Shown: positions 1 to 64,000 of the stretch, piece by piece | Position numbering within the stretch: position 1 is the stretch's first letter | Layout: each line of letters begins with the position of its first letter | Source of the DNA: Octopus sinensis | Taxonomy: Eukaryota | Reading direction: 5' to 3' | NCBI RefSeq assembly: GCF_006345805.1 | Contig: NC_043007.1 | Span: 12,834,001-12,898,000, forward strand | Length of the DNA stretch: 64,000 nt | Made by a program: the position numbers and the translations under genes | The notes under the pieces: model-generated | Database searches by the model: none | The model's input: only the letters and a program-made list of their open reading frames with translations | What the model was told of the DNA's origin: nothing

Positions 1-48
1 AACAGCCAAAGTTTTTTGTTCAGATCCTACAAGAAAGGACTGATACAT
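1..48 (-). CDS. Possible start of a divergent gene running off the window (MYQSFLVGSEQKTLAV...)
   Basis: Minus strand TTGTTAG acceptor, then AAAATG at 48 and 16 open codons to the window edge. Too short to confirm. Confidence 0.2.
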   Translation of the reverse strand, partial: MYQSFLVGSEQKTLAV

Positions 49-239
49 TTTCAAAATACCTAACAACCATTTCGATTAAAATTTTCAATTTACATTTAAA
101 TTATAGGCCTTTGTGATTTTTTATTACAGACAGGGCCAACTCGGACGGAAAATGCAAAAGGAAGTTCATAAATTTGCACCGTTTTTCCGTTTTGATGTAT
201 TACATTGACAGATTTAAAACAGCTTTATGAAATTCCTGT

Positions 240-596
240 GTAATTCGCGGTAAAAATTGAGCTTGATTATAAGGTGGGCGAATTATGAAGCCTTTCGGCG
301 GCCGATCTCGCTCGTATCTAAATAGGATCCTTCTGATCTGACACGTGATCGCTTTAAATTGAAATCAATTTCAACCGGAAATAGCCGGTGCCCCGCGCGC
401 GCTTCAAAAGTAAACAAACGACGAGGTCAGATTTTTTTTTGCCCCGTTTTTCCTTCACATTATAAACAGGAAATGTATTTAGGAGCAATGGATTTATGAA
501 TCTTATCTTCGAGGATTGATTTCTAACGATTAAAACCATCCCTGTTCATATATCGAAACATTTTCCTGCCCATCCAGCTGAGAAAACCAGGTAAAT
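240..596 (+). promoter_or_regulatory. Candidate promoter and non-coding first exon of the BTB gene
   Basis: Repeat-free, CpG-enriched stretch (CCCCGCGCGCGC at ~391) ending in CCAG|GTAAAT at 591. Coding exon 1 is preceded by an acceptor, so an upstream exon is expected. Confidence 0.4.
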
Positions 597-1415
597 ACGC
601 AAAGAATTCTTTCTCTTTTGTTGCTATTGTTCTGTGTAATTCACTTTTTCTTGAGCTTTTCTCTTTGTTTATTCTGATCTCTCTTTAAAGCTATCTTAAT
701 AAGATTCCTTCCTTTATTTCCGATCGCCGTTTTAAAACAAATCTGTTGAGAATAATACGTGATAATACTTCCTGATAATTATCCATTCCACAATAGATTC
801 GCGCACTCACTTTTGTTTTGTATATCAGTTATAAAGGTTTACAAGAATACATCTCGGTTGAAGCACCTGTTCGTATTTACCAGATCGTATCCAAACATTG
901 TATTCGGTTAAATCCCGTAATTCATTTATTTTAAAATCTACTAATATTTTGTTCCTGTTTTCATCCGCTTGTCAAATAACTCGCCGAATTGTCTCTATTT
1001 TGAAAATGAACGGCCAGAAGAGAAGTGTTCGTATGTCTAATTGACATACAGTAGGGAACATCCTTCGACTACAAGATGTCACATTTATACATAAACGATT
1101 TTAAATATTAATTTCGAGGGAATTTTTCGAATATTGTTTTTGATTATTATTATCATCATGATCCTGTAATGTTTTTGAGTGGAAGGAATTAATCGATCCA
1201 AACTCGAGCATGCGAATGCTAATAAGTTATTGATAATTGATTGATACGGGTGTTGTCTACCTTTCGCCATTTATTGAGTGGTTTTGATTTATATTGGGTT
1301 TTTCTATGAGATTCATCATTTTGTCCCATAGGTTTCATAAATGAATTTCTTCGACAAAATTTATATATTTTGCTATTTACATGGTATTTTTCATTTGTCT
1401 AGCTGAGAACAAATG

Positions 1416-1487
<72 letters not shown>

Positions 1488-2018
1488 ACATATTTAATGT
1501 AGTGAGCTTCAAAAAATACTATGATGTGAAAGAAAATTTGTTTCAGCAAGTACGTGAAGCAATTCCGGGCTTGTTTCGGTATTATCAAACCTCCTCAGCC
1601 AAGTATAGATTTCGTTGTATATGTTGAAGTTGCAGTAAAAGAATCAAGATTTTGCCCTCGTTAACGTAGAAAAACAGGAATACTCAAAGAATATATCACT
1701 CTTAGATTAAAATTAGTCAAAGATTTATATTGTTGTTTCACAGCATTTTTCGATTTAGCTTCAAAATCACACACACAGAACAAATTACGTTTTTCTTGAT
1801 ATTTCTGTCGACAGAACAAGGAAGTTTGGCCTGATCAGTTTCAGTTCTGGTTAGGGTTCCTTTCAGAGGTCTTTGTCCACTGAAAAATGTAATCACTGCC
1901 AATAAAGACTTCAGAAAATTGGTTTATTTTAATATGTACAAATAATGCTTCCTTGGCATCATGGTATGTTTATATATATATCTGTAAATGTAATATGTGA
2001 CAATTATTCGGTAGCCAT

Positions 2019-2079
2019 CATAAAACTCTGAGTTTCGGATGTCGGGGTGGAAATCCATGCCGCCATCTCTTCAGTTATC
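2019..2079 (-). ncRNA. Type I hammerhead ribozyme motif (left arm, inverted copy)
   Basis: Reverse complement reads GATAA-CTGAAGA-GATG...CATC-C-GAAAC TCAGA GT T-TTATG. Confidence 0.6.
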
Positions 2080-2088
2080 TGGACATTG

Positions 2089-2149
2089 GATAACTGAAGA
2101 AATGGCGGCATGGATTTTCACTTCAACATCCGAAACTCGGAGTTTTATC
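2089..2149 (+). ncRNA. Type I hammerhead ribozyme motif (right arm of fold-back 1979-2189)
   Basis: GATAA-CTGAAGA-stem II (imperfect)-GAAAC TCGGA GT T-TTATC; 5-bp stem I, GUU site. Confidence 0.65.
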
Positions 2150-2520
2150 ATGGCTACCGAATAATTGTCACATAATACATTTACAGATAAATTCCTCTAT
2201 TTACATAATATCGAGATCTCTTTCTTTCTTTTGTTGTCTTGCCATTTCTATCAATATATATATGTAGCATGGTACCTCTAGCGTGTGTCTTTTGCAAGAT
2301 GGAAACTGAAAGAAGACCATAGTGTGTGTGTGTATGTACATTAAGGAACTGGTTTGAATGAGTTGACACAGATGGTTACATACGTTTGCTTTGAAAAGGA
2401 AAACTAAGAGGGATAATATAAGGGCCAGGGAAAGATAGGACAAAAACAATATGTATTACTGTAAGGTGAGAATAAGTAAGATTTAGGGAAAGAAGAAAAA
2501 AACAAGGCAAAGGAAACTGA

Positions 2521-2822
2521 ATCATCATCATCATCATTTAATGTCTGCTTTCCATGCTAGCACGGGTTGGACAGTTCGACCAGGGTCTGGGAAGCCAGGA
2601 GGCTGCACCAGGCTCCAGTCTGATCTGGCAGTGTTTCTACAGCTGGATGCCCTTCCTAACGCCAACCACTCTGTGAGTGTAGTGGGTGCTTTTTACGCGC
2701 CACAATTGGTTGGTCCTTTTTCGGCACGGAAGCCAGTCAAGGCGGCACTGGCATCGGCCACGTTCGGATGGTACTTTTTACCTGCCACCAGCGCAGGTAT
2801 CACAACTACAATTTCCATTTGG
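2521..2822 (-). mobile_element. Interspersed SINE-like repeat with (GAT)n tail (family 'B')
   Basis: CATCATCAT..TTTAATGTCTGCTTTCCATGCTAGC...CTGGATGCCCTTCCTAACGCCAACCAC; many copies in this window. Confidence 0.8.
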
Positions 2823-3074
2823 AATAAAAACAATAAAGAAGAAGCAGAAACATAAATGTGAGGGAGGAAGAAGAAGAAGAAGAATCTGTTGAGTTTTCTC
2901 CGTTGCTGTGTGCTAAATCTTGGTGATTGTGATGAATGGTAAAATGCTCTGAGACTCAGCCAAACCATGCTGTCAGACTGCCTTAACAGCTTTATAGGTC
3001 CCTGGGCATATCAGTACATTGGGCCCTATAGTATTTATCAATTGACAGCAAGCCACCTCCCTTCAACAAGTCAT

Positions 3075-3410
3075 CCTAACGAGACATCTGCATTGGCTGG
3101 GTCATGTCCTCCGTCGTCAGCCAGGAGAATTCATCTACAAAGCAATTGCCCCAGCTCCCCTTCAGGGTTGGCAAAAGCGATGTGGAGGACAACGAAAAAC
3201 CTGGCTGATGACAGTCAAGGCTGATCTGGAACCCAACCTAGGCCCCCATATCTACGGCGTTCACTGCTGGAATAAGAAGTGGTTGGAGATCACGTGGTCA
3301 TTAGCCTCAAATTGCCAGGCCTGGTCAGCGTTTGTGAAAGCTGCAGCATTGAGGATGAATGAAGCCAGCTCAACCCGCCCCGGGTGAATGCTGTCTCAAG
3401 TCAAGTCAAG
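3075..3410 (+). mobile_element. 5'-truncated RTE-clade LINE 3' end
   Basis: Translates as LHWLGHVLRRQPGE...GGQRKTWLMTVKADLE...W..LA....AW, stop at 3385-3387, then a (CAAGT)n tail. These are typical RTE C-terminal motifs. Confidence 0.8.
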
Positions 3411-3624
3411 CCACAGCATACAGAGATCAGAATTAGGCCCCTAGACATGCAAGGTCCCTGAGCAACTGCCCAGTATGCCCATATGTTAAGATAGTTCTGC
3501 ATGCCATCATGAAATAATAATGATCGTCACCATCATTTCCATGCCTACTTTTCCATGGTTGTATGGAAAAGTATTCCAATGAAAATATATTGAAGCAGAG
3601 TTTTCTATGGCTGGAGGCATTTTC

Positions 3625-4032
3625 TTATTTCTTTATTGCCCACAAGGGGCTAAACATAGAGGGGACAAACAAAGGGAATAAGTTAATTACCTCAACCCTA
3701 GTGCGTAACTGGTACTTAATTTATTGACCCCCGAAAGGATGAAAGGTAAAGTCGACCTTGGCGGAATTTGAACTCAGAACGTAATGGCTGACGAAATACC
3801 TATTTCTTTACTACCCACAAGGGGCTAAACACAGAGGGGGCAAACAAGGACAGACAAACGGATTAAGTCGATTATATCGACCTCAGTGCGTAACTGGTAC
3901 TTAATTTATCGACCCCCGAAAGGATGAAAGGCAAAGTCGGCCTCGGCGGAATTTGAACTCAGAGCGTAGCGGCAGATGAAATACTGCTAAGCATTTCGCC
4001 CAACGTGTTAACGTTTCTGCCAGCTCGCCGCC
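3625..4032 (-). mobile_element. Two tandem tRNA-derived SINEs with MetaSINE-like central domain (family 'A')
   Basis: Reverse complement contains GTTCAAATTCCGCC (B box) and GTCGACTTTGCCTTTCATCCTTTCGGGGGTCGATAAATTAAGTACCAG. Confidence 0.85.
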
Positions 4033-5007
4033 TTATGGCCGGATGTCTTTCCTGTCACCAATCCTCACCTGTTTTCAAGTGAAGTCATCATCTCCCCAGT
4101 CTGTCTATTAATGAACAATCCAGGCATGGTTATATGGAGAACTGGAAATAAACGATGCTGTCTGAATGAGCTTTTTGTTTACAAAGATTACATAACATAT
4201 CAAGACATATCGCAAAGCCCAGACATGCATTAGAAGCAGATGGAAAACAATGAATACCATCTGTATGGGTGAGTGGTTAAGAAGTTCATTTTATTACCAT
4301 GTAGTGTCAGGTTCAGTCCCACTATGTAACACTTCTCTTACAGTCTCGGGCCAAACAATTCCTCGTGGTAGATGGATATATATATATATATATATATATA
4401 ATGAATTAATAAATAAATAAAACATATGCATATATACATACATATATGTACGTACCTACCTCTACATGTATATATACATGCATATATGGGTACAGGACAC
4501 CAAAAAACGTCGAACACAATGAGAAACGAAAACATAAACACAAAACCAAGGAAATGAACATTTTTCTTAAACAACGAAATAATAGAGTACAGGACATACA
4601 AAACAAGGAAAATTCCCCTTCTTCAGTCGCCTTTGTTTCATCTACTCCGTGTTTCGAAGGTCAAGGCGATACATGACTTTAATGAAACAATCCTTCCCGC
4701 GAAAATCAAATTAAATAAAATTTGAGTTTTTTTTGCGGAGGAGTAAAAATGGTAACAAAAAACAGGACAGTAACGACAGTACAAAATATAAACAGTAAAA
4801 GACAGGACAAGGAGAATAACAGTAACACAAACAAGAAGGGCTGTTAAGCCGAATGAGATAAAAAATTTTACGAATGCTATTTTTTGAGAACGGCGAAGGA
4901 GCAACAGATGTGCCGTCTCTACTTGAAGGCAGCCAGGACAGAAAGACAGTAGCAGAGTTCTCGTCACGGGTCAACGACGGGAGGGAGGAGGAGGAGTAAG
5001 AGAAAGG

Positions 5008-5038
<31 letters not shown>

Positions 5039-5226
5039 CAATAAGAAAATGGAGGGGATCAATAGGTGGTTCATCAACTTTTAGACATTATATTATTTCA
5101 ATTAATTTATTTATTGACTAAAATCACAATTACAAGAATATACATACATGTATAACATATTATGCTTTACATATAGAATATATTAATATATAAAGTTACC
5201 AGTAATTATTAAAATATAACATACAA

Positions 5227-5265
<39 letters not shown>

Positions 5266-5446
5266 CATAATTGTTAAAGAGGGTTAAGTATGGTTTTTAT
5301 TATTTTTATAGATTGTTACACAAATTATTTCATCGTTAATTGTCATTTTATTTAATGATTATATCATTGTTTCTTGTATTTGTTTTGTTTTAATTATTAT
5401 CATCATCATCATCATCATTATCTTTATTTTTTTTTTTTAACAGAAA

Positions 5447-5842
5447 ATGAAGTTTCACATTACTTTTGGCTACAAGAAGAAGGTGCTCGATGTGTTATAC
5501 CCTTACATAATCCGCAGCATGATAACTCGTGCTTTCAATTTGCCGTCGGGAAATTTTAGTATCCAGAAGTGGAACGATGACTGGCACGACTGGGTGGACG
5601 TTGAACCATCAGACTTACAAGATGGAGATCGACTGAATGTAATTATGAATCTCTCAGAGTTATCCATGGGTATCAGTCCAGGTGCTGGTAACATTATGAG
5701 CCAAAGCCCAGTCACACAGGCTACCAGTCCTATGGTTAGTAATACTTCTTCATTGCTCACCTCCTCAATGGTCAGTTGTAGCAATTTAATGGTCAATAGT
5801 CCGGTGGTTACAAATAGTTCATTGATGATTAATAGTCCGATG
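5447..5842 (+). CDS. Coding exon 1 of a BTB/AT-hook gene (MKFHITFG...NSPM); N-terminal ubiquitin/PB1-like segment plus Ser/Met-rich linker
   Basis: Polypyrimidine tract and CAG acceptor at 5441-5443, AAAATG start at 5447, GTAAGA donor at 5843 (phase 0). Joins in frame to the next exon. Confidence 0.85.
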
Positions 5843-6239
5843 GTAAGAGGTATTTACATTTTTTCATTAATGTCTCGCTGTAATTGTGTTGTCTTGTTTT
5901 AAAATATTTTTTTTTTAATAATATTTGTGTTGTTTTTGTAAAATCTCAGAAAATAATTAAAAATTCACATTTTTTGTCAAATTATTTTCCAACTGTAAAC
6001 ATTTTAAATATTTCACTAACTTTTTGTTATAACTTGGCAAAAGGGTACTTTTGATAATGTGGTTGTTGTTGTGGTTGCTGGGTATCACTGCTAGGATAAA
6101 TCAAACAGTAGGGATCAGTGGTTCTTAACCATTCTTCACTTATGGACCCTCTGATCCCTATCTTACTCTATGAGACCCTCATAGCCATTTAATGTTTTTA
6201 AAAAATCCTATTATATTTTTATCACTTAATAGAAATTGT

Positions 6240-6891
6240 GGTCTGGCACCCGTGCCAGTGGCACATAAAAAGTACCATTCAGACATGGTCAATGCCAGTG
6301 TCACATGACTGCCTCCCATGCCACTGGCATGGGAGCCAGTGGCACATAAAAAGCATCATTCAAGCATAGTAGATGCCAGTGGCACATAAAAAGCTCCATT
6401 TGAGCATGGTTGTTGCCAGTGCCGCCTGACTGGCTCCTGTGTCAATGGAACGTAAAAAGCTCCATTTGAGCATGGTTGATGCCAGTGCCGCCTGATTGGC
6501 TCCCATGCTGGTGCCACATAAAAAGCTCCATTTGAGCATGGTTGATGCCAGTGTCGCCTGATTGACTCCCATGCCAGTGGCACATAAAAAGCTCCATTTG
6601 AGCATGGTTGATGCCAGTGTCGCCTGACTGACTCCCATGCCAGTGGCACATAAAAAGCTCCATTTGAGCATGGTTGATGCCAGTGCCGCCTGATTGGCTC
6701 CCATGCTGGTGGCACATAAAAAGCACCCACTACCCTCTCAGAGTGGTTGGCATTAGGAAGGGCATCCAGCTGTAGAAACCTTGTCAGAACAGATTGGAGC
6801 CTGGCATAGCCTCCTGGCTTGCCAGTCCTCAGTCAAATCATCCAACCCATGCCAGCATGGAAAGCAGATGTTAAACAATGATGATGATGAT
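6240..6891 (+). mobile_element. Family B SINE-like repeat with ~8 tandem 60-bp subrepeats
   Basis: Repeated GGCACATAAAAAGCTCCATTTGAGCATGGTTGATGCCAGTG..., ending GTTAAACAATGATGATGATG. Confidence 0.85.
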
Positions 6892-7212
6892 GGTGTATAA
6901 AAAAAAATTGTTAAGATATTTGATGTATTTTAGAAGTATAGCCAATTTTATTGCCTGTAAATTTTAACAAAATCTTACGTGGATCCCCAAGGGCTGTATG
7001 GAGCCTATTTAAGAACCACTACTCTTGAGCAACCATGGGCAACTTTTTTGAGAAGTGTGACTGCATGAGACATGGCTCGTCAATGGGTGGGGAATACTAA
7101 AAAAAATTCAAAGTAATTTATTGGTTTGGGTCATTCAGAAGGTCCTGTTAGTTGCATTTTGCCCATGGCTAATGTGGATGATTAAATGTGGCAGCTTGTG
7201 AAGTTTCCACAA

Positions 7213-7258
7213 GACACTTGATGAAGGCTGGAGGTTATATCAGCTGAAATGTTGTGTT
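7213..7258 (+). ncRNA. Degenerate minimal hammerhead motif (intronic, sense strand)
   Basis: GACAC-TTGATGA-A-GGCTG...CAGCT-GAAAT GT T-GTGTT; C3 and C15.2 mutated. Confidence 0.5.
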
Positions 7259-7836
7259 AACAACAAAGATGAGGACAAATATCTGTCAAATGTAAATAAT
7301 GTAAATAACTTTGTTGTTATTAATCTGGTGTTTAAATCTTAAATTAATATGAAATTTTGATGGTATTTTTTTAATGCAGATCAGTTTTAAAATGGGACTT
7401 CTTTAGTCTCAGGTGGGCTGATGTTAAAATCATTAATTGAACATTTAACTTTCTTTCAAACTTTCTGATAACTTTGTGGCTATAAAGTAAAAGAATCCCT
7501 CAATTCTTGGAAACTGGCAAATATTTAGTGAGCACCAATAGTTGTGATAAAAATTTCTTTATGCTATTATGAAATTAAAAACAAATTCCTTAAATTTGAA
7601 CATTTTGCAGCATTTTTTATCAAGTATGTATCTGCATGTGTTTGTGTACATGTCTGTGTTTACCTATGTGCCAAGATACTAGGATCTGCTGCTTAGCTTA
7701 GTTTGTGTAATCTAAATCAGTAATTAACATTTAGCTGTCTCATTTGTGTTTGAATATTTTCTTAATGGCGATAGCTGATCCATTTTAAAGTTTGTTTTTC
7801 ACGATCAGTATTATTTTTATGTCACAATTTATTCAG

Positions 7837-8003
7837 GTTACCAATAGTTCATTGATGAGTGGGTTTGAAGAACCGGTGGCAGCGTCATCTAATTCATTGC
7901 AAGATGTTGTTGATACATTGATGCCTGATGCTGACAAACACGAGGCTTCATCGTCCACAGTTTCAAATTCTGCAAAATCTTCAGATGTGCGAAACAAATT
8001 AGC
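7837..8003 (+). CDS. Coding exon 2 (VTNSSLMSGFEEPVAA...RNKLA)
   Basis: ATTCAG acceptor ending 7836, GTAAGT donor at 8004 (phase 2), open frame. Confidence 0.85.
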
Positions 8004-8134
8004 GTAAGTAATAATTTTTTTTTCCTATGGTTTTGTTGTCCACTTCACAAGCACATAGTTTTGGTCTCACAGGTGTTTGTGGGTCTTTGTATTGATACGG
8101 CTTGGTTTTGTTATTTGGGTGATTTTTTGTCTCG

Positions 8135-8480
8135 ATCAAAAATCAATGGAAATTGCAGTTGTGATACCAGTGCTGGTGCCACGTAAAAGAACCATCCGAA
8201 TGTGGCCATTGCCAGCGCCGCCTCGACTGGCCTCCATGCTGGTGGCACGTAAAAAGCACCAACCAATCGTGGCCGTTGCCAGCCTCCCCTGGCACCTGTG
8301 CTGGTGGCACGTAAAAAGCATCCACTACACTCACAGAGTGGTTGGCATTAGGAAGAGCATCCAGCTGTAGAAACTCTGCCAGATCAGACTGGGCCTGGTG
8401 CAACCTCCATGGCTTCCCAGACCCCTGTCGAACGGTCCAACCCATGCTAGCATGGAAAGCAGACGTTAAACGATGATGAT
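8135..8480 (+). mobile_element. Family B SINE-like repeat
   Basis: Same body and GATGATG tail as 6240-6891. Confidence 0.8.
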
Positions 8481-9274
8481 TGGCACTTGCCACCATCTAT
8501 ATCTCTCTCCCTTCCTTTACTCAACGATCCCAATTATATTCTGATCCCTGTTCCTTGTGAGTATGCCCAACATTTTGCCACTATCTCTACCCTGCTATCT
8601 CCCACTCTCTCTCTCTCCTTCTCCTGCATTTCCCTCAGGTTGGGTAACCATGTTTTTCCTTTGCAGTAACTCACCTGCTTCTGTCTTTGTTCCTGATCTC
8701 TGTCTCTCTGGCCAGGTAACCTTGTACTTCCTCTACAAGACACCCGTTTCTGTCTCTCTGGTTCACTATAACCTTTCATCATCCAACACCAGATCACCTC
8801 ATCCAATGCCCCCTCCCCTCTTCAAAGTTTTGTTTTTTGTCTTGCAAGTACTTGGTGACCCTGGCAGTGCAGATACCGTTTAAAGGCACCCAGTCCACAG
8901 TGTAAAGTGCTTGGCATTCGGAGGGGCATCCAGCTGTAAAAACCTTACCAAAACTGACCTCGCCTGTGCTTTGTGCCACATAAAAAGCATTAAGTCCACT
9001 CTGCTGAGTGGTTGATGTTAGGAAGGGCATCCAGCTGTAAAAATCCTGCCAAAACAGTCACAGATGTTTGATGCATGGTGCTGGTACAGGTGGTTTTTAT
9101 GTGGCACTGGCATGGGTTAATTCCACTCACAAGGAATTAATAAACTCTAAAGTATCATGTAATGGGATTGTCCTTAAAACCATGTGCATGCAAAGCTACC
9201 TTCTCAAGTACACCCCTTTACCTGTACCTATTTATTAATTAGTTTTTTTTTTTTTTTCCATTTTTACTTTGCAG

Positions 9275-9442
9275 CCACTCTGAACACATGGAGTTTAAGC
9301 CTTGGCCGGTACCATTCCGAATTCCTACACACTTATTCCGTCCTGAGTTAAAATCTACACTTGCTTCGAAACAGGTGTTAAGTCGCAAGATGAAGTCTGC
9401 ACTGATACAAGCTATTTATGACGAAATGATTAATTATACAGT
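9275..9442 (+). CDS. Coding exon 3 (HSEHMEFKPWPVPFRIPTHLFRPELK...IYDEMINYTV); not in the ORF track
   Basis: Long T tract and TTTGCAG acceptor, GTGAGT donor at 9443, phase 2 in and phase 2 out, no stops. Confidence 0.85.
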
Positions 9443-9681
9443 GTGAGTTATTAATCTGATTTATGTTTGTATATATCTTTTTTAAATAATTAAATATGTA
9501 ACCAACTATTCAAATGCTAAATAACTGCTCGTCATGCATTTGGTAAAATTTCATGTTGATCAGTTGTACCCCCACTTGAGTCAAAAAGCATTTGTGGTAA
9601 GTTTCCATGGGGACAGATTTAGTCCTATGATCAAAGGTATTCAACCCATGGTCATCCTAACTCGTATGTTTCATAAATATT

Positions 9682-10113
9682 CTTTTCTACTCTAGACATA
9701 AAGCCAGACATTTTTGGGGAGGAAGCCAGTCGATTAGATTGGCCCCAGTACGCAATTGGTACTTAACTTATCGATCCCAAAAGGATGGAAAGTAAAGTCA
9801 ATCTCGGCGGAATTTGAACTCAGAACGTAAAGACATGAAGTACTGCTAAGCATTTTGCCTGGCATGCAAACGTTTCTGCCAGCTTGCCGCTTTTAATACT
9901 ATTTTCTACTCTAGGCACGAAACAAGAAATTTTGGGGGAGGGGGGGCCAGTCAATTAGATCGACTCCAGTACGCAATTGGTACTTAATTTATCGACCCCG
10001 AAAGGATGAAAGGCAAAGTCGACCATGGCAGAATTTGAACTCAGAACGTAAAGACAGACGAAACACCGCTAAGCATTCCGCCTGGCGTGCTAACGCTTCT
10101 GCCATCTCGCCAC
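9682..10113 (-). mobile_element. Two tandem family A SINEs
   Basis: Same central domain as 3625-4032. Confidence 0.85.
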
Positions 10114-10356
10114 CTTCAAATATTTCATAAATATTGTATAACCTTAACTTACATCATCAAATGTTAAGAGAAATTTGACTGCTTTTTCTAGCAGCATGAG
10201 TAATCATGTAGACCAGTCATGGGGGATCTGTGCTCTATGGGACTTTCTGGATGTCTTGCCTAACAAAAAATTTTCTTGAATTTTTTTTTTAGTAGTGCAG
10301 CCCACCTGATGATGAGTCATACCTCATGTAACCCCTACTTTTTGGAAAAGGTTGCC

Positions 10357-10778
10357 CAGGTGTGGCTGTGTGGTAAGAAGTTTGCTTTGCAACTATATGC
10401 TTCTGGGTTCAGTCCCACTGTGTGACACCTTGGGAAAGTGTTTTCTACTATAGCCACAGGCTGGCCAAAGCAATGTGAGTGGATTTTGTAGATGGAAACT
10501 GAAAGAAGCCTGTCATATATGTGTATGTGTGCATGTATCTTTGTGCCCTCCACCATTGCTTGGCAAGCAGTGTTTGTTTGTTTACCTCCCCGTAACTTAG
10601 TAGTTCAGCAAACGATGGCTGTGTGGTAAGTAGCTTGCTTACGAACCACATGGTTCCGGGTTCAGTCCCACTGTGTGGCACCTTAGGCAAGTGTCTTCTA
10701 CTATAGCCTCCGGCCGACCAAAGCCTTGTGAGTGGATTTGGTAGACGGAAACTGAAAGAAGCCTGTCGAATATATGTG

Positions 10779-10827
<49 letters not shown>

Positions 10828-10857
10828 ACATATATATATACATATATATATATACAC

Positions 10858-10888
<31 letters not shown>

Positions 10889-11110
10889 TGTGTGTGTGTA
10901 TGTTTGTGTGTCTGTGTTTGTCCCCCCCCCCACATCGCTTGACAACCGATGCTGATGTGTTTACGTCCCTGTAACTTAGCGGTTTGGCAAAAGAGATTGA
11001 TAGAATAAGTACCACGTTTGTGAAAAAAGTATTAGAGTCAATTCATTCAACCAAAAATTCTTCAAGGCGGTGCCCCAGCATGGCCACAGTCTAAAGACTA
11101 AAACAAACAA
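10357..11110 (+). mobile_element. Two tRNA-derived SINEs (family 'C') with internal (TA)n/(TG)n
   Basis: GTGGCTGTGTGGTAAG (A box)...GGTTCAGTCCC (B box)...GTGAGTGGATTTGGTAGACGGAAACTGAAAGAAGCC. Confidence 0.85.
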
Positions 11111-11210
11111 AATATAACAGATTCTTGTTGCAGACAGTTTCTTGTTGTTGTTGTTGCTGTTGTTTATTTTGATATTTATCAACACAGACAATGTTTGTAT
11201 CCAATTACAG

Positions 11211-11304
11211 TTACCCTACGTCATCTCAATACAAAGAAGTTGCCATGGCAATTATTACAGAATATTCACATTTACGGGATACGGTCCCCGGCGGTAAAGG
11301 TTAT
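11211..11304 (+). CDS. Coding exon 4 (YPTSSQYKEVAMAIITEYSHLRDTVPGGKGY); not in the ORF track
   Basis: TTACAG acceptor, GTAAGT donor at 11305, phase 2 in and phase 0 out; continues the conserved motif begun in exon 3. Confidence 0.85.
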
Positions 11305-11446
11305 GTAAGTTACTGTCTTATTTCTCTTTGATTAAATTTTCGGGGAGGGGCCAGTCGATAAGATCGACCCTTGTACGCAATTAGTATTTAACTTATTGAT
11401 CCCGAAAGGATGAAAAGCAAAGTCGACCTTTCGTATTTCTAAATAT

Positions 11447-11916
11447 CATCATCATCATTGTTTTGTCATCCACTTTTCCATGCTTGCATGGGTTAGACAA
11501 AATTCTTTGAAGCAGATTTTCTACAGCTGGATGTTCTTCCTGTCACCAACCCTCACTTCTTTTCAAGCAAGGTGATATTTCGATATTTCTCCATGGCCAG
11601 ACATGTTTACATGGAAGATTAGAAATGAGTGGCACTGTTTATGTAATGGTGACACTTATTTCCAATTCCTCATCATCATCGTTTAACGTCCGTTTTCCAT
11701 GCTAGCACAGGTTGGACGGTTTTACCAAGGTCTGGGAAGCCAGGAGGCTGCACCAGGCTCCAGTCTGATCTGGCGGTGTTTCTACAGCTGGATGCCCTTC
11801 CTAACGCCAACCACTCTGTGAGTGTAGTGGGTGCTTTTATGTGCCACCTGCACAGGTGCCAGAGGAGGCTAGCAACGGCCACGATCAGTTGGTACTTTTT
11901 ACGTGCCACTGGCACA
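11447..11916 (-). mobile_element. Two family B SINE-like repeats
   Basis: CATCATCAT tails at ~11450 and ~11671 with the family B body. Confidence 0.75.
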
Positions 11917-12165
11917 GTTCTCATTACAATATTAAGATGAGACACAAACACTTTGCTTTGGTATAATGGTAGAACTTTGGTATAATGGTAGAACATCTGT
12001 CATGTCTACAGGAGATGTAAGTTCAGGTCCCTACGGCAGACTTCAAATTTTTCTATCCAGAAGGGTTTTTTAACTCCATATTTACATGCTGCTATTTATA
12101 GCTTTATATGCACTTTGAACCAATTCCAAAAAAAGTGAATTATTCCATTAAATATATTAATTTAG

Positions 12166-12339
12166 GAATCTTGGTCTGCAACACTTTCTGATAAATTCCG
12201 TAATGAGAGAAGAATTATGACAAACATTGAAGTTGTGGAAAAACGTAAGCGTCGACGGGTTGTGAGCGAACCGGAATCATCTTCGAGTGAAGTGTGTGAA
12301 AAACCTGTTGCTGCCCAGTCTTCTCATCGCCAAACACAG
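12166..12339 (+). CDS. Coding exon 5 (ESWSATLSDKFRNERR...KRKRRR NLS...QTQ)
   Basis: TTTAG acceptor, CAG|GTAAAT donor, 174 nt, phase 0/0. Confidence 0.85.
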
Positions 12340-12454
12340 GTAAATATAATCAAATATTCACCTCAAAAGAAAACAGTTTTATTGCATTTTTCAGATTGCA
12401 TGTCTTTACAACTTATTTCATTCTCAACATAACTTGGACTTATTCCATTACATC

Positions 12455-12870
12455 GTTTCTTTATTGCCCATAGGGGGCTAAACATAGAGGGGACAAACAA
12501 ATAGATTAAGTCGATTACATAGACCCCAGTGTGTAACTGGTATTTAATTTATCGACCCCGAAAGGATAAAAGGCAAAGTTGACCTCGGCGGGATTTGAAC
12601 TCAGAATGTAGCGACGGGCAAAATACCGCGAAGCACTTCGCTCGGTGTACTAACGTCTCTGCCAGCTCGCCGCCTTGTTCCATTACATCATCATCATCAT
12701 CATTTAACATCTGTTTTCCATGCTGGCATGGGTTGGATGGCTTGACAGTAACTGGCAGGGCCAGGGACCGCATCAGGATCCATCATCTGCTTTAGCATGT
12801 TTTCTACACCTGGATGCCCTTCCTAACGCCAACCACTTTACTGAGTGCATTTTACTTGGCACCGGCACCC
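12455..12870 (-). mobile_element. Family A SINE followed by family B fragment
   Basis: Diagnostic bodies as above. Confidence 0.8.
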
Positions 12871-12919
12871 ATACCATTTACTTATAAAAATGTCAATGAG
12901 AATAATAAATTGTCGGCAT

Positions 12920-13235
12920 CTTGGGCAAGTGTCTTCTAATATAGCCTCGGGCTGACCAAAGCCTTGTGAGTGGATTTGGTAGAAACTGGAAGAAGCCCCT
13001 CGTATATATGTATATGTATGTGTTTTTATATGTTTGTGTTTGTCCCTCCAACATTGCTTGACAACCGATGATGGTGAGTTTACGTCCCCGTAACTTAGCA
13101 GTTTGGCTAAAGAGACTGATGGAATAAGTACTAGGCTTACAAAGAATAAGTCCTGGGGTCGATTTGCTCGACTAAAGGTGGTGCTCCAGCATGGCCACAG
13201 TCAAATGACTGAAACAAGTAAAAGAATAAAAGAAT
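12920..13235 (+). mobile_element. Family C SINE (5'-truncated)
   Basis: Body to GGTGCTCCAGCATGGCCACAGTCAAATGACTGAAACAAGTAAAAG tail. Confidence 0.8.
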
Positions 13236-13732
13236 ATGCACTGTAAACAGCAAAATTCAAAACAATGACTCGAGTGTTTATTCTTAATGCATTCAGACAA
13301 GGTTGTGCCCCAGCATGGCCAAAGTCCAGTGACTAAAATAATTAGAAGATAAAAGATAAAATGCAGATTCAGGTGTGAATATGCTAATTGCTGTCATGTT
13401 TGTCACTGAACAACTTTTCTTTAATGCACAAGTGACCTTGGAACAGCCAGTATTTCAACGTTGCTGTGTCTTATCAGTCAGAGGCATCCCTGAATAATGA
13501 ATCTAACTAGAATCGCAGCTCTTGCTTATAACTTCAGTAAACAAAATCATTTGCTGATACATGCCAACAGATAATAAACTGTTGTATTCACAGTGGACGG
13601 CAAGAATCAGAAATGTTCTTTGCTTTAAAGAAACAAATGTGTTATAAACTCACTTTCATGGTAAAAAATGTTGTTTCCCTGTGACAAAACACAACAGTGA
13701 CCTGCATATTCATGTTCAAATCTGCCAGAATG

Positions 13733-13965
13733 TCATCATCATCATCATCGTTTAACGTCCGCTTTCCATGCTAGCATGGGTTGGACGAATGACTGAGGGC
13801 TGGTGAACCAGATGACTGCACCAGGCTTCAATCTTGATCTGGCAGAGTTTCTACAGCTGGATGCCCTTCCTAATGCCAACCACTCTGAGAGTGTAATGGG
13901 TGCTCTTAACACCCTACTAGCACGGGTCTCGAGTGCCAGTAAGGCGACGCTGGTAACGATCACGC
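13733..13965 (-). mobile_element. Family B SINE-like repeat
   Basis: CATCATCATCGTTTAACGTCCGCTTTCCATGC... Confidence 0.8.
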
Positions 13966-14115
13966 TCAAAAGTCATTATGAAAATAGTTCTCCTACCAGT
14001 TTCTCTGGTGACTTTCCATCTGTTTGCATGCACAACTTTTTGTATGAACAAATCTCCCTGGGTCTTTTCTCGGAAACCATATTATTCACCACCCCTAATG
14101 TATGAATTTTTTAAT

Positions 14116-14709
14116 TCCATTTTCTGGTGCTTATAAAGATGTTAGAGTGTGATTTGAGGGATATTTGGCTGCTGTTTGTAGCAAATTAAACAACCACATA
14201 GAGGCTCCATCAATGTTTCATAAACTACAGTTTAATACTGTTCTATATTTTGTGGATGAGGAATTTTGTACATCACAGATTCACTGAGCTATGTAACAAC
14301 CATTTCTTTGACCAAACTTGAATTTCTCATTCTACAAGCAAGTGCCCCAAATTTATACATCAACATATGCTCTTGGTTGTCGCTCAATCAGCTAGAAATA
14401 GCAGCCAGTTACTACTCAGATTTTACCCTTCTTTCTTAAAAATAGGGAAGATATATATTCCAAGAATCTTTGATCACAAGTATTGTGTGATTAATAAATG
14501 TTCTCTGAAATCTTTGCTACAAACTTTTAACCCCTGAAGCATAAATTTTTTATATCCATTTTCTGGTGCTTATAAAGATGTTACTGTGTGATTTGAGGGA
14601 TATTTGGCTGCTGTTTGTAGCAAATTAAACAACCACATAGAGGCTCCATCAATGTTTCATAAACTACAGTTTAATACTGTTCTATATTTTGGGGATGAGG
14701 AATTATGTA
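14116..14709. repeat. ~155-bp near-identical direct repeat (14116-14270 and 14555-14709)
   Basis: TCCATTTTCTGGTGCTTATAAAGATGTT...GATGAGGAATT present twice, 439 bp apart. Confidence 0.9.
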
Positions 14710-14743
14710 TATTATTTACAATGGACGGATTGGTATCCTCACC

Positions 14744-15204
14744 TTATTTGGGCATGGATACTTTGAAACTCCGACGTCTGGCGGCTGACTTGACAGACAC
14801 CCGCAAAATTATTAACCATCTTACAAACAATAACCCTGAGCACCTTTTCAAACTCCACCTGTCTAACACCTGTGGACATGTTTAGAAAGTCAGAAAACAG
14901 CACAGCTCCCAATGACTTTCGGAAACATTTTTTCATACTAAGAATTGCTGAAGCATGGAACAAACTTTCGGCATTATTTGTTAGTTGTTGGAACACTGCA
15001 TCCTTCAAAACTTCCATGCTTCCTGAGATTCGCCAACACTACACCTGATTTTCTCCCCTCCATACACACGCAAGCATGTATCTGACTCATACACTGTTCA
15101 CTTTCCAGACATTTGTACATTACTGCATATGCTTTATACACACTTTTGACAAGTTGTGGTGCATCTGAGCATTGTATACAATAATTTCATTATTATTATT
15201 ATTA
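14744..15204 (+). mobile_element. 5'-truncated CR1/L2-group LINE 3' end
   Basis: GMDTLKLRRLAADL...KII...F.L..SNTCGH...RKHFF.LRIAEAWNKL...FKTS, then 3' UTR and (ATT)n tail. Confidence 0.85.
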
Positions 15205-15248
15205 TACAATGTTTCAGCTGATGTTCTCTCCAGCCTTCATCAGGTGTC
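15203..15248 (-). ncRNA. Minimal hammerhead motif, same family as 7213-7258 (intronic, antisense)
   Basis: Reverse complement GACAC-CTGATGA-A-GGCTG...CAGCT-GAAAC AT T-GTAT; core boxes intact, stems I and III decayed. Confidence 0.5.
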
Positions 15249-15618
15249 CTGGTGGAATTTCGAATCCAAACTTTTATTTGACTAATGGGATAATCTGTTC
15301 TCTTTCCTAAGGTATTCTTTATTTTGCTGATGTTATTTTTCTGTTAATATTATTTTTCAAGTCCATGCCTGGGATTGAACTTAGAATCCAAAGGTTAGTA
15401 GCTTGTGCTCTTATCTAGCAGAACAACAGCTGAAACGAGGACAGCTATCCATCTATTGTAAATAATGAACTACAGTTTAGTTTTAATGAGTAGAGTATTC
15501 AGCACCAAGCCATTTATCGGTTTGATTATTACTCAGTCACAATATTGGTGAGTAGATTCTCTTTCAAAAATTGATCTATTGTAATTATCATCATGTTATT
15601 CTATTTTTCTTTTAATAG

Positions 15619-15743
15619 GACGGTTTAGAGTCTTGGAGTACAGGACAAGGTATTTCTAGTCTTATTGAATCTTTGGAAGGATGTACTTCTACTGCCACTA
15701 CCACAACTGCCCTGCGTATTCCAACATGTGAAGAATCTCCGAG
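15619..15743 (+). CDS. Coding exon 6 (DGLESWSTGQGISSLIESLEG...EESP)
   Basis: TTTTAATAG acceptor, AG|GTAACT donor, phase 0 in and phase 2 out, open frame. Confidence 0.8.
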
Positions 15744-16548
15744 GTAACTTCCAAGTTTATTAGCAAAATCCTGGTCTACGAAGTCGGTTGAAATTTATTT
15801 CATTTAATCCTTTCGTTACCGTATTTATTTTGAGATGGTCTGTGTTTCTTTCAATTAATTTTGAATATAATAAAGAATTTAGTAAAATAACTTAGTTATC
15901 ATTAAGCTGGTGTAAGGAAATAAATTGTGAATAAGGTTTGGTGGAAGATTTTAATTCAAAACTTATGAAAACAAGACATTTGTACTACAGAGTGAGAGGT
16001 GGTTTCAACCATGTTGGTAATGAAAGGGTTAAGCTATTCTATTGTTTAAGAACTTTTGGTTTTTATTTAATTGTTGAAGCTGTCAAAAGAATCCCAGACT
16101 TTAAGAACTGTTCTAAAATTATTAATGTACTTACTTTCTACTTAGGCCCTTCGATCCCTGTGTAACATTGATCATGGACAACTATTCTCCACTGTGTTCA
16201 ACTCTGAGCTGTCTTTTCCTCTCTCAGTTTGTGTTGGTTTTGAATTGTCATTTTATCAAGTATTCTAATAATTCTGCCACCATCTTCAGCCCTTAAGCAT
16301 TTAAACTGGCCATAACCAACCCAAATATTCTTTCGACCTGTTTTCTGTTCAAGCTGGCTAGATCCAACCTCTCACACCTACCTTTCCATGTCATTCTGAA
16401 AATATACAATCACATTTCAAAGCTTCAAGATAATGCATGATTAAAACAAAACTATATGGATAAAGAAGCATTATATTTTGCAGAGTAATCTGATTGCTAA
16501 AAGAATAATTTGTATGTAAAACATTGTGCTACTTTTTTTCTATTTCAG

Positions 16549-16702
16549 TTTTACATCTTCATATGTGAAATCACCAACACCATTTAAAAAAGCCTATGTC
16601 GAACCAGAACATTCTGATGGAATTTTAAAATCCTTGTCTTGGTTGTGGAGAACTAACAAACTTTGTGATGCCGTTATTTGTAGCGGAGAGACAAAGATTA
16701 TG
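16549..16702 (+). CDS. Coding exon 7, start of BTB/POZ domain (HSDGILKSLSWLWRTNKLCDAVICSGETKIM)
   Basis: TTTCAG acceptor, ATG|GTAAAT donor; typical BTB N-terminus 'H...L..L......CD..I'. Confidence 0.88.
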
Positions 16703-16943
16703 GTAAATATGATTGTTTGTTAAAAGTTTGTGGGGAATAAGAAACTGTCATTGTTATATTTGAGATTTTAAGCACCATTTGAGCATAGCTGATGCCAATG
16801 TCAGTAGCACTTAAAAAGAACCATTCAAGCGTGGTCAATGCTAGTTCCACCTGGTGGCATGTGAAAAGCACCATTCGAGTATGGTTGATGCCAGTGCCAC
16901 CTGATTGACATGTAAAAGGCGCTGTTCAAGCATGGTCAATACT

Positions 16944-17175
16944 TATTTCTTTACTACCCACAAGGGGATAAACACAGAGAGGACAAACAAGGACAGACAA
17001 ATGGATTAAGTCAATTATATCGACCCCAGTGCGCAACTGGTACTTAATTTATCGACACCGAAAGGATGAAAGGCAAAGTCGACCTCGGTGGAATTTGAAC
17101 TCAGAACGTAGCGGCAGACGAAATACTGCTAAGCATTTCGCCTGGCGTGCTAACGTTTCTGCCAGCTCGCCGTCT
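16944..17175 (-). mobile_element. Family A SINE
   Basis: Full-length body. Confidence 0.85.
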
Positions 17176-17394
17176 TAATGGCCAATACCAGTACTACCTG
17201 ACTTGCTCCCATGAGGGTAGCACATCAAAAGCACCATTTGAGCATGGTCGATGGTGGTGGTTTGTTTTGCTATAGTTAATTGTATATAGTATAGATATAT
17301 GTTTTGCTGTTTTAGTTAATTGCTTGTATAATTATAATTGTATATAGGGCAACCTGCTATACTTGAGGAGACCTGTTGAGTCAAGTACATCAAA

Positions 17395-17745
17395 ATCAAA
17401 ATCAAATGGAAATTGTAGTTGTGATACCCATGCTGGTGGCACGTAAAAAACATCATCCGAATATGGCTGATGCCAGTGCCTCCTTGACTGGCGTTCGTGC
17501 CAGTGGCACATAAAAAGCACCAACCGATCGTAGAAGTTGCCAGCCTCCTCTGGCTTCTGTGCTGGTGGCACATAAAAATCACCCCTACACTCATGGAGTG
17601 GTTGGCATTAGGAAGGGCATCCAGCTGTAGAAACACTGCCAGATCAGACTGGAGCCTGGTGCAGCCTCCTGGCTTCCCAGATCCCGGTCGAACTGTCCAA
17701 CCCATGCTAGCATGGAAAACAGACGTTAAACGACGACAACAACGT
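17395..17745 (+). mobile_element. Family B SINE-like repeat
   Basis: Body ending GACGTTAAACGACGAC. Confidence 0.8.
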
Positions 17746-17806
17746 CGTCGTTGTTGTTACATAATTACAGTTGTGTATGTTAGCTACTTGTTTGTAATAT
17801 AATTAA

Positions 17807-18020
17807 ACAGGGCAGCAAGCTGGCAGAATTGTTAGCACACCAGGTGCAATGCTTAGTGATATTTCATCTGCTGTTACATTCTGAGTTCAAATTCCGCTGA
17901 GGTCGACTTTGCCTTTCATCCTTTTTCGGGATGGGGTCAATGTAATCAACTTAATCCCTTTGTCTATCTTTGTTTGTTACCCTCTATGTTTAGCCCCCTC
18001 TGGACAATAAAGAACTAAAT
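17807..18020 (+). mobile_element. Family A SINE (forward orientation)
   Basis: GGCAGCAAGCTGGCAGAA...GTTCAAATTCCGCTGAGGTCGACTTTGCCTTTCATCC. Confidence 0.8.
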
Positions 18021-18122
18021 ATAATTAATCATATTTACTTGAAAAAATTCTTAATGAAGTAAACAAAATGGCTGACTATTTGCTTTTAAATAATCTGAAC
18101 ATTTTCTTTTTATCTTTTACAG

Positions 18123-19145
18123 CTTCATCGACTGATTTTATTTGCTGTGAGTCCTCATCTGCTTGAGAAAAACATAAGAGACGGTGCGGAGCTTGAAGTG
18201 AATCTTCCGTCTGGCATCAACGATGAAGCTCTTGCCACCTTTGTAGCTTTTCTTTACGATGGAGTGTTGAACTTAACCGAGTACAATTACAAAGACATTG
18301 AACGTGTTGCTAATTTGCTGAAAGTAGAGAAAGTTCAGCGATATTGTCGAGAATTTTCTTCCAGTTTAGCTGAGTATAAGCTTCATCTGCAGCTTCCGAT
18401 AACCATGCCTTCTTTGATCGAAAATTACAGCCAGGAATATGCTGGCAAACGGAAAAGAGGGCGCCCTAGCAAACAGACTGTAATTCTTAATTTAGGGGAC
18501 GACCATAGTCTGGCTGATAGAATAGACCCTAATCATTATCAGCATTCTGCAGATCTTACGAGTTACCATAACATTGCTCTTGCGAGTCCTGCTGCTTCGG
18601 CAATGTCTAGACTCCACCCTGGGAGTGACATGCCTGTCGTGTTTCCTGATAGTCAAGAATATTGTCTTCCGTCCACGAGTCAAAATGCTCAGATTTTCAC
18701 GACTCCCCAAGGACAGGTCAAAACAGAACCGTACCAGCATTCTTCAGAGTTTAATTCTTCCATTCAGCTTAGTCAGAAAAAGCAAAGTACTGACCAGATT
18801 AGTTCCTATTTGTCACAAGAAGGTAAAAGTTATGAGAACGACCTTCAAGACCAAAGTACTGAACACATTAACAACAACTGCAGCACAACCACCGTTCCTA
18901 GCAACAACAGCGATGGAGACAGTGGGGAAGATAAACAGATGAACCATTCTATTCACGATAACCAATCTTCACAGAAAAACAATGAAAGAAAATCTCCAAA
19001 TAAATCGTTAAGTCCCGAATTATCAAAAGCAGACTTGAGTTCAACTGAAGTCCTACAGCAAACATCCTCACCGTCTCCTTTTCCTGTTACTTTGGTGCCA
19101 ACATCGGGTGACGCATTCTCCCTCTATTCTCTTGCATCAAACTGA
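18123..19145 (+). CDS. Terminal coding exon 8: rest of BTB (LHRLILFAVSPHL...FVAFLYDGVLNLTEYNYKDIERVANLLKV), AT-hook KRKRGRPSK, S/Q/N-rich tail
   Basis: TTTTACAG acceptor ending 18122, in frame with the 332-aa ORF, TGA at 19143-19145; BTB hallmarks HRxIL and FLYDG.L.L. Total spliced CDS 2301 nt = 766 aa plus stop. Confidence 0.9.
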   Translation, partial: LHRLILFAVSPHLLEKNIRDGAELEVNLPSGINDEALATFVAFLYDGVLNLTEYNYKDIERVANLLKVEKVQRYCREFSSSLAEYKLHLQLPITMPSLIENYSQEYAGKRKRGRPSKQTVILNLGDDHSLADRIDPNHYQHSADLTSYHNIALASPAASAMSRLHPGSDMPVVFPDSQEYCLPSTSQNAQIFTTPQGQVKTEPYQHSSEFNSSIQLSQKKQSTDQISSYLSQEGKSYENDLQDQSTEHINNNCSTTTVPSNNSDGDSGEDKQMNHSIHDNQSSQKNNERKSPNKSLSPELSKADLSSTEVLQQTSSPSPFPVTLVPTSGDAFSLYSLASN

Positions 19146-19168
19146 AACCATTATACAAAACTGACAAA

Positions 19169-19689
19169 AATAAAACATAAATGAAATTTTTTCCTCATGA
19201 GACCAATATCAACTGAAATTCCTTTCACATTCAGAGACCAATTTTGGACATATCATCTTTTTGCTTCCTATTCATTTATATATGTGTGTACATTTGTGGT
19301 TGTTGACATAAATGCATAACTATCTATCAACATATCTATAATATATATATACACATATATATGTATGCACACATATATATGTATATGTATGTATGTATAT
19401 TGCTTTGTTCATCCATTCACTCATTCATACATTCATTTGAATCTAAAGTTTTACTCCATCACTATTCCAATTTTCTGGTATCACATCACATTATAAAAAC
19501 AACCGTGGGTTCCAGTATCTAAAAACACGTTTGAATATGGTACAAGAAACCCTCAGAAACATCAAACAGAAGACTATATTATCTGGTGTAATATATATAT
19601 ATATATAGGTTTATAAATATATGTATATGTTTTACACACACACACACACTCACTCACACACATAGATATAGATATTAAGGTTTAATAAA
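19169..19689 (+). terminator. Candidate polyadenylation signals of the BTB gene
   Basis: AATAAA at 19169-19174 and 19684-19689, the latter followed by a GT/T-rich tract. Confidence 0.45.
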
Positions 19690-19862
19690 TGTGCTTGTAA
19701 ATATGTAAATTATTAGTTTCTTTGTGTATGACTGTATTTCCATTTATGTGTGTGTGTGTGTAGAAGAAGCATTTCCGACGTAAAAGCAAAAACCTGGAAT
19801 TGAAAACCCTTAAAGAAAATTTAACAAAGATGGGAGTTTGAAAAAAGAAAAGACCTTGATAC

Positions 19863-20150
19863 CTATTTCTTTACTACCCACAAGGGGCTAAACACAGAGA
19901 GGACAGACAAACAGATTAAGTCGATTATATCGACCCCAGTGCGTAACTGGTACCTAATTTATCGACCCCAGTGCGTAACTGGTACCTAATTTATCGACCC
20001 CAGTGTGTAACTGGTACCTAATTTATCGACCCCGAAAAGATAAAAGGCAAAGTCGACCTCGGCGGAATTTGAACTCAGAACCTAACGGCAGACGAAATAC
20101 GGTTACGCATTTCGCCCGGCATGCTAACGTTTCTGCCAGCTTGCCGCCTT
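19863..20150 (-). mobile_element. Family A SINE with an internal 32-bp triplication
   Basis: TCGACCCCAGTGCGTAACTGGTACCTAATTTA repeated three times. Confidence 0.85.
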
Positions 20151-20553
20151 TATACCTATATAAAGACCTTGATACCATCAGCAAAATAGCTGTACTCAGT
20201 ATGCAGAAAAGAAGCAAGTAGAAATTCCATTCGGTGTACCCAGCATAAGTAGTGGAAATACAAGGGGTGTGATAGGATTGGAGGTAGGTGAACAGAGAAG
20301 GCTGAAAATACCTGAAAAGCTTTCCTAGTTGTTGATAGCTTTTATTACCTAGGTGACCTAATTAATAGGTAGGGACATGTTCTGAAAGTTTAGCAGCTAG
20401 AGTAAGAACAGGTTGGATAAAGTTTCTCTACATCACTTGAATAATCCCAGGAAAGCAAAGAGCCGATCTGTTTATATGCAAAACAAATTCATTAGCTACA
20501 GAAAACTGAAGCTATTAATTTACTTACCCTAAGTTTTCAGTCCTTTATTTTTC

Positions 20554-21068
20554 ACTAGCAGTATCGCCCGGCGTTGCTCGGGTTTGTAAGGGAAATAACT
20601 ATATAAGCATTTTTAGAGAGTTACTGCCCTTATAGATGCCAATTTGGGCTTTCTTAGCCATTTCTGTTTTGGTGTCTTCAAACCATGAAGTCGTTGTTCT
20701 AAAAGAACGCTGGTCTCCTTGACAACGCTTTACGGCGTTGATTTCCTTACACTCCCTTCCCCACAGCTTCACGAGGGAGGGAAGAAGGGGGAGAAGCAAA
20801 CAGGTGCAGGTGTAACCATGGACGCCAACTCCGCCGCCATCGACACACGAAAAATTATGCATTAAAATGGAATAAAAAATGATGTTAAATTATTTTTAAA
20901 ATCGTAGACTCATCGTAGACGCGCGCTAATACTCAGACGGGCTCGATATGAATCACGACTATAAGATACCCGAATTTGGTTAAACTGCACCGCAAAATGT
21001 GGGAGTAGTTAGGAATCTAAATCGAAGGGGACAGACACTCACACAACTACAGTTTTATATATATAGAT
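20554..21068 (+). mobile_element. Non-autonomous Helitron-like (Lep1/HINE-type) element
   Basis: Starts ACTAGCAGTATCGCCCGGCGTTGCTCGGGTTTG, ends ACAGACAC...TTTTATATATATAGAT. Confidence 0.65.
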
Positions 21069-21434
21069 ACTAGCAGTATCGCCCGGCGTTGCTCAGGTTT
21101 GTAAGGGAAATAACTATAAAGCATTTTTAGAGAGTTATAGCCAAAAAATGATGGTAAATTTTTTTTTGAGATTTAAAAAAGGTGGAGTTGCGTCCCCTAG
21201 ACAGTTTGTGGTTTGTGTTTCTCATTCTCGACCCCATGTCGAATTTATCGATTTTTTTCAGAACTGGGGGAACTTTTCAAAATTTTCGCTGCGTTAGTTT
21301 TGAATTATGACATTGGGCTATGTGTGTGTCAAGTTTCATCAGAATCGGTTGAAAGCCGTGGTCAGGGTGAGGGTACAAGCAAACAGACACACAGAAACAC
21401 GCACAGACAAACTGCCGTTTATATAGAGAGAGAT
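21069..21434 (+). mobile_element. Second Helitron-like element, head-to-tail with the first
   Basis: Same 5' terminus starting immediately after AGAT; ends TTTATATAGAGAGAGAT. Confidence 0.65.
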
Positions 21435-22315
21435 TAGCGGCCTATTAATGGGGTACTTAGTGCAGACAGTATCAAGGAATGATATAATAGATGCAACCTA
21501 TGTGGTAAACTCCTGCATCGGTTTCTCCTCGTTCCATTTTTTTTTCCCAAAGAATTGAAGGAATTAAACGAGTTATCGTTTAATTCCTTCAATACAATTT
21601 AGCGGTAATGATGAAATTATTAAAATATAATGTCACTGGATTATTCAAGAAAACATTACACTTTCAGATGACGAAGTGTATTAAACAGAATTACTTGTTT
21701 ATGAATTATCGTGTAAGTGGTTGAGTATTCCACAGACCCATGTACACTTATCGCAATTCTCATGCAGAATGGATGTAATGCAATGTGCCACAAAGCTGTG
21801 CTTTTTGAATTACGTGTGCAATCTTCCCGACGATTTTTTTACAGTTTTCGTCTACCCATTTTCTTTTAGAAGATATACCTCGTCCCAAACAATAAGAAGT
21901 GACATTTGCCCAAGTTACCAAAAAGTGAGATTGAACCCGGAACATTGGAGTTGCGAAGCGGGCGTCATACACGTTCGGCCATACAGTATTTACTTATGGG
22001 AAATAACTCTCAGATAAGCAGAAGTTTCTTTAGAGTTATTTCCCTTGCCTGAATAATTTCAGAAATTTACGAAAATACGTTGTTTACGAACGATTTTATT
22101 TTCTCAAACGTAGAAGCATTTAGGAAGTCACAAAATAATGCGAGGAGAGGGGCAAAAAGAAGCTTAAAATTATATACAAATAATGGGAAAACGAAAATTG
22201 ATTAGTCTGGGGGAATTAATTTAAAACTGGAAAATCATAATTTCTAACGAAGTGAGTTTAACAGTTCAAAATTATCAAATTGTCGAGACACTCATCAGTA
22301 AAAGTTAAGAATTCA

Positions 22316-22347
22316 TATGAAGGGGTGCTGAAAAGTTCCTGGCTTTA
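22316..22347. mobile_element. Isolated mariner-type terminal inverted repeat fragment
   Basis: TATGAAGGGGTGCTGAAAAGTTCCTGGCTTT resembles mariner TIRs; no partner end found. Confidence 0.4.
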
Positions 22348-22424
22348 AGGGCCGCTCCCCTTAAATTTCAGGCCTAGTGCCTATAGTAGAAAGGATTATT
22401 ATTATGATCATTATCATTATTATT

Positions 22425-22895
22425 GTTGTTGCTTTTGTTATTATTATTATTATTATTATTGGGTGAGAGAGCAGTGCATGCCATCAAAGTGACACTGGAA
22501 TAAAATATACGAAGCCCAGTATACCCATCATGACTACCCGTCTGATAAGGGTACACCAGGCACATGCATCACAACCATATGTGCGCGACATGGTGATCTC
22601 ATATCAAGATAAACAGCACATGACCTTGCAGGTGGGGCCCAGTTAGAATTTTCTTCTGGTTGAATAACCCATCCCGCTCAAAAGGTCCCTCAATAAGGAT
22701 GTTGAACGAACCACCCATGTTTTCAAAGGTGAATTATTCAAACCCCAAAGAATTCCTTTCAACACATGGCTATGATGCTCCCCCACTACTTCTGCTCGTG
22801 ATCAGAGATGCACATATCATCAGCCACTAAGGGACATGCTCAAGTGGTTAAGGTCAAACAACTGACAAGCAAATCTGTAGTATTGAGCAGAATAT
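22425..22895 (-). mobile_element. LINE-like 3' fragment with (TAA)n tail
   Basis: (TTA)n run at 22395-22460 followed by a non-coding body; family assignment uncertain. Confidence 0.5.
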
Positions 22896-22914
22896 TTATA
22901 TATATATATATATA

Positions 22915-23322
22915 TACTCTTTACTTTTTTACTTGTTTCAGCCATTTGACTGTGGCCATGCTGGAGCACCGCCTTTAGTCAAGCAAATCGACCCGGGACT
23001 TATTCTTTGTAAGCCCAGTACTTATTCTATCGGTCATTTTTGCCGAACCGCTAAGTGACGGGGATGTAAATACACCAACATCGGTTGTCAAGCAATGATA
23101 GGGAGACAAACACAGACATACAAACACATACACACACACATATATATATATATACATATATACGACGGGCTTCTTTCAGTTTCCGTCTACCAAATCCACT
23201 CACAAGGCATTGGTCGGCCCAGGGCTATAGCAGAAGACACTTGCCCAAGATGCCACGCAGTGGGACTGAACCCGGAACCATGTGGTTGGTTAGCAAGCTA
23301 CTTACCACACAGCCACTCCTGC
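22915..23322 (-). mobile_element. Family C SINE
   Basis: Reverse complement of the 10613-11110 body. Confidence 0.85.
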
Positions 23323-23875
23323 GCTCTGTTGTTTTTCCATTGAGAAGTAATATTTTTTTCTCACCGCATCTTTATTCCTCGTCTTGATTTTTAGTTCCCC
23401 TTGCGTTAAACACACTAAGACTCACTGATATATTTTTTATTAGCTTTCGTTGCCAGTCTCGTAAATAAATTTCGTAGATAAATATCTCTTTAAAGAAGAA
23501 TGAAAGGGAAAAAAAGCACGTTAACGAATTGGGCTTCTTTGAATAATATCCGATTTGACAGAAGGAAGTCGTTTAATTCCCATGTATATTATAAATACTC
23601 CAAAATATCGGTGGAAAGCGTGAATTTATTATCTGTGGACTTGATTTAAGGTTTGTGAGAAAATGTACTTTGACATATAATACAACCTTTGTACATCGAC
23701 TCCGGTTGTTAAAAAAATTCGCTCAGTCAGCAGAGGTAAATTATAAAAAATATATCTTTGAAAGACATCAACAAATAACGGAGGAAACGGGACCGTTTCT
23801 AAAACTTTCGAATACAAGTGTATATTACATATAAGTATATGTGTATGTATTAACTTTGTGTGTGTGTGTGTGTGG

Positions 23876-24120
23876 TCATCATCATTATCATCACGATCAT
23901 TAAACGTCCGTTTTCCATGCTGGCATGGGTTGGACGGTTTGACTGAAAGTTGGTGAGCAGGGGAGCTGCCCCAGTTTCCAGTCTGTTTTGACTTGGTTTC
24001 TACGGCTGGATGCCCTTCCTAACGCCAACCACTCCAAGACTTTTACGTGCCACCGGTACGGGTGCCTTGGACATGACACCCGCATCAGCCACGACAACGA
24101 TCTCATTTGACAGGTTTTAC
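23876..24120 (-). mobile_element. Family B SINE-like repeat
   Basis: CATCATCAT...AACGTCCGTTTTCCATGCTGGCATGGG. Confidence 0.75.
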
Positions 24121-24252
24121 AAGCACGGTATATCGCCTAAGGTCTCGGTTACCAGTCACTGCCTCACACACACATCCCTTAAAAGAAATTTCCGGACTCC
24201 AAGTCAATTGTCAATTTTTCCCCAGTTTAATAAATATGTACTGTGCGTGTGT

Positions 24253-24625
24253 GGAGGCGCAATGGCCCAGTGGTTAGGGCAGCGGACTCGCGGTCGTAGG
24301 ATCGCGGTTTCGATTCCCAGACCGGGCGTTGTGAGTGTTTATTGAGCGAAAACACCTAAAGCTCCACGAGGCTCCGGCAGGGGGCGGTGGTGATCCCTGC
24401 TGTACTCTTTCACCACAACGTTCTCTCACTCTTACTTCCTGTTTCTGTTGTACCTGTATTTCAAAGGACCGGCCTTGTCACTCTCTGTGTCACGCTGAAT
24501 ATCCCCGAGAACTACGTTAAGGGTGCACGTGTCTGTGGAGTGCTCAGCCACTTACACGTTAATTTCACGAGCAGGCTGTTCCGTTGATCGGGTCAACCGG
24601 AACCCTCATCGTCGCAACCGACGGA
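24253..24625 (+). mobile_element. tRNA-derived SINE (family 'D')
   Basis: GGAGGCGCAATGGCCCAGTGGTTAGGGC (A box)...GGTTTCGATTCCC (B box); reverse copy at 52365-52668. Confidence 0.8.
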
Positions 24626-24771
24626 GTGCTTCCATCACTGTGCGTGTATGTATTCATGTATGTGTGCGTGTATGTATAGCTACACGTATATACTTCAAGT
24701 TGAGTAAAAAGTTTTTGTTCGGATTTTCTCCGGCAATTTTTGGCAACTTGTATCTCCAAGTTATATTATTA

Positions 24772-25164
24772 ACTAGCAGTATCGCCCGGCGTTGCTCGGG
24801 TTTGTTTCGACCCTTTAGAATTGGAATTTTCGAAAAGTAAAAATTTTGCATTATGTAGCTTGTTATTCTCTATAAGTGAACATTTTTCTGGTTGAAATAC
24901 ACCGAAAAATGGTGACACAGCAGTCAAAAAATCGTAAAAAATAGGGATTTTCATAGAAAAAAAGCACATTTTTATGTAAATAATTTTTGGTGTTAACATG
25001 GCCTGATTTGAATTCTTTCTTCTACGGAAGGAAGAGCAATCCTTCTTCTATCATACTCTCAATTTTGGTCAACTTGCGCTGCAGGGCCTCGGAGGAGATA
25101 GTATTAGTTGAAGGCTACGAAACCTGCCATACACAGATAACTTCAGCTTTATATATAAAGAGAT
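24772..25164 (+). mobile_element. Third Helitron-like element
   Basis: ACTAGCAGTATCGCCCGGCGTTGCTCGGGTTTG start, TTTATATATAAAGAGAT end, different interior. Confidence 0.65.
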
Positions 25165-25269
25165 TTGATACAACTTGTCAAATCGTTGCTGGAATGTTTT
25201 TCCTTTATTTTCATATTTAGTATAAAAACATTTATTGTTTATTCTTTGCTTTACAGCTTTGATGTGTGA

Positions 25270-26464
<1,195 letters not shown>

Positions 26465-26535
26465 CACATACTTAAGGGCTTTAAAAAATTAAAATATATA
26501 GTTTATTGTATTGAACGCTGATAAAGTAATATAAG

Positions 26536-26630
26536 GGCCTGATGATTGGGGCTACATTTTAAGAAGGGTTCCAGGAAAACATGGAGTGGTTTAGGAACCC
26601 GAGGATGTACCTCATGAAACACGTGTTGCC
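26536..26630 (+). ncRNA. Type I hammerhead ribozyme motif
   Basis: GGC-CTGATGA-TTGGGG...CCTCAT-GAAAC ACGT GT T-GCC; palindromic stem III ACACGTGT, followed by AATAAA-rich tail. Confidence 0.6.
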
Positions 26631-26809
26631 AAGTAATAAAACAGTAGGTATTTAAAATAAAAATAAAAATTCTTTTTATATGGTGAGAGGTAGGGGCCTA
26701 CTATCTCTAAATTAAAATATATTTCTTCATTGAGAATAATTTGAACCTCTGTTATGCTGGAATTTTTATTCCCTAAAAATAATTTTATATATATATATGT
26801 ATGTATATA

Positions 26810-27269
26810 TATCTAACTTTCGCATGCTTTTGGATTTATCAACCTGCCCGTCGAGGTAAGGTAATTATAAAATAACGGCAAATATATAACTTTCTTAAAA
26901 TTTAATACATTGTGCATCTTTCACTAATAATGTTTACAAACCAAATTCTCCCGTAACAACAAATTGTTTTGCAACCGTTATAAATGGTGACCCTCGAACA
27001 AGAGCATTGAAACCTTCCTAAGAACCAACCATTACAATATAGGCCGTTACATATATATATGCTCTTGTTCAATGCTCTTGTTCGAGGGTCACCATTTATA
27101 ACGGTAGCAAAACAATTTGTTGTTACGGGAGAATTTGGTTTGTAAACATTATTAGTGAAAGGTGCACAATGTATTAAATTTTAAGAAAGTTATATATTTG
27201 CCGTTATTTTATAATTACCTTACCTCGACGGGCAGGTTGATAAATCCAAAAGCATGCGAAAGTTAGATA
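26810..27269. repeat. Fold-back element with ~200-bp arms (26810-27011 / 27068-27269)
   Basis: Arms are reverse complements with ~2 mismatches; left end abuts (TA)n. Confidence 0.92.
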
Positions 27270-27851
27270 CGGTAGAATGTTTGTTTGGATTCTCTTCAAT
27301 GTTTTAGTAGTAATTGCTGGGAGAGATAGAATGATGTTGTAAGAGAACAGAATTAGAGCTAGAGAGAATTGTAGGGTGTTGTCTCAGAGTTGCTTTCTCT
27401 CTCTGACCAAGGTTGGTCTGCCAGACCTCGTTGAGTTGTCACCGGTTGGTGACTAACTGCGGTTGAATCGTTACCCGGCTGGTGACTAACTGATTTTTGC
27501 TTGGGATGTGCTTGCTTATATTAAGATCCAGAAGGATAGATATATCATAGAAAACAATAGATTTAGTTGGTGGTCTTGTTATCTATTCTAGACTTTGGTG
27601 AAGTAGAAAAGGTTAGAAAGGGTCAAGTGGTGAAGACATTAATTTCGGCCGAATTAAAGGGCATCTGGAAAATGTAAAAACTGCTGTCAGAGAAAAACCA
27701 TTGTTCAACCGTGGGAAAAATTTTGTAGCAGTGTTAGTTTAAATTTGGCTGTAGAGGATCAAATCCACATAATGCATGCAAGATTCGCTACATATACTTG
27801 GAAATGGATGCGTAGCGTTCGATCATATAATAACATAAATAATATATAAAC

Positions 27852-28218
27852 ATGTGGCTGTGTGGTAAGTAGCTTGTTTACCAACCACATGGTTCTGGGT
27901 TCAGTCCCACTGCGTGGCATCTTGGGCAAAGCCTTGTGAGTGGATTTGGTAGACAGAAACTGAAAGAAGCCCGTCGTATATATGTACATATATATGTATG
28001 TCTGTGTGTTTGTGTGTCTGTGTTTGTCCCCCTAGCATTGCTTGACAACCGATGCTGGTGTGTTTATGTCCCCGTCACTTAGCGGTTCGGCAAAAGAGAC
28101 CGATAGAATAAGTACTGGGCTTACAAAAGAATGTCCCGGAACGATTTGCTCGATTAAAGGCGGTGCTCCAGCATGGCCGCAGTCAAATGACTGAAACAAG
28201 TAAAAGAGTAAAAGAGAT
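27852..28218 (+). mobile_element. Family C SINE
   Basis: Full body and GTAAAAGAGTAAAAGAG tail. Confidence 0.85.
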
Positions 28219-28246
28219 ATGAATATATACATATATATATATGTAC

Positions 28247-28352
28247 ATACCTACAGATTCCAACATTCCAGCAATTCCAGACATTCCAGACATTCCACAC
28301 ATTCCAGCGATTCCAGGTATTCCAGACATCCACAAATTCAACACATTCCAGC
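28247..28352 (+). repeat. Degenerate (ACATTCCAG)n cap at the left end of the composite satellite
   Basis: CATTCCAGACATTCCAGACATTCCACACATTCC. Confidence 0.85.
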
Positions 28353-28440
28353 TATTTAAAAATTTTTGGTAAAAAATTTTTTGAAAGTTTTTTTGGAAAT
28401 TTTTGGTCAAAATATTTTTATTATTTTTGGTCAAAACTCT

Positions 28441-31400
28441 TTTTGGGTTGGCTATTTGGGTTTGCTATTTGGCTTGGCTATTTGGATTGGCTATTTGGGT
28501 ATGCTATTTGTGTTGGCTATTTGTGTTAGCTATTTGGGTTGGCAATTTGGGTTTGCTATTTGGCTTGGCAATTTGGCTTGGTAATTTTGGGTTGGCTGTT
28601 TTGGTTTGCAATTTGGCTTTGCTATTTGGGTTTGCTATTTGGGTATGCTATTTGTGTTGGCTATTTGGCTTTGATTTGGCTAGGAAATTTGGCTGGGCAA
28701 TTTGGCTTGGCTATTTGGCTCGGCTATTTGGGTTGGCTATTTGGGTTAGTTATTTGACTAGGTTATTTGGGTTGGCTATTTGGGTTAGCTATTTGAGTTG
28801 GCTATTTGGATTTGCTTTTTGGGTTGGCTAACAGCCAAATAGCCTCGCCAAATAGCTAAGACAAATAGTCACCCCAAAAAGCACACACAAATACCTAACC
28901 TAAATAGCCAAGCCAAATAGTCAAGCCAAAGAGTAAACCCAAATAGCCAACCCAAACAGCCAAACCAAATAGCCGAGCCAAATAGCGAAGACCATACCCA
29001 ACTCAAATAGCAAACCAAATAGCCAACACAAATAGCCTAGCCAAAAAGCAAAGCCAAATAGCCAGACCAAATAGGCAAGCCAAATAGCCAACCCAAATAG
29101 CAAACACAAATAGCCAACCCAAATAGCCAACCCAAATAGCAAACCCAAATAGCAAACCCAAATAGCCAACACAAATAGCCGAGCTGAATAGCCAAGCCAA
29201 ATAGCAAACACTAATAGCAAACCCAAATAGCCAAGCCAAATAGCAAACACAAATAGCCAACCCAAATAGCCTAGCCAAATAGCCAACGCAAAAAGCAAAT
29301 CCAAATAGCCAACTCAAATAGCCAACGCAAAAAGCAAATCCAAATAGCCAACTCAAATAGCCAACCCAAATAGCCGACCCAAATAGCTATGCCAAATAGC
29401 CAAGCCAAATAGCCAAGCCAAATTTCCTAGCCAAATCCTAAGCCAAATAACCAACACAAATAGCATACTCAAATAGCCAACCAAAATAGCCAAACCAAAT
29501 AGCAAACCAAAATAGCCAACCCAAATAGCTAACCCAAATAGTCAAGCCAAATAGCTAACCCGAATAGCCAACACAAATAGCCAACCCAAATAGCCTAGCC
29601 AAATAGCCAAGCCAACTATCCAACCCAAATAGGAAACACAAATAGCCAACCCAAATAGCAAACACAAATAGCCAACCCAAATAGCCAAGCCAAATGACCA
29701 AGCCAAATAGCCTAGCCAAAAGCAAAGCCAAAAGCAAATAGCCAAATAGCCAACCCAAATAGGAAGCCTAAATAGCCAAACCAAATAGCCAACCCAAATA
29801 GCAAACCCAAATAGCCACACCAAATAGTCAAGCCAAAAAGCAAACCCAAATAGCCAACCCAAACAGCCAACCCTAATAGCCAAGTCAAATAGCCTAGCCA
29901 AATGCTTAGCCAAATAGCCAACACAAATAGCATAACCAAATAGCCAACACAAATAGCCAAGCCAAATAGCAAACCAAAATAGCAAACCAAAATCGCCAAC
30001 CCAAAGAGCCAAGCCAAATTGCCAAGTCAAATAGCAAACCCAAAAAGCCAATTCAAATAGCCAACACAAATAGCCGAGCCGAATAGCCAAGCCAAATAGC
30101 AAACACTAATAGCAAACCCAAATAGCCAAGCCAAATAGCAAACCAAAATACCCAACCCAAACAGCAAACACAAATAGCCAACCCAAATAGCCTAGCCAAA
30201 TAGCCAACGCAAAAAGTAAATCCAAATAGCCAACTCAAATAGCTAACCCAAATAGCTAACCCGAATAGCCAACCCAAATAGCCGACCCAAATAGCCATGC
30301 CAAATAGCCAACCATAATAGCCAAGTCAAATAGCCTAGCCAAATGCTTAGCCCGAATAGCCAACACAAATAGCCAACCCAAATAGCCAAGCCAAATAGCA
30401 AACCAAAATAGCTAACCTAAATAGCATACTTAAATAAGCCAAGCCAAATTGCCAATTCAAATAGCAAACCCAAAAAGCCAATCCAAATAGCCAACTCAAA
30501 TAGCTAAACTAAATAGCCAACCCAAAGTTGGCTATTTGAGCTCGACAACCCAAATAGGCAAGCCAAATCGCCAAGCCAAATAGCCAACCGAAATAGCAAA
30601 CCCAAATAGCCAACCGAAATAGCAAAGCCAAATAGCCAACTCAAATAGCAAACCCAAGTAGCCAATCCAAAGAGCCAAGCCAAATAGCCAAACAAAATAG
30701 CCTAGCCACATAGCCAAGCCAAATAGCCAACTCAAATATGGCATGGCTATTTGGGTTTGCTATTTGGCTTGGCATTTTGGATTGGATATTTGGGTATGCT
30801 ATTTGTGTTGGCTATTTGTCTTAGCTATTTGGCTAGGCTATTTGTCTTGGATATGTGGCTTGGCTATTTGGGGTTGGCTATTTGTGTTTGCTATTTGGGT
30901 TGGCAATTTGGGTTTGCTATGTGGCTTGGCAATTTGGCTTGGCTATTTGGGTTGGCTATTTTGGTTCGCTATTTGGCTTGGCTGTTTGTGTTGGCTATTT
31001 GAGTACGCTATTTGTGTTGGCTATTTGGCTAGGAAATTTGGCTTGGCTATTTGGCATGGCTATTTGGGTGTGCTATTCGGGTTGGCTATTCGGGTTAGCT
31101 ATTTGGCTTAACTATTTGGCTATTTGCTATTTGGCTTGGCTTTTTGGCTAGGCTATTTGGCTTGGTCATTTGGCTTGGCTATTTGGGTTAGCTATTTGAG
31201 TTGGCTATTTGGATTTGCTATTTGGGTTGGCTATTTGGCTAGGTTATTTGGGTTGGCTATTTGTGTTTGCTGTTTGGTTTGGCTGTTTTGGTTTGCTATT
31301 TGGCTTGGCTATTTGGCTTGACTATTTATGTTTGCTATTTATGTTTGCTATTTGGGTTGGCTATTTGGCTTGCCTATTTGGCTTGCCTATTTGGCTTTGC

Positions 31401-34400
31401 TATTTGGCTAGGCTATTTGTGTTGGCTATTTGGGTTTGCTATTTGAATTGGCTATTTGGCTTGGCTATTTGGCTTGGCTATTTGGTTTGGCTATTTGGGT
31501 TGGCTATTGGGGTTGGCTATTTGGCTTTGCTATTTCGGTTGGCTATTTCGGTTGGCTATTTGGCATGGTTATTTGGCTTGCCTATTTGGGTTGTTTAGCT
31601 CAAATAGCCAACTTTGGGTTGGCTATTTGGGTTAGCTAATTAGGTTGGCTATTTGGTTTCCTTTTTGGCTTGACTATTTGGCTTGGCTATTTTTGGATTT
31701 GCTATTTTGCTTGGCTATTTGGCTTGGTTTTTGGCTAGGCTATTTGGCTTGGTCATTTGGCTTGGCTATTGGGGTTGGCTTTTTGTGTTTGCTATTTGGG
31801 TTGGCTATTTGTGTTTCCTATTTGGGTTGGATAGTTGGCTTGGCTATTTGTGTAAGCTATTTCGATTGGCTATTTGGGTTTGCTATTTGGCTTGGCAATT
31901 TGGATTGGCTATTTGGGTTGGCTATATTGGTTTGGTTTTTGGCTTGGCTTATTTAAGTATGCTATTTAGGTTGGTTATTTTGGTTTGCTCTTTGGTTTGG
32001 CTATATGGTTATGCTATTTGTGTTGGCTATTTGGCTAAGCATTTGGCTAGGCCATTTGGCTTGGCTATTTGGCTTGGCTATTTTGGATATCTATTTGGGT
32101 TGGCTATTTGGGTTGGCTATTTGGGTTGGCAATTTGGCTTGGCTTTTTGGGTTGGCTATTTGGGTATGCTATTTGTATTGGCTAATTGGCTTAGCTTTTT
32201 GGCTTGGCTATTTTTATTGACTATTTGGGTTGCCTATTTGGCTTGGCTATTTCGGTTGGCTGTTTGGGTTGGCTTTTTGGATTGGCTTTTTGGGTTGGCT
32301 ATTTGTGTTGGCTATTTGACTTAGCTATTTGGCTAGGCTATTTGGCTTGGCTATTTGGGTTGGCTATTTGGGTTGGTTATTTGGGTTTGCTCTTTGGCTT
32401 GGCAATTTGGCTTGGCTATTTGGGTTGGCTGTTTTGGTTTGCTCTTTGGCTTTGCTATTTGGGTTTGCTATTTGGGTATGCTATTTGTGTTGGCTATTTG
32501 GCTTGGCATTTGGCTAGGAAATTTGGCTGGGCAATTTGGCTTGGCTATTTGGCCGGCTATTTGCTTGGGTATTTGGGTTGGCTATTTGGGTTAGCTATTT
32601 GGCTTGGCTATTTCGGTTGACTATTTGGCTTAGCTATTTGACTAGGTTTTTGGGTTGGCTATTTGGGTTAACTATTTGAGTTGGCTATTTGGATTTGCTT
32701 TTTGGGTTGGCTAACAGCCAAATAGCCTCGCCAAATAGCTAAGACAAATAGTCACCCCAAAAAGCACACACAAATACCTAACCTAAATAGCCAAGCCAAA
32801 TAGTCAAGCCAAAGAGTAAACCCAAATAGCCAACCCAAACAGCCAAACCAAATAGCCGAGCCAAATAGCGAAGCCAAATACCCAACTCAAATAGCAAACC
32901 CAAATAGCCAACACAAATAGCCTAGCCAAAAAGCAAAGCCAAATAGCCAGACCAAATAGGCAAGCCAAATAGCCAACCCAAATAGCAAACACAAATAGCC
33001 AACCCAAATAGCCAACCCAAATAGCAAACCCAAATAGCAAACCCAAATAGCCAACACAAATAGCCGAGCTGAATAGCCAAGCCAAATAGCAAACACTAAT
33101 AGCAAACCCAAATAGCCAAGCCAAATAGCAAACACAAATAGCCAACCCAAATAGCCTAGCCAAATAGCCAACGCAAAAAGCAAATCCAAATAGCCAACTC
33201 AAATAGCCAACGCAAAAAGCAAATCCAAATAGCCAACTCAAATAGCCAACCCAAATAGCCGACCCAAATAGCTGTGCCAAATAGCCAAGCCAAATAGCCA
33301 AGCCAAATAGCCAAGCCAAATTTCCTAGCCAAATCCTAAGCCAAATAACCAACACAAATAGCATACTCAAATAGCCAACCAAAATAGCCAAACCAAATAG
33401 CAAACCAAAATAGCCAACCCAAATAGCTAACCCAAATAGTCAAGCCAAATAGCTAACCCAAATAGCCAACACAAATAGCCAACACAAATAGCCAACCCAA
33501 ATAGCCTAGCCAAATAGCCAAGCCAACTATCCAACCCAAATAGGAAACACAAATAGCCAACCCAAATAGCAAACACAAATAGCCAACCCAAATAGCCAAG
33601 CCAAATGACCAAGCCAAATGACCAAGCCAAATAGCCTAGCCAAAAACAAAGCCAAAAGCAAATAGCCAAATAGCCAACCCAAATAGGAAGCCTAAATAGC
33701 CAAACCAAATAGCCAACCCAAATAGCAAACACAAATAGCCACACCAAATAGTCAAGCCAAAAAGCAAACCCAAATAGCCAACCCAAGCAGCCAACCCTAA
33801 TAGCCAAGTCAAATAGCCTAGCCAAATGCTTAGCCAAATAGCCAACACAAATAGCATAACCAAATAGCCAACACAAATAGCCAAGCCAAATAGCAAACCA
33901 AAATAGCAAACCAAAATCGCCAACCCAAAGAGCCAAGCCAAATTGCCAAGTCAAATAGCAAACCCAAAAAGCCAATTCAAATAGCCAACACAAATAGCCG
34001 AGCCGAATAGCCAAGCCAAATAGCAAACACTAATAGTAAACCCAAATAGCCAAGCCAAATAGCAAACCAAAATACCCAACCCAACAGCAAAACAAAATAG
34101 CCAACCCAAATAGCCTAGCCAAATAGCCAACGCAAAAAGTAAATCCAAATAGCCAACTCAAATAGCTAACCCAAATAGCTAACCCGAATAGCCAACCCAA
34201 ATAGCCGACCCAAATAGCCATGCCAAATAGCCAACCATAATAGCCAAGCCAAATAGCCTAGCCAAATGCTTAGCCCGAATAGCCAACACAAATAGCCAAC
34301 CCAAATAGCCAAGCCAAATAGCAAACCAAAATAGCTAACCTAAATAGCATACTTAAATAAGCCAAGCCAAATTGCCAAGTCAAATAGCAAACCCAAAAAG

Positions 34401-37400
34401 CCAATCCAAATAGCCAACTCAAATAGCTAACCTAAATAGCCAACCCAAAGTTGGCTATTTGAGCTAGACAACCCAAATAGGCAAGCCAAATCGCCAAGCC
34501 AAATAGCCAACCGAAATAGCAAACCCAAATAGCCAACCGAAATAGCAAAGCCAAATAGCCAACTCAAATAGCAAACCCAAGTAGCCAATCCAAAGAGCCA
34601 AGCCAAATAGCCAAACAAAATAGCCTAGCCACATAGCCAAGCCAAATAGCCAACTCAAATATGGCATAGCTATTTGGGTTTGCTATTTGGCTTGGCATTT
34701 TGGATTGGATATTTGGGTATGCTATTTGTGTTGGCTATTTGTCTTAGCTATTTGGCTAGGCTATTTGTCTTGGATATGTGGCTTGGCTATTTGGGTTGGC
34801 TATTTGTGTTTGCTATTTGGGGTTGGCAATTTGGGTTTGCTATGTGGCTTGGCAATTTGGCTTGGCTATTTGGGTTGGCTATTTTGGTTCGCTATTTTGC
34901 TTGGCTATTTGAGTACGCTATTTGTGTTGGCTATTTGGCTAGGAAATTTGGCTTGGCTATTTGGCATGGCTATTTGGGTGTGCTATTTGGGTTGGCTATT
35001 CGGGTTAGCTATTTGGCTTAACTATTTGGCTATTTGCTATTTGGCTTGGCTTTTTGGCTAGGCTATATGGCTTGGTCATTTGGCTTGGCTATTTGGGTTA
35101 GCTATTTGAGTTGGCTATTTGGATTTGCTATTTGGGTTGGCTATTTGGCTAGGTTATTTGGGTTGGCTATTTGTGTTTGCTGTTTGGGTTGGCTGTTTTG
35201 GTTTGCTATTTGGCTTGGCTATTTGGCTTGGCTATTTCGGTTGACTATTTATGTTTGCTATTTGGGTTGGCTATTTGGCTTGCCTATTTGGTTTGGCTAT
35301 TTGGCTTGCCTATTTGGCTTGCCTATTTGGCTTTGCTATTTGGCTAGGCTATTTGTGTTGGCTATTTGGGTTTGCTATTTGAGTTGGCTATTTGGCTTGG
35401 CTATTTGGCTAGGCTATTTGGTTTGGCTATTTGGGTTGGCTATTGGGGTTGGCTATTTGGCTTTGCTATTTCGGTTGGCTATTTGGCATGGCGATTTGGC
35501 TTGCCTATTTGGGTTGTCTAGCTCAAATAGCCAACTTTGGGTTGGCTTTTTGGGTTAGCTAATTAGGTTGGCTATTTGGTTTCCTTTTTGGCTTGACTAT
35601 TTGGCTTGGCTATTTTTGGATTTGCTATTTTGCTTGGCTATTTGGCTTGGTTTTTGGCTAGGCTATTTGGCTTGGTCATTTGGCTTGGCTATTTGGGTTG
35701 GCTTTTTGTGTTTGCTATTTGGGTATGCTATTTGTGTTGGCTATTTGGCTTGGCATTTGGCTAGGAAATTTGGCTGGGCAATTTGGCTTGGCTATTTGGC
35801 CCGGCTATTTGGCTTGGGTATTTGGGTTGGCTATTTGGGTTAGCTATTTGGCTTGGCTATTTCGGTTGACTATTTGGCTTAGCTATTTGACTAGGTTATT
35901 TGGGTTGGCTATTTGGGTTAACTATTTGAGTTGGCTATTTGGATTTGCTTTTTGGGTTGGCTAACAGCCAAATAGCCTCGCCAAATAGCTAAGACAAATA
36001 GTCACCCCAAAAAGCACACACAAATACCTAACCTAAATAGCCAAGCCAAATAGTCAAGCCAAAGAGTAAACCCAAATAGCCAACCCAAACAGCCAAACCA
36101 AATAGCCGAGCCAAATAGGAAATACCCAACTCAAATAGCAAACCCAAATAGCCAACACAAATAGCCTAGCCAAAAAGCAAAGCCAAATAGCCAGACCAAA
36201 TAGGCAAGCCAAATAGCCAACCCAATAGCAAACACAATAGCCAACCCAAATAGCCAACCCAAATAGCAAACCCAAATAGCAACCCAAATAGCCAACACAA
36301 ATAGCCGAGCTGAATAGCCAAGCCAAATAGCAAACACTAATAGCAACCCAATAGCCAAGCCAAATAGCAAACACAAATAGCCAACCCAAATAGCCTAGCC
36401 AAATAGCCAACGCAAAAAGCAATCCAAATAGCCAACTCAAATAGCCAACGCAAAAAGCAAATCCAAATAGCCAACTCAAATAGCCAACCCAAATAGCCGA
36501 CCCAAATAGCTGTGCCAAATAGCCAAGCCAAATAGCCAAGCCAAATTTCCTAGCCAAATCCTAAGCCAATAACCAACACAAATAGCATACTCAAATAGCC
36601 AACCAAAATAGCCAAACAAATAGCAAACCAAAATAGCCAACCCAAATAGCTAACCCAAATAGTCAAGCCAAATAGCTAACCCAATAGCCAACACAAATAG
36701 CAACACAAAAATAGCCAACCCAAATAGCCTAGCCAAATAGCCAAGCCAACTATCCAACCCAAAGGAAACACAAAGCCAACCCAAATAGCAAACACAATAG
36801 CCAACCCAAATAGCCAAGCCAAATGACCAAGCCAAATAGCCTAGCCAAAAACAAAGCCAAAAGCAAATAGCCAAATAGCCAACCCAAATAGGAAGCCTAA
36901 ATAGCCAAACCAAATAGCCAACCCAAATAGCAAACCCAAATAGCCACACCCAATAGTCAAGCCAAAAAGCAAACCCAAATAGCCAACCCAAGCAGCCAAC
37001 CCTAATAGCCAAGTCAAATAGCCTAGCCAATGCTTAGCCAAATAGCCAACACAAATAGCATAACCAAATAGCCACACAAATAGCCAAGCCAAAGGCAAAC
37101 CAAAATAGCAAACCAAAATCGCCAACCCAAAGAGCCAAGCCAAATTGCCAAGTCAAATAGCAAACCCAAAAAGCCAATTCAAATAGCCAACACAAATAGC
37201 CGAGCCGAATAGCCAAGCCAAATAGCAACACTAATAGTAAACCCAAATAGCCAAGCCAAATAGCAAACCAATAGCCAACCCAACAGCAAACACAAATAGC
37301 CAACCCAAATAGCCTAGCCAAATAGCCAACGCAAAAAGTAAATCCAAATAGCCAACTCAAATAGCTAACCCAAATAGCTAACCCGAATAGCCAACCCAAA

Positions 37401-40400
37401 TAGCCGACCCAAATAGCCATGCCAAATAGCCAACCATAATAGCCAAGCCAAATAGCCTATCCAAATGCTTAGCCCGAATAGCCAACACAAATAGCACCCA
37501 AATAGCCAAGCCAAATAGCAAACCAAAATAGCTAACCTAAATAGCATACTTAAATAAGCCAAGCCAAATTGCCAAGTCAAATAGCACCCAAAAGCCAAAA
37601 GCCAATCCAAAACCAACTCAAATAGCTAACCTAATAGCCAACCCAAAGTTGGCTATTTGAGCTAGACAACCCAAATAGGCAAGCCAAATCGCCAAGCCAA
37701 ATAGCCAACCGAAATAGCAAACCCAATAGCCAACCGAAATAGCAAAGCCAAATAGCCAACTCAAATAGCAAACCCAAGTAGCCATCCAAAGAGCCAAGCC
37801 AAATAGCCAAACAAAATAGCCTAGCCACATAGCCAAGCCAAATAGCCACTCAAATATGGCATAGCTATTTGGGTTTGCTATTTGGCTTTGCATTTTGGAT
37901 TGGATATTTGGGTATGCTATTTGTGTTGGCTATTTGTCTTAGCTATTTGGCTAGGCTATTTGTCTTGGATATGTGGCTTGGCTATTTGGGGTTGGCTATT
38001 TGTGTTTGCTATTTGGGTTGGCAATTTGGGTTTGCTATGTGGCTTGGCAATTTGGCTTGGCTATTTGGGTTGGCTATTTTGGTTCGCTATTTGGCTTGGC
38101 TATTTGGCTTGGCTATTTGAATACGCTATTTGTGTTGGCTATTTGGCTAGGAAATTTGGCTTGGCTATTTGGCATGGCTATTTGGGTGTGCTATTTGGGT
38201 TGGCTATTCGGGTTAGCTATTTGGCTTAACTATTTGGCTATTTGCTATTTGGCTTGGCTTTTTGGCTAGGCTATTTGGCTTGGTCATTTGGCTTGGCTAT
38301 TTGGGTTAGCTATTTGAGTTGGCTATTTGGATTTGCTATTTGGGTTGGCTATTTGGCTAGGTTATTTGGGTTGGCTATTTGTGTTTGCTGTTTGGGTTGG
38401 CTGTTTTGGTTTGCTATTTGGCTTGGCTATTTGGCTTGGCTATTTGGGTTGACTATTTATGTTTGCTATTTGGGTTGGCTATTTGGCTTGCCTATTTGGT
38501 TTGGCTATTTGGCTTGCCTATTTGGCTTTGCTATTTGGCTAGGCTATTTGTGTTGGCTATTTGGGTTTGCTATTTTTGAGTTGGCTATTTGGCTTGGCTA
38601 TTTGGCTAGGCTATTTGTTTGGCTATTTGGGTTGGCTATTGGGGTTGGCTATTGGCTTTGCTATTTCGGTTGGCTATTTGGCATGGCGATTTGGCTGCCT
38701 ATTTGGGTGTGTCTTAGCTCAAATAGCCAACTTTGGGTTGGCTTTTGGTTAGCTAATTAGGTTGGCTATTTGGTTTCCTTTTTGGCTTGACTATTTGGCT
38801 TGGCTATTTGGCTTGGTCATTTGGCTTGGCTATTTTTTGGGTTGGCTTTTTGTGTTTGCTATTTGGGTTGGCTATTTGTGTTTCCTATTTGGGTTTGATA
38901 GTTGGCTTGGCTATTTGGCTAAGCTATTTGGATTGGCTATTTGGGTTTGCTTTTTGGCTTGGCAATTGGATTGGCTATTTGGGTTGGCTATATTGGTTTG
39001 GTTTTTGCGGCTTGGCTTATTTAAGTATGCTATTTAGGTTGGTTATTTTGGTTTGCTCTTTGGTTTGGCTATTTGGGTTGGCTATATGGTTATGCTATTT
39101 GTGTTGGCTATTTGGCTAAGCATTTGGCTAGGCTATTTGGCTTGGCTATTTGGCTTGGCTATTTTGGATATCTATTTGGGTTGGCTATTTGGGTTGGCTA
39201 TTTGGGTTGGCAATTTGGCTTGGCTTTTTGGGTTGGCTATTTGGGTATGCTATTTGTATTGGCTAATTGGCTTAGCTTTTTGGCTTGGCTATTTTTATTG
39301 ACTATTTGGGTTGCCTATTTGGCTTGGCTATTTCGGTTGGCTGTTTGGGTTGGCTTTTTGGATTGGCTTTTTGGGTTGGCTATTTGTGTTGGCTATTTGA
39401 CTTAGCTATTTGGCTAGGCTATTTGGCTTGGCTATTTGGGTTGGCTATTTGGGTTGGTTATTTGGGTTTGCTCTTTGGCTTGGCAATTTGGCTTGGCTAT
39501 TTGGGTTGGCTGTTTTGGTTTGCTCTTTGGCTTTGCTATTTGGGTTTGCTATTTGGGTATGCTATTTGTGTTGGCTATTTGGCTTGGCATTTGGCTAGGA
39601 AATTTGGCTGGGCAATTTGGCTTGGCTATTTTGCCCGGCTATTTGGCTTGGGTATTTGGGTTGGCTATTTGGGTTAGCTATTTGGCTTGGCTATTTCGGT
39701 TGACTATTTGGCTTAGCTATTTGACTAGGTTATTTGGGTTGGCTATTTGGGTTAACTATTTGAGTTGGCTATTTGGATTTGCTTTTTGGGTTGGCTAACA
39801 GCCAAATAGCCTCGCCAAATAGCTAAGACAAATAGTCACCCCAAAAAGCACACACAAATACCTAACCTAAATAGCCAAGCCAAATAGCGAAGCCAAAGAG
39901 TAAACCCAAAAAGCCAACCCAAACAGCCAAACCAAATAGCCGAGCCAAATAGCGAAGCCAAATACCCAACTCAAATAGCAAACCCAAATAGCCTAGCCAA
40001 AAAGCAAAGCCAAATAGCCAGACCAAATAGGCAAGCCAAATAGCCAACTCAAATAGCAAACACAAACAGCCAACCCAAATAGCCAACCCAAATAGCAAAC
40101 CCAAATAGCCAACCCAAATAGCCAACACAAATAGCCGAGCTGAATAGCCAAGCCAAATAGCAAACACTAATAGCAAACCCAAATAGCAAATACAAATAGC
40201 CAACCCAAATAGCCTAGCCAAATAGCCAACGCAAAAAGCAAATCCAAATAGCCAACTCAAATAGCCAACGCAAAAAGCAAATCCAAATAGCCAACTCAAA
40301 TAGACAACCCAAATAGCCGACCCAAATAGCTATGCCAAATAGCCAAGCCAAATAGCCAAGCCAAATTTCCTAGCCAAATCCTAAGCCAAATAAACAACAC

Positions 40401-43400
40401 AAATAGCATACTCAAATAGCCAACCAAATAGCCAAACCAAATAGCAAACCAAATAGCCAACCCAAATAGCTAACCCAATAGTCAAGCCAAATAGCTAACC
40501 CAAATAGCCAACAAAAATAGCCTACCAAATAGCCAACCAAAATAGCCTAGCCAATAGCCAAGCCAACTATCAACCCAAATAGGAAACACAAATAGCCAAC
40601 CCAAATAGCAAACACAAATAGCCAACCCAAATAGCAAGCCAAATGACCAAGCCAAATAGCCTAGCCAAAAGCAAAGCCAAAGCAAATAGCCAAATAGCCA
40701 ACCCAAATAGGAAGCCTAATAGCCAAACCAAATAGCCAACCCAAATAGCAAACCCAAATAGCCACACCAAATAGTCAAGCCAAAAAGCAAACCCAAATAG
40801 CCAACCCAAACAGCCAACCCCATAGCCAAGTCAAATAGCCTAGCCAATGCTTAGCCAATAGCCAACACAAATAGCATAACCAAATAGCCAACACAAAGCC
40901 AAGCCAAATAGCAAACCAAAATAGCAAACCAAAATCGCCAACCCAAAGAGCCAAGCCAAATTGCCAAGTCAAATAGCAAACCCAAAAAGCCAATTCAAAT
41001 AGCCAACACAAATAGCCGAGCCGAATAGCCAAGCCAAATAGCAAACACTAATAGCAAACCCAAATAGCCAAGCCAAATAGCAAACCAAATAGCCAACCCA
41101 AACAGCAAACACAAATAGCAACCCAAATAGCCTAGCCAAATAGCCAACGCAAAAAGTAATCCAAATAGCCAACTCAAATAGCTAACCCAAATAGCTAACC
41201 CGAATAGCCAACCCAAATAGCCGACCCAAATAGCCATGCCAAATAGCCAACCATAATAGCCAAGCCAAATAGCCTAGCCAAATGCTTAGCCCAAAATAGC
41301 CAAGCCAAATAGCAAACCAAAATAGCTAACCTAAATAGCATACTTAAATAAGCCAAGCCAAATTGCCAAGTCAAATAGCAAACCCAAAAAGCCAATCCAA
41401 ATAGCCAACTCAAATAGCTAACCTAAATAGCCAACCCAAAGTTGGCTATTTGAGCTCGACAACCCAAATAGGCAAGCCAAATCGCCAAGCCAAATAGCCA
41501 ACCGAAATAGCAAACCCAAATAGCCAACCGAAATAGCAAAGCCAAATAGCCAACTCAAATAGCAAACCCAAGTAGCCAATCCAAAGAGCCAAGCCAAATA
41601 GCCAAACAAAATAGCCTAGCCACATAGCCAAGCCAAATAGCCAACTCAAATATGGCATGGCTATTTGGGTTTGCTATTTGGCTTGGCATTTTGGATTGGA
41701 TATTTGGGTATGCTATTTGTGTTGGCTATTTGTCTTAGCTATTTGGCTAGGCTATTTGTCTTGGATATGTGGCTTGGCTATTTGGGGTTGGCTATTTGTG
41801 TTTGCTATTTGGGTTGGCAATTTGGGTTTGCTATGTGGCTTGGCAATTTGGCTTGGCTATTTGGGTTGGCTATTTTGGTTCGCTATTTGGCTTGGCTATT
41901 TGAGTACGCTATTTGTGTTGGCTATTTGGCTAGAAAATTTGGCTTGGCTATTTGGCATGGCTATTTGGGTGTGCTATTTGGGTTGGCTATTCGGGTTAGC
42001 TATTTGGCTTAACTATTTGGCTATTTGCTATTTGGCTTGGCTTTTTGGCTAGGCTATTTGGCTTGGTCATTTGGCTTGGCTATTTGGGTTAGCTTTTGAG
42101 TTGGCTATTTGGATTTGCTATTTGGGTTGGCTATTTGGCTAGGTTATTTGGGTTGGCTATTTGTGTTTGCTGTTTGGGTTGGCTGTTTTGGTTTGCTATT
42201 TGGCTTGGCTATTTGGCTTGGCTATTTGGGTTGACTATTTATGTTTGCTATTTGGGTTGGCTATTTGGCTTGCCTATTTGGTTTGGCTATTTGGCTTGCC
42301 TATTTGGCTTTGCTATTTGGCTAGGCTATTTGTGTTGGCTATTTGGGTTTGCTATTTGAGTTGGCTATTTGGCTTGGCTATTTGGCTAGGCTATTTGGTT
42401 TGGCTATTTGGGTTGGCTATTGGGGTTGGCTATTTGGCTTTGCTATTTCGGTTGGCTATTTGGCATGGCGATTTGGCTTGCCTATTTGGGTTGTCTAGCT
42501 CAAATAGCCAACTTTGGGTTGGCTATTTGGGTTAGCTAATTAGGTTGGCTATTTGGTTTCCTTTTTGGCTTGACTATTTGGCTTGGCTATTTTTGGATTT
42601 GCTATTTTGCTTGGCTATTTGGCTTGGTTTTTGGCTAGGCTATTTGGCTTGGTCATTTGGCTTGGCTATTTGGGTTGGCTTTTTGTGTTTGCTATTTGGG
42701 TTGGCTATTTGTGTTTCCTATTTGGGTTGGATAGTTGGCTTGGCTATTTGGCTAAGCTATTTGGATTGGCTATTTGGGTTTGCTATTTGGCTTGGCAATT
42801 TGGATTGGCTATTTGGGTTGGCTATATTGGTTTGGTTTTTGGCTTGGCTTATTTAAGTATGCTATTTAGGTTGGTTATTTTGGTTTGCTCTTTGGTTTGG
42901 CTATTTGGGTTGGCTATATGGTTATGCTATTTATGTTGGCTATTTGGCTAAGCATTTGGCTTGGCTATTTGGCTTGGCTATTTGGCTTGGCTATTTTGGA
43001 TATCTATTTGGGTTGGCTATTTGGGTTGGCAATTTGGCTTGGCTTTTTGGGTTGGCTATTTGGGTATGCTATTTGTATTGGCTAATTGGCTTAGCTTTTT
43101 GGCTTGGCTATTTTTATTGACTATTTGGGTTGCCTATTTGGCTTGGCTATTTCGGTTGGCTGTTTGGGTTGGCTTTTTGGATTGGCTTTTTGGGTTGGCT
43201 ATTTGTGTTGGCTATTTGGCTTAGCTATTTGGCTAGGCTATTTGGGTTGGCTATTTGGGTTGGCTATTTGGGTTGGTTATTTGGGTTTGCTCTTTGGCTT
43301 GGCAATTTGGCTTGGCTATTTGGTTGGCTGTTTTGGTTTGCTCTTTGGCTTTGCTCTTTGGGTTTGCTATTTGGGTATGCTATTTGTGTTGGCTATTTGG

Positions 43401-44604
43401 CTTGGCATTTGGCTAGGAAATTTGGCTGGGCAATTTGGCTTGGCTATTTGGCCCGGCTATTTGGCTTGGGTATTTGTGTTGGCTATTTGGGTTAGCTATT
43501 TGGCTTGTCTATTTCGGTTGACTATTTGGCTTAGCTATTTGACTAGGTTATTTGTGTTGGCTATTTGGGTTAACTATTTGAGTTGGCTATTTGGATTTGC
43601 TTTTTGGGTTGGCTAACAGCCAAATAGCCTCGCCAAATAGCTAAGACAAATAGCCATCCCAAAAAGCACACACAAATAGCTAACCCAAATAGCCAAGCCA
43701 AATAGTCAAGCCAAAGTGTAAACCCAAATAGCCAACCGAAACAGCCAAACCAAATAGCCTAGCCAAATAGGCAAGCCAAATAGCCAACTCAAATAGCAAA
43801 CCCAAATGGCCAACATAAATAGCCTAGCCAAATAGCAAACCCAAATAGGCAAGCCAAATAGCCAAACCAAATAGCAAACCCAAATAGCCAACCCAAATAG
43901 CCAACCCAAATTGCTATATGACTTGGCTATTTGGCTTGGCTATTTGGGATGGCTATTTGGCTTAGCTATTTGGCTAGGTTTTTTGGGTTGGCTATTTGGG
44001 TTTGCTATTTGGCTTGGCAATTTGGCTTGGCTATTTGGGTTGGCTATTTTGGGTTGCTATTTGACTTGGCTATTTGGCTTGGCTATTTGGGTTTGCTATT
44101 GGTGTTGGCTATTTTGCTTGGCTTTTTGGCTTGGCTATTTCGCTTGGCTGTTTGGGTTGGCGATTTGGGTTGGCTATTCGGGTTAGCTATTTGGTTGGCT
44201 ATTTGGCATTGCTATTTGTGTTGGCTATTTGTGTTGGCTTTTTGGGTTTGCTATTTGGGTTAGCTATTTAGGTTGGCTATTTGGCTTTGCAGTTTGGGTT
44301 GGCCATTTGGGCTTCCTATTTGGGTTGGCTATTTGGCTATTTGGTATTTGGCTTGGCTATTTGGCTTGGCTTTTTGGCTAGTCTATTTAGCTTGGTCATG
44401 TGGCTTGGATATTTGGGTTAGCTATTTGTGTATCCCATTTGGGTTGGATAGTTGGCTTAGCTATTTTGCTAGGCTATTTGGGTAGGTTATTTGGGTTTGC
44501 TATTTGGGTGGGCTATTTGGGTTTGCTTTTTGGCTTGGCTATTTGGTTTGGCTATTTGGTTTGGCTATTTGGGTTGGCTATTTGGGTTAGCTATTTGGCT
44601 TAGC
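28441..44604. repeat. 14-bp satellite (TTGGS TTKGC TATT)n in 11 alternating-orientation blocks, ~3.8-kb higher-order unit
   Basis: Junction TTGGCTAACAGCCAA centred at 28831, 32714, 35964, 39798, 43616; junction CTCAAATATGGCAT at ~30739, 34661, 37856, 41651; last flip at 43911. Confidence 0.95.
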
Positions 44605-47283
44605 TCTGTCGGCACCCTCTTTGATCTATGTCGGTACCCTCTTGGATCTCTGTCGGCACCCTCTTTGATCTATGTCGGTACCCTCTTTGATCTATGTCGG
44701 CATCCTCTTTGATCTCTGTCGACACTCTCTTTGATCTCTATCGGCACTCTCTTTCATCTCTGTCGGTACCCTCTTTGATCTCTGTCGGCACCCTCTTTGA
44801 TCTGTGTCAGCACTCCTCTTTGATCTCTGTCAACACTCTCTTTGATCTCTGTCGGCACCCTCTCTGATCTTTGTCGACATCCTCTTCGATCTCTGTCGGC
44901 ACCCTCTTTGAACTCTGTCGGCACCCTCTTTGATCTCTGTCAGCACCCTCTTTGATCTATATCGGCATTCTCTTTGATCTCTGTCGGCACCCTCTTTGAT
45001 CTGTGTCAACACTCCTCTTTTATCTGCGTAAACACTCCTCTTTGATCTCTGTCTGCACCCTCTTTGATCTTTGTGAACACTCCTCTTTGATCTCTGTCGG
45101 CATCATCTTTGATCTCTGTCGACACCCTCTTTGATCTCTGTCGGCACCCTCTTTGATCTCTGTCGACACCCTCTTTGACCTCTGTCGGCACCCTCTGACA
45201 TTCCTGACATTTGAACCGGTTCGATCAGATTTGAACCAGTTTGAACCAGCTTGATCCTGTTTGAACCGGTTTGAACCGGTTTGATCCGGTTTGAGCCGGT
45301 TTGATTTGGTTTGATCCGGTTTGAACCGGTTTAATCTGGTTTGAACCCGTTTGATCCGGTTTGAACCGGTTTGAACCGGTTTGATCGGATTTGTACCGGT
45401 TTGTCAGCACCGTCTTTGATCTTTGTCGGCACACTCATTGATCTCTGTCGGCACCGTCTTTGATATTTGTCGCCACACTCTTTGATCTCTGCCGGCACCG
45501 TCTTCGGTCTCTGTCGGCACACTCTTTGCTCTCTGTCGGCACCGTCTTTGATCTCTGACATTCCTCACATTCCTCACATTTGAGACGTTCCTGACATTTG
45601 AACTGGTTCCATCAGGCTTGATCCAGTTTGATCCGGTTTGAACGGGTTTGATCCGTCTTGATCCGGTTTGATTCGGTTTGTACCGGTTTGAACAGGTTTG
45701 ATCCAGTTTATACCGGTTTGATCCGGTTTGAACCGGTTTGATCTGGTGTGTACCGGTTTGTCGGCAACATCTTTGATCTTTGTAAGTACACCCTTGGATC
45801 TCTTTCGGCACCGTCTTTGATCTCCGTCGGCACCGTCTTTGATCTCTGTCGGCAAAGTCTTTGATCTCTGTCTGCACCATCTTTGATCTCTGTCGGCACC
45901 GTCTTTGATCTCTCACATTCCTTACATTCCAATTATTCCTGAACTTCCAGACATTCCTGACATTCCAAACATTCATGACAATCTAGACATTCCAGACATT
46001 CCTGACATTCTTTGATCTATATCGGCACTCTCTTTAATCACTTTGATCTGTGTCAACACCCCTCTTTGATCTATGTCGGCACCCTCTTTGATCTCTGTCG
46101 GCACCCTCTTTAATCTCTGTCGGCACCCTCTTTGATCTCTGTCGGCACCCTCTTTGATATCTGTCGAAAGCCTCTTTGATCTATGTCGGCACTCTCTTTG
46201 ATCTATCTCGGTACCCTCTTGGATCTATGTCGGCACCTTCTTTGATCTATGTCGGTACCCTCTTTGATCTATGTCGGCACCCTCTTTGATCTATGTCGGC
46301 ATCCTCTTTGATCTGTGTCAACACTCCTCTTTGATCTCTTTCGGCACCGTCTTTGATCTCTGTCGGCAACCTCTTTGATCTGTGTGAACACTCCTCTTTG
46401 ATCTGTGTGAACATTCCTCTTTGATCTCTGTCGGCACACTCTTTGATCTCTGTTGACATCCTCTTCGATCTCTGTCGGCACCCTCTTTGAACTCTGTCGG
46501 CATCCTCTTTGATCTCTCTCGGCACCATCTTTGATCTATGTCAGCGCCCTCTTCGATCTCTGTCGGCCTCATCTTTGATCTCTGTAAACACACACTTTGA
46601 TCTTTGTCGGAACACTCTTTGATCTCTGTCGGCACCGTCTTTGATCTCTGACATTCCTCACATTCCAGACATTCCTGACATTCCAGAAATTCCGGACATT
46701 CCAGACATTCCAGACATTCCTGACATTCCTGACATTTGAACCGGTTCGATCAGGCTTGATACAGTTTGAAACAATTTGATCCGGTTTGAACCGGTTTGAT
46801 CTGGTTTGAACCGGTTTGAACCAATTTGATCCGGTTTGAACCGGTTTGAAACGGTTTGTACCGGTTTGATACGGTTTGAACCGGTTTCATCTGGTTATAT
46901 CCGGTTTCAACCGGTTTGACCCGGTCTCAACCGGTTTGGACCGGTCTGAACCGGTTTGATTCGGTTTGTACTGGTTTGTCGGCACCGTCTTTGATCTTTG
47001 TCGGCACACTCTTTGATCTCTGTCGGCATCGTCTTTGATCCATGACATTCCTCACATTCCGAATTCCAGACATTCCTGAAATTGCAGACATTCCTGACAT
47101 TCAAGACATTCCTGACATTCCAGACATTCCAGACATTCCTGACATTCCAGACATTCCTGACATTCCAGACATTCCGGACATTCCTGACATTCCCGACATT
47201 CCTGACATTTGAACCGGTTCGATCAAGCTTGATCCAGTTTGAACCGTTTTGACCAGGTTTTAACCGGTTTGAACCGGTTTGAT
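44605..47283 (+). repeat. Tripartite nested satellite: A (22 bp CCCTCTTTGATCTCTGTCGGCA), B (9 bp ACATTCCWG), C (10 bp TTTGAWCCGG)
   Basis: Blocks read directly: A44606, B45196, C45212, A45403, B45556, C45598, A45761, B45913, A46009, B46649, C46736, A46978, B47042, C47209. Confidence 0.95.
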
Positions 47284-49764
47284 ATGTTAGGGATGTCAGG
47301 AATGTCAGGAATGTCAGAGATCAATGACGGTGCCGACAGAGATCAAAGAGGGTGCTGACAAAGATCAAAGACGGTGCCGACAAAACGGTCCAAATCTTAT
47401 CAAACCGGTTCAAACCGGATTAAATCTCAGGAATGTCAGGAATGTCTGGAATGTCAGGAATGTCAGGAATGTCTGGAATGTCAGGAATGTCTGGAATGTC
47501 AGGAACGTCAGGAATGTCTGGAATGTCAGGAATGTCAGGAATGCCTGGAATGTCAGGAATGTCAGGAATCAAACCGGATTAAATCTCACGAATGTCAGGA
47601 ATGTATGGAATGTATGGAATGTCTGAGATCAAAGACAGTGCCGACAGTGATCAAAGAGTGTGCAAACAAAGATCAAAGACGGTGCCGATAAACCGGTCCA
47701 AACTGCATCAAACCGGTTCAAACTGAATGAAACCGGTTCAAATATCAGGAATGTCAAAAATGTCAGGAACGTCAGGAATGTGTGGAATGTCAGGAATGTC
47801 AGGAATGTGTGGAATGTCAGGAATGACAGGAATGTGTGGAATGTCAGGAATGTCAGGAATGTCATATATCAAAGACGGTGCCGACAGAGGTCTAAGAGTG
47901 TGTCGACTTAGATCTAAGACGGTGGCGACAAATGTCAGGAATGTCTGGAATGTATGGAATGTCAGAGATCAAAGACGGTGCAAACAGAGACCAAAGTGTG
48001 TGCCAACAAAGATCAAATATGGTGACGATAAACCGGTCCAAACCGCATCAAACCGGTTCAAACGGGATTAAAACGGTTCAAACCAATTCAAACCTGATCA
48101 AACCGGTTCAAATGTCAGAAATGTCAGGAATGTCAGGAACGTCTGGAACGTCAGTAATGTCTGGAATGTCAGGAATGTCAGGAATGTCTGGAATATGAGG
48201 AATGTCATAGATCAAAGACGGTGCCGACAGAGATCTAGAGTGTGCCGACCAAGATGAAAGACGGAGGCGAGCAACCGGTTCAAACTAGATCAAACCGGTT
48301 CAAACCGGATTAAACCATTTCAAACCGGACCAAACCAGTTCAAACCGGATCATACCTGATCAAACTGGTTAAAATGTCAGGAATGTCAGGAATGTCTGGA
48401 ATGTCAGGAATGTCATAGATCAAAGACGGTGCCGACAGAGATCAAAGAGTGTTTCGACAAAGATCAAAGACGGTTAGGACAAACCGGTTCAAACCGGATC
48501 AAATGTCAGGAATGTCTGGAATGTTAGGAATGTCTGGAATGTCAGGAATGTTTGGAATGTCAGGAATGTCTGGAATGTCAGGAATGTCTGGAATGTCAGG
48601 AATGTCTGGAATGTCAGGAATGTCTAGAATGTCAGGAATGTCTGGATTTATGGAATGTCAGGAATGTGTGGAATGTCAGGAATGCCTGGAATGTCAGGAT
48701 GTCAGGATGTCTGGAATGTCAGGAATGTCTGTAATGTCTGGAATGTCAGGAATGTTTGGAATGTCAGGAATGTCTGGAATGTCAGGAATATCAGAGATCA
48801 AAGACAGTGTCGACATAGATCAAAGAGTGTGCCGACAAAGATCAAAGAGGGTGCCGACAAATGTCAGGAATGTCGACAAACCGGTCAAAACCGGATCAAA
48901 CTGTCTTTGATCTCCAGTTCGAACCGGATAAAACCGGTTCAAATGTCAGGAATGTCAGGAATGTCTGGAATGTAAGTAATGTTAGTAATGTCAGGAATGT
49001 CTGGAATGTCAGGAATGTCTGGAATATGAGGAATGTCATAGATCAAAGACAGTGCCGACAGAGATCTAGAGTGTGCCGACCAAGATGAAAGACGGAGGCG
49101 AACAACCGGTTCAAACTAGATCAAACCGGTTCAAACCGGATTAAACCATTTCAAACCGGACCAAACCAGTTCAAACCGGATCATACCTGATCAAACTGGT
49201 TAAAATGTCAGGAATGTCATGAATGTCATAGATCAAAGACGGTGCCGACAGAGATCAAAGAGTGTTTCGATCAAAGACGGTTCCGACAAACCGGTTCAAA
49301 CCGGATCATACCTGATCAAACTGGTTAAAATGTCAGGAATGTCATGAATGTCATAGATCAAAGACGGTGCCGACAGAGATCAAAGAGTGTTTCGATCAAA
49401 GACGGTTCCGACAAACCGGTTCAAACCGGATCAAACCGGAACAAACTGGATCAAACCGGTTTCAACCTGGTCAAACTGGTTCAAACCGGATCAAACCGGT
49501 TTATACCGCGTGAAACCGGTTCAAATGTCTGGAATGTCAGGAATGTTAGGAATGTCAGGAATGTCTGGAATGTCAGGAATGTCTGGAATGTTAGGAATGT
49601 CTGGAATGTCAGGAATGTCTGGAATGTCGGGAATATCAGGAATGTCAGAGATCAAAGACGGTGCCGACAGAGATCAAAGAGGGTGCCGACAAAGATCAAA
49701 GACGGTGTCGACAAACCGGTTTGAACCACATCAAACCGGTTCAAACTGGTTCAAAACGGTGCAA
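47284..49764 (-). repeat. Same tripartite satellite in inverted orientation
   Basis: GGAATGTCA, AGATCAAAGACGGTGCCGAC and AAACCGGTTC blocks joined by the reverse-complement junctions. Confidence 0.95.
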
Positions 49765-50410
49765 AGAGGGGAGGAAGAAATGTCGAACATTCCAGAGAGG
49801 GGGATTTGAGAAGTGAAGGTGAAGAAGGGAAGGAAGGAATGTTGAACATTCCAGAGAGGGGGATTTGAGAAATACAGGGGAGGAAGGGAAGGAGGGAATG
49901 TTGAACATTCCACAAAGAGGGATTTGAGAAATAAAGGGGAGGAAGGGAAGGAGGGAATGTTGAATATTCCAGAGAGGGGGATTTGAGAAGTGAAGGGGAG
50001 GAAGAGGAGGATGAAATGTTGAATATTCCAGAGAGGGGGATTATAGAAGTGAAGGGGAGGAAGGAATGTTGAACATTCCTGAGAAGGGGATTTTAGAAGT
50101 GAAAGGGAGGAAGGGATTGAAGGAATGTTGAAAATTCCAGAGAGGGGGATTTCACGAATGAAGGGAGGAAGCAATGTTGAACATACCACAGGGGGATTTG
50201 AGAAGTGAAGGGGAAGAAGGAATGTTTAACATTCCAGTGAGTGGGATTTTAGGAGAGAGGGGGAGGAAGGAATGTTGAACATTCCAGAGAGGGGGATTTG
50301 AGAAGTGAAGGGGTGGAAGGAATTTTTAACATTCCATAGAGAGGGATTTGAGAAGTGAAGGGGAGGAAGGGGAGGAAGGAATGTTGAACATTCCAGAGAT
50401 GGGGATTGGT
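49765..50410 (+). repeat. Purine-rich minisatellite, ~12 copies of a 48-60-bp unit
   Basis: GGAATGTTGAACATTCCAGAGAGGGGGATTTGAGAAGTGAAGGGGAGGAA repeated. Confidence 0.92.
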
Positions 50411-50570
50411 GAAGTTCCACACTTTCTAGAAATTCCACACATTCCACACATCCCACTCATTCCAGTCATTATAAACATTCTAGAAATTCCACACATTCCA
50501 AACATTCATGCCATTCCGTGACATTCCATACCTAGACGTGACGTGACATTCCATTTAACGTCATTTGATA
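50411..50570 (+). repeat. Right cap of the composite: CATTCC repeats grading into ACGTGACGTGAC / TTTAACGTCA
   Basis: Read directly; same motifs as 60528-61195. Confidence 0.75.
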
Positions 50571-50771
50571 TTCACAAAGGGAGGTCATCCCCTCTCGAAA
50601 ACCTAAGTGATACGCATGGACTGCAGTTTCGAGATTATTGTCTCTTGTCAACATACGCTAATCACCGGTTTTCGATGAGGGGAGACCTATTTGCGAATAT
50701 TCATTTAATGTTTTTCCCAGTAACCACTGTCACTGATTTCGAAAAACGGTCTGAAAGCAATAATAAATCTC

Positions 50772-50996
50772 TGAGTGAGATGTAAACAGTAAGCGCTCGA
50801 CAACGTAAAGTATACTAGCCATCTCAATATGGCTAACCACTAGGGGTGGGTGTTACTGTAGCTTTCTAAAGCCAGCTGGAGACGATGATCTCCTGGGGCT
50901 AAAAAGCTACAGTAACACCCACCCCTAGTGGTTAGTCATATTGAGATGGCTAGTATACTTTACGTTGTCGAGCGCTTACTGTTTACATCTCACTCA
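50772..50996. repeat. Fold-back hairpin, ~95-bp arms
   Basis: TGAGTGAGATGTAAACAGTAAGCGCTCGAC... / ...GTCGAGCGCTTACTGTTTACATCTCACTCA. Confidence 0.92.
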
Positions 50997-51087
50997 ATAA
51001 TATTGTTGTTACTGATAAACATAGTAGTGTATATACGTTGTAACGTATTTACATGAATAAACGACGCATGGTATACCCAATGTAATA

Positions 51088-51320
51088 TATTTCTGTACTA
51101 CCCACAAGGGGCCAAACACAGAGGGGACAAACAAGGACAGACAAAGGGATTAAGTCGATTACATCGACCCCAGTGCGTAACTGGTACTTAATTTATCGAC
51201 CCCGAAAGGATGAAAGGCAAAGTCGACCTCGGCGGAATTTGAACCCGGAACGTAACGACAGACGAAATACGGCTACGCATTTCGCCCGGCGTGCTAACGT
51301 TTCTGCCAGTTCGACGCCTT
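51088..51320 (-). mobile_element. Family A SINE, young copy
   Basis: Close to consensus; flanked by a duplicated ATACCCAATGTAATATAT (about 51073 and 51323), a probable TSD. Confidence 0.88.
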
Positions 51321-51571
51321 AAATACCCAATGTAATATATTGTTCAATGGTGTTCATTAATGTATTTTGCGCATGTGAATAGTATATACGCTTTGCTTAT
51401 GTATGTATATGTGTGTATATATGTAGTTTTTTTATATGTATGTATATATATATATATGTATGTATATATGTATATTTGGATATTTGTCTATTGTTTATTT
51501 GTATATATTAAGTAATACGTGCAGCGTGTTTAGTATATTAATATTATTATTATATTTTAAAGTTATTTATA

Positions 51572-51708
51572 ACCTCTGACGAGGCCTATTGTTCTTTTAA
51601 CATATAAGTATTATATTTTTTAAATGCCTACAACCTTAGTATATTGACATCTAGAGGCAATGAAAATTTGATTCGCTTTTGACCATAGGCTGAAACAGCT
51701 GTAAGAAG
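51572..51708 (+). ncRNA. Hammerhead-like motif with long stem II loop
   Basis: CTGACGA-GGCCTAT-(~95 nt)-ATAGGCT-GAAAC AGCT GT A-AGAAG; stem I poorly paired. Confidence 0.45.
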
Positions 51709-51904
51709 TAATTTCTGAATTCAATAATTTATAACATGACTTTTAAAATCTGTATTTGTATTATTATCTTATCTATTGATTTATATAATATTTTGTATGC
51801 TTTTGATGTCCCCATTTGCAAAATGAATAAATAATCTAACATTATAATATCCGTAAGTTGATGAACAAACTAAATTTGTTTCTTCTCTCATTTCTTATAT
51901 GTAT

Positions 51905-51949
<45 letters not shown>

Positions 51950-51952
51950 ATA

Positions 51953-51978
<26 letters not shown>

Positions 51979-51983
<5 letters not shown>

Positions 51984-52181
51984 TGGCAGGGCTTACTGCT
52001 AGGGAGTCGGCCGTATGCTAGAAATAGACCATCAACGATCAAACTACAAGGAAATTCTCTAGAGGAGAATTTTTCCTGTATTTCCTGTATTTTTCCTCTA
52101 GAGAATTTCCTTGTAGTTTAATCGTTGATGGTCTATTTCTAGCATACGGCCGACTCCCTAGCAGTAAGCCCTGCCAATATA
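51979..52181. repeat. Fold-back hairpin, ~88-bp arms, in (TA)n
   Basis: TATTGGCAGGGCTTACTGCTAGGGAGTCGGCCG... / ...CGGCCGACTCCCTAGCAGTAAGCCCTGCCAATA. Confidence 0.92.
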
Positions 52182-52303
52182 CACATATATTAGAATTTTC
52201 TCTGATTTCTCAGATTTTTGTATGCTGGACTACTGGTTTTAAATTGATATTAAATTAATATTATTTATCTCCCTCATTATTAAATATATATATATATATA
52301 TAT

Positions 52304-52355
<52 letters not shown>

Positions 52356-52364
52356 TATATATCA

Positions 52365-52668
52365 CCGTGACCGACCAGGCTATCAGATGAGTTCCTATAC
52401 ATCGCTGGTCATAATGCGCTTCGTATTGTTTTAGCCTTCAAATGGCGCCACCCTGCTGGCTAAGCGAGCAAGCCAACAGAAGAAAGAGGGAGAGAAAGTT
52501 GTGGCGAAAGAGTACGGCAGGGATCACCACCACCACGCCCTGCCGGAGCCTCTTGGAGCTTTAGGTGTTTTCACTCAATAAACACTCACAACGCCCGGTA
52601 TTGGAATCGAAACCGCGATCCTACGACCGCGCGTCCACTACCCTAACCACTGAGTCATTGCACCTCTA
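52365..52668 (-). mobile_element. Family D SINE
   Basis: Reverse complement of 24253-24625. Confidence 0.8.
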
Positions 52669-52957
52669 CACACACACACACACACACAACACACACACAC
52701 ACACACATATATATATACACACGTAATTACGATAGTCATTATTTAATGATTTATCAGTGGCCAGCATACTAAAATACCTTAATGATTAATTTAAAAAAAA
52801 CATTATACATTAACCATTATGGTATTATATATATATAGGCGCAGGAGTGGCTGTGTGGTATATATGTATATATATATATGCGTGTATGTGTTTGTGTGTC
52901 TGTATTTGTCCCCCTAGCATTGCTTGACAAATGATGCTGGTGTGTTTATGTCCTCGT

Positions 52958-53105
<148 letters not shown>

Positions 53106-53120
53106 TTATTATATAGAAGG

Positions 53121-53170
53121 AGCTTCTACAGGACTAGAACTGTTTCATTCAACAGAATCTTCAGGAAGCT
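53121..53170 (-). ncRNA. Type I hammerhead motif (left arm)
   Basis: Reverse complement AGCTTC-CTGAAGA-TTCTGTTGAAT-GAAAC AG TTCTAGTC CTGT A-GAAGCT. Confidence 0.65.
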
Positions 53171-53508
53171 AGTTAACAAGAATTGTATTGGCATTTATAC
53201 ATTTAGGCAGGTTTAAAGGGGTGGTGGTGGGGGACTTTTTGGGGGTAGGCATAGCGCAAAATATCATACTTGGGGGAGTGGTCAAGGAGTCAGTGGTAAA
53301 TTAGATAAAAGAATAAATAAAAAAATATATATATATATATATATTAAAGAATAGAGTTTTAGGTAAATAAGGAGATTCTCACTTATACCTATACACATAT
53401 GTATACATATATACACACACATACATACATATATACATACACACATACATACACACACACACATATACATATATATACACATACACATACATATACATAT
53501 CTACACAT

Positions 53509-53545
<37 letters not shown>

Positions 53546-54119
53546 CACTCACTCACATGCATACACGTATACACACATGTATATATACACAAACGACCAC
53601 ACATACATATACACACAGAAAAATATATATACATACATACACACATACACACATGCACACACAGCACACTAGTCCCTATATACACATATATACACATACA
53701 CACACATATTACTACACATACATACACATACATATATATTATATATATATATATATTATACATATGTGTACCTATACATACCTACACATACACACATATA
53801 TATACATACAATACAGACCCATTCCCTAATTTTAATTTTATTATCTTCATTTATTACTTTTGTTATCTTTGATCGCTGGTCCCAAGGATCTTGGCTATGA
53901 CAGCAAGTCCATTTATCTGTCTACTTGAAAACAAGCACTCATTCACGCACGCACACTCATTAGCACGTACACTCACTCATTCGTACACTCATACACATAC
54001 ACGCACGCACGCACGCGTTATATTCATACATACATACATCTACATACATTCACGTATATACACATACGTACGCGTACCTACAGATTCATGTCTACACTCT
54101 TAGAAGGCTAGTCTGTACA

Positions 54120-54278
54120 GGAGGCCATACCTGCTGTGACCTCTGCATATCGGAGAGCCTAGAGATCTTGTTCGCCAAAGGCCCTCTCCTTAACAAATTC
54201 TCAGAACACTCCCCAAATTGCATGCATAAGAAGTATGCGAACTACAAGAACTATAGACCTACCCGGCAACCAGATTGA
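54120..54278 (+). pseudogene. C-terminal fragment of a Penelope GIY-YIG endonuclease ORF
   Basis: GGHTCCDLCISESLEILFAKGPLLNKFSEHSPNCMHKK...stop matches the PLE terminal motif CxLCxxE.L.I....LLNK.SE...C.H. Not in the ORF track. Confidence 0.75.
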
Positions 54279-54493
54279 TGACACCCCACCCACAACCCCC
54301 CCAATCCACCGTTCCCCAAGCCCCCCGATTACCTTTTCTCCTAAGACCTTTCACATATTGTATGTGCACGCTTGTATATGTGTATCGTATATATGTATAG
54401 AAATGTATGGGTATATAAGAATATACGCATGTATTATGTGTGTGTGTGTGTGTGTGTATGTATGTAAAAATATATATATATATATGTATGTGC

Positions 54494-54526
<33 letters not shown>

Positions 54527-54948
54527 TATATGTATATATGTATGTATTATATATATGTGTGTATGCATATGTATGTGTATATGTATGTGTGTATGTATGT
54601 GTATGTATGTATAAAATATTATATAATTAGGGCTTAGTAAAATAATTACTTTGCCACATACTGAACTTTCTAGAAATAGCAGCCAAAAAAGTTTTTTTTA
54701 GCCTCTTCCACTACTTAGAGAATATTTTCCCTCAGACATTGTTTACTCAAAATAATAATGGTCCTTTTACATACTGAATACTTGGTGAAATTGATTAATA
54801 ACTAATTAACTTTACCCTCAATTGTTGATATATGTATGTGTGTGTATATATATGTATATGTGTATATATATATGTACATGTATGTATATGTATGTATGTA
54901 TATATATGTGTATGTATGTATATATATATATATGTATGTGTGTGTGTG

Positions 54949-54989
<41 letters not shown>

Positions 54990-55245
54990 ATATATATATG
55001 TATGTATGTGTGTGTATATGTGTATTATGTATATATTATATATATATATATATATGTGTATATGTATATGTATGTGTGTGTGTATATGTAGATATGTGTA
55101 TATAATGAGTGTACGCGAGTATGTCGATGTATATGTAGGTATGTAGAGTTATGTGTACGTGCATGTATGTGAGTGTAGATACAAATTGTAGATGTGTATA
55201 TATATATGTGTGTGTATATATACATGTTATATAGTGTATGTATGG

Positions 55246-55305
<60 letters not shown>

Positions 55306-55902
55306 ATATATATATAATATATATTATATATATATATGAATATGCAGTATGTAGAGATATAAGTATGTGCATGTGTATATATATGTATAGGTATGTGTAT
55401 GTGTATGTATGTATATATATATGTGTTGTGTATGTATGCATATATGTATGTATGTATGTATGTATATATTGTATGTATATATGTGTGTAAGTGTGTGCAT
55501 ATATGTATATGTAAGTGTGTGTGCGTGTATGAGTATGTATGTATGTTTGCACACATGTATATGTGTGTGTGTGTGTATATATGGATGCGCGTGTGTGTGT
55601 GTGTGGTGTATGGGTACGCATGTACATGTGTATGTGCGTGTATGTGTATATGTGTATGTATGTATGTGTGTGCGTATATTTGTATATTGTATGTATATGT
55701 ATGTATGTGTGTATATATATATATATAATGTGTGTGTGTATGTGTATAAATGTATGTATGTATGGATGTATGGATGTATGTATGTATGTATACGTATGTA
55801 TGTGTATGTGTGTATATGTATGTATGTGTATGTGTGTATATATATGTGTGTATATATATTTGTGTATATATATATATATGTATATATGTGTGTATATATA
55901 TG

Positions 55903-55951
<49 letters not shown>

Positions 55952-56408
55952 ATTTGTATGTAGGTGTATATGTATGTGTGTATATATATATATTTATTGG
56001 TGTATATGTATAGACTAGCCTTCTAAGAGTGTAGACATGAATCTGTAGGTACGCGTACGTATGTGTATATACGTGAATGTATGTAGATGTATGTATGTAT
56101 GAATATAACGCGTGCGTGCGTGTATGTGTATGAGTGTACGAATGAGTGAGTGTACGTGCTAATGAGTGTGCGTGCGTGAATGAGTGCTTGTTTTCAAGTA
56201 GACAGATAAATGGACTTGCTGTCATAGCCAAGATGTTTGTGACCAGCGATCAAAGATAACAAAAGTAATAAATGAAGATAATAAAATTAAAATTAGGGAA
56301 TGGGTCTGTATTTGTATGTATATATATGTGTGTATGTGTAGGTATGTATAGGTACACATATGTATATATATATAATATATATATAATATATATATATATA
56401 TTATATAT

Positions 56409-56438
<30 letters not shown>

Positions 56439-56440
<2 letters not shown>

Positions 56441-56560
56441 ATTAATCAATATAGGGTGGCAAGGAAATTTTGTAGAATTTTATTGCCACCAGGCCCAGTG
56501 GGCCGCTGGTGGCAATAAAATTCTACAAAATTTTCCTTGCCACCCTATATTGATTAATTA
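56439..56560. repeat. Near-perfect hairpin (~55-bp arms)
   Basis: TAATTAATCAATATAGGGTGGCAAGGAAATTTTGTAGAATTTTATTGCCACCAG / its reverse complement. Confidence 0.92.
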
Positions 56561-56713
56561 TGAATTTTTTGGTTAATTCCGTAATGGAATCGACGGCTGA
56601 TATTTATTTGCTGCCGATAAATTTGGCGCGAGTGCGACGATTTGAAATTTTAGGTCAGATATTGACTTGGCAAGATTGGGTATGCCTCGTGTAAATATCT
56701 TTCCGACTTGAGC

Positions 56714-56822
56714 TATTTCTTGCTGAAGAATCCGAGGGCTTATGGAAGATTGGCTTGATTTAATTTAATCAGGTTAGTTTACCATTAAACAGCGGATGAA
56801 ACGGTATACCGTACAAGAAATA
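56714..56822 (+). ncRNA. Intact type I hammerhead ribozyme
   Basis: TATTTCTTG-CTGAAGA-ATCCG...CGGAT-GAAAC GGTATACC GT A-CAAGAAATA; 9-bp stem I, 5-bp stem II, palindromic stem III. Confidence 0.85.
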
Positions 56823-57517
56823 CAGGGTAAATGTTTTTTTAATTTTCTCCTGTTTACGGAATTAATCTTTATTTGCGGTAGAAGCTTTGGCTGTTATTTC
56901 TAGTGGGTGAATGGCCTATTATGGCCGTTCCTTAATTGTTAATATATATATATATATATAATATATATATATATATATGTTAGTGTATGTATGTGTATGT
57001 ATATATGTGTGTGTATGTGTATATATGTGTATATAGGGACTAGTGTGCGTGTGTGCATGTGTGTGTGTGTGTATGTATATATATTTTTTTTTCTGTGTGT
57101 ATATGTATGTGTGGTCGTTTGTGTATATATACATGCGTGTATACGTGTATGCATGTGAGTGAGTGTATGTATATATATATATATATATGTGGTATATATG
57201 TAGATATGTGTATGTGTGTATGTGTTTATATATGTATATGTGTGTGTGTGTATGTATGTGTGCATGTTATATGTATGTATGTGTGTGTATAGGTATAAGT
57301 GAGATTCTCCTTATTTACCTAAAACTCTATTCTTTTTTATATATATTTTTATTTATTTTTTTTTTTTTTATTTATTCTTTTATCTAATTTACCACTGACT
57401 CCTTGACCACTCCCCCAAGTATGATATTTTGCGCTATGCCTACCCCCAAAAAGTCCCCCACCACCACCCCTTTAAACCTGCCTAAATGTATAAATGCCAA
57501 TACAATTCTTGTTAACT

Positions 57518-57568
57518 AGCTTCCTGAAGATTTCTCTTGAATGAAACAGTTCTAGTCCTGTAGAAGCT
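57518..57568 (+). ncRNA. Type I hammerhead motif (right arm)
   Basis: AGCTTC-CTGAAGA-TTTCTCTTGAAT-GAAAC AG TTCTAGTC CTGT A-GAAGCT; 6-bp stem I, 4-bp stem III, GUA site after 57562. Confidence 0.68.
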
Positions 57569-57672
57569 CCTTCTATATAATAAATTAATTTTACTCTGCT
57601 ATGTATTGAGTACCTTATTTACTGTGGTTAACCCCGAATCATACAACCCGGGACCTAATATATATATATATA

Positions 57673-57748
<76 letters not shown>

Positions 57749-57763
57749 GTATATATATATATG

Positions 57764-57865
<102 letters not shown>

Positions 57866-58501
57866 ATATATATATATATAGTGTCTTTTACTATAGACTC
57901 GGCCCGACCAAAGTTTTGTAAGTGGATTTGGTAGACGGAAACTGAAAGAATATATATATATATATATACACACACATAGATACACTCTTTAACTATTGTA
58001 AACCCTACGAATATTTTAAGAGAAAGAATAAGTGTACGTTGTCATAAAAAGAAGTAACAATAGGGGAAATAATTGTAATAAGAAGCAGATTTATATTCTA
58101 TCTGCTTAAAACCAGACAAGCAGAAAAAAATGCCTCATACTGATAATTATGGCCCGTGAAAATATTGGTTTGAACTTAAGTTAATAACCAACTATATCAG
58201 AGAAGTGAAGTGTGCGTGTGTATACACACACACTCTCTCTCTCTCTCTCTCACACACACACATACGTACACGCACATATATATATATATGTATGTAAATA
58301 CACACACACACATACATACACACACTCACGTATAAAATTATCTGCGACGTGGGTGGCCATCCGAATATTAAGCACAATAAAACCGGACACCGTTGCGGCA
58401 CAAAATTCAAGAGTCACTCTTTAAGACATGTCACCCATCAGAAGAACATTGAAAAGAAATAATAAAATAAATGTAATTAAAAAGCAAAAAAAAAATAAAT
58501 A

Positions 58502-58563
<62 letters not shown>

Positions 58564-59002
58564 TATAAGAAAATAATAAAACAAACAACAAAATTGCAAG
58601 TCGCCGGTGAAGTCGTATTATTTACATGGAGGGTAGCCAATACGTTAAGCTCATGAAGCGGGAATCCAATATTATGTAGGCACATGAACTACCTAGAGCG
58701 ATGGGAATGTAAAAACATGGCAATTTCTCTTTATGTTAATTATCCATTACATCACACAGCATGTGACATTATCCCCTTAGTGGTGTATGTAAATATATAC
58801 TGAGATTTATTATAGAGACAAACGTGTCGTATCTCGGAGACAGAGTGGTTACAACGTTCTTTACAAGGAACCCCCAGGTTGCTGCAGCGTTGTTGTTGTT
58901 GCTTAACCCAAAGCTGGTCCTGATCCGGTAGACCTATGTTGTTGTTATTTATAAGCTCAAGACCAAACTTCATCTCGTATATATATATATATAACAAACC
59001 GA

Positions 59003-59390
59003 ATAACAATCTTCCCCTCTACAGAATAAGACTGTCATTTTGCTTCTCATTCGGATTCCCTGATATTTTCGCATGATTGTACCCAAAATTTCTTCACATA
59101 ACTGGATTATGAACTATAGGGACATGCACATATTCTGTAAGTTCAAGACTTTTTATCGGATCTCCGAGAATCGAACTTATCTGCGATTCTTGTAAATTTC
59201 AATAACAATCTGTTCCTCTACATGATGTGGCAGTCACTTTGCCTCTTACTCGGATTTTCAGAAATTTCGCATGACTGTATCCGAAATTTCTTCACATAAC
59301 TTGATTAGCAATTCAATATGAGCTATATATAGACATGCACAAATTCTGTAAGTTTAAGACCTTTCATCGGATCTCCAGGAATCGAACTTT
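59003..59390. repeat. Diverged tandem duplication, 199-bp period
   Basis: ATAACAATCT at 59003 and 59202; shared AAATTTCTTCACATAACT, GACATGCAC, TTCTGTAAGTT and ATCGGATCTCC..GAATCGAACTT. Confidence 0.85.
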
Positions 59391-59461
59391 CTTCAATGCA
59401 GTTAATCTTACACCCTCTTTTGTATCTACCCCTTTTGATGTTTGGGAATTCTCTGATGTTT

Positions 59462-59549
59462 TTTCGGCTGACGAGTACGAGCCATCTGTATTTACTGCAT
59501 TTTTTGTAGCTTATTAAAGATGTCCTCGTACGAAACAATTGTACCGAGA
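59462..59549 (+). ncRNA. Intact type I hammerhead ribozyme
   Basis: TTTCGG-CTGACGA-GTACGAG...CTCGTAC-GAAAC AATT GT A-CCGAGA; 7-bp stem II, palindromic ACAATTGT. Confidence 0.85.
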
Positions 59550-59569
59550 TTTTAATCCATTCTTGTTGC

Positions 59570-60094
59570 TTTTTTCCTATATGTATATATGTATATGTAT
59601 GTGTGTATGTGTTTGTGTGTCTGTCCACCCAACATCACTTGACAACCGATACTGGTGTGTTTACGTCCCAGTAACTTAGCGGTTCAGTAAAAGAACCGAT
59701 AGAATAAGTACTAGGCTTACAAAGAATAAGCTCTGAGGCCGATTAGTTGACAGTATACAACCACTCTATCGCTCCACCACCGCACATATCCCTATGAGAT
59801 ATTTAGAAATTTAATATTTCTGAGTATATTTTCATCAGGGTGTATTCTTTTTATCAATCAGATTATTTTCATTGTTTCTTATGTGAATTAATATAATCTA
59901 TCTTTTATTTATTTCAGTTATTAAACTGCGGCCGAGCTGGAGCACCTCCTTCAAAGGCTTAGTCAAATATATTGCCCCACAGGACTTAGTTGTAAGTGTG
60001 AGACTTATTTTTTCGGTTTCTTTTACTGAACTGCTAAGTTATAGGAACGCTAAGTTATAGGAACGTAAACAAATTCAACACTCACACACACACA

Positions 60095-60131
<37 letters not shown>

Positions 60132-60290
60132 ACACACACACACACATATATATACATGATGAGCTTTAACGCAGTTTCCATCTACCGAATTCATTCACTA
60201 GACATTTGTCGGCCCTAGACCATAGCAGAAGACACTTGCTCAGGGTGTCGCCAAATGGGACTGAACCTGAAACCAGAGTGACCTGATCAA
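59570..60290. mobile_element. Family C SINE fragments (+ at 59570-59735, diverged - at 59905-60290)
   Basis: GACAACCGATACTGGTGTGTTTACGTCCC and the reverse GGGACTGAACC. Confidence 0.65.
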
Positions 60291-60527
60291 ACAGCCACCA
60301 TGACTGGGCCGTGTCTGATTACTTCTACCAACAACATCGTCCATTGGCATCCTAATTTCTTTATCGTAAAATTTTTGTCTCATATATCCAACGATGGACC
60401 TCTTTCAATCGCTGAATGTCCCAGCTGCATTTAAAGAAATCCAGTTTCCAGTCAAGAAACCCTTAAGTAATTAAAGTCTTCAATTCTTAACCGTTAAACG
60501 ATTACATGCACTTTACATTCAATTAAA

Positions 60528-61195
60528 CATTCTGGAATGTCAGGAATGTCTGTGATGCAAGGAAAATCTGGAATCTCAGGAATGTCTGGAATGTCATTTA
60601 ACGTCATGTAACGTCAGTCATGCTCCTTCATTTAACATCACCTAACGTCGTTTAACGGCACGTCATATAACGACAGTTAACGGCACATCATGCCACGTAA
60701 TTTAACGTCACTTAAAGTCACGTCATTTCAAGCCATCCAACGACACGTCAATTTACGTCATTTAACGCAATGTCAAATAACATCACGTTAAACGACGTGT
60801 CTGGAATGTCAGGAATGGAATGTCTGGAATATCTGCAATGTCTGGAATGCCTGGAATGTCAGGAATGTTTGGAATGTCTGGAATATCCGGAATGTTAGGA
60901 ATTTCTTGAATGTCTAGAATATTCGGAATGTCAGGAATCTGGAATGTCTGGAATTTCTGGAATGTCTTGAATGTCAAGAATTTCTGGAATGTCATGAATG
61001 TTTGGAATGTCAGGAATATCTGGAATGTGAAGAACGTCAGGAATGTCTGGAATGTCATTTAACGTCACATCATGCTCCTTCATTTAACATCACCTAGCGT
61101 CGTTTAACGGCACGTCATTTAACGTCATTCAACGTCACATCAAGCCACGTAATTTAACGTCATTTAATGTCACGTCATTTCAAGCCATCCAACGC
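60528..61195. repeat. Small composite satellite: (GGAATGTCW)n blocks alternating with (TTTAACGTCAC)n blocks
   Basis: Two copies about 453 bp apart (CATGCTCCTTCATTTAACATCACC at 60619 and 61071). Confidence 0.9.
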
Positions 61196-61915
61196 CACAC
61201 ATACTCACACACACACACGCACAATCACACAGAAACATTCGGTATTGTTGTTTATGTTTTGATTTGTGTTTTTATTTGTGATTTGAATTATGATGTTTGA
61301 AAAAGAGACTCTGTGACATAAACTGTAAAAAAAAGAAAAGGAAAAATAGAACTTGTAATCTGTTGAAAAGGAAACTAAGAACTTCTTGTGTTTCTAAAAG
61401 AAAAAGGAATCTTTGAGAACGAACTCTCTGTGTAAGAAAAGAAAGAAGAGAAAAGAAAAGAGAAAGACTTTGTTGTGATTCTGAATTGTGTTGCACGTCA
61501 ACCAATTGATCTGTTTAGAAAAGTCGATTTGTGTATTACGTTTGATTGATTTTGTAAAGTTATAAATTGTTAAATATCTGTTAACCTTGTTTTTTAAATG
61601 TATTTGAAATGTTTCAATTGATGTTGTAAAATTATATAAATTGTTGTTAAATGTAAGCAACTGCCTTCCGCTGTCTCTCTCCGTTGTTGTTGTTGTTGTA
61701 TGCGGTCACTGGCTTGCGTTCGCTGTCCACTCTCGCTTTCTGTGATGGATTTCCGTTTGACTGAGCGTAGTCATCGTCGCCGACTTAGGGTCCTGAGTTG
61801 AGTTGAGCGACGTCGTAACAATATACACATATCTATAGCTATATATCTATATGTATATATATGTATATATATATATATATATATACATATCTATAGCTAT
61901 ATATCTATATGTATA

Positions 61916-62002
<87 letters not shown>

Positions 62003-62003
<1 letters not shown>

Positions 62004-62432
62004 AAATAAATATAAGAGAGTGGTCACTATATGGCTCACTCTAGCACTAGTTAATCCAAAAGGTTTCAACCACAAAAATACATGTTTCCCATGAAAGTCA
62101 GTACGATTGTTGTCGGATGTAATCAATTGAACCACACGTGTATTTATCGTTATGGTAAAATCTGGCGTGTGATTGAGTGGATTTCATCCAGATAGTTTTG
62201 GCTGACGAGCTACAAGTGGATCTTTTTGTAAGTAAAATTACATTTAATTCATTAATAGCGAAACAATTGTCCCAAAATAATCTGTATTTTTGTTATTTTT
62301 TATTTGCCCTGTCCGTGTGAGCTAACAATCGTACTGACTTTCATGGGAAACATGTATTTTTGTGGTTGAAACCTTTTGGATTAACTAGTGCTAGAGTGAG
62401 CCATATAGTGACCACTCTCTTATATTTATTTT
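62003..62432 (+). mobile_element. Fold-back element with perfect 109-bp arms enclosing a hammerhead
   Basis: 62003-62111 is the reverse complement of 62324-62432; left end in (TA)n. Confidence 0.85.
62196..62277 (+). ncRNA. Intact type I hammerhead ribozyme
   Basis: TTTTGG-CTGACGA-GCTA...TAGC-GAAAC AATT GT C-CCAAAA; GUC site after 62271. Confidence 0.85.
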
Positions 62433-62582
62433 GTAAAAATATTATAATATATTATAAAATATTATAATAATCCAGGTTTCTCGGAGCACTAGGCCACTTG
62501 GTGTTGAATAGATATACTATTAAATTAGTATCTAATTCTCTCACCCTTATTAATTAATTATATTATATATATATATATATAT

Positions 62583-62610
<28 letters not shown>

Positions 62611-62614
<4 letters not shown>

Positions 62615-62750
62615 TATTAATACACAAATATGAGAGAGAATCCACTAAGTGGACGCCCTTAATCTAAAGAGAGATCCGCATGCGGATCTCTCTTTAGCGT
62701 AAGGGCGTCCACTTAGTGGATTCTCTCTCATATTTGTGTATTAATAATAT
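62611..62750. repeat. 140-bp near-perfect palindrome
   Basis: Centre GATCCGCATGCGGATC; two mismatches; abuts (TA)n. Confidence 0.92.
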
Positions 62751-62836
62751 TTACTGAATCTCAGTTTTTTATGCGCTAAACCACTGGTGTTAAATTGATG
62801 TTATTAAATTAATATCCAATTTTTTCACCCTCATTT

Positions 62837-62889
<53 letters not shown>

Positions 62890-63402
62890 GAAGTGTTTCA
62901 GATGGAACTGTTCAATGTGTTTGACTGGCAGGTTAGAAAGCAAATTTTCTGGAGATAATACTTAGGAGAAGGAAAAACAAACATATATTTAACTTAGGAA
63001 TTTAAATTAAACCTCCATATGGTATTTTACATTTTCACTCATATCCAGCTTTATCACTTGTAAAAGAGTGTAAGCTTTTTCTGATACCCAGTAATTGTCT
63101 TCGAAATACTCATGAACTGGTGGCGTAGAAAGCAGCTGAAGGGTAGAAGATGATAATTGAAAATCAACGCATGCTTTAAAGCTGTAAACGAACAGCCTTG
63201 GCCTTTGCATATAAGATAAGAATACAAGTAGTTATTAAAAACATGTATCTTATATGCATTGAATAATATACTATATGTATGTTGTTATGGTTGTCGTTTT
63301 GATAAATAAATAAGTCAACATTTTAATATCCTAAAGCTGATAAACCAACTAATGTGCTTCTCCATTTTCTTATTTGCAATATATATATAGATAGATAGAT
63401 AG

Positions 63403-63443
<41 letters not shown>

Positions 63444-63622
63444 TGAGAGGTAATGGTATCAATGAGACCCAAAGGTGTCAGGTAAGTGCTATGGACAGAC
63501 TATAGTTAAGCTCCAGGTTCGGTGATTAAGCGAATGACGAGTTCAACGTAGGTCATATATCAGCATGTGTTTATATAAAAAAAAATTTACAGAATGAGAT
63601 AAAAATCCAAGGCTGTGAAAGA

Positions 63623-63957
63623 TTTCAGAACATTTATAAATAGAAAGTCTTACAGCTGTTTCCGGGATATTCTATATATCCCTTCATCGGAGAGGGTGTG
63701 AGAAGATGGTTAAGCGTTAGTAATTCTAGAGAAGATATGAAATAGAGAGTGAAGTGGAGGAATGAAAATAGACGTGAGATATGCAGGGATATTGTATCTG
63801 TAGTTCCATTATTTAGACAGAATGGTATGTCTATATATTTCATTTCCCCACTTCGTTCTCTATTTCGTATCTTATCTAAAATAACTATTCCTTAGCCATT
63901 TTCTCATACCGTCTCCGGAAACAGCTGTAAGACTTTCTATTTATAAATGTTCTGAAA
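63623..63957 (-). mobile_element. Fold-back element with 43-bp arms and a variant hammerhead
   Basis: 63623-63665 is the reverse complement of 63915-63957. Minus strand 63696-63647 reads TCT-CCGATGA-A-GGGATA..TATCCC-G-GAAAC AGCT GT A-AGA. Confidence 0.7.
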
Positions 63958-64000
63958 AGGGACAACAAAGCAACCAGATAGACGTTACAAAGAAAACAAG

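What the first reader, a model, noticed from the sequence alone, without database searches (positions are those of the whole stretch)
28247..50570. The whole 22-kb block behaves as one capped composite element
Seen: it begins (28247-28352) and ends (50411-50555) with degenerate CATTCC repeats in the same orientation. Its modules join with no intervening unique DNA (TTGGCTTAGCT|CTGTCGGCACC at 44605; AAAACGGTGCAAAG|AGGGGAGG at ~49764). It contains no SINE and no (TA)n tract, whereas the flanks carry one every ~1 kb. CpG-rich motifs are preserved. Inference: a young or actively homogenised unit, possibly a mobile composite satellite family, with a smaller relative at 60528-61195.
Basis: partly seen in the sequence, partly recalled or inferred. 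Interest (0 to 1): 0.7.

Follow-up and report, generated by a model that had tools for sequence, protein, structure and literature searches.

The report
Satellite-DNA cluster in an octopus genome
The 22-kb block is a real, transposon-free cluster of at least five short tandem-repeat (satellite) families in an octopus-type genome, built by local amplification and inversions; nothing here shows it to be one capped, mobile element, so it is tidy but ordinary repeat biology.

Summary
The observations mostly hold. Degenerate CATTCC 9-mer arrays in the same orientation sit at both ends, the modules abut without unique DNA, and the block has no SINE or (TA)n tract although the flanks carry about one dispersed repeat per kb.

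The "one capped element" reading is not supported.
- The caps are worn edge copies of a 9-mer that is also abundant inside the block, on both strands.
- The parts differ in age. A 13-mer array forms a 3.9-kb higher-order repeat of two oppositely oriented halves, about 4 copies, 98-99.7% alike. The 22-mer/9-mer/10-mer section is a cyclic nested repeat in two inverted arms, only about 72-92% alike.
- I found no target-site duplication (>=6 bp) and no terminal inverted repeat (>=10 bp).
- The modules occur apart. An Octopus vulgaris chromosome carries a 9.2-kb array of the same 22-mer and 10-mer with no 9-mer, 13-mer, 59-mer or caps. The relative at 60.5 kb has only the 9-mer plus a TAACGTCA-rich repeat.

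Best reading: a locally evolving multi-family satellite cluster, kept free of transposons by recent amplification and turnover. No genome-wide survey was possible. Interest is low to moderate; I found no description of octopus satellites in the library searched.

The parts
28253..28356 (+). Left 'cap': about 11 degenerate units of the 9-mer module C (ACATTCCAG/GACATTCCA). It abuts the TA-rich tail of a SINE (27853-28246).
   Evidence: TRF; sequence; 84% identity to the 9-mer consensus against 91-92% for most interior arrays (one interior array, 45915-46010, is also 84%); SINE alignment.
28357..28441 (+). AT-rich degenerate spacer. It opens with GCTATTT and contains TTTTTGGTCAAAA units, so it may be a decayed 13-mer array.
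   Evidence: Sequence; TRF 24-bp period at 28391-28436. The 'decayed 13-mer' reading is inference.
28442..28832 (+). P0: partial plus-oriented 13-mer block (TTTGGGTTGGCTA). It corresponds to the distal end of the P half of the higher-order repeat.
   Evidence: 91-94% identical to the ends of P1, P3 and P4.
28833..32715 (.). Higher-order repeat unit 1 of the 13-mer satellite: M1 28833-30740 (13-mer on the - strand) plus P1 30741-32715 (+ strand).
   Evidence: M-M 98.4-99.7% and full-length P copies (P1, P3, P4) 98.6-99.1% identical in aligned columns; M against rc(P) only 83-87%, which is array background.
32716..35964 (.). Higher-order repeat unit 2: M2 32716-34663 plus P2 34664-35964. P2 lacks about 670 bp.
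35965..39799 (.). Higher-order repeat unit 3: M3 35965-37858 plus P3 37859-39799. It has many 1-bp indels relative to units 1 and 2.
39800..43617 (.). Higher-order repeat unit 4: M4 39800-41654 plus P4 41655-43617.
43618..43911 (-). M5: truncated fifth unit, covering the first 294 bp of an M half.
   Evidence: 90-95% identical to the starts of M1-M4.
43912..44603 (+). P5: older plus-oriented 13-mer array, not in register with the higher-order repeat.
   Evidence: Only 84-86% identical to any P block, which is background.
44604..47283 (+). Plus arm of the nested composite. It cycles 22-mer (A, CTCTGTCGGCACC[C/G]TCTTTGAT, 3-27 copies), then 9-mer (C, GACATTCC[A/T]), then 10-mer (B, TTTGA[A/T]CCGG), with conserved A>C, C>B and B>A junctions.
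   Evidence: TRF; sequence; segmentation; per-position variation.
47284..49765 (-). Minus arm of the same composite: c > a(x3, 66 bp) > b cycles, about 12 of them. This is the reverse complement of the A>C>B order. The orientation switch lies at the end of a 10-mer run whose core AACCGGTT is palindromic.
   Evidence: Arm-to-arm identity is only 80-92% over <=293 bp, so the arms are not a recent palindrome.
49766..50410 (+). About 11 copies of a 50-59-bp purine-rich repeat. Each copy has a head-to-head 9-mer core, GGAATGTT-G-AACATTCC.
   Evidence: TRF (period 59, 11.7 copies, 75% matches); sequence.
50411..50575 (+). Right 'cap': about 14 degenerate 9-mer units on the + strand. It ends in a vestige of the TAACGTCA-type repeat (GACGTGACGTGACATTCCATTTAACGTCATTT).
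   Evidence: (82% identity to consensus).
60528..61195 (-). Small relative: 9-mer x7, a 190-bp TAACGTCA-rich repeat, 9-mer x~30, then a 140-bp TAACGTCA-rich repeat. It has no 22-mer, 10-mer, 13-mer or 59-mer.

Best explanation
The block is an interstitial cluster of satellite DNA in an octopod genome. It is not a discrete element.

Five or six short-unit repeat families lie side by side: a 9-mer (C), a 13-mer (D), a 22-mer (A), a 10-mer (B), a 50-59-mer, and a trace of a TAACGTCA repeat (T). They evolved in place by the usual satellite mechanisms.

Shown:
1. The 13-mer array contains one inversion-bearing 3.9-kb segment that was recently amplified in tandem about 4 times. This is a higher-order repeat (HOR) whose two halves point in opposite directions.
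2. The A/C/B section is a nested repeat. An A>C>B super-unit with fixed junction sequences has been copied many times, and the run lengths inside each copy vary (A 3-27, C 1-33, B 1-20).
3. About half of the A/C/B section is inverted.
4. The two 'caps' are the most degenerate copies of module C and sit at the edges of the cluster.
5. The A+B pair exists as its own array in Octopus vulgaris.

Inferred:
- Slippage changes the run lengths. Unequal exchange or segmental duplication copies the larger units.
- The inversions arose by fold-back or template switching at quasi-palindromic repeats (AACCGGTT in B; the TTGGCT-AAC-AGCCAA junction in D).
- The 59-mer was born from a head-to-head c|C junction and was then amplified.
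- Recent amplification plus continuing turnover keeps transposons out.
- The degenerate caps are array edges that homogenisation reaches least.
- No cellular function is implied.
For: - HOR. Same-orientation blocks are 98.4-99.7% (M) and 98.6-99.1% (full-length P) identical, while neighbouring 13-mers match at only 73-78%. M against rc(P) is 83-87%, the same as out-of-register 13-mer arrays at 84-86%.
- Both junction types are conserved in every copy...GGCTA-ACAG-CCAAAT... and ...CAAATA-TGGCA-TGGCTATTTGG....
- The edge copies are more diverged: P0 91-94%, M5 90-95%, P5 at background.
- The nested A>C>B cycle and its exact reverse complement are shown.
- The composite is only about 72-92% self-similar, with a few local duplications reaching 97%.
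- Caps are 82-84% identical to the 9-mer consensus against 91-92% in most interior arrays.
- No TSD >=6 bp and no inverted terminal match >=10 bp.
- No dispersed repeat or (TA)n tract in 22.3 kb, against about 1 per kb in the flanks.
- Independent locus. O. vulgaris OX597818.1:51.12 Mb holds a 9.2-kb a_n/b_n array with the same consensus units, 0 CATTCC, 0 13-mers and different flanks.
- The C module occurs with T alone at 60.5 kb.
Against: - Only one outside locus and one in-window relative could be examined. The source genome itself could not be searched, so a family of full-length copies cannot be excluded.
- The two caps share orientation and the CCACACATTCC variant. That could mean a common origin as one interrupted C array, or a duplicated terminus.
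- The A+B pair occurs both in the window and in O. vulgaris at a place with no shared unique flank. If that place is a separate locus, some dispersal mechanism exists.
- The composite is TE-free although its units are 10-25% diverged. This needs ongoing turnover, which is inferred, not shown.
- Excess 1-bp indels in the central HOR copies mean that copy number and fine structure may be imperfectly assembled.
Confidence: 0.75

Rival explanations
1. One reading: the whole block, or its A/B/C core, is a mobile composite element. Candidates are a non-autonomous Helitron/Helentron (HINE-like) element or a foldback-type element that carries tandem arrays. The CATTCC arrays would be its termini and 60.5 kb a small copy.
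For: - CATTCC arrays in the same orientation at both ends.
- A 9-mer-bearing relative 10 kb away.
- The A+B pair is also found in O. vulgaris at a place with no shared unique flank.
- Two inverted arms built of 9/10/22-bp repeats recall the foldback-element terminal repeats of Drosophila (own knowledge).
- In oysters, satellite-like arrays are carried by Helentron non-autonomous elements (PMC7492417).
- A 104-nt inverted repeat lies 200 bp right of the block.
Against: - No TSD and no terminal inverted repeat or subTIR >=10 bp.
- The cap repeat is an internal module on both strands.
- The O. vulgaris A/B array lacks caps, C and D, and shares no array-adjacent flank with the window.
- The relative lacks A, B, D and the 59-mer, and its 9-mer points the other way.
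- The parts are of very unequal age.
- There is no coding capacity beyond repeat translations.
- A 64-nt stretch in each arm of the 104-nt inverted repeat matches an O. vulgaris sequence away from that species' satellite, so it may belong to a dispersed repeat.
Confidence: 0.1
2. Assembly artefact: the alternating orientation and the 4 near-identical 3.9-kb copies come from mis-assembly of long noisy reads (fold-back chimeras, or over- or under-collapsed repeats).
For: The central copies (M3, M4, P3) carry dozens of 1-bp indels relative to the outer copies but few substitutions. That is typical of unpolished long-read consensus. Repeat arrays are the hardest regions to assemble.
Against: - Fold-back or missed-adapter artefacts give near-identical inverted halves. 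Here inverted halves are only 83-87% alike while direct copies are about 99%.
- Both junction types recur exactly.
- Unit 2 has its own ~670-bp deletion, and 13-bp-multiple indels distinguish the copies.
- The A/B satellite is independently present in the O. vulgaris assembly.
- The artefact reading could affect copy number but not the existence or layout of the arrays.
Confidence: 0.07
3. Functional repeat locus: the arrays serve the cell. They might be a centromere-associated or heterochromatin-nucleating satellite, a small-RNA source, or a sink or landing pad for DNA-binding proteins. The most conserved unit cores resemble TCF (ATCAAAG), TEAD (GGAATG), Grainyhead/CP2 (AACCGGTT) and CRE half-site (ACGTCA) motifs.
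For: - Within units the least variable positions are TCTTTGAT(CT) in A and ACATTCC in C.
- The A and B consensus units are the same in the window and in O. vulgaris.
- Inverted arrays could yield double-stranded RNA.
- The motif resemblances come from my own knowledge and were not tested.
Against: - At 22 kb, about 9 kb from a gene and among SINE-rich DNA, it is too small for a regional centromere unless it is collapsed in the assembly.
- Short repeats match some factor motif by chance very often.
- No expression, binding or methylation data are available.
- Uneven variability within units is also produced by homogenisation alone.
Confidence: 0.05

Closest known systems
Higher-order-repeat satellite DNA, including arrays with strand inversions (e.g. 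human alpha and HSat arrays; Tribolium madens satellites with inversely oriented subunits; own knowledge)
   Same: - Short monomers are only 73-78% alike, but multi-kb units are about 99% alike.
- Array edges are more diverged than the centre.
- There are no TE insertions.
- An inversion is fixed inside the repeating unit.
   Different: - The unit here is about 300 monomers of 13 bp, split into two ~1.9-kb halves of opposite polarity.
- Only about 4 copies are present.
- The location is interstitial, next to a gene, not a megabase centromeric block.
[quoted passage not shown]
   Same: The A>C>B super-unit is a repeating unit made of three repeat types and evolves as a higher-order 'super-repeat', like the ajax-teucer example in that paper.
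   Different: - The human composites mix TEs, satellites and new subunits, and have defined unit lengths. Here all subunits are 9-22-bp tandem runs of freely varying length.
- The whole 22-kb block is not itself a repeated unit in the data available.
Helentron non-autonomous elements carrying satellite-like central repeats in the oyster Crassostrea gigas (Cg_HINE; PMC7492417)
   Same: A mollusc genome with tandem arrays at more than one place. One or two array types lie in consecutive order. There is no TSD.
   Different: - Cg_HINEs have conserved left and right flanks with 11-12-bp subTIRs, an internal complementary repeat, a microsatellite and a 3' palindrome. None of these was found at the block ends, nor shared between the window and the O. 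vulgaris locus.
- The octopus arrays are far longer (9-16 kb).
Foldback (FB) transposons of Drosophila, whose long terminal inverted repeats are built of short tandem repeats (own knowledge)
   Same: There are two inverted arms made of interleaved short tandem repeats (9, 10 and 22 bp).
   Different: - The arms meet directly with no middle segment, and they are only 80-92% alike.
- Their outer ends are not equivalent (A x27 on the left, b on the right).
- They are embedded in other satellites.
- There is no TSD.

Membership tests
Satellite DNA with higher-order repeat organisation | Head-to-tail tandem monomers over kilobases | tested here: met
   TRF finds 13-mer arrays of up to ~150 copies per block, 22-mer x27, 10-mer x24 and 9-mer x33.
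Satellite DNA with higher-order repeat organisation | Multi-monomer units much more alike than neighbouring monomers | tested here: met
   3.9-kb units are 98.4-99.7% identical in aligned columns (93-95% counting gaps), against 73-78% between adjacent 13-mers.
Satellite DNA with higher-order repeat organisation | No protein-coding content | tested here: met
   The ORFs in the block are periodic repeat translations. The only protein hit carrying the 22-mer module is an O. vulgaris 'hypothetical predicted protein' that is itself a translated array; the other hits match only the low-complexity 10-mer translation.
Composite repeat element (T2T-CHM13 sense) | A repeating unit made of three or more repeat types | tested here: met
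   This holds for the A>C>B super-unit: about 5 cycles on the + arm and about 12 on the - arm, with conserved junctions.
Composite repeat element (T2T-CHM13 sense) | The whole 22-kb block recurs as a unit | tested here: not met
   There is one copy in the window. The 60.5-kb relative and the O. vulgaris locus each hold only a subset of modules. A genome-wide count was not possible with these tools.
Non-autonomous Helentron/Helitron carrying tandem repeats (HINE) | 11-12-bp subterminal inverted repeats in the left and right flanks | tested here: not met
   There is no inverted match >=10 bp between 27300-28445 and 50405-51080, against a shuffle mean of 1.2.
Non-autonomous Helentron/Helitron carrying tandem repeats (HINE) | Conserved flank modules shared by different copies | tested here: not met
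   The flanks of the O. vulgaris A/B array match only dispersed-repeat copies elsewhere in the window, none next to the block. The sample is one locus.
Non-autonomous Helentron/Helitron carrying tandem repeats (HINE) | A 3' palindrome next to the right subTIR | tested here: inconclusive
   A 104-nt-arm inverted repeat lies at 50772-50996, 200 bp beyond the block. It is much larger than typical Helitron/HINE 3' hairpins (size from own knowledge). A 64-nt stretch in each arm matches an O. vulgaris sequence away from that species' satellite.
Foldback-type or other TIR transposon | Target-site duplication flanking the element | tested here: not met
   No shared k-mer >=6 between 28191-28256 and 50531-50650.
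Foldback-type or other TIR transposon | Equivalent inverted termini | tested here: not met
   The block's two ends are direct repeats, not inverted. The inverted A/C/B arms are internal and have non-equivalent outer ends.
Any mobile element | An empty orthologous or allelic site | not testable with these tools
   The nearest retrievable orthologue of the neighbouring BTB gene is only 59-65% identical, and its downstream DNA does not align.

The most novel reading that the evidence does not exclude
The 22-mer + 10-mer (+/- 9-mer) composite is a dispersing satellite family in octopods. It would seed new loci by a non-canonical route, such as excised circles, rolling-circle copies or capture by an unrecognised carrier element, and then diversify locally by fold-back inversion. 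The strand-alternating 13-mer higher-order repeat would be a product of the same fold-back amplification. The evidence does not exclude this: the A+B pair is also found in O. vulgaris at a place with no shared unique flank, while the carrier, if any, is unseen.
Probability: 0.1. Interest if true: 0.5.

Novelty: new member of a known kind. Interest (0 to 1): 0.25.

Why it matters
I found no description of cephalopod satellite DNA: four literature searches for octopus or cephalopod satellites and repeats returned nothing specific. This locus gives concrete consensus units for five families:
- 13-mer TTTGGGTTGGCTA
- 22-mer CTCTGTCGGCACC[C/G]TCTTTGAT
- 10-mer TTTGA[A/T]CCGG
- 9-mer GACATTCC[A/T]
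- a 59-mer with a palindromic core

It also shows a clear case of a higher-order repeat with built-in strand alternation, and of a nested repeat with fixed junctions and free run lengths.

Practical consequences:
- These arrays are being annotated as 'hypothetical proteins' in the O. vulgaris genome and should be masked.
- They flag places where long-read assemblies are poorly polished.
- They are ready-made FISH probes for octopus cytogenetics.

None of this changes how we think satellites evolve.

Tried and rejected
1. SMRTbell or fold-back read artefact for the alternating 13-mer blocks. Rejected: inverted halves are 83-87% alike while direct copies are about 99%.
2. A recent large palindrome for the two A/C/B arms. 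Rejected: the best inverted alignments are <=293 bp at 80-92%.
3. TSD and TIR search at the block ends. Nothing found.
4. Shared unique flanks between the block's right end, its left flank and the 60.5-kb relative. None found.
5. Rfam and tRNA scans of the window. No hits.
6. Empty-site test through the neighbouring BTB gene. Two protein searches, with the last exon and with a spliced 393-aa query, found only 58-65% identical relatives (P0001 transcript, P0002 genomic). The downstream DNA of locus L001 aligns only in the exons.
7. Exact-protein look-ups of four window ORFs, to identify the source assembly. Not on record.
8. Collection scans.
   - The 22-mer in metagenome contigs gave 17 single chance hits.
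   - The 13-mer dimer in prokaryote genomes gave one 3.5-copy chance hit in a cyanobacterial MAG.
   - The 9-mer trimer in viral contigs gave none.
9. Literature search for SINE sequence strings. No papers. The octopus assignment therefore rests on the O. vulgaris satellite and SINE matches.
10. Derivation of the 22-mer from the adjacent SINE or SINE-like repeat. Only weak similarity by eye, so not pursued.
Full report
**Setting**

The window is eukaryotic and octopod.
- It carries SINEs. One, at about 51091-51324, has a clear target-site duplication, TACCCAATGTAATATAT. Another family occurs at 27853-28246, 22892-23289 and 12957-13238.
- It is rich in (TA)n and (TATG)n tracts.
- A BTB-domain gene lies on the + strand. 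Its exons are at 15619-15684, 16544-16705 and 18126-19145, with GT/AG splice sites and a stop at 19145.
- The octopus assignment comes from two results. A translated piece of the block hits a protein named 'Hypothetical predicted protein [Octopus vulgaris]'. The O. vulgaris locus that encodes it shares the window's SINE families at 77-96% identity.
- The exact species could not be determined.
- The block starts about 9 kb downstream of the BTB stop codon.

**Check of the observation**

The two 'caps' are real.
- 28253-28356 holds about 11 units and 50415-50555 about 14 units of a 9-mer (ACATTCCAG / GACATTCCA). Both carry CATTCC on the + strand.
- Exact CATTCC is far above background there: 5 and 11 per kb, against 0-1 per kb elsewhere outside the block and its relative.

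The module joints at 44603/44604 and 49765/49766 have no unique DNA between them.

The block has none of the following:
- tracts of (TA)>=8, against 47 in the flanks;
- matches to the SINE family that abuts its left end;
- similarity to any flank sequence other than 60.5-61.2 kb, which takes 167 of 167 hits.

The flanks carry 27 repeated segments in 28.2 kb and 14 in 13.4 kb. About 22 insertions would therefore be expected in 22.3 kb of equally old DNA.

Three points need qualifying.
- The cap repeat is also a major internal module, on both strands.
- The CpG statement holds only for the 22-mer/10-mer part (o/e 0.83-0.88). The 13-mer array is at 0.16. The flanks are at 0.65 and 0.90, so CpG retention is uninformative. 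In the 10-mer the CpG positions are among the more variable.
- The relative at 60.5 kb shares only the 9-mer.

**Anatomy 1: the 13-mer array (28442-44603, 16 kb)**

- TRF shows 13-mer (TTTGGGTTGGCTA) blocks that flip strand every ~1.9 kb. An orientation profile confirms this.
- The two kinds of flip junction are the same in every repeat. P>M is ...GGGTTGGCTA-ACAG-CCAAATAGCC..., seen five times. M>P is ...CTCAAATA-TGGCA-TGGCTATTTGG..., seen four times.
- Same-orientation blocks are 98.4-99.7% (M1-M4) and 98.6-99.1% (P1, P3, P4) identical in aligned columns.
- An M block against the reverse complement of a P block is only 83-87% identical. Out-of-register 13-mer arrays give the same figure, 84-86%.
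- So this is not a set of true palindromes. It is a 3.9-kb higher-order repeat that contains one old inversion and has been amplified in tandem about 4 times.
- Unit 2 has lost about 670 bp of its P half.
- The partial units at the two ends are more diverged: P0 91-94%, M5 90-95%. The last 690 bp (P5) is an older 13-mer array out of register.
- Copies differ by 0.3-1.3% in substitutions.
- M3, M4 and P3 carry dozens of 1-bp indels. I read these as unpolished long-read consensus, so the copy number should be treated as provisional.

**Anatomy 2: the nested composite (44604-49765)**

- Labelling every position by its best-matching unit gives a strict cycle. It runs 22-mer (A), then 9-mer (C), then 10-mer (B), then back to A, on the + strand up to 47283. 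From 47284 to 49765 the order is c > a > b, which is the exact reverse complement.
- The junction sequences recur...TCTTTGATCTCTGACATTCC... for A>C...GACATTTGAACCGG... for C>B, and ...ACCGGTTTGTCGGCACC... for B>A.
- Run lengths vary freely: A 3-27, C 1-33, B 1-20. In the minus arm A is nearly always a 66-bp triplet.
- Overall self-similarity is about 72-92%. The best arm-to-arm inverted alignments are <=293 bp at 80-92%. A few local duplications are young, for example 125 bp x 2.3 at 97%.
- This section is therefore older than, or less homogenised than, the 13-mer higher-order repeat.
- The orientation switch at 47283 lies at the end of a 10-mer run. The 10-mer core AACCGGTT is a perfect palindrome, so the array is about 80% self-complementary. 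This is a plausible substrate for fold-back inversion, but that is inference.

**Anatomy 3: the right end**

- 49766-50410 holds about 11 copies of a 50-59-bp purine-rich unit. Its core, GGAATGTT-G-AACATTCC, is a head-to-head pair of 9-mer cores.
- This array sits exactly between the minus-oriented c runs and the plus-oriented right cap. It looks like an amplified inversion junction (inference).
- The right cap ends in GACGTGACGTGACATTCCATTTAACGTCATTT. This is a vestige of the TAACGTCA-rich repeat that alternates with the 9-mer at 60528-61195.

**Termini**

- The caps are the most degenerate 9-mer arrays, at 84% and 82% identity to consensus. Most interior arrays are at 91-92%; one interior array, 45915-46010, is also 84%.
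- There is no shared k-mer >=6 that could be a target-site duplication.
- There is no inverted match >=10 bp between the two boundary regions. The only direct matches are the 9-mers themselves.
- The left cap abuts the TA-rich tail of a complete SINE.
- The right cap is followed by unique DNA and then a 104-nt-arm inverted repeat at 50772-50996. A 64-nt stretch in each arm matches an O. vulgaris sequence away from that species' satellite, so the repeat may be built from a dispersed repeat.

**Evidence from elsewhere**

- An ORF that merely translates A/B/C repeats (45404-45976, minus strand) was scored against 1.84 billion representative proteins. It found one protein, P0007, that is clearly the same 22-mer and 10-mer in translation. 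The remaining hits match only the low-complexity 10-mer translation.
- P0007 is annotated in Octopus vulgaris, assembly GCA_951406725.2, chromosome OX597818.1 at 51.12-51.14 Mb.
- That locus (L021) holds a 9.2-kb array, 2150-11363, of alternating a_n and b_n runs. The consensus units are the same as in the window: CTCTGTCGGCACCGTCTTTGAT and TTTGA[T/A]CCGG.
- It has zero CATTCC 9-mers, zero 13-mers, zero 59-mers, no caps and no TE insertions.
- Its boundaries lie inside SINE or SINE-like fragments. Its flanks match the window only through dispersed repeats, none of them adjacent to the block.
- Together with the C+T relative at 60.5 kb, this shows that the modules combine differently at different places: {A,B}, {C,T}, {A,C,B}, {D}.
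- What survives is a recurring A+B pairing.

**Interpretation**

The simplest account is a locally evolving cluster of satellite families.
- Slippage changes the run lengths of the 9-22-bp units.
- Unequal exchange or segmental duplication copies larger units: the A>C>B super-unit and the 3.9-kb D unit.
- Occasional fold-back inversions flip segments.
- Recent amplification plus turnover keeps transposons out.
- The array edges, which homogenisation reaches least, decay into the 'caps'.

Against the published O. vulgaris repeat history, with a SINE/LINE expansion at Jukes-Cantor distance ~0.065 (PMC13282606), the 0.3-1.3% divergence of the D units is much younger. This fits the absence of SINE insertions.

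The anatomy, the identities, the lack of TSD and TIR, and the separate occurrence of modules are shown. The mechanisms and the order of events are inferred.

**Comparison with known kinds**

- The block behaves like classical higher-order-repeat satellite DNA.
- It does not meet the tested criteria for the mollusc precedent of mobile satellite carriers, the oyster Cg_HINE Helentrons. Those have subTIRs, conserved flanks and a 3' palindrome (PMC7492417). Searches found none of these here.
- It does not meet the criteria for a foldback-type transposon either.
- I found no description of these octopus satellites in the searchable literature.
- I therefore file it as a new member of a known kind.

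**Limits**

- The source genome could not be searched.
- Only one external locus was obtained.
- No empty-site test was possible, because the closest retrievable orthologue of the BTB gene is 59-65% identical.
- A dispersing composite family therefore remains possible at about 10%.

Noticed in passing
window 50772-50996: A near-perfect hairpin lies 200 bp right of the block: 104-nt arms, 95% complementary, 17-nt loop, DNA fold -122.7 kcal/mol, z = -31. A 64-nt stretch in each arm (50805-50868 and its mirror) matches O. vulgaris L021 14476-14538 at 91%. It may therefore be an inverted duplication of a dispersed-repeat fragment, or a foldback/MITE-like element.
   Followed up: partly
window 15619-19145 (+): The last three detectable exons of a BTB/POZ-domain gene, with clean GT/AG splice sites. 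The BTB core is 100% identical to a 567-aa cephalopod transcript product (P0001), and the low-complexity tail is fast-evolving.
   Followed up: partly
L021 10001-10753 (O. vulgaris OX597818.1, ~51.12-51.14 Mb) and L021 1-7468: The O. vulgaris annotation calls a 250-aa 'hypothetical predicted protein' that is simply the 22-mer/10-mer satellite read as protein. A second gene model, 840 aa, also overlaps the array. These are probably spurious models caused by unmasked satellites.
   Followed up: partly
window 35965-41654: The central copies of the 3.9-kb repeat (M3, P3, M4) carry dozens of 1-bp indels against the outer copies but few substitutions. This probably marks unpolished long-read consensus inside the repeat. 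The true copy identity may be higher and the copy number uncertain.
   Followed up: partly
window 44604-50575 and 60528-61195: The least variable cores of the repeat units coincide with textbook binding motifs: A has AGATCAAAG (TCF/LEF), C has GGAATG (TEAD), B has AACCGGTT (Grainyhead/CP2), and T has ACGTCA (CRE half-site). The motif assignments are from memory, and such matches are easy to get by chance with short repeats. Not tested.
   Followed up: no
window 6335-6724, 8166-8320, 16814-16940; L021 2020-2150: A dispersed repeat with a GCCAGTGGCACATAAAAAGCACC-type core forms its own local tandem arrays, for example 66 bp x 5.3 at 90%. The O. vulgaris A/B array begins inside a copy of this repeat (...ctggtgccatgtaaaaa|aagagtgtgccgac...). 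This may be another dispersed-repeat-to-tandem transition. Its relation to the 22-mer is unproven.
   Followed up: no
window 19928-20033: A 32-bp internal piece of a dispersed repeat seen in the SINE at 51091-51324 (TATCGACCCCAGTGCGTAACTGGTACCTAATT) is tandemly triplicated at 98% identity.
   Followed up: no
window 53384-57880: A 4.5-kb stretch is almost entirely (TA)n, (TATG)n and (ATAC)n microsatellite, for example 54831-56012. GC is as low as 25% and GC skew reaches +0.8. This is far denser than in the left flank.
   Followed up: no
window 38702-38731 (and the equivalent positions in P2 and P4): A 30-bp patch inside the plus-oriented 13-mer block reads in the opposite orientation (GCTCAAATAGCCAAC). 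This looks like a micro-inversion. Shared ORF translations suggest the same patch recurs in P2 and P4.
   Followed up: no

What the first reader, a model, noticed from the sequence alone, without database searches (positions are those of the whole stretch)
44605..49764. Satellite whose three monomers each match a signalling transcription-factor site, at cooperative spacing
Seen: three micro-repeats alternate. A (22 bp) carries AGATCAAAG followed a few bp later by GTGCCGAC. B is ACATTCC on a strict 9-bp period. C is AACCGGTT/ATCCGGTT on a 10-bp period. Established: AGATCAAAG is the TCF/LEF HMG site, and invertebrate TCFs use a C-clamp to bind a nearby GCCG-core Helper site. CATTCC is the TEAD/Scalloped MCAT site, and tandem sites 9 bp apart bind cooperatively. 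AACCGGTT is the Grainyhead/CP2 site, and CP2 binds CNRG-N6-CNRG (10-bp period). Inference: the array resembles a natural multimerised Wnt plus Hippo plus Grainyhead reporter with on the order of 100 or more sites of each type. It could act as a TF sink, a homotypic enhancer, or a selfish satellite that recruits these factors. Three independent monomers matching three consensus sites with the right spacing is hard to dismiss, though each motif is short.
Basis: partly seen in the sequence, partly recalled or inferred. Interest (0 to 1): 0.88.

Follow-up and report, generated by a model that had tools for sequence, protein, structure and literature searches.

The report
Compound satellite carrying TEAD, TCF, Grainyhead motifs
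This is a real, genome-dispersed compound satellite whose three tiny repeat units spell textbook TCF, TEAD and Grainyhead/CP2 binding sites at the published spacings, but nothing here shows that the factors bind it or that it does anything, and human Satellite 3 is already a known TEAD-binding satellite.

Summary
Observation confirmed. Window 44605-49764 is a 5.2-kb compound satellite of a 22-bp (A), 9-bp (B) and 10-bp (C) unit. The units always run B(n)-A(k)-C(m), in two arms of opposite orientation that meet at about 47283. Exact counts are 74 AGATCAAAG, 120 ACATTCC and 36 AACCGGTT (plus 21 ATCCGGTT).

The motif and spacing claims hold against the literature:
- B is a concatenated "Tead double motif" (RMATTCC-NN-RMATTCC).
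- C fits AACCGGTT and CNRG-N6-CNRG.
- A fits CTTTGWWS plus a 6/7 Helper-like GCCGACA four bases away.

The family is dispersed over at least nine chromosome-scale contigs (2,567 exact A units genome-wide) and spread as a composite unit. No carrier transposon was found.

Function is not shown. Variable positions lie outside the motif cores (p=0.006). That test is biased by how the motifs were picked and is driven by sub-repeat alternations. Core-mutant copies are amplified at some loci. Unrelated neighbouring satellites also spell exact MEF2 and octamer sites. The family is only about 0.013% of the genome.

Best reading: a slippage-driven satellite that could bind these factors, possibly bound passively. 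The closest precedent is HSat3-TEAD. Interest is moderate.

The parts
44605..47283 (-). Left arm of the compound satellite. Units A, B and C read on the minus strand. A is expanded here (runs of 17, 6, 6, 5, 13 and 10 copies).
47284..49764 (+). Right arm, in opposite orientation. Regular B(n)-A1A2A3-C(m) higher-order units.
44606..45203 (-). A array (22-bp unit AGATCAAAGnnnGTGCCGACAG), about 23 copies
45213..45416 (-). C array (10-bp unit AAACCGGTTC / AAACCGGATC), about 20 copies
45423..45554 (-). A array, 6 copies
45555..45599 (-). B array (9-bp unit GAATGTCWG, i.e. ACATTCC on the other strand), 4 copies
45600..45759 (-). C array, 15 copies
45802..45911 (-). A array, 5 copies
45912..46010 (-). 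B array, 10 copies
46019..46647 (-). A array, about 24 copies
46648..46737 (-). B array, 10 copies
46738..46991 (-). C array, 24 copies
46998..47041 (-). A array, 2-3 copies
47042..47210 (-). B array, 18 copies
47211..47280 (-). C array, 6 copies. It ends at the orientation switch (...ccggtttgatatgttagggatgtcagg...).
47291..47383 (+). B x3 followed by the A triplet
47402..47691 (+). C x2, B x16, C x1, B x4, A triplet
47700..48031 (+). C x3, B x14, degenerate A triplet, B x3, A triplet
48040..48482 (+). C x7, B x11, A, C x9, B x5, A triplet. 48083-48382 is 95% identical to 48914-49213, a recent internal duplication.
48491..48860 (+). C x1, B x31 (the longest B run), A triplet
48868..49104 (+). 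B x1, C x4 (with a small inverted A fragment at 48905-48913), B x11, A
49113..49414 (+). C x9, B x3, A, C x3, B x3, A. Includes a 125-bp unit repeated 2.3 times at 97% identity.
49423..49764 (+). C x9, B x14, A triplet, C x3; right end of the array
49767..50407 (+). Associated 59-bp repeat (about 11 copies). It contains the palindrome GGAATGTTGAACATTCC. The same repeat flanks family arrays on contig C13.
28257..28356 (+). Short B-like 9-bp array (ATTCCAGAC) at the left edge of the 22-kb satellite island
50415..50507 (+). Short B-like 9-bp array (TTCCACACA) at the right edge of the island
60531..61056 (-). Further B arrays (60531-60596 and 60798-61056), here alternating with a different partner repeat (TAACGTCA-type)

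Best explanation
The region is one locus of a low-copy, genome-dispersed compound (nested) satellite family. Its ancestral higher-order unit is B(n)-A1-A2-A3-C(m): a run of 9-mers, a 66-bp triplet of 22-mers, and a run of 10-mers. Composite units were copied to many chromosomes. At each locus the three micro-arrays then expanded and contracted independently, by replication slippage and unequal exchange, with local duplications and inversions.

The units do spell a TCF site with a Helper-like GC element, a Tead double motif, and Grainyhead/CP2 sites at the published spacings. The DNA should therefore be able to bind those factors wherever chromatin allows; TEAD is the most likely, as on human HSat3.

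I judge the motif content to be incidental or at most passively exploited (opportunistic binding), not a selected Wnt+Hippo+Grainyhead device.
- Shown: anatomy, grammar, dispersal, motif and spacing matches.
- Inferred: the slippage/unequal-exchange mechanism, the capacity to bind, and the absence of a selected function.
For: Grammar and orientation:
- B->A->C order in both arms.
- The same order in very regular [A3 B~24 C~12] higher-order repeats on C17, C9506 and C8469.

Dispersal:
- At least 894 matches to a B+A+C probe, on C4, C8, C11, C13, C17 and unplaced contigs.
- 2,567 exact AGATCAAAGnnnGTGCCGAC genome-wide against 0 for the reversed control, also on C1, C2 and C3.
- The diagnostic A1 (ACGG..CAG) / A2 (AGTG..CAA) / A3 (ACGG..CAA) triplet followed by C recurs on C11, C13, C17 and C8875. 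Composite units, not single monomers, were therefore dispersed.

Turnover:
- Copy numbers of A, B and C differ widely between loci: A about 130 copies with no C on C4; B alone on C13:66.79M; A and B in opposite relative orientation on C13:54.49M.
- A 95%-identical 300-nt internal duplication and a 97%-identical 125-bp duplication lie in the window.

Signs of no obligatory constraint:
- The C17 higher-order repeat carries amplified core mutants AGATCAAGG and AGATCAAAT.
- G9 of CAAAG is non-consensus in at least 15% of copies at 3 of 11 loci.
- Only about 54% of C units have T at position 8, which AACCGGTT requires.

Base rate of motif matches:
- 11 of 18 unrelated tandem repeats in the fetched DNA match something in a 130-consensus list.
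- These include exact MEF2 CTAWWWWTAG, octamer ATGCAAAT, and GAGA and NF-Y consensus matches.
- I could also find a Smad CAGA core (CCAGACA) in the B dimer and a CHR/LIN54 TTYGAA in C.
- HSat3 alone has 42 of 828 JASPAR motifs enriched at least 10-fold (PMC11526998).

Small size:
- By extrapolation about 0.35 Mb, about 8% of the genome's 19,670 AACCGGTT sites, and about 4% of the ACATTCC sites expected from genome size.
Against: - Three unrelated monomers (no significant similarity to each other) all hit strong consensus sites. With my 130-motif list the joint chance for random monomers is 4e-5 at the observed stringency and 3.5e-3 at 12 bits or more each.
- The periods add information: 9 bp is exactly the strictly spaced Tead double motif, 10 bp fits CP2, and a Helper-like GCCGACA sits 4 bp from the HMG site, within the functional range.
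- Locus-level variable positions fall outside the cores (Mann-Whitney p=0.006).
- The C and G that Grhl contacts most (C4, G7) are invariant at 8 of 8 loci, while the central CpG varies.
- The CpG inside the Helper-like element is invariant at 11 of 11 loci. The CpG in C decays at 4-6 of 8 loci.
- CpG-decay variants CTGG and CCAG still satisfy CNRG.

These patterns are what selection for binding would give. Ascertainment and CpG mutability also predict most of them.
Confidence: 0.6

Rival explanations
1. Transcription-factor platform or depot. The arrays are bound in vivo by TEAD (cooperatively on the 9-bp register), TCF (HMG plus C-clamp) and Grainyhead/CP2. They buffer or localise these signalling effectors, a convergent cephalopod counterpart of HSat3-TEAD/YAP platforms and TEAD1 depots.
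For: - Exact Tead double-motif register: 88 ACATTCC-NN-ACATTCC pairs in the window (PMC12008814).
- Exact CTTTGWWS plus a 6/7 Helper 4 bp away.
- AACCGGTT and CNRG-N6-CNRG.
- Precedent that satellites with clustered MCAT sites bind TEAD even in heterochromatin and act as depots (PMC11526998; PMC13335116).
- Variable positions avoid the cores.
- Low joint chance for random monomers.
Against: - No binding, accessibility or expression data.
- The family is about 0.013% of the genome. By extrapolation it holds about 4% of the expected ACATTCC sites and about 8% of AACCGGTT sites, against 72% of GGAATG cores in HSat3.
- Core-mutant copies are amplified.
- The modules occur separately and in other combinations at other loci, so the three-way combination is not obligatory.
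- The conservation test is biased by ascertainment.
Confidence: 0.22
2. Homotypic enhancer. The arrays act as signal-responsive cis-regulatory modules for neighbouring genes, a natural multimerised Wnt/Hippo/Grainyhead reporter.
For: Multimerised sites of these kinds drive synthetic reporters. Tead double motifs are highly active elements. HMG-Helper pairs activate in most configurations.
Against: - Arrays sit next to other bulk satellites (a 16-kb 13-mer array and a 59-mer array) and at contig ends, not at a consistent position relative to genes.
- The only clear exon in the window lies 25 kb away.
- Copy number, orientation and module content vary freely between loci.
- AACCGGTT is genome-wide about 2.2-fold rarer than its CpG-free reverse, and the C-unit CpG decays to TG/CA. 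This fits germline methylation better than protected regulatory CpGs.
Confidence: 0.05
3. Transposon-derived satellite. The composite unit is the internal tandem-repeat region of a mobile element, which explains its dispersal. The motifs would be remnants of that element's regulatory region.
For: The composite B-A1A2A3-C unit is found on many chromosomes with conserved sub-unit order. Satellites born from transposons are a known route (review PMC12628747, listed but not read).
Against: The 1.5-kb flanks of arrays at 14 loci share no common sequence apart from short (50-190 bp) dispersed-repeat matches and the 59-bp repeat. Array ends fall at different points of the unit. No transposase-like ORF was seen next to the window array.
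Confidence: 0.1
4. Assembly artefact. The alternation and inversions are products of a noisy long-read assembly, not of the genome.
For:
- Several arrays end contigs.
- The neighbourhood is rich in inverted structures, including a 100%-complementary palindrome at 53156-53325 / 57363-57532.
Against: - The same units and grammar recur at dozens of independent loci.
- The two arms are not mirror images.
- In the adjacent 13-mer array, opposite-strand neighbour blocks are only about 80% alike while same-strand blocks are 93-97% alike. A read-through (missed-adapter) artefact would give the opposite.
- Copy numbers and the exact inversion point may still be unreliable.
Confidence: 0.03

Closest known systems
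Human Satellite 3 (GGAAT/CATTCC)n as a TEAD/YAP and multi-factor binding platform (Franklin et al., PMC11526998) and TEAD1 depots on pericentromeric MCAT clusters (Wang et al., PMC13335116)
   Same: A tandem satellite whose unit regenerates the TEAD core GGAATG at very high density. Several other factor motifs sit in the same satellite. Proposed roles are sink, depot or localisation.
   Different: - HSat3 is a megabase-scale pericentromeric 5-mer satellite holding about 72% of all GGAATG cores, and binding is demonstrated.
- This family is about 0.35 Mb, dispersed in kb-scale arrays, and has a 9-bp unit giving the exact Tead double-motif register.
- Here the other motifs lie in separate interleaved modules (A and C), not in the same unit.
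- Binding is untested.
Tead double motif (RMATTCC-NN-RMATTCC; Dalal et al., PMC12008814) and the tandem MCAT/Sph sites bound cooperatively by TEF-1/Scalloped
   Same: Unit B in tandem is ACATTCC-WG-ACATTCC with 9 bp start to start, identical in register and orientation to the strictly spaced double motif.
   Different: The known elements are pairs inside enhancers. Here there are runs of up to 31 units (hundreds at other loci) inside a satellite. Cooperative filling of long arrays has not been tested.
Bipartite HMG-Helper sites of C-clamp TCFs (Chang 2008; Archbold 2014, PMC4154663; Hoverter 2014, PMC4267635)
   Same: A CTTTGATC HMG site with a GC-rich GCCG-core element 4 bp away on the opposite strand, repeated every 22 bp.
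   Different: - The Helper match is imperfect: GCCGACA against GCCGCCR, and 5/6 of RCCGCC.
- The site matches only 7/10 of the fly SCTTTGWSWW.
- My reading of the orientation as 'Akimbo' could not be checked against the paper's figure.
- Known Wnt-responsive modules have a few pairs, not arrays.
Grainyhead / CP2 sites (AACCGGTT; CNRG-N5/6-CNRG; Ming et al., PMC5829564)
   Same: Unit C gives AACCGGTT and a CCGG every 10 bp. The two bases contacted most strongly (first C, second G) are the invariant ones.
   Different: About half of the units are AACCGGAT. The central CpG is decaying. No array-type Grh/CP2 target is known.
Ordinary compound or nested satellites with higher-order repeats, and factor-site-bearing mouse major satellite (Pax3/Pax9; review PMC9324158 listed, plus my own recollection of Bulut-Karslioglu 2012)
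   Same: Head-to-tail arrays, higher-order units, locus-specific homogenisation, inversions, and factor sites present in the monomer.
   Different: Three very short units alternate in a fixed order. The family is low-copy and dispersed, not in large heterochromatic blocks.

Membership tests
Satellite / nested tandem-repeat family | Head-to-tail repetition of defined units well above chance | tested here: met
   TRF periods 22, 9 and 10 with 0-2% indels. 74 AGATCAAAG against 0.6 expected.
Satellite / nested tandem-repeat family | Higher-order repeat structure and the same units at several genomic loci | tested here: met
   B-A-C grammar. [A3 B~24 C~12]n on C17. Conserved A1-A2-A3 triplet on four contigs. 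2,567 exact A units genome-wide.
Transcription-factor-binding satellite platform (HSat3 type) | The monomer regenerates a factor's consensus at high density | tested here: met
   120 ACATTCC, 74 AGATCAAAG and 36 AACCGGTT in 5.2 kb.
Transcription-factor-binding satellite platform (HSat3 type) | The satellite holds a large share of the genome's sites for that factor | tested here: inconclusive
   By extrapolation about 1,600 of 19,670 AACCGGTT sites (about 8%) and about 13,700 ACATTCC sites.
Transcription-factor-binding satellite platform (HSat3 type) | Demonstrated occupancy by the factor in cells | not testable with these tools
   Needs CUT&RUN, DiMeLo-seq or imaging.
Tead double motif | Two RMATTCC sites in direct orientation separated by exactly 2 bp | tested here: met
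   88 exact ACATTCC-NN-ACATTCC pairs in the window. Definition from PMC12008814.
Bipartite TCF site (HMG + Helper) | HMG site matching CTTTGWWS / SCTTTGWSWW | tested here: met
   CTTTGATC is 8/8 of CTTTGWWS, but TCTTTGATCT is only 7/10 of the fly consensus.
Bipartite TCF site (HMG + Helper) | Helper site GCCGCCR (or RCCGCC) close to the HMG site | tested here: inconclusive
   GCCGACA is 6/7, GCCGAC is 5/6, and the short form RCCG is present. The gap is 4 bp. The paper reports that a nearby Helper in any orientation helps, and that all seven bases were tested for full activity.
Bipartite TCF site (HMG + Helper) | A TCF with a C-clamp is encoded by this genome | not tested
Expected from general knowledge of invertebrate TCFs.
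Grainyhead / CP2 site | AACCGGTT palindrome, with the first C and second G critical | tested here: met
   36 exact sites. C4 and G7 are invariant at 8 of 8 loci. T8 is present in only about 54% of units.
Grainyhead / CP2 site | CNRG-N5/6-CNRG direct repeats | tested here: met
   77 triple matches against 0.8 expected.
Transposon-borne satellite | Arrays bounded by recurrent element sequence (termini, terminal inverted repeats, target-site duplications, coding region) | tested here: not met
   No shared flanks in an all-against-all BLAST of 1.5-kb flanks from 14 loci.
Selected cis-regulatory element | Substitutions avoid the functional cores beyond the neutral expectation | tested here: inconclusive
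   Core less variable than non-core, p=0.006. The result is driven by sub-repeat alternations at A11, A12, A22 and B8. It is biased because a motif can only be recognised in the invariant part. CpG mutability explains the pattern in C.

The most novel reading that the evidence does not exclude
A cephalopod has independently evolved a modular satellite whose three interleaved micro-arrays are high-affinity, correctly spaced landing pads for the nuclear effectors of Hippo (TEAD double motif), Wnt (TCF HMG+Helper) and the epithelial factor Grainyhead/CP2. On this reading the arrays are bound in vivo and buffer or compartmentalise these factors. Factor-depot satellites of the HSat3-TEAD kind would then be a convergent, general solution and not a human peculiarity.
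Probability: 0.15. Interest if true: 0.8.

Novelty: new member of a known kind. Interest (0 to 1): 0.45.

Why it matters
If the arrays are bound, this would be the first non-mammalian, independently evolved counterpart of the recently described HSat3-TEAD platforms. It would also have a cleaner design, with separate modules per factor and the exact cooperative register. That would let the 'satellite as transcription-factor depot' idea be tested comparatively.

If they are not bound, the case is a useful caution. Short satellite units in this genome quite often spell textbook binding sites: MEF2, octamer and GAGA examples lie within the same few hundred kb. Motif matches in satellites therefore need an empirical null before they are read as function.

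Tried and rejected
- **Coding repeat.** Long ORFs cross the arrays. They are artefacts of stop-free periodic sequence. Periods of 22 and 10 are not multiples of three, and there is no gene context.
- **Structured RNA.** No Rfam family reaches its threshold anywhere in the window.
- **Carrier transposon.** Flanks of 14 loci share nothing consistent.
- **Missed-adapter or palindromic read artefact for the neighbouring 13-mer zigzag.** Rejected: opposite-strand neighbour blocks are only about 80% alike, same-strand blocks 93-97%.
- **Common descent of A, B and C, which would remove the independence of the three matches.** No significant similarity; A against the C dimer gives p=0.06.
- **CpG decay in the Grainyhead core as evidence against function.** I first read it that way. 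The decay products CTGG and CCAG still fit CNRG, and the strongly contacted C and G are invariant, so it does not discriminate.
- **Identifying the organism.** A homology search with the BTB exon gave two unnamed hits. Only the genome size points to Octopus sinensis.
- **Relatives elsewhere.** No match to the A dimer in metagenome contigs or to the B tetramer in viral contigs.
- **Literature.** Searches for octopus or cephalopod satellite descriptions found nothing on this family.

Full report
**What is there.** Window 44605-49764 is entirely tandem repeat. TRF finds three periods alternating: 22 bp (AGATCAAAGnnnGTGCCGACAG on one strand), 9 bp (GAATGTCWG, i.e. ACATTCC on the other strand) and 10 bp (AAACCGGTTC / AAACCGGATC). 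Indels are 0-2%.

- Exact counts inside the region are 74 AGATCAAAG, 42 GTGCCGAC, 120 ACATTCC, 36 AACCGGTT and 21 ATCCGGTT.
- AGATCAAAG, GTGCCGAC and AACCGGTT occur nowhere else in the 64 kb.
- Dinucleotide shuffles expect 0.6 AGATCAAAG, 0 ACATTCC-NN-ACATTCC pairs (88 seen) and 0.8 triple CNRG-N6-CNRG (77 seen).
- Tokenising gives about 88 A, 162 B and 116 C units in 52 blocks.

The blocks follow a fixed grammar, B(n) then A(k) then C(m) then B again. The array has two arms of opposite orientation that meet at about 47283. They are not mirror images: the left arm has long A runs, while the right arm has regular units with exactly three A copies.

Those three copies are distinct and ordered: A1 (..ACGG..CAG), A2 (..AGTG..CAA), A3 (..ACGG..CAA). 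B alternates A/T at position 8, giving an 18-bp dimer. C alternates T/A at position 8, giving a 20-bp dimer, so only about half of the C units are AACCGGTT. A 300-nt stretch is duplicated at 95% identity 831 bp away, and a 125-bp unit is repeated at 97%, which indicates recent turnover.

The array sits in a 22-kb satellite island. To its left is a 16-kb 13-mer array. To its right is a 59-bp repeat containing GGAATGTTGAACATTCC. Short B-like arrays lie at both edges of the island, at 28257-28356 and 50415-50507.

**The family in the genome.** The window is C11:12834001-12898000 of a 2,719,151,902-base assembly in 13,516 contigs. That size fits the PacBio+Hi-C Octopus sinensis assembly, but I could not confirm the species.

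- A 246-bp B+A+C probe finds at least 894 matches on C4, C8, C11, C13, C17 and unplaced contigs.
- The pattern AGATCAAAGnnnGTGCCGAC occurs 2,567 times against 0 for the reversed control, also on C1, C2 and C3.
- In 16 fetched 10-kb stretches, the cleanest arrays (C17:14.50M and two near-identical unplaced contigs) are [A3 B~24 C~12] repeated about 12 times.
- Other loci have A about 130 copies plus B with no C (C4), B alone (C13:66.79M), or A and B in opposite relative orientation (C13:54.49M).
- The A1-A2-A3-then-C order is the same on C11, C13, C17 and C8875, so whole composite units were dispersed.
- Flanks of 14 loci share nothing except short dispersed-repeat matches and, at three loci, the 59-bp repeat. 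I found no carrier element.
- Scaling from the fetched loci gives roughly 6,800 AGATCAAAG, 13,700 ACATTCC and 1,600 AACCGGTT in the family, about 0.35 Mb or 0.013% of the genome. This scaling is biased towards C-rich loci.
- The whole genome has 19,670 AACCGGTT against 43,540 of the CpG-free reversed word.

**Do the motif claims hold?** Yes, at the level of sequence, checked against papers.

[quoted passage not shown] In flies the consensus sequences are SCTTTGWSWW and GCCGCCR. A short RCCG form and a GCCGCY form exist in human. The best configurations are AK6 and FF0, but a nearby Helper in any orientation improves binding (PMC4154663).
- *Unit A.* It gives CTTTGATC (8/8; 7/10 of the fly form) and, 4 bp away on the other strand, GCCGACA (6/7). 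I read this as the divergent 'Akimbo' arrangement but could not check the figure.
- *TEAD.* The Tead double motif is two strictly spaced sites, RMATTCC-NN-RMATTCC. A 1-bp insertion or deletion lowers cooperativity, and the contact residues are conserved in Scalloped (PMC12008814). Cooperative binding has been seen on tandem MCAT templates (PMC5876656).
- *Unit B.* In tandem it is exactly this register.
- *Grainyhead/CP2.* Grhl dimers bind AACCGGTT, with the first C and second G most critical. CP2 tetramers bind CNRG-N5/6-CNRG (PMC5829564).
- *Unit C.* It fits both.

- Random monomers of 22, 9 and 10 bp reach the observed stringency with probabilities 0.083, 0.040 and 0.012. The joint probability is 4e-5, or 3.5e-3 if 12 bits each is accepted.
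- A real library is several times larger, which would raise these figures by one to two orders of magnitude.
- Real satellites here do match: 11 of 18 unrelated tandem repeats in the fetched DNA hit something. These include exact MEF2 (CTATTTATAG) and octamer (ATTTGCAT) sites in arrays adjacent to a family locus, plus GAGA and NF-Y consensus matches.
- I could add two more 'signalling' matches to the same units after the fact: a Smad CAGA core in the B dimer and CHR/LIN54 in C.

The triple match with fitting periods is notable but not compelling.

- The most variable positions are A11 (74%), A12 (27%), A22 (24%), A20 (18%), B8 (48%), C8 (46%) and the central CpG of C (15-17%, mostly C to T and G to A).
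- Counting loci where a non-consensus base reaches 15%, core positions are less variable than non-core ones (Mann-Whitney p=0.006).
- A1-A8 are essentially invariant. C4 and G7 of the Grainyhead site are invariant at 8 of 8 loci. The Helper-like CpG is invariant at 11 of 11 loci.

1. The signal comes from positions that define the sub-repeat alternations (A1/A2/A3 and the B and C dimers). Without them, core and spacer look alike.
2. A motif can only be recognised in the invariant part of a unit, so the test is biased by ascertainment.
3. CpG hypermutability alone predicts the pattern in C.

Against strict constraint, the C17 higher-order repeat has amplified AGATCAAGG and AGATCAAAT copies, and G9 is degraded at 3 of 11 loci. 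I call the test inconclusive.

**Mechanism.** The best-supported account is an ordinary one. A composite unit was copied to many sites by an unknown route. Each micro-array then grew or shrank by slippage and unequal exchange, with local duplication and inversion.

Because the units are good sites at the right spacing, binding of TEAD in particular is biochemically plausible wherever chromatin permits. HSat3 and pericentromeric MCAT clusters show this in human cells. Whether it happens, and whether it matters, cannot be decided from sequence. The family's small share of genomic sites argues against a strong sink effect.

**Comparison and novelty.** It works like, and may be a small dispersed analogue of, factor-binding satellites. 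It meets the sequence definitions of the Tead double motif and of the Grh/CP2 site, and it partly meets that of the bipartite TCF site. It is not shown to be a member of the functional class, because occupancy is untested. I file it as a new member of a known kind, a compound satellite with factor-site content. I found no prior description of this family.

**Limits.** Genome-wide counts for B and C, a larger empirical null, and checks for the factor genes could therefore not be made. No other cephalopod genome was available.

Noticed in passing
window 28442-44605: A 16-kb array of a 13-bp unit (CCAAATAGCCAAC) flips strand about every 1.9 kb. Same-strand blocks are 93-97% identical with identical junctions, while opposite-strand neighbours are only about 80% alike. 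It is therefore a 3.9-kb higher-order unit made of two inverted 13-mer arrays, repeated about four times, and not a read-through artefact.
   Followed up: partly
window 49767-50407; L014 6423-10000; L015 4-4619; L025 flanks: A 59-bp repeat carries the palindrome GGAATGTTGAACATTCC (two inverted TEAD cores). It adjoins family arrays at three loci and forms an array of more than 7 kb on C13.
   Followed up: partly
window 53156-57532: A large near-perfect palindrome. Arms 53156-53325 / 57363-57532 are 100% complementary, and 53810-54012 / 56110-56312 are 99%. It lies in AT-rich microsatellite sequence. It could be real or an assembly product.
   Followed up: no
window 60531-61180: A second compound satellite. 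B arrays (GGAATGTCW) alternate with a different partner made of TAACGTCA / TAACGGCA-type repeats (CRE-half and Myb-like words). B therefore combines with several partner repeats.
   Followed up: no
L026 (C13:56622000-56631999) 1-5087 and 6831-9905: Three other satellites sit next to a family array. A 13-mer and a 20-mer contain exact MEF2 sites (CTATTTATAG / CTATTTTTAG), and a 21-mer contains an exact octamer (ATTTGCAT).
   Followed up: partly
window 18099-19145 (+): A 348-codon open frame encodes a BTB/POZ-domain protein fragment (best hit 60% identity, Pfam PF00651). It is the only clear exon seen in the window and lies about 25 kb from the array.
   Followed up: partly
window 2487-2855, 6335-6832, 8166-8320, 16814-16940, 17316-17756: Copies of a dispersed element with internal 50-66-bp tandem repeats (GCCAGTGGCACATAAAAAGC...). 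They share translated stretches (..GKPGGCTRLQSDLAVFLQLDALPNANHS..). Probably a SINE or transposon family.
   Followed up: no
whole genome: AACCGGTT occurs 19,670 times against 43,540 for its CpG-free reversal TTGGCCAA. This 2.2-fold deficit is consistent with genome-wide CpG depletion.
   Followed up: no
L020 (C17:24899000-24908999) 5370-10000: A 23-bp variant of unit A (TGATCTTTGTCGGCACTCCTCTT) forms an array of about 200 copies. The A module therefore has length variants that still contain CTTTGATC.
   Followed up: no
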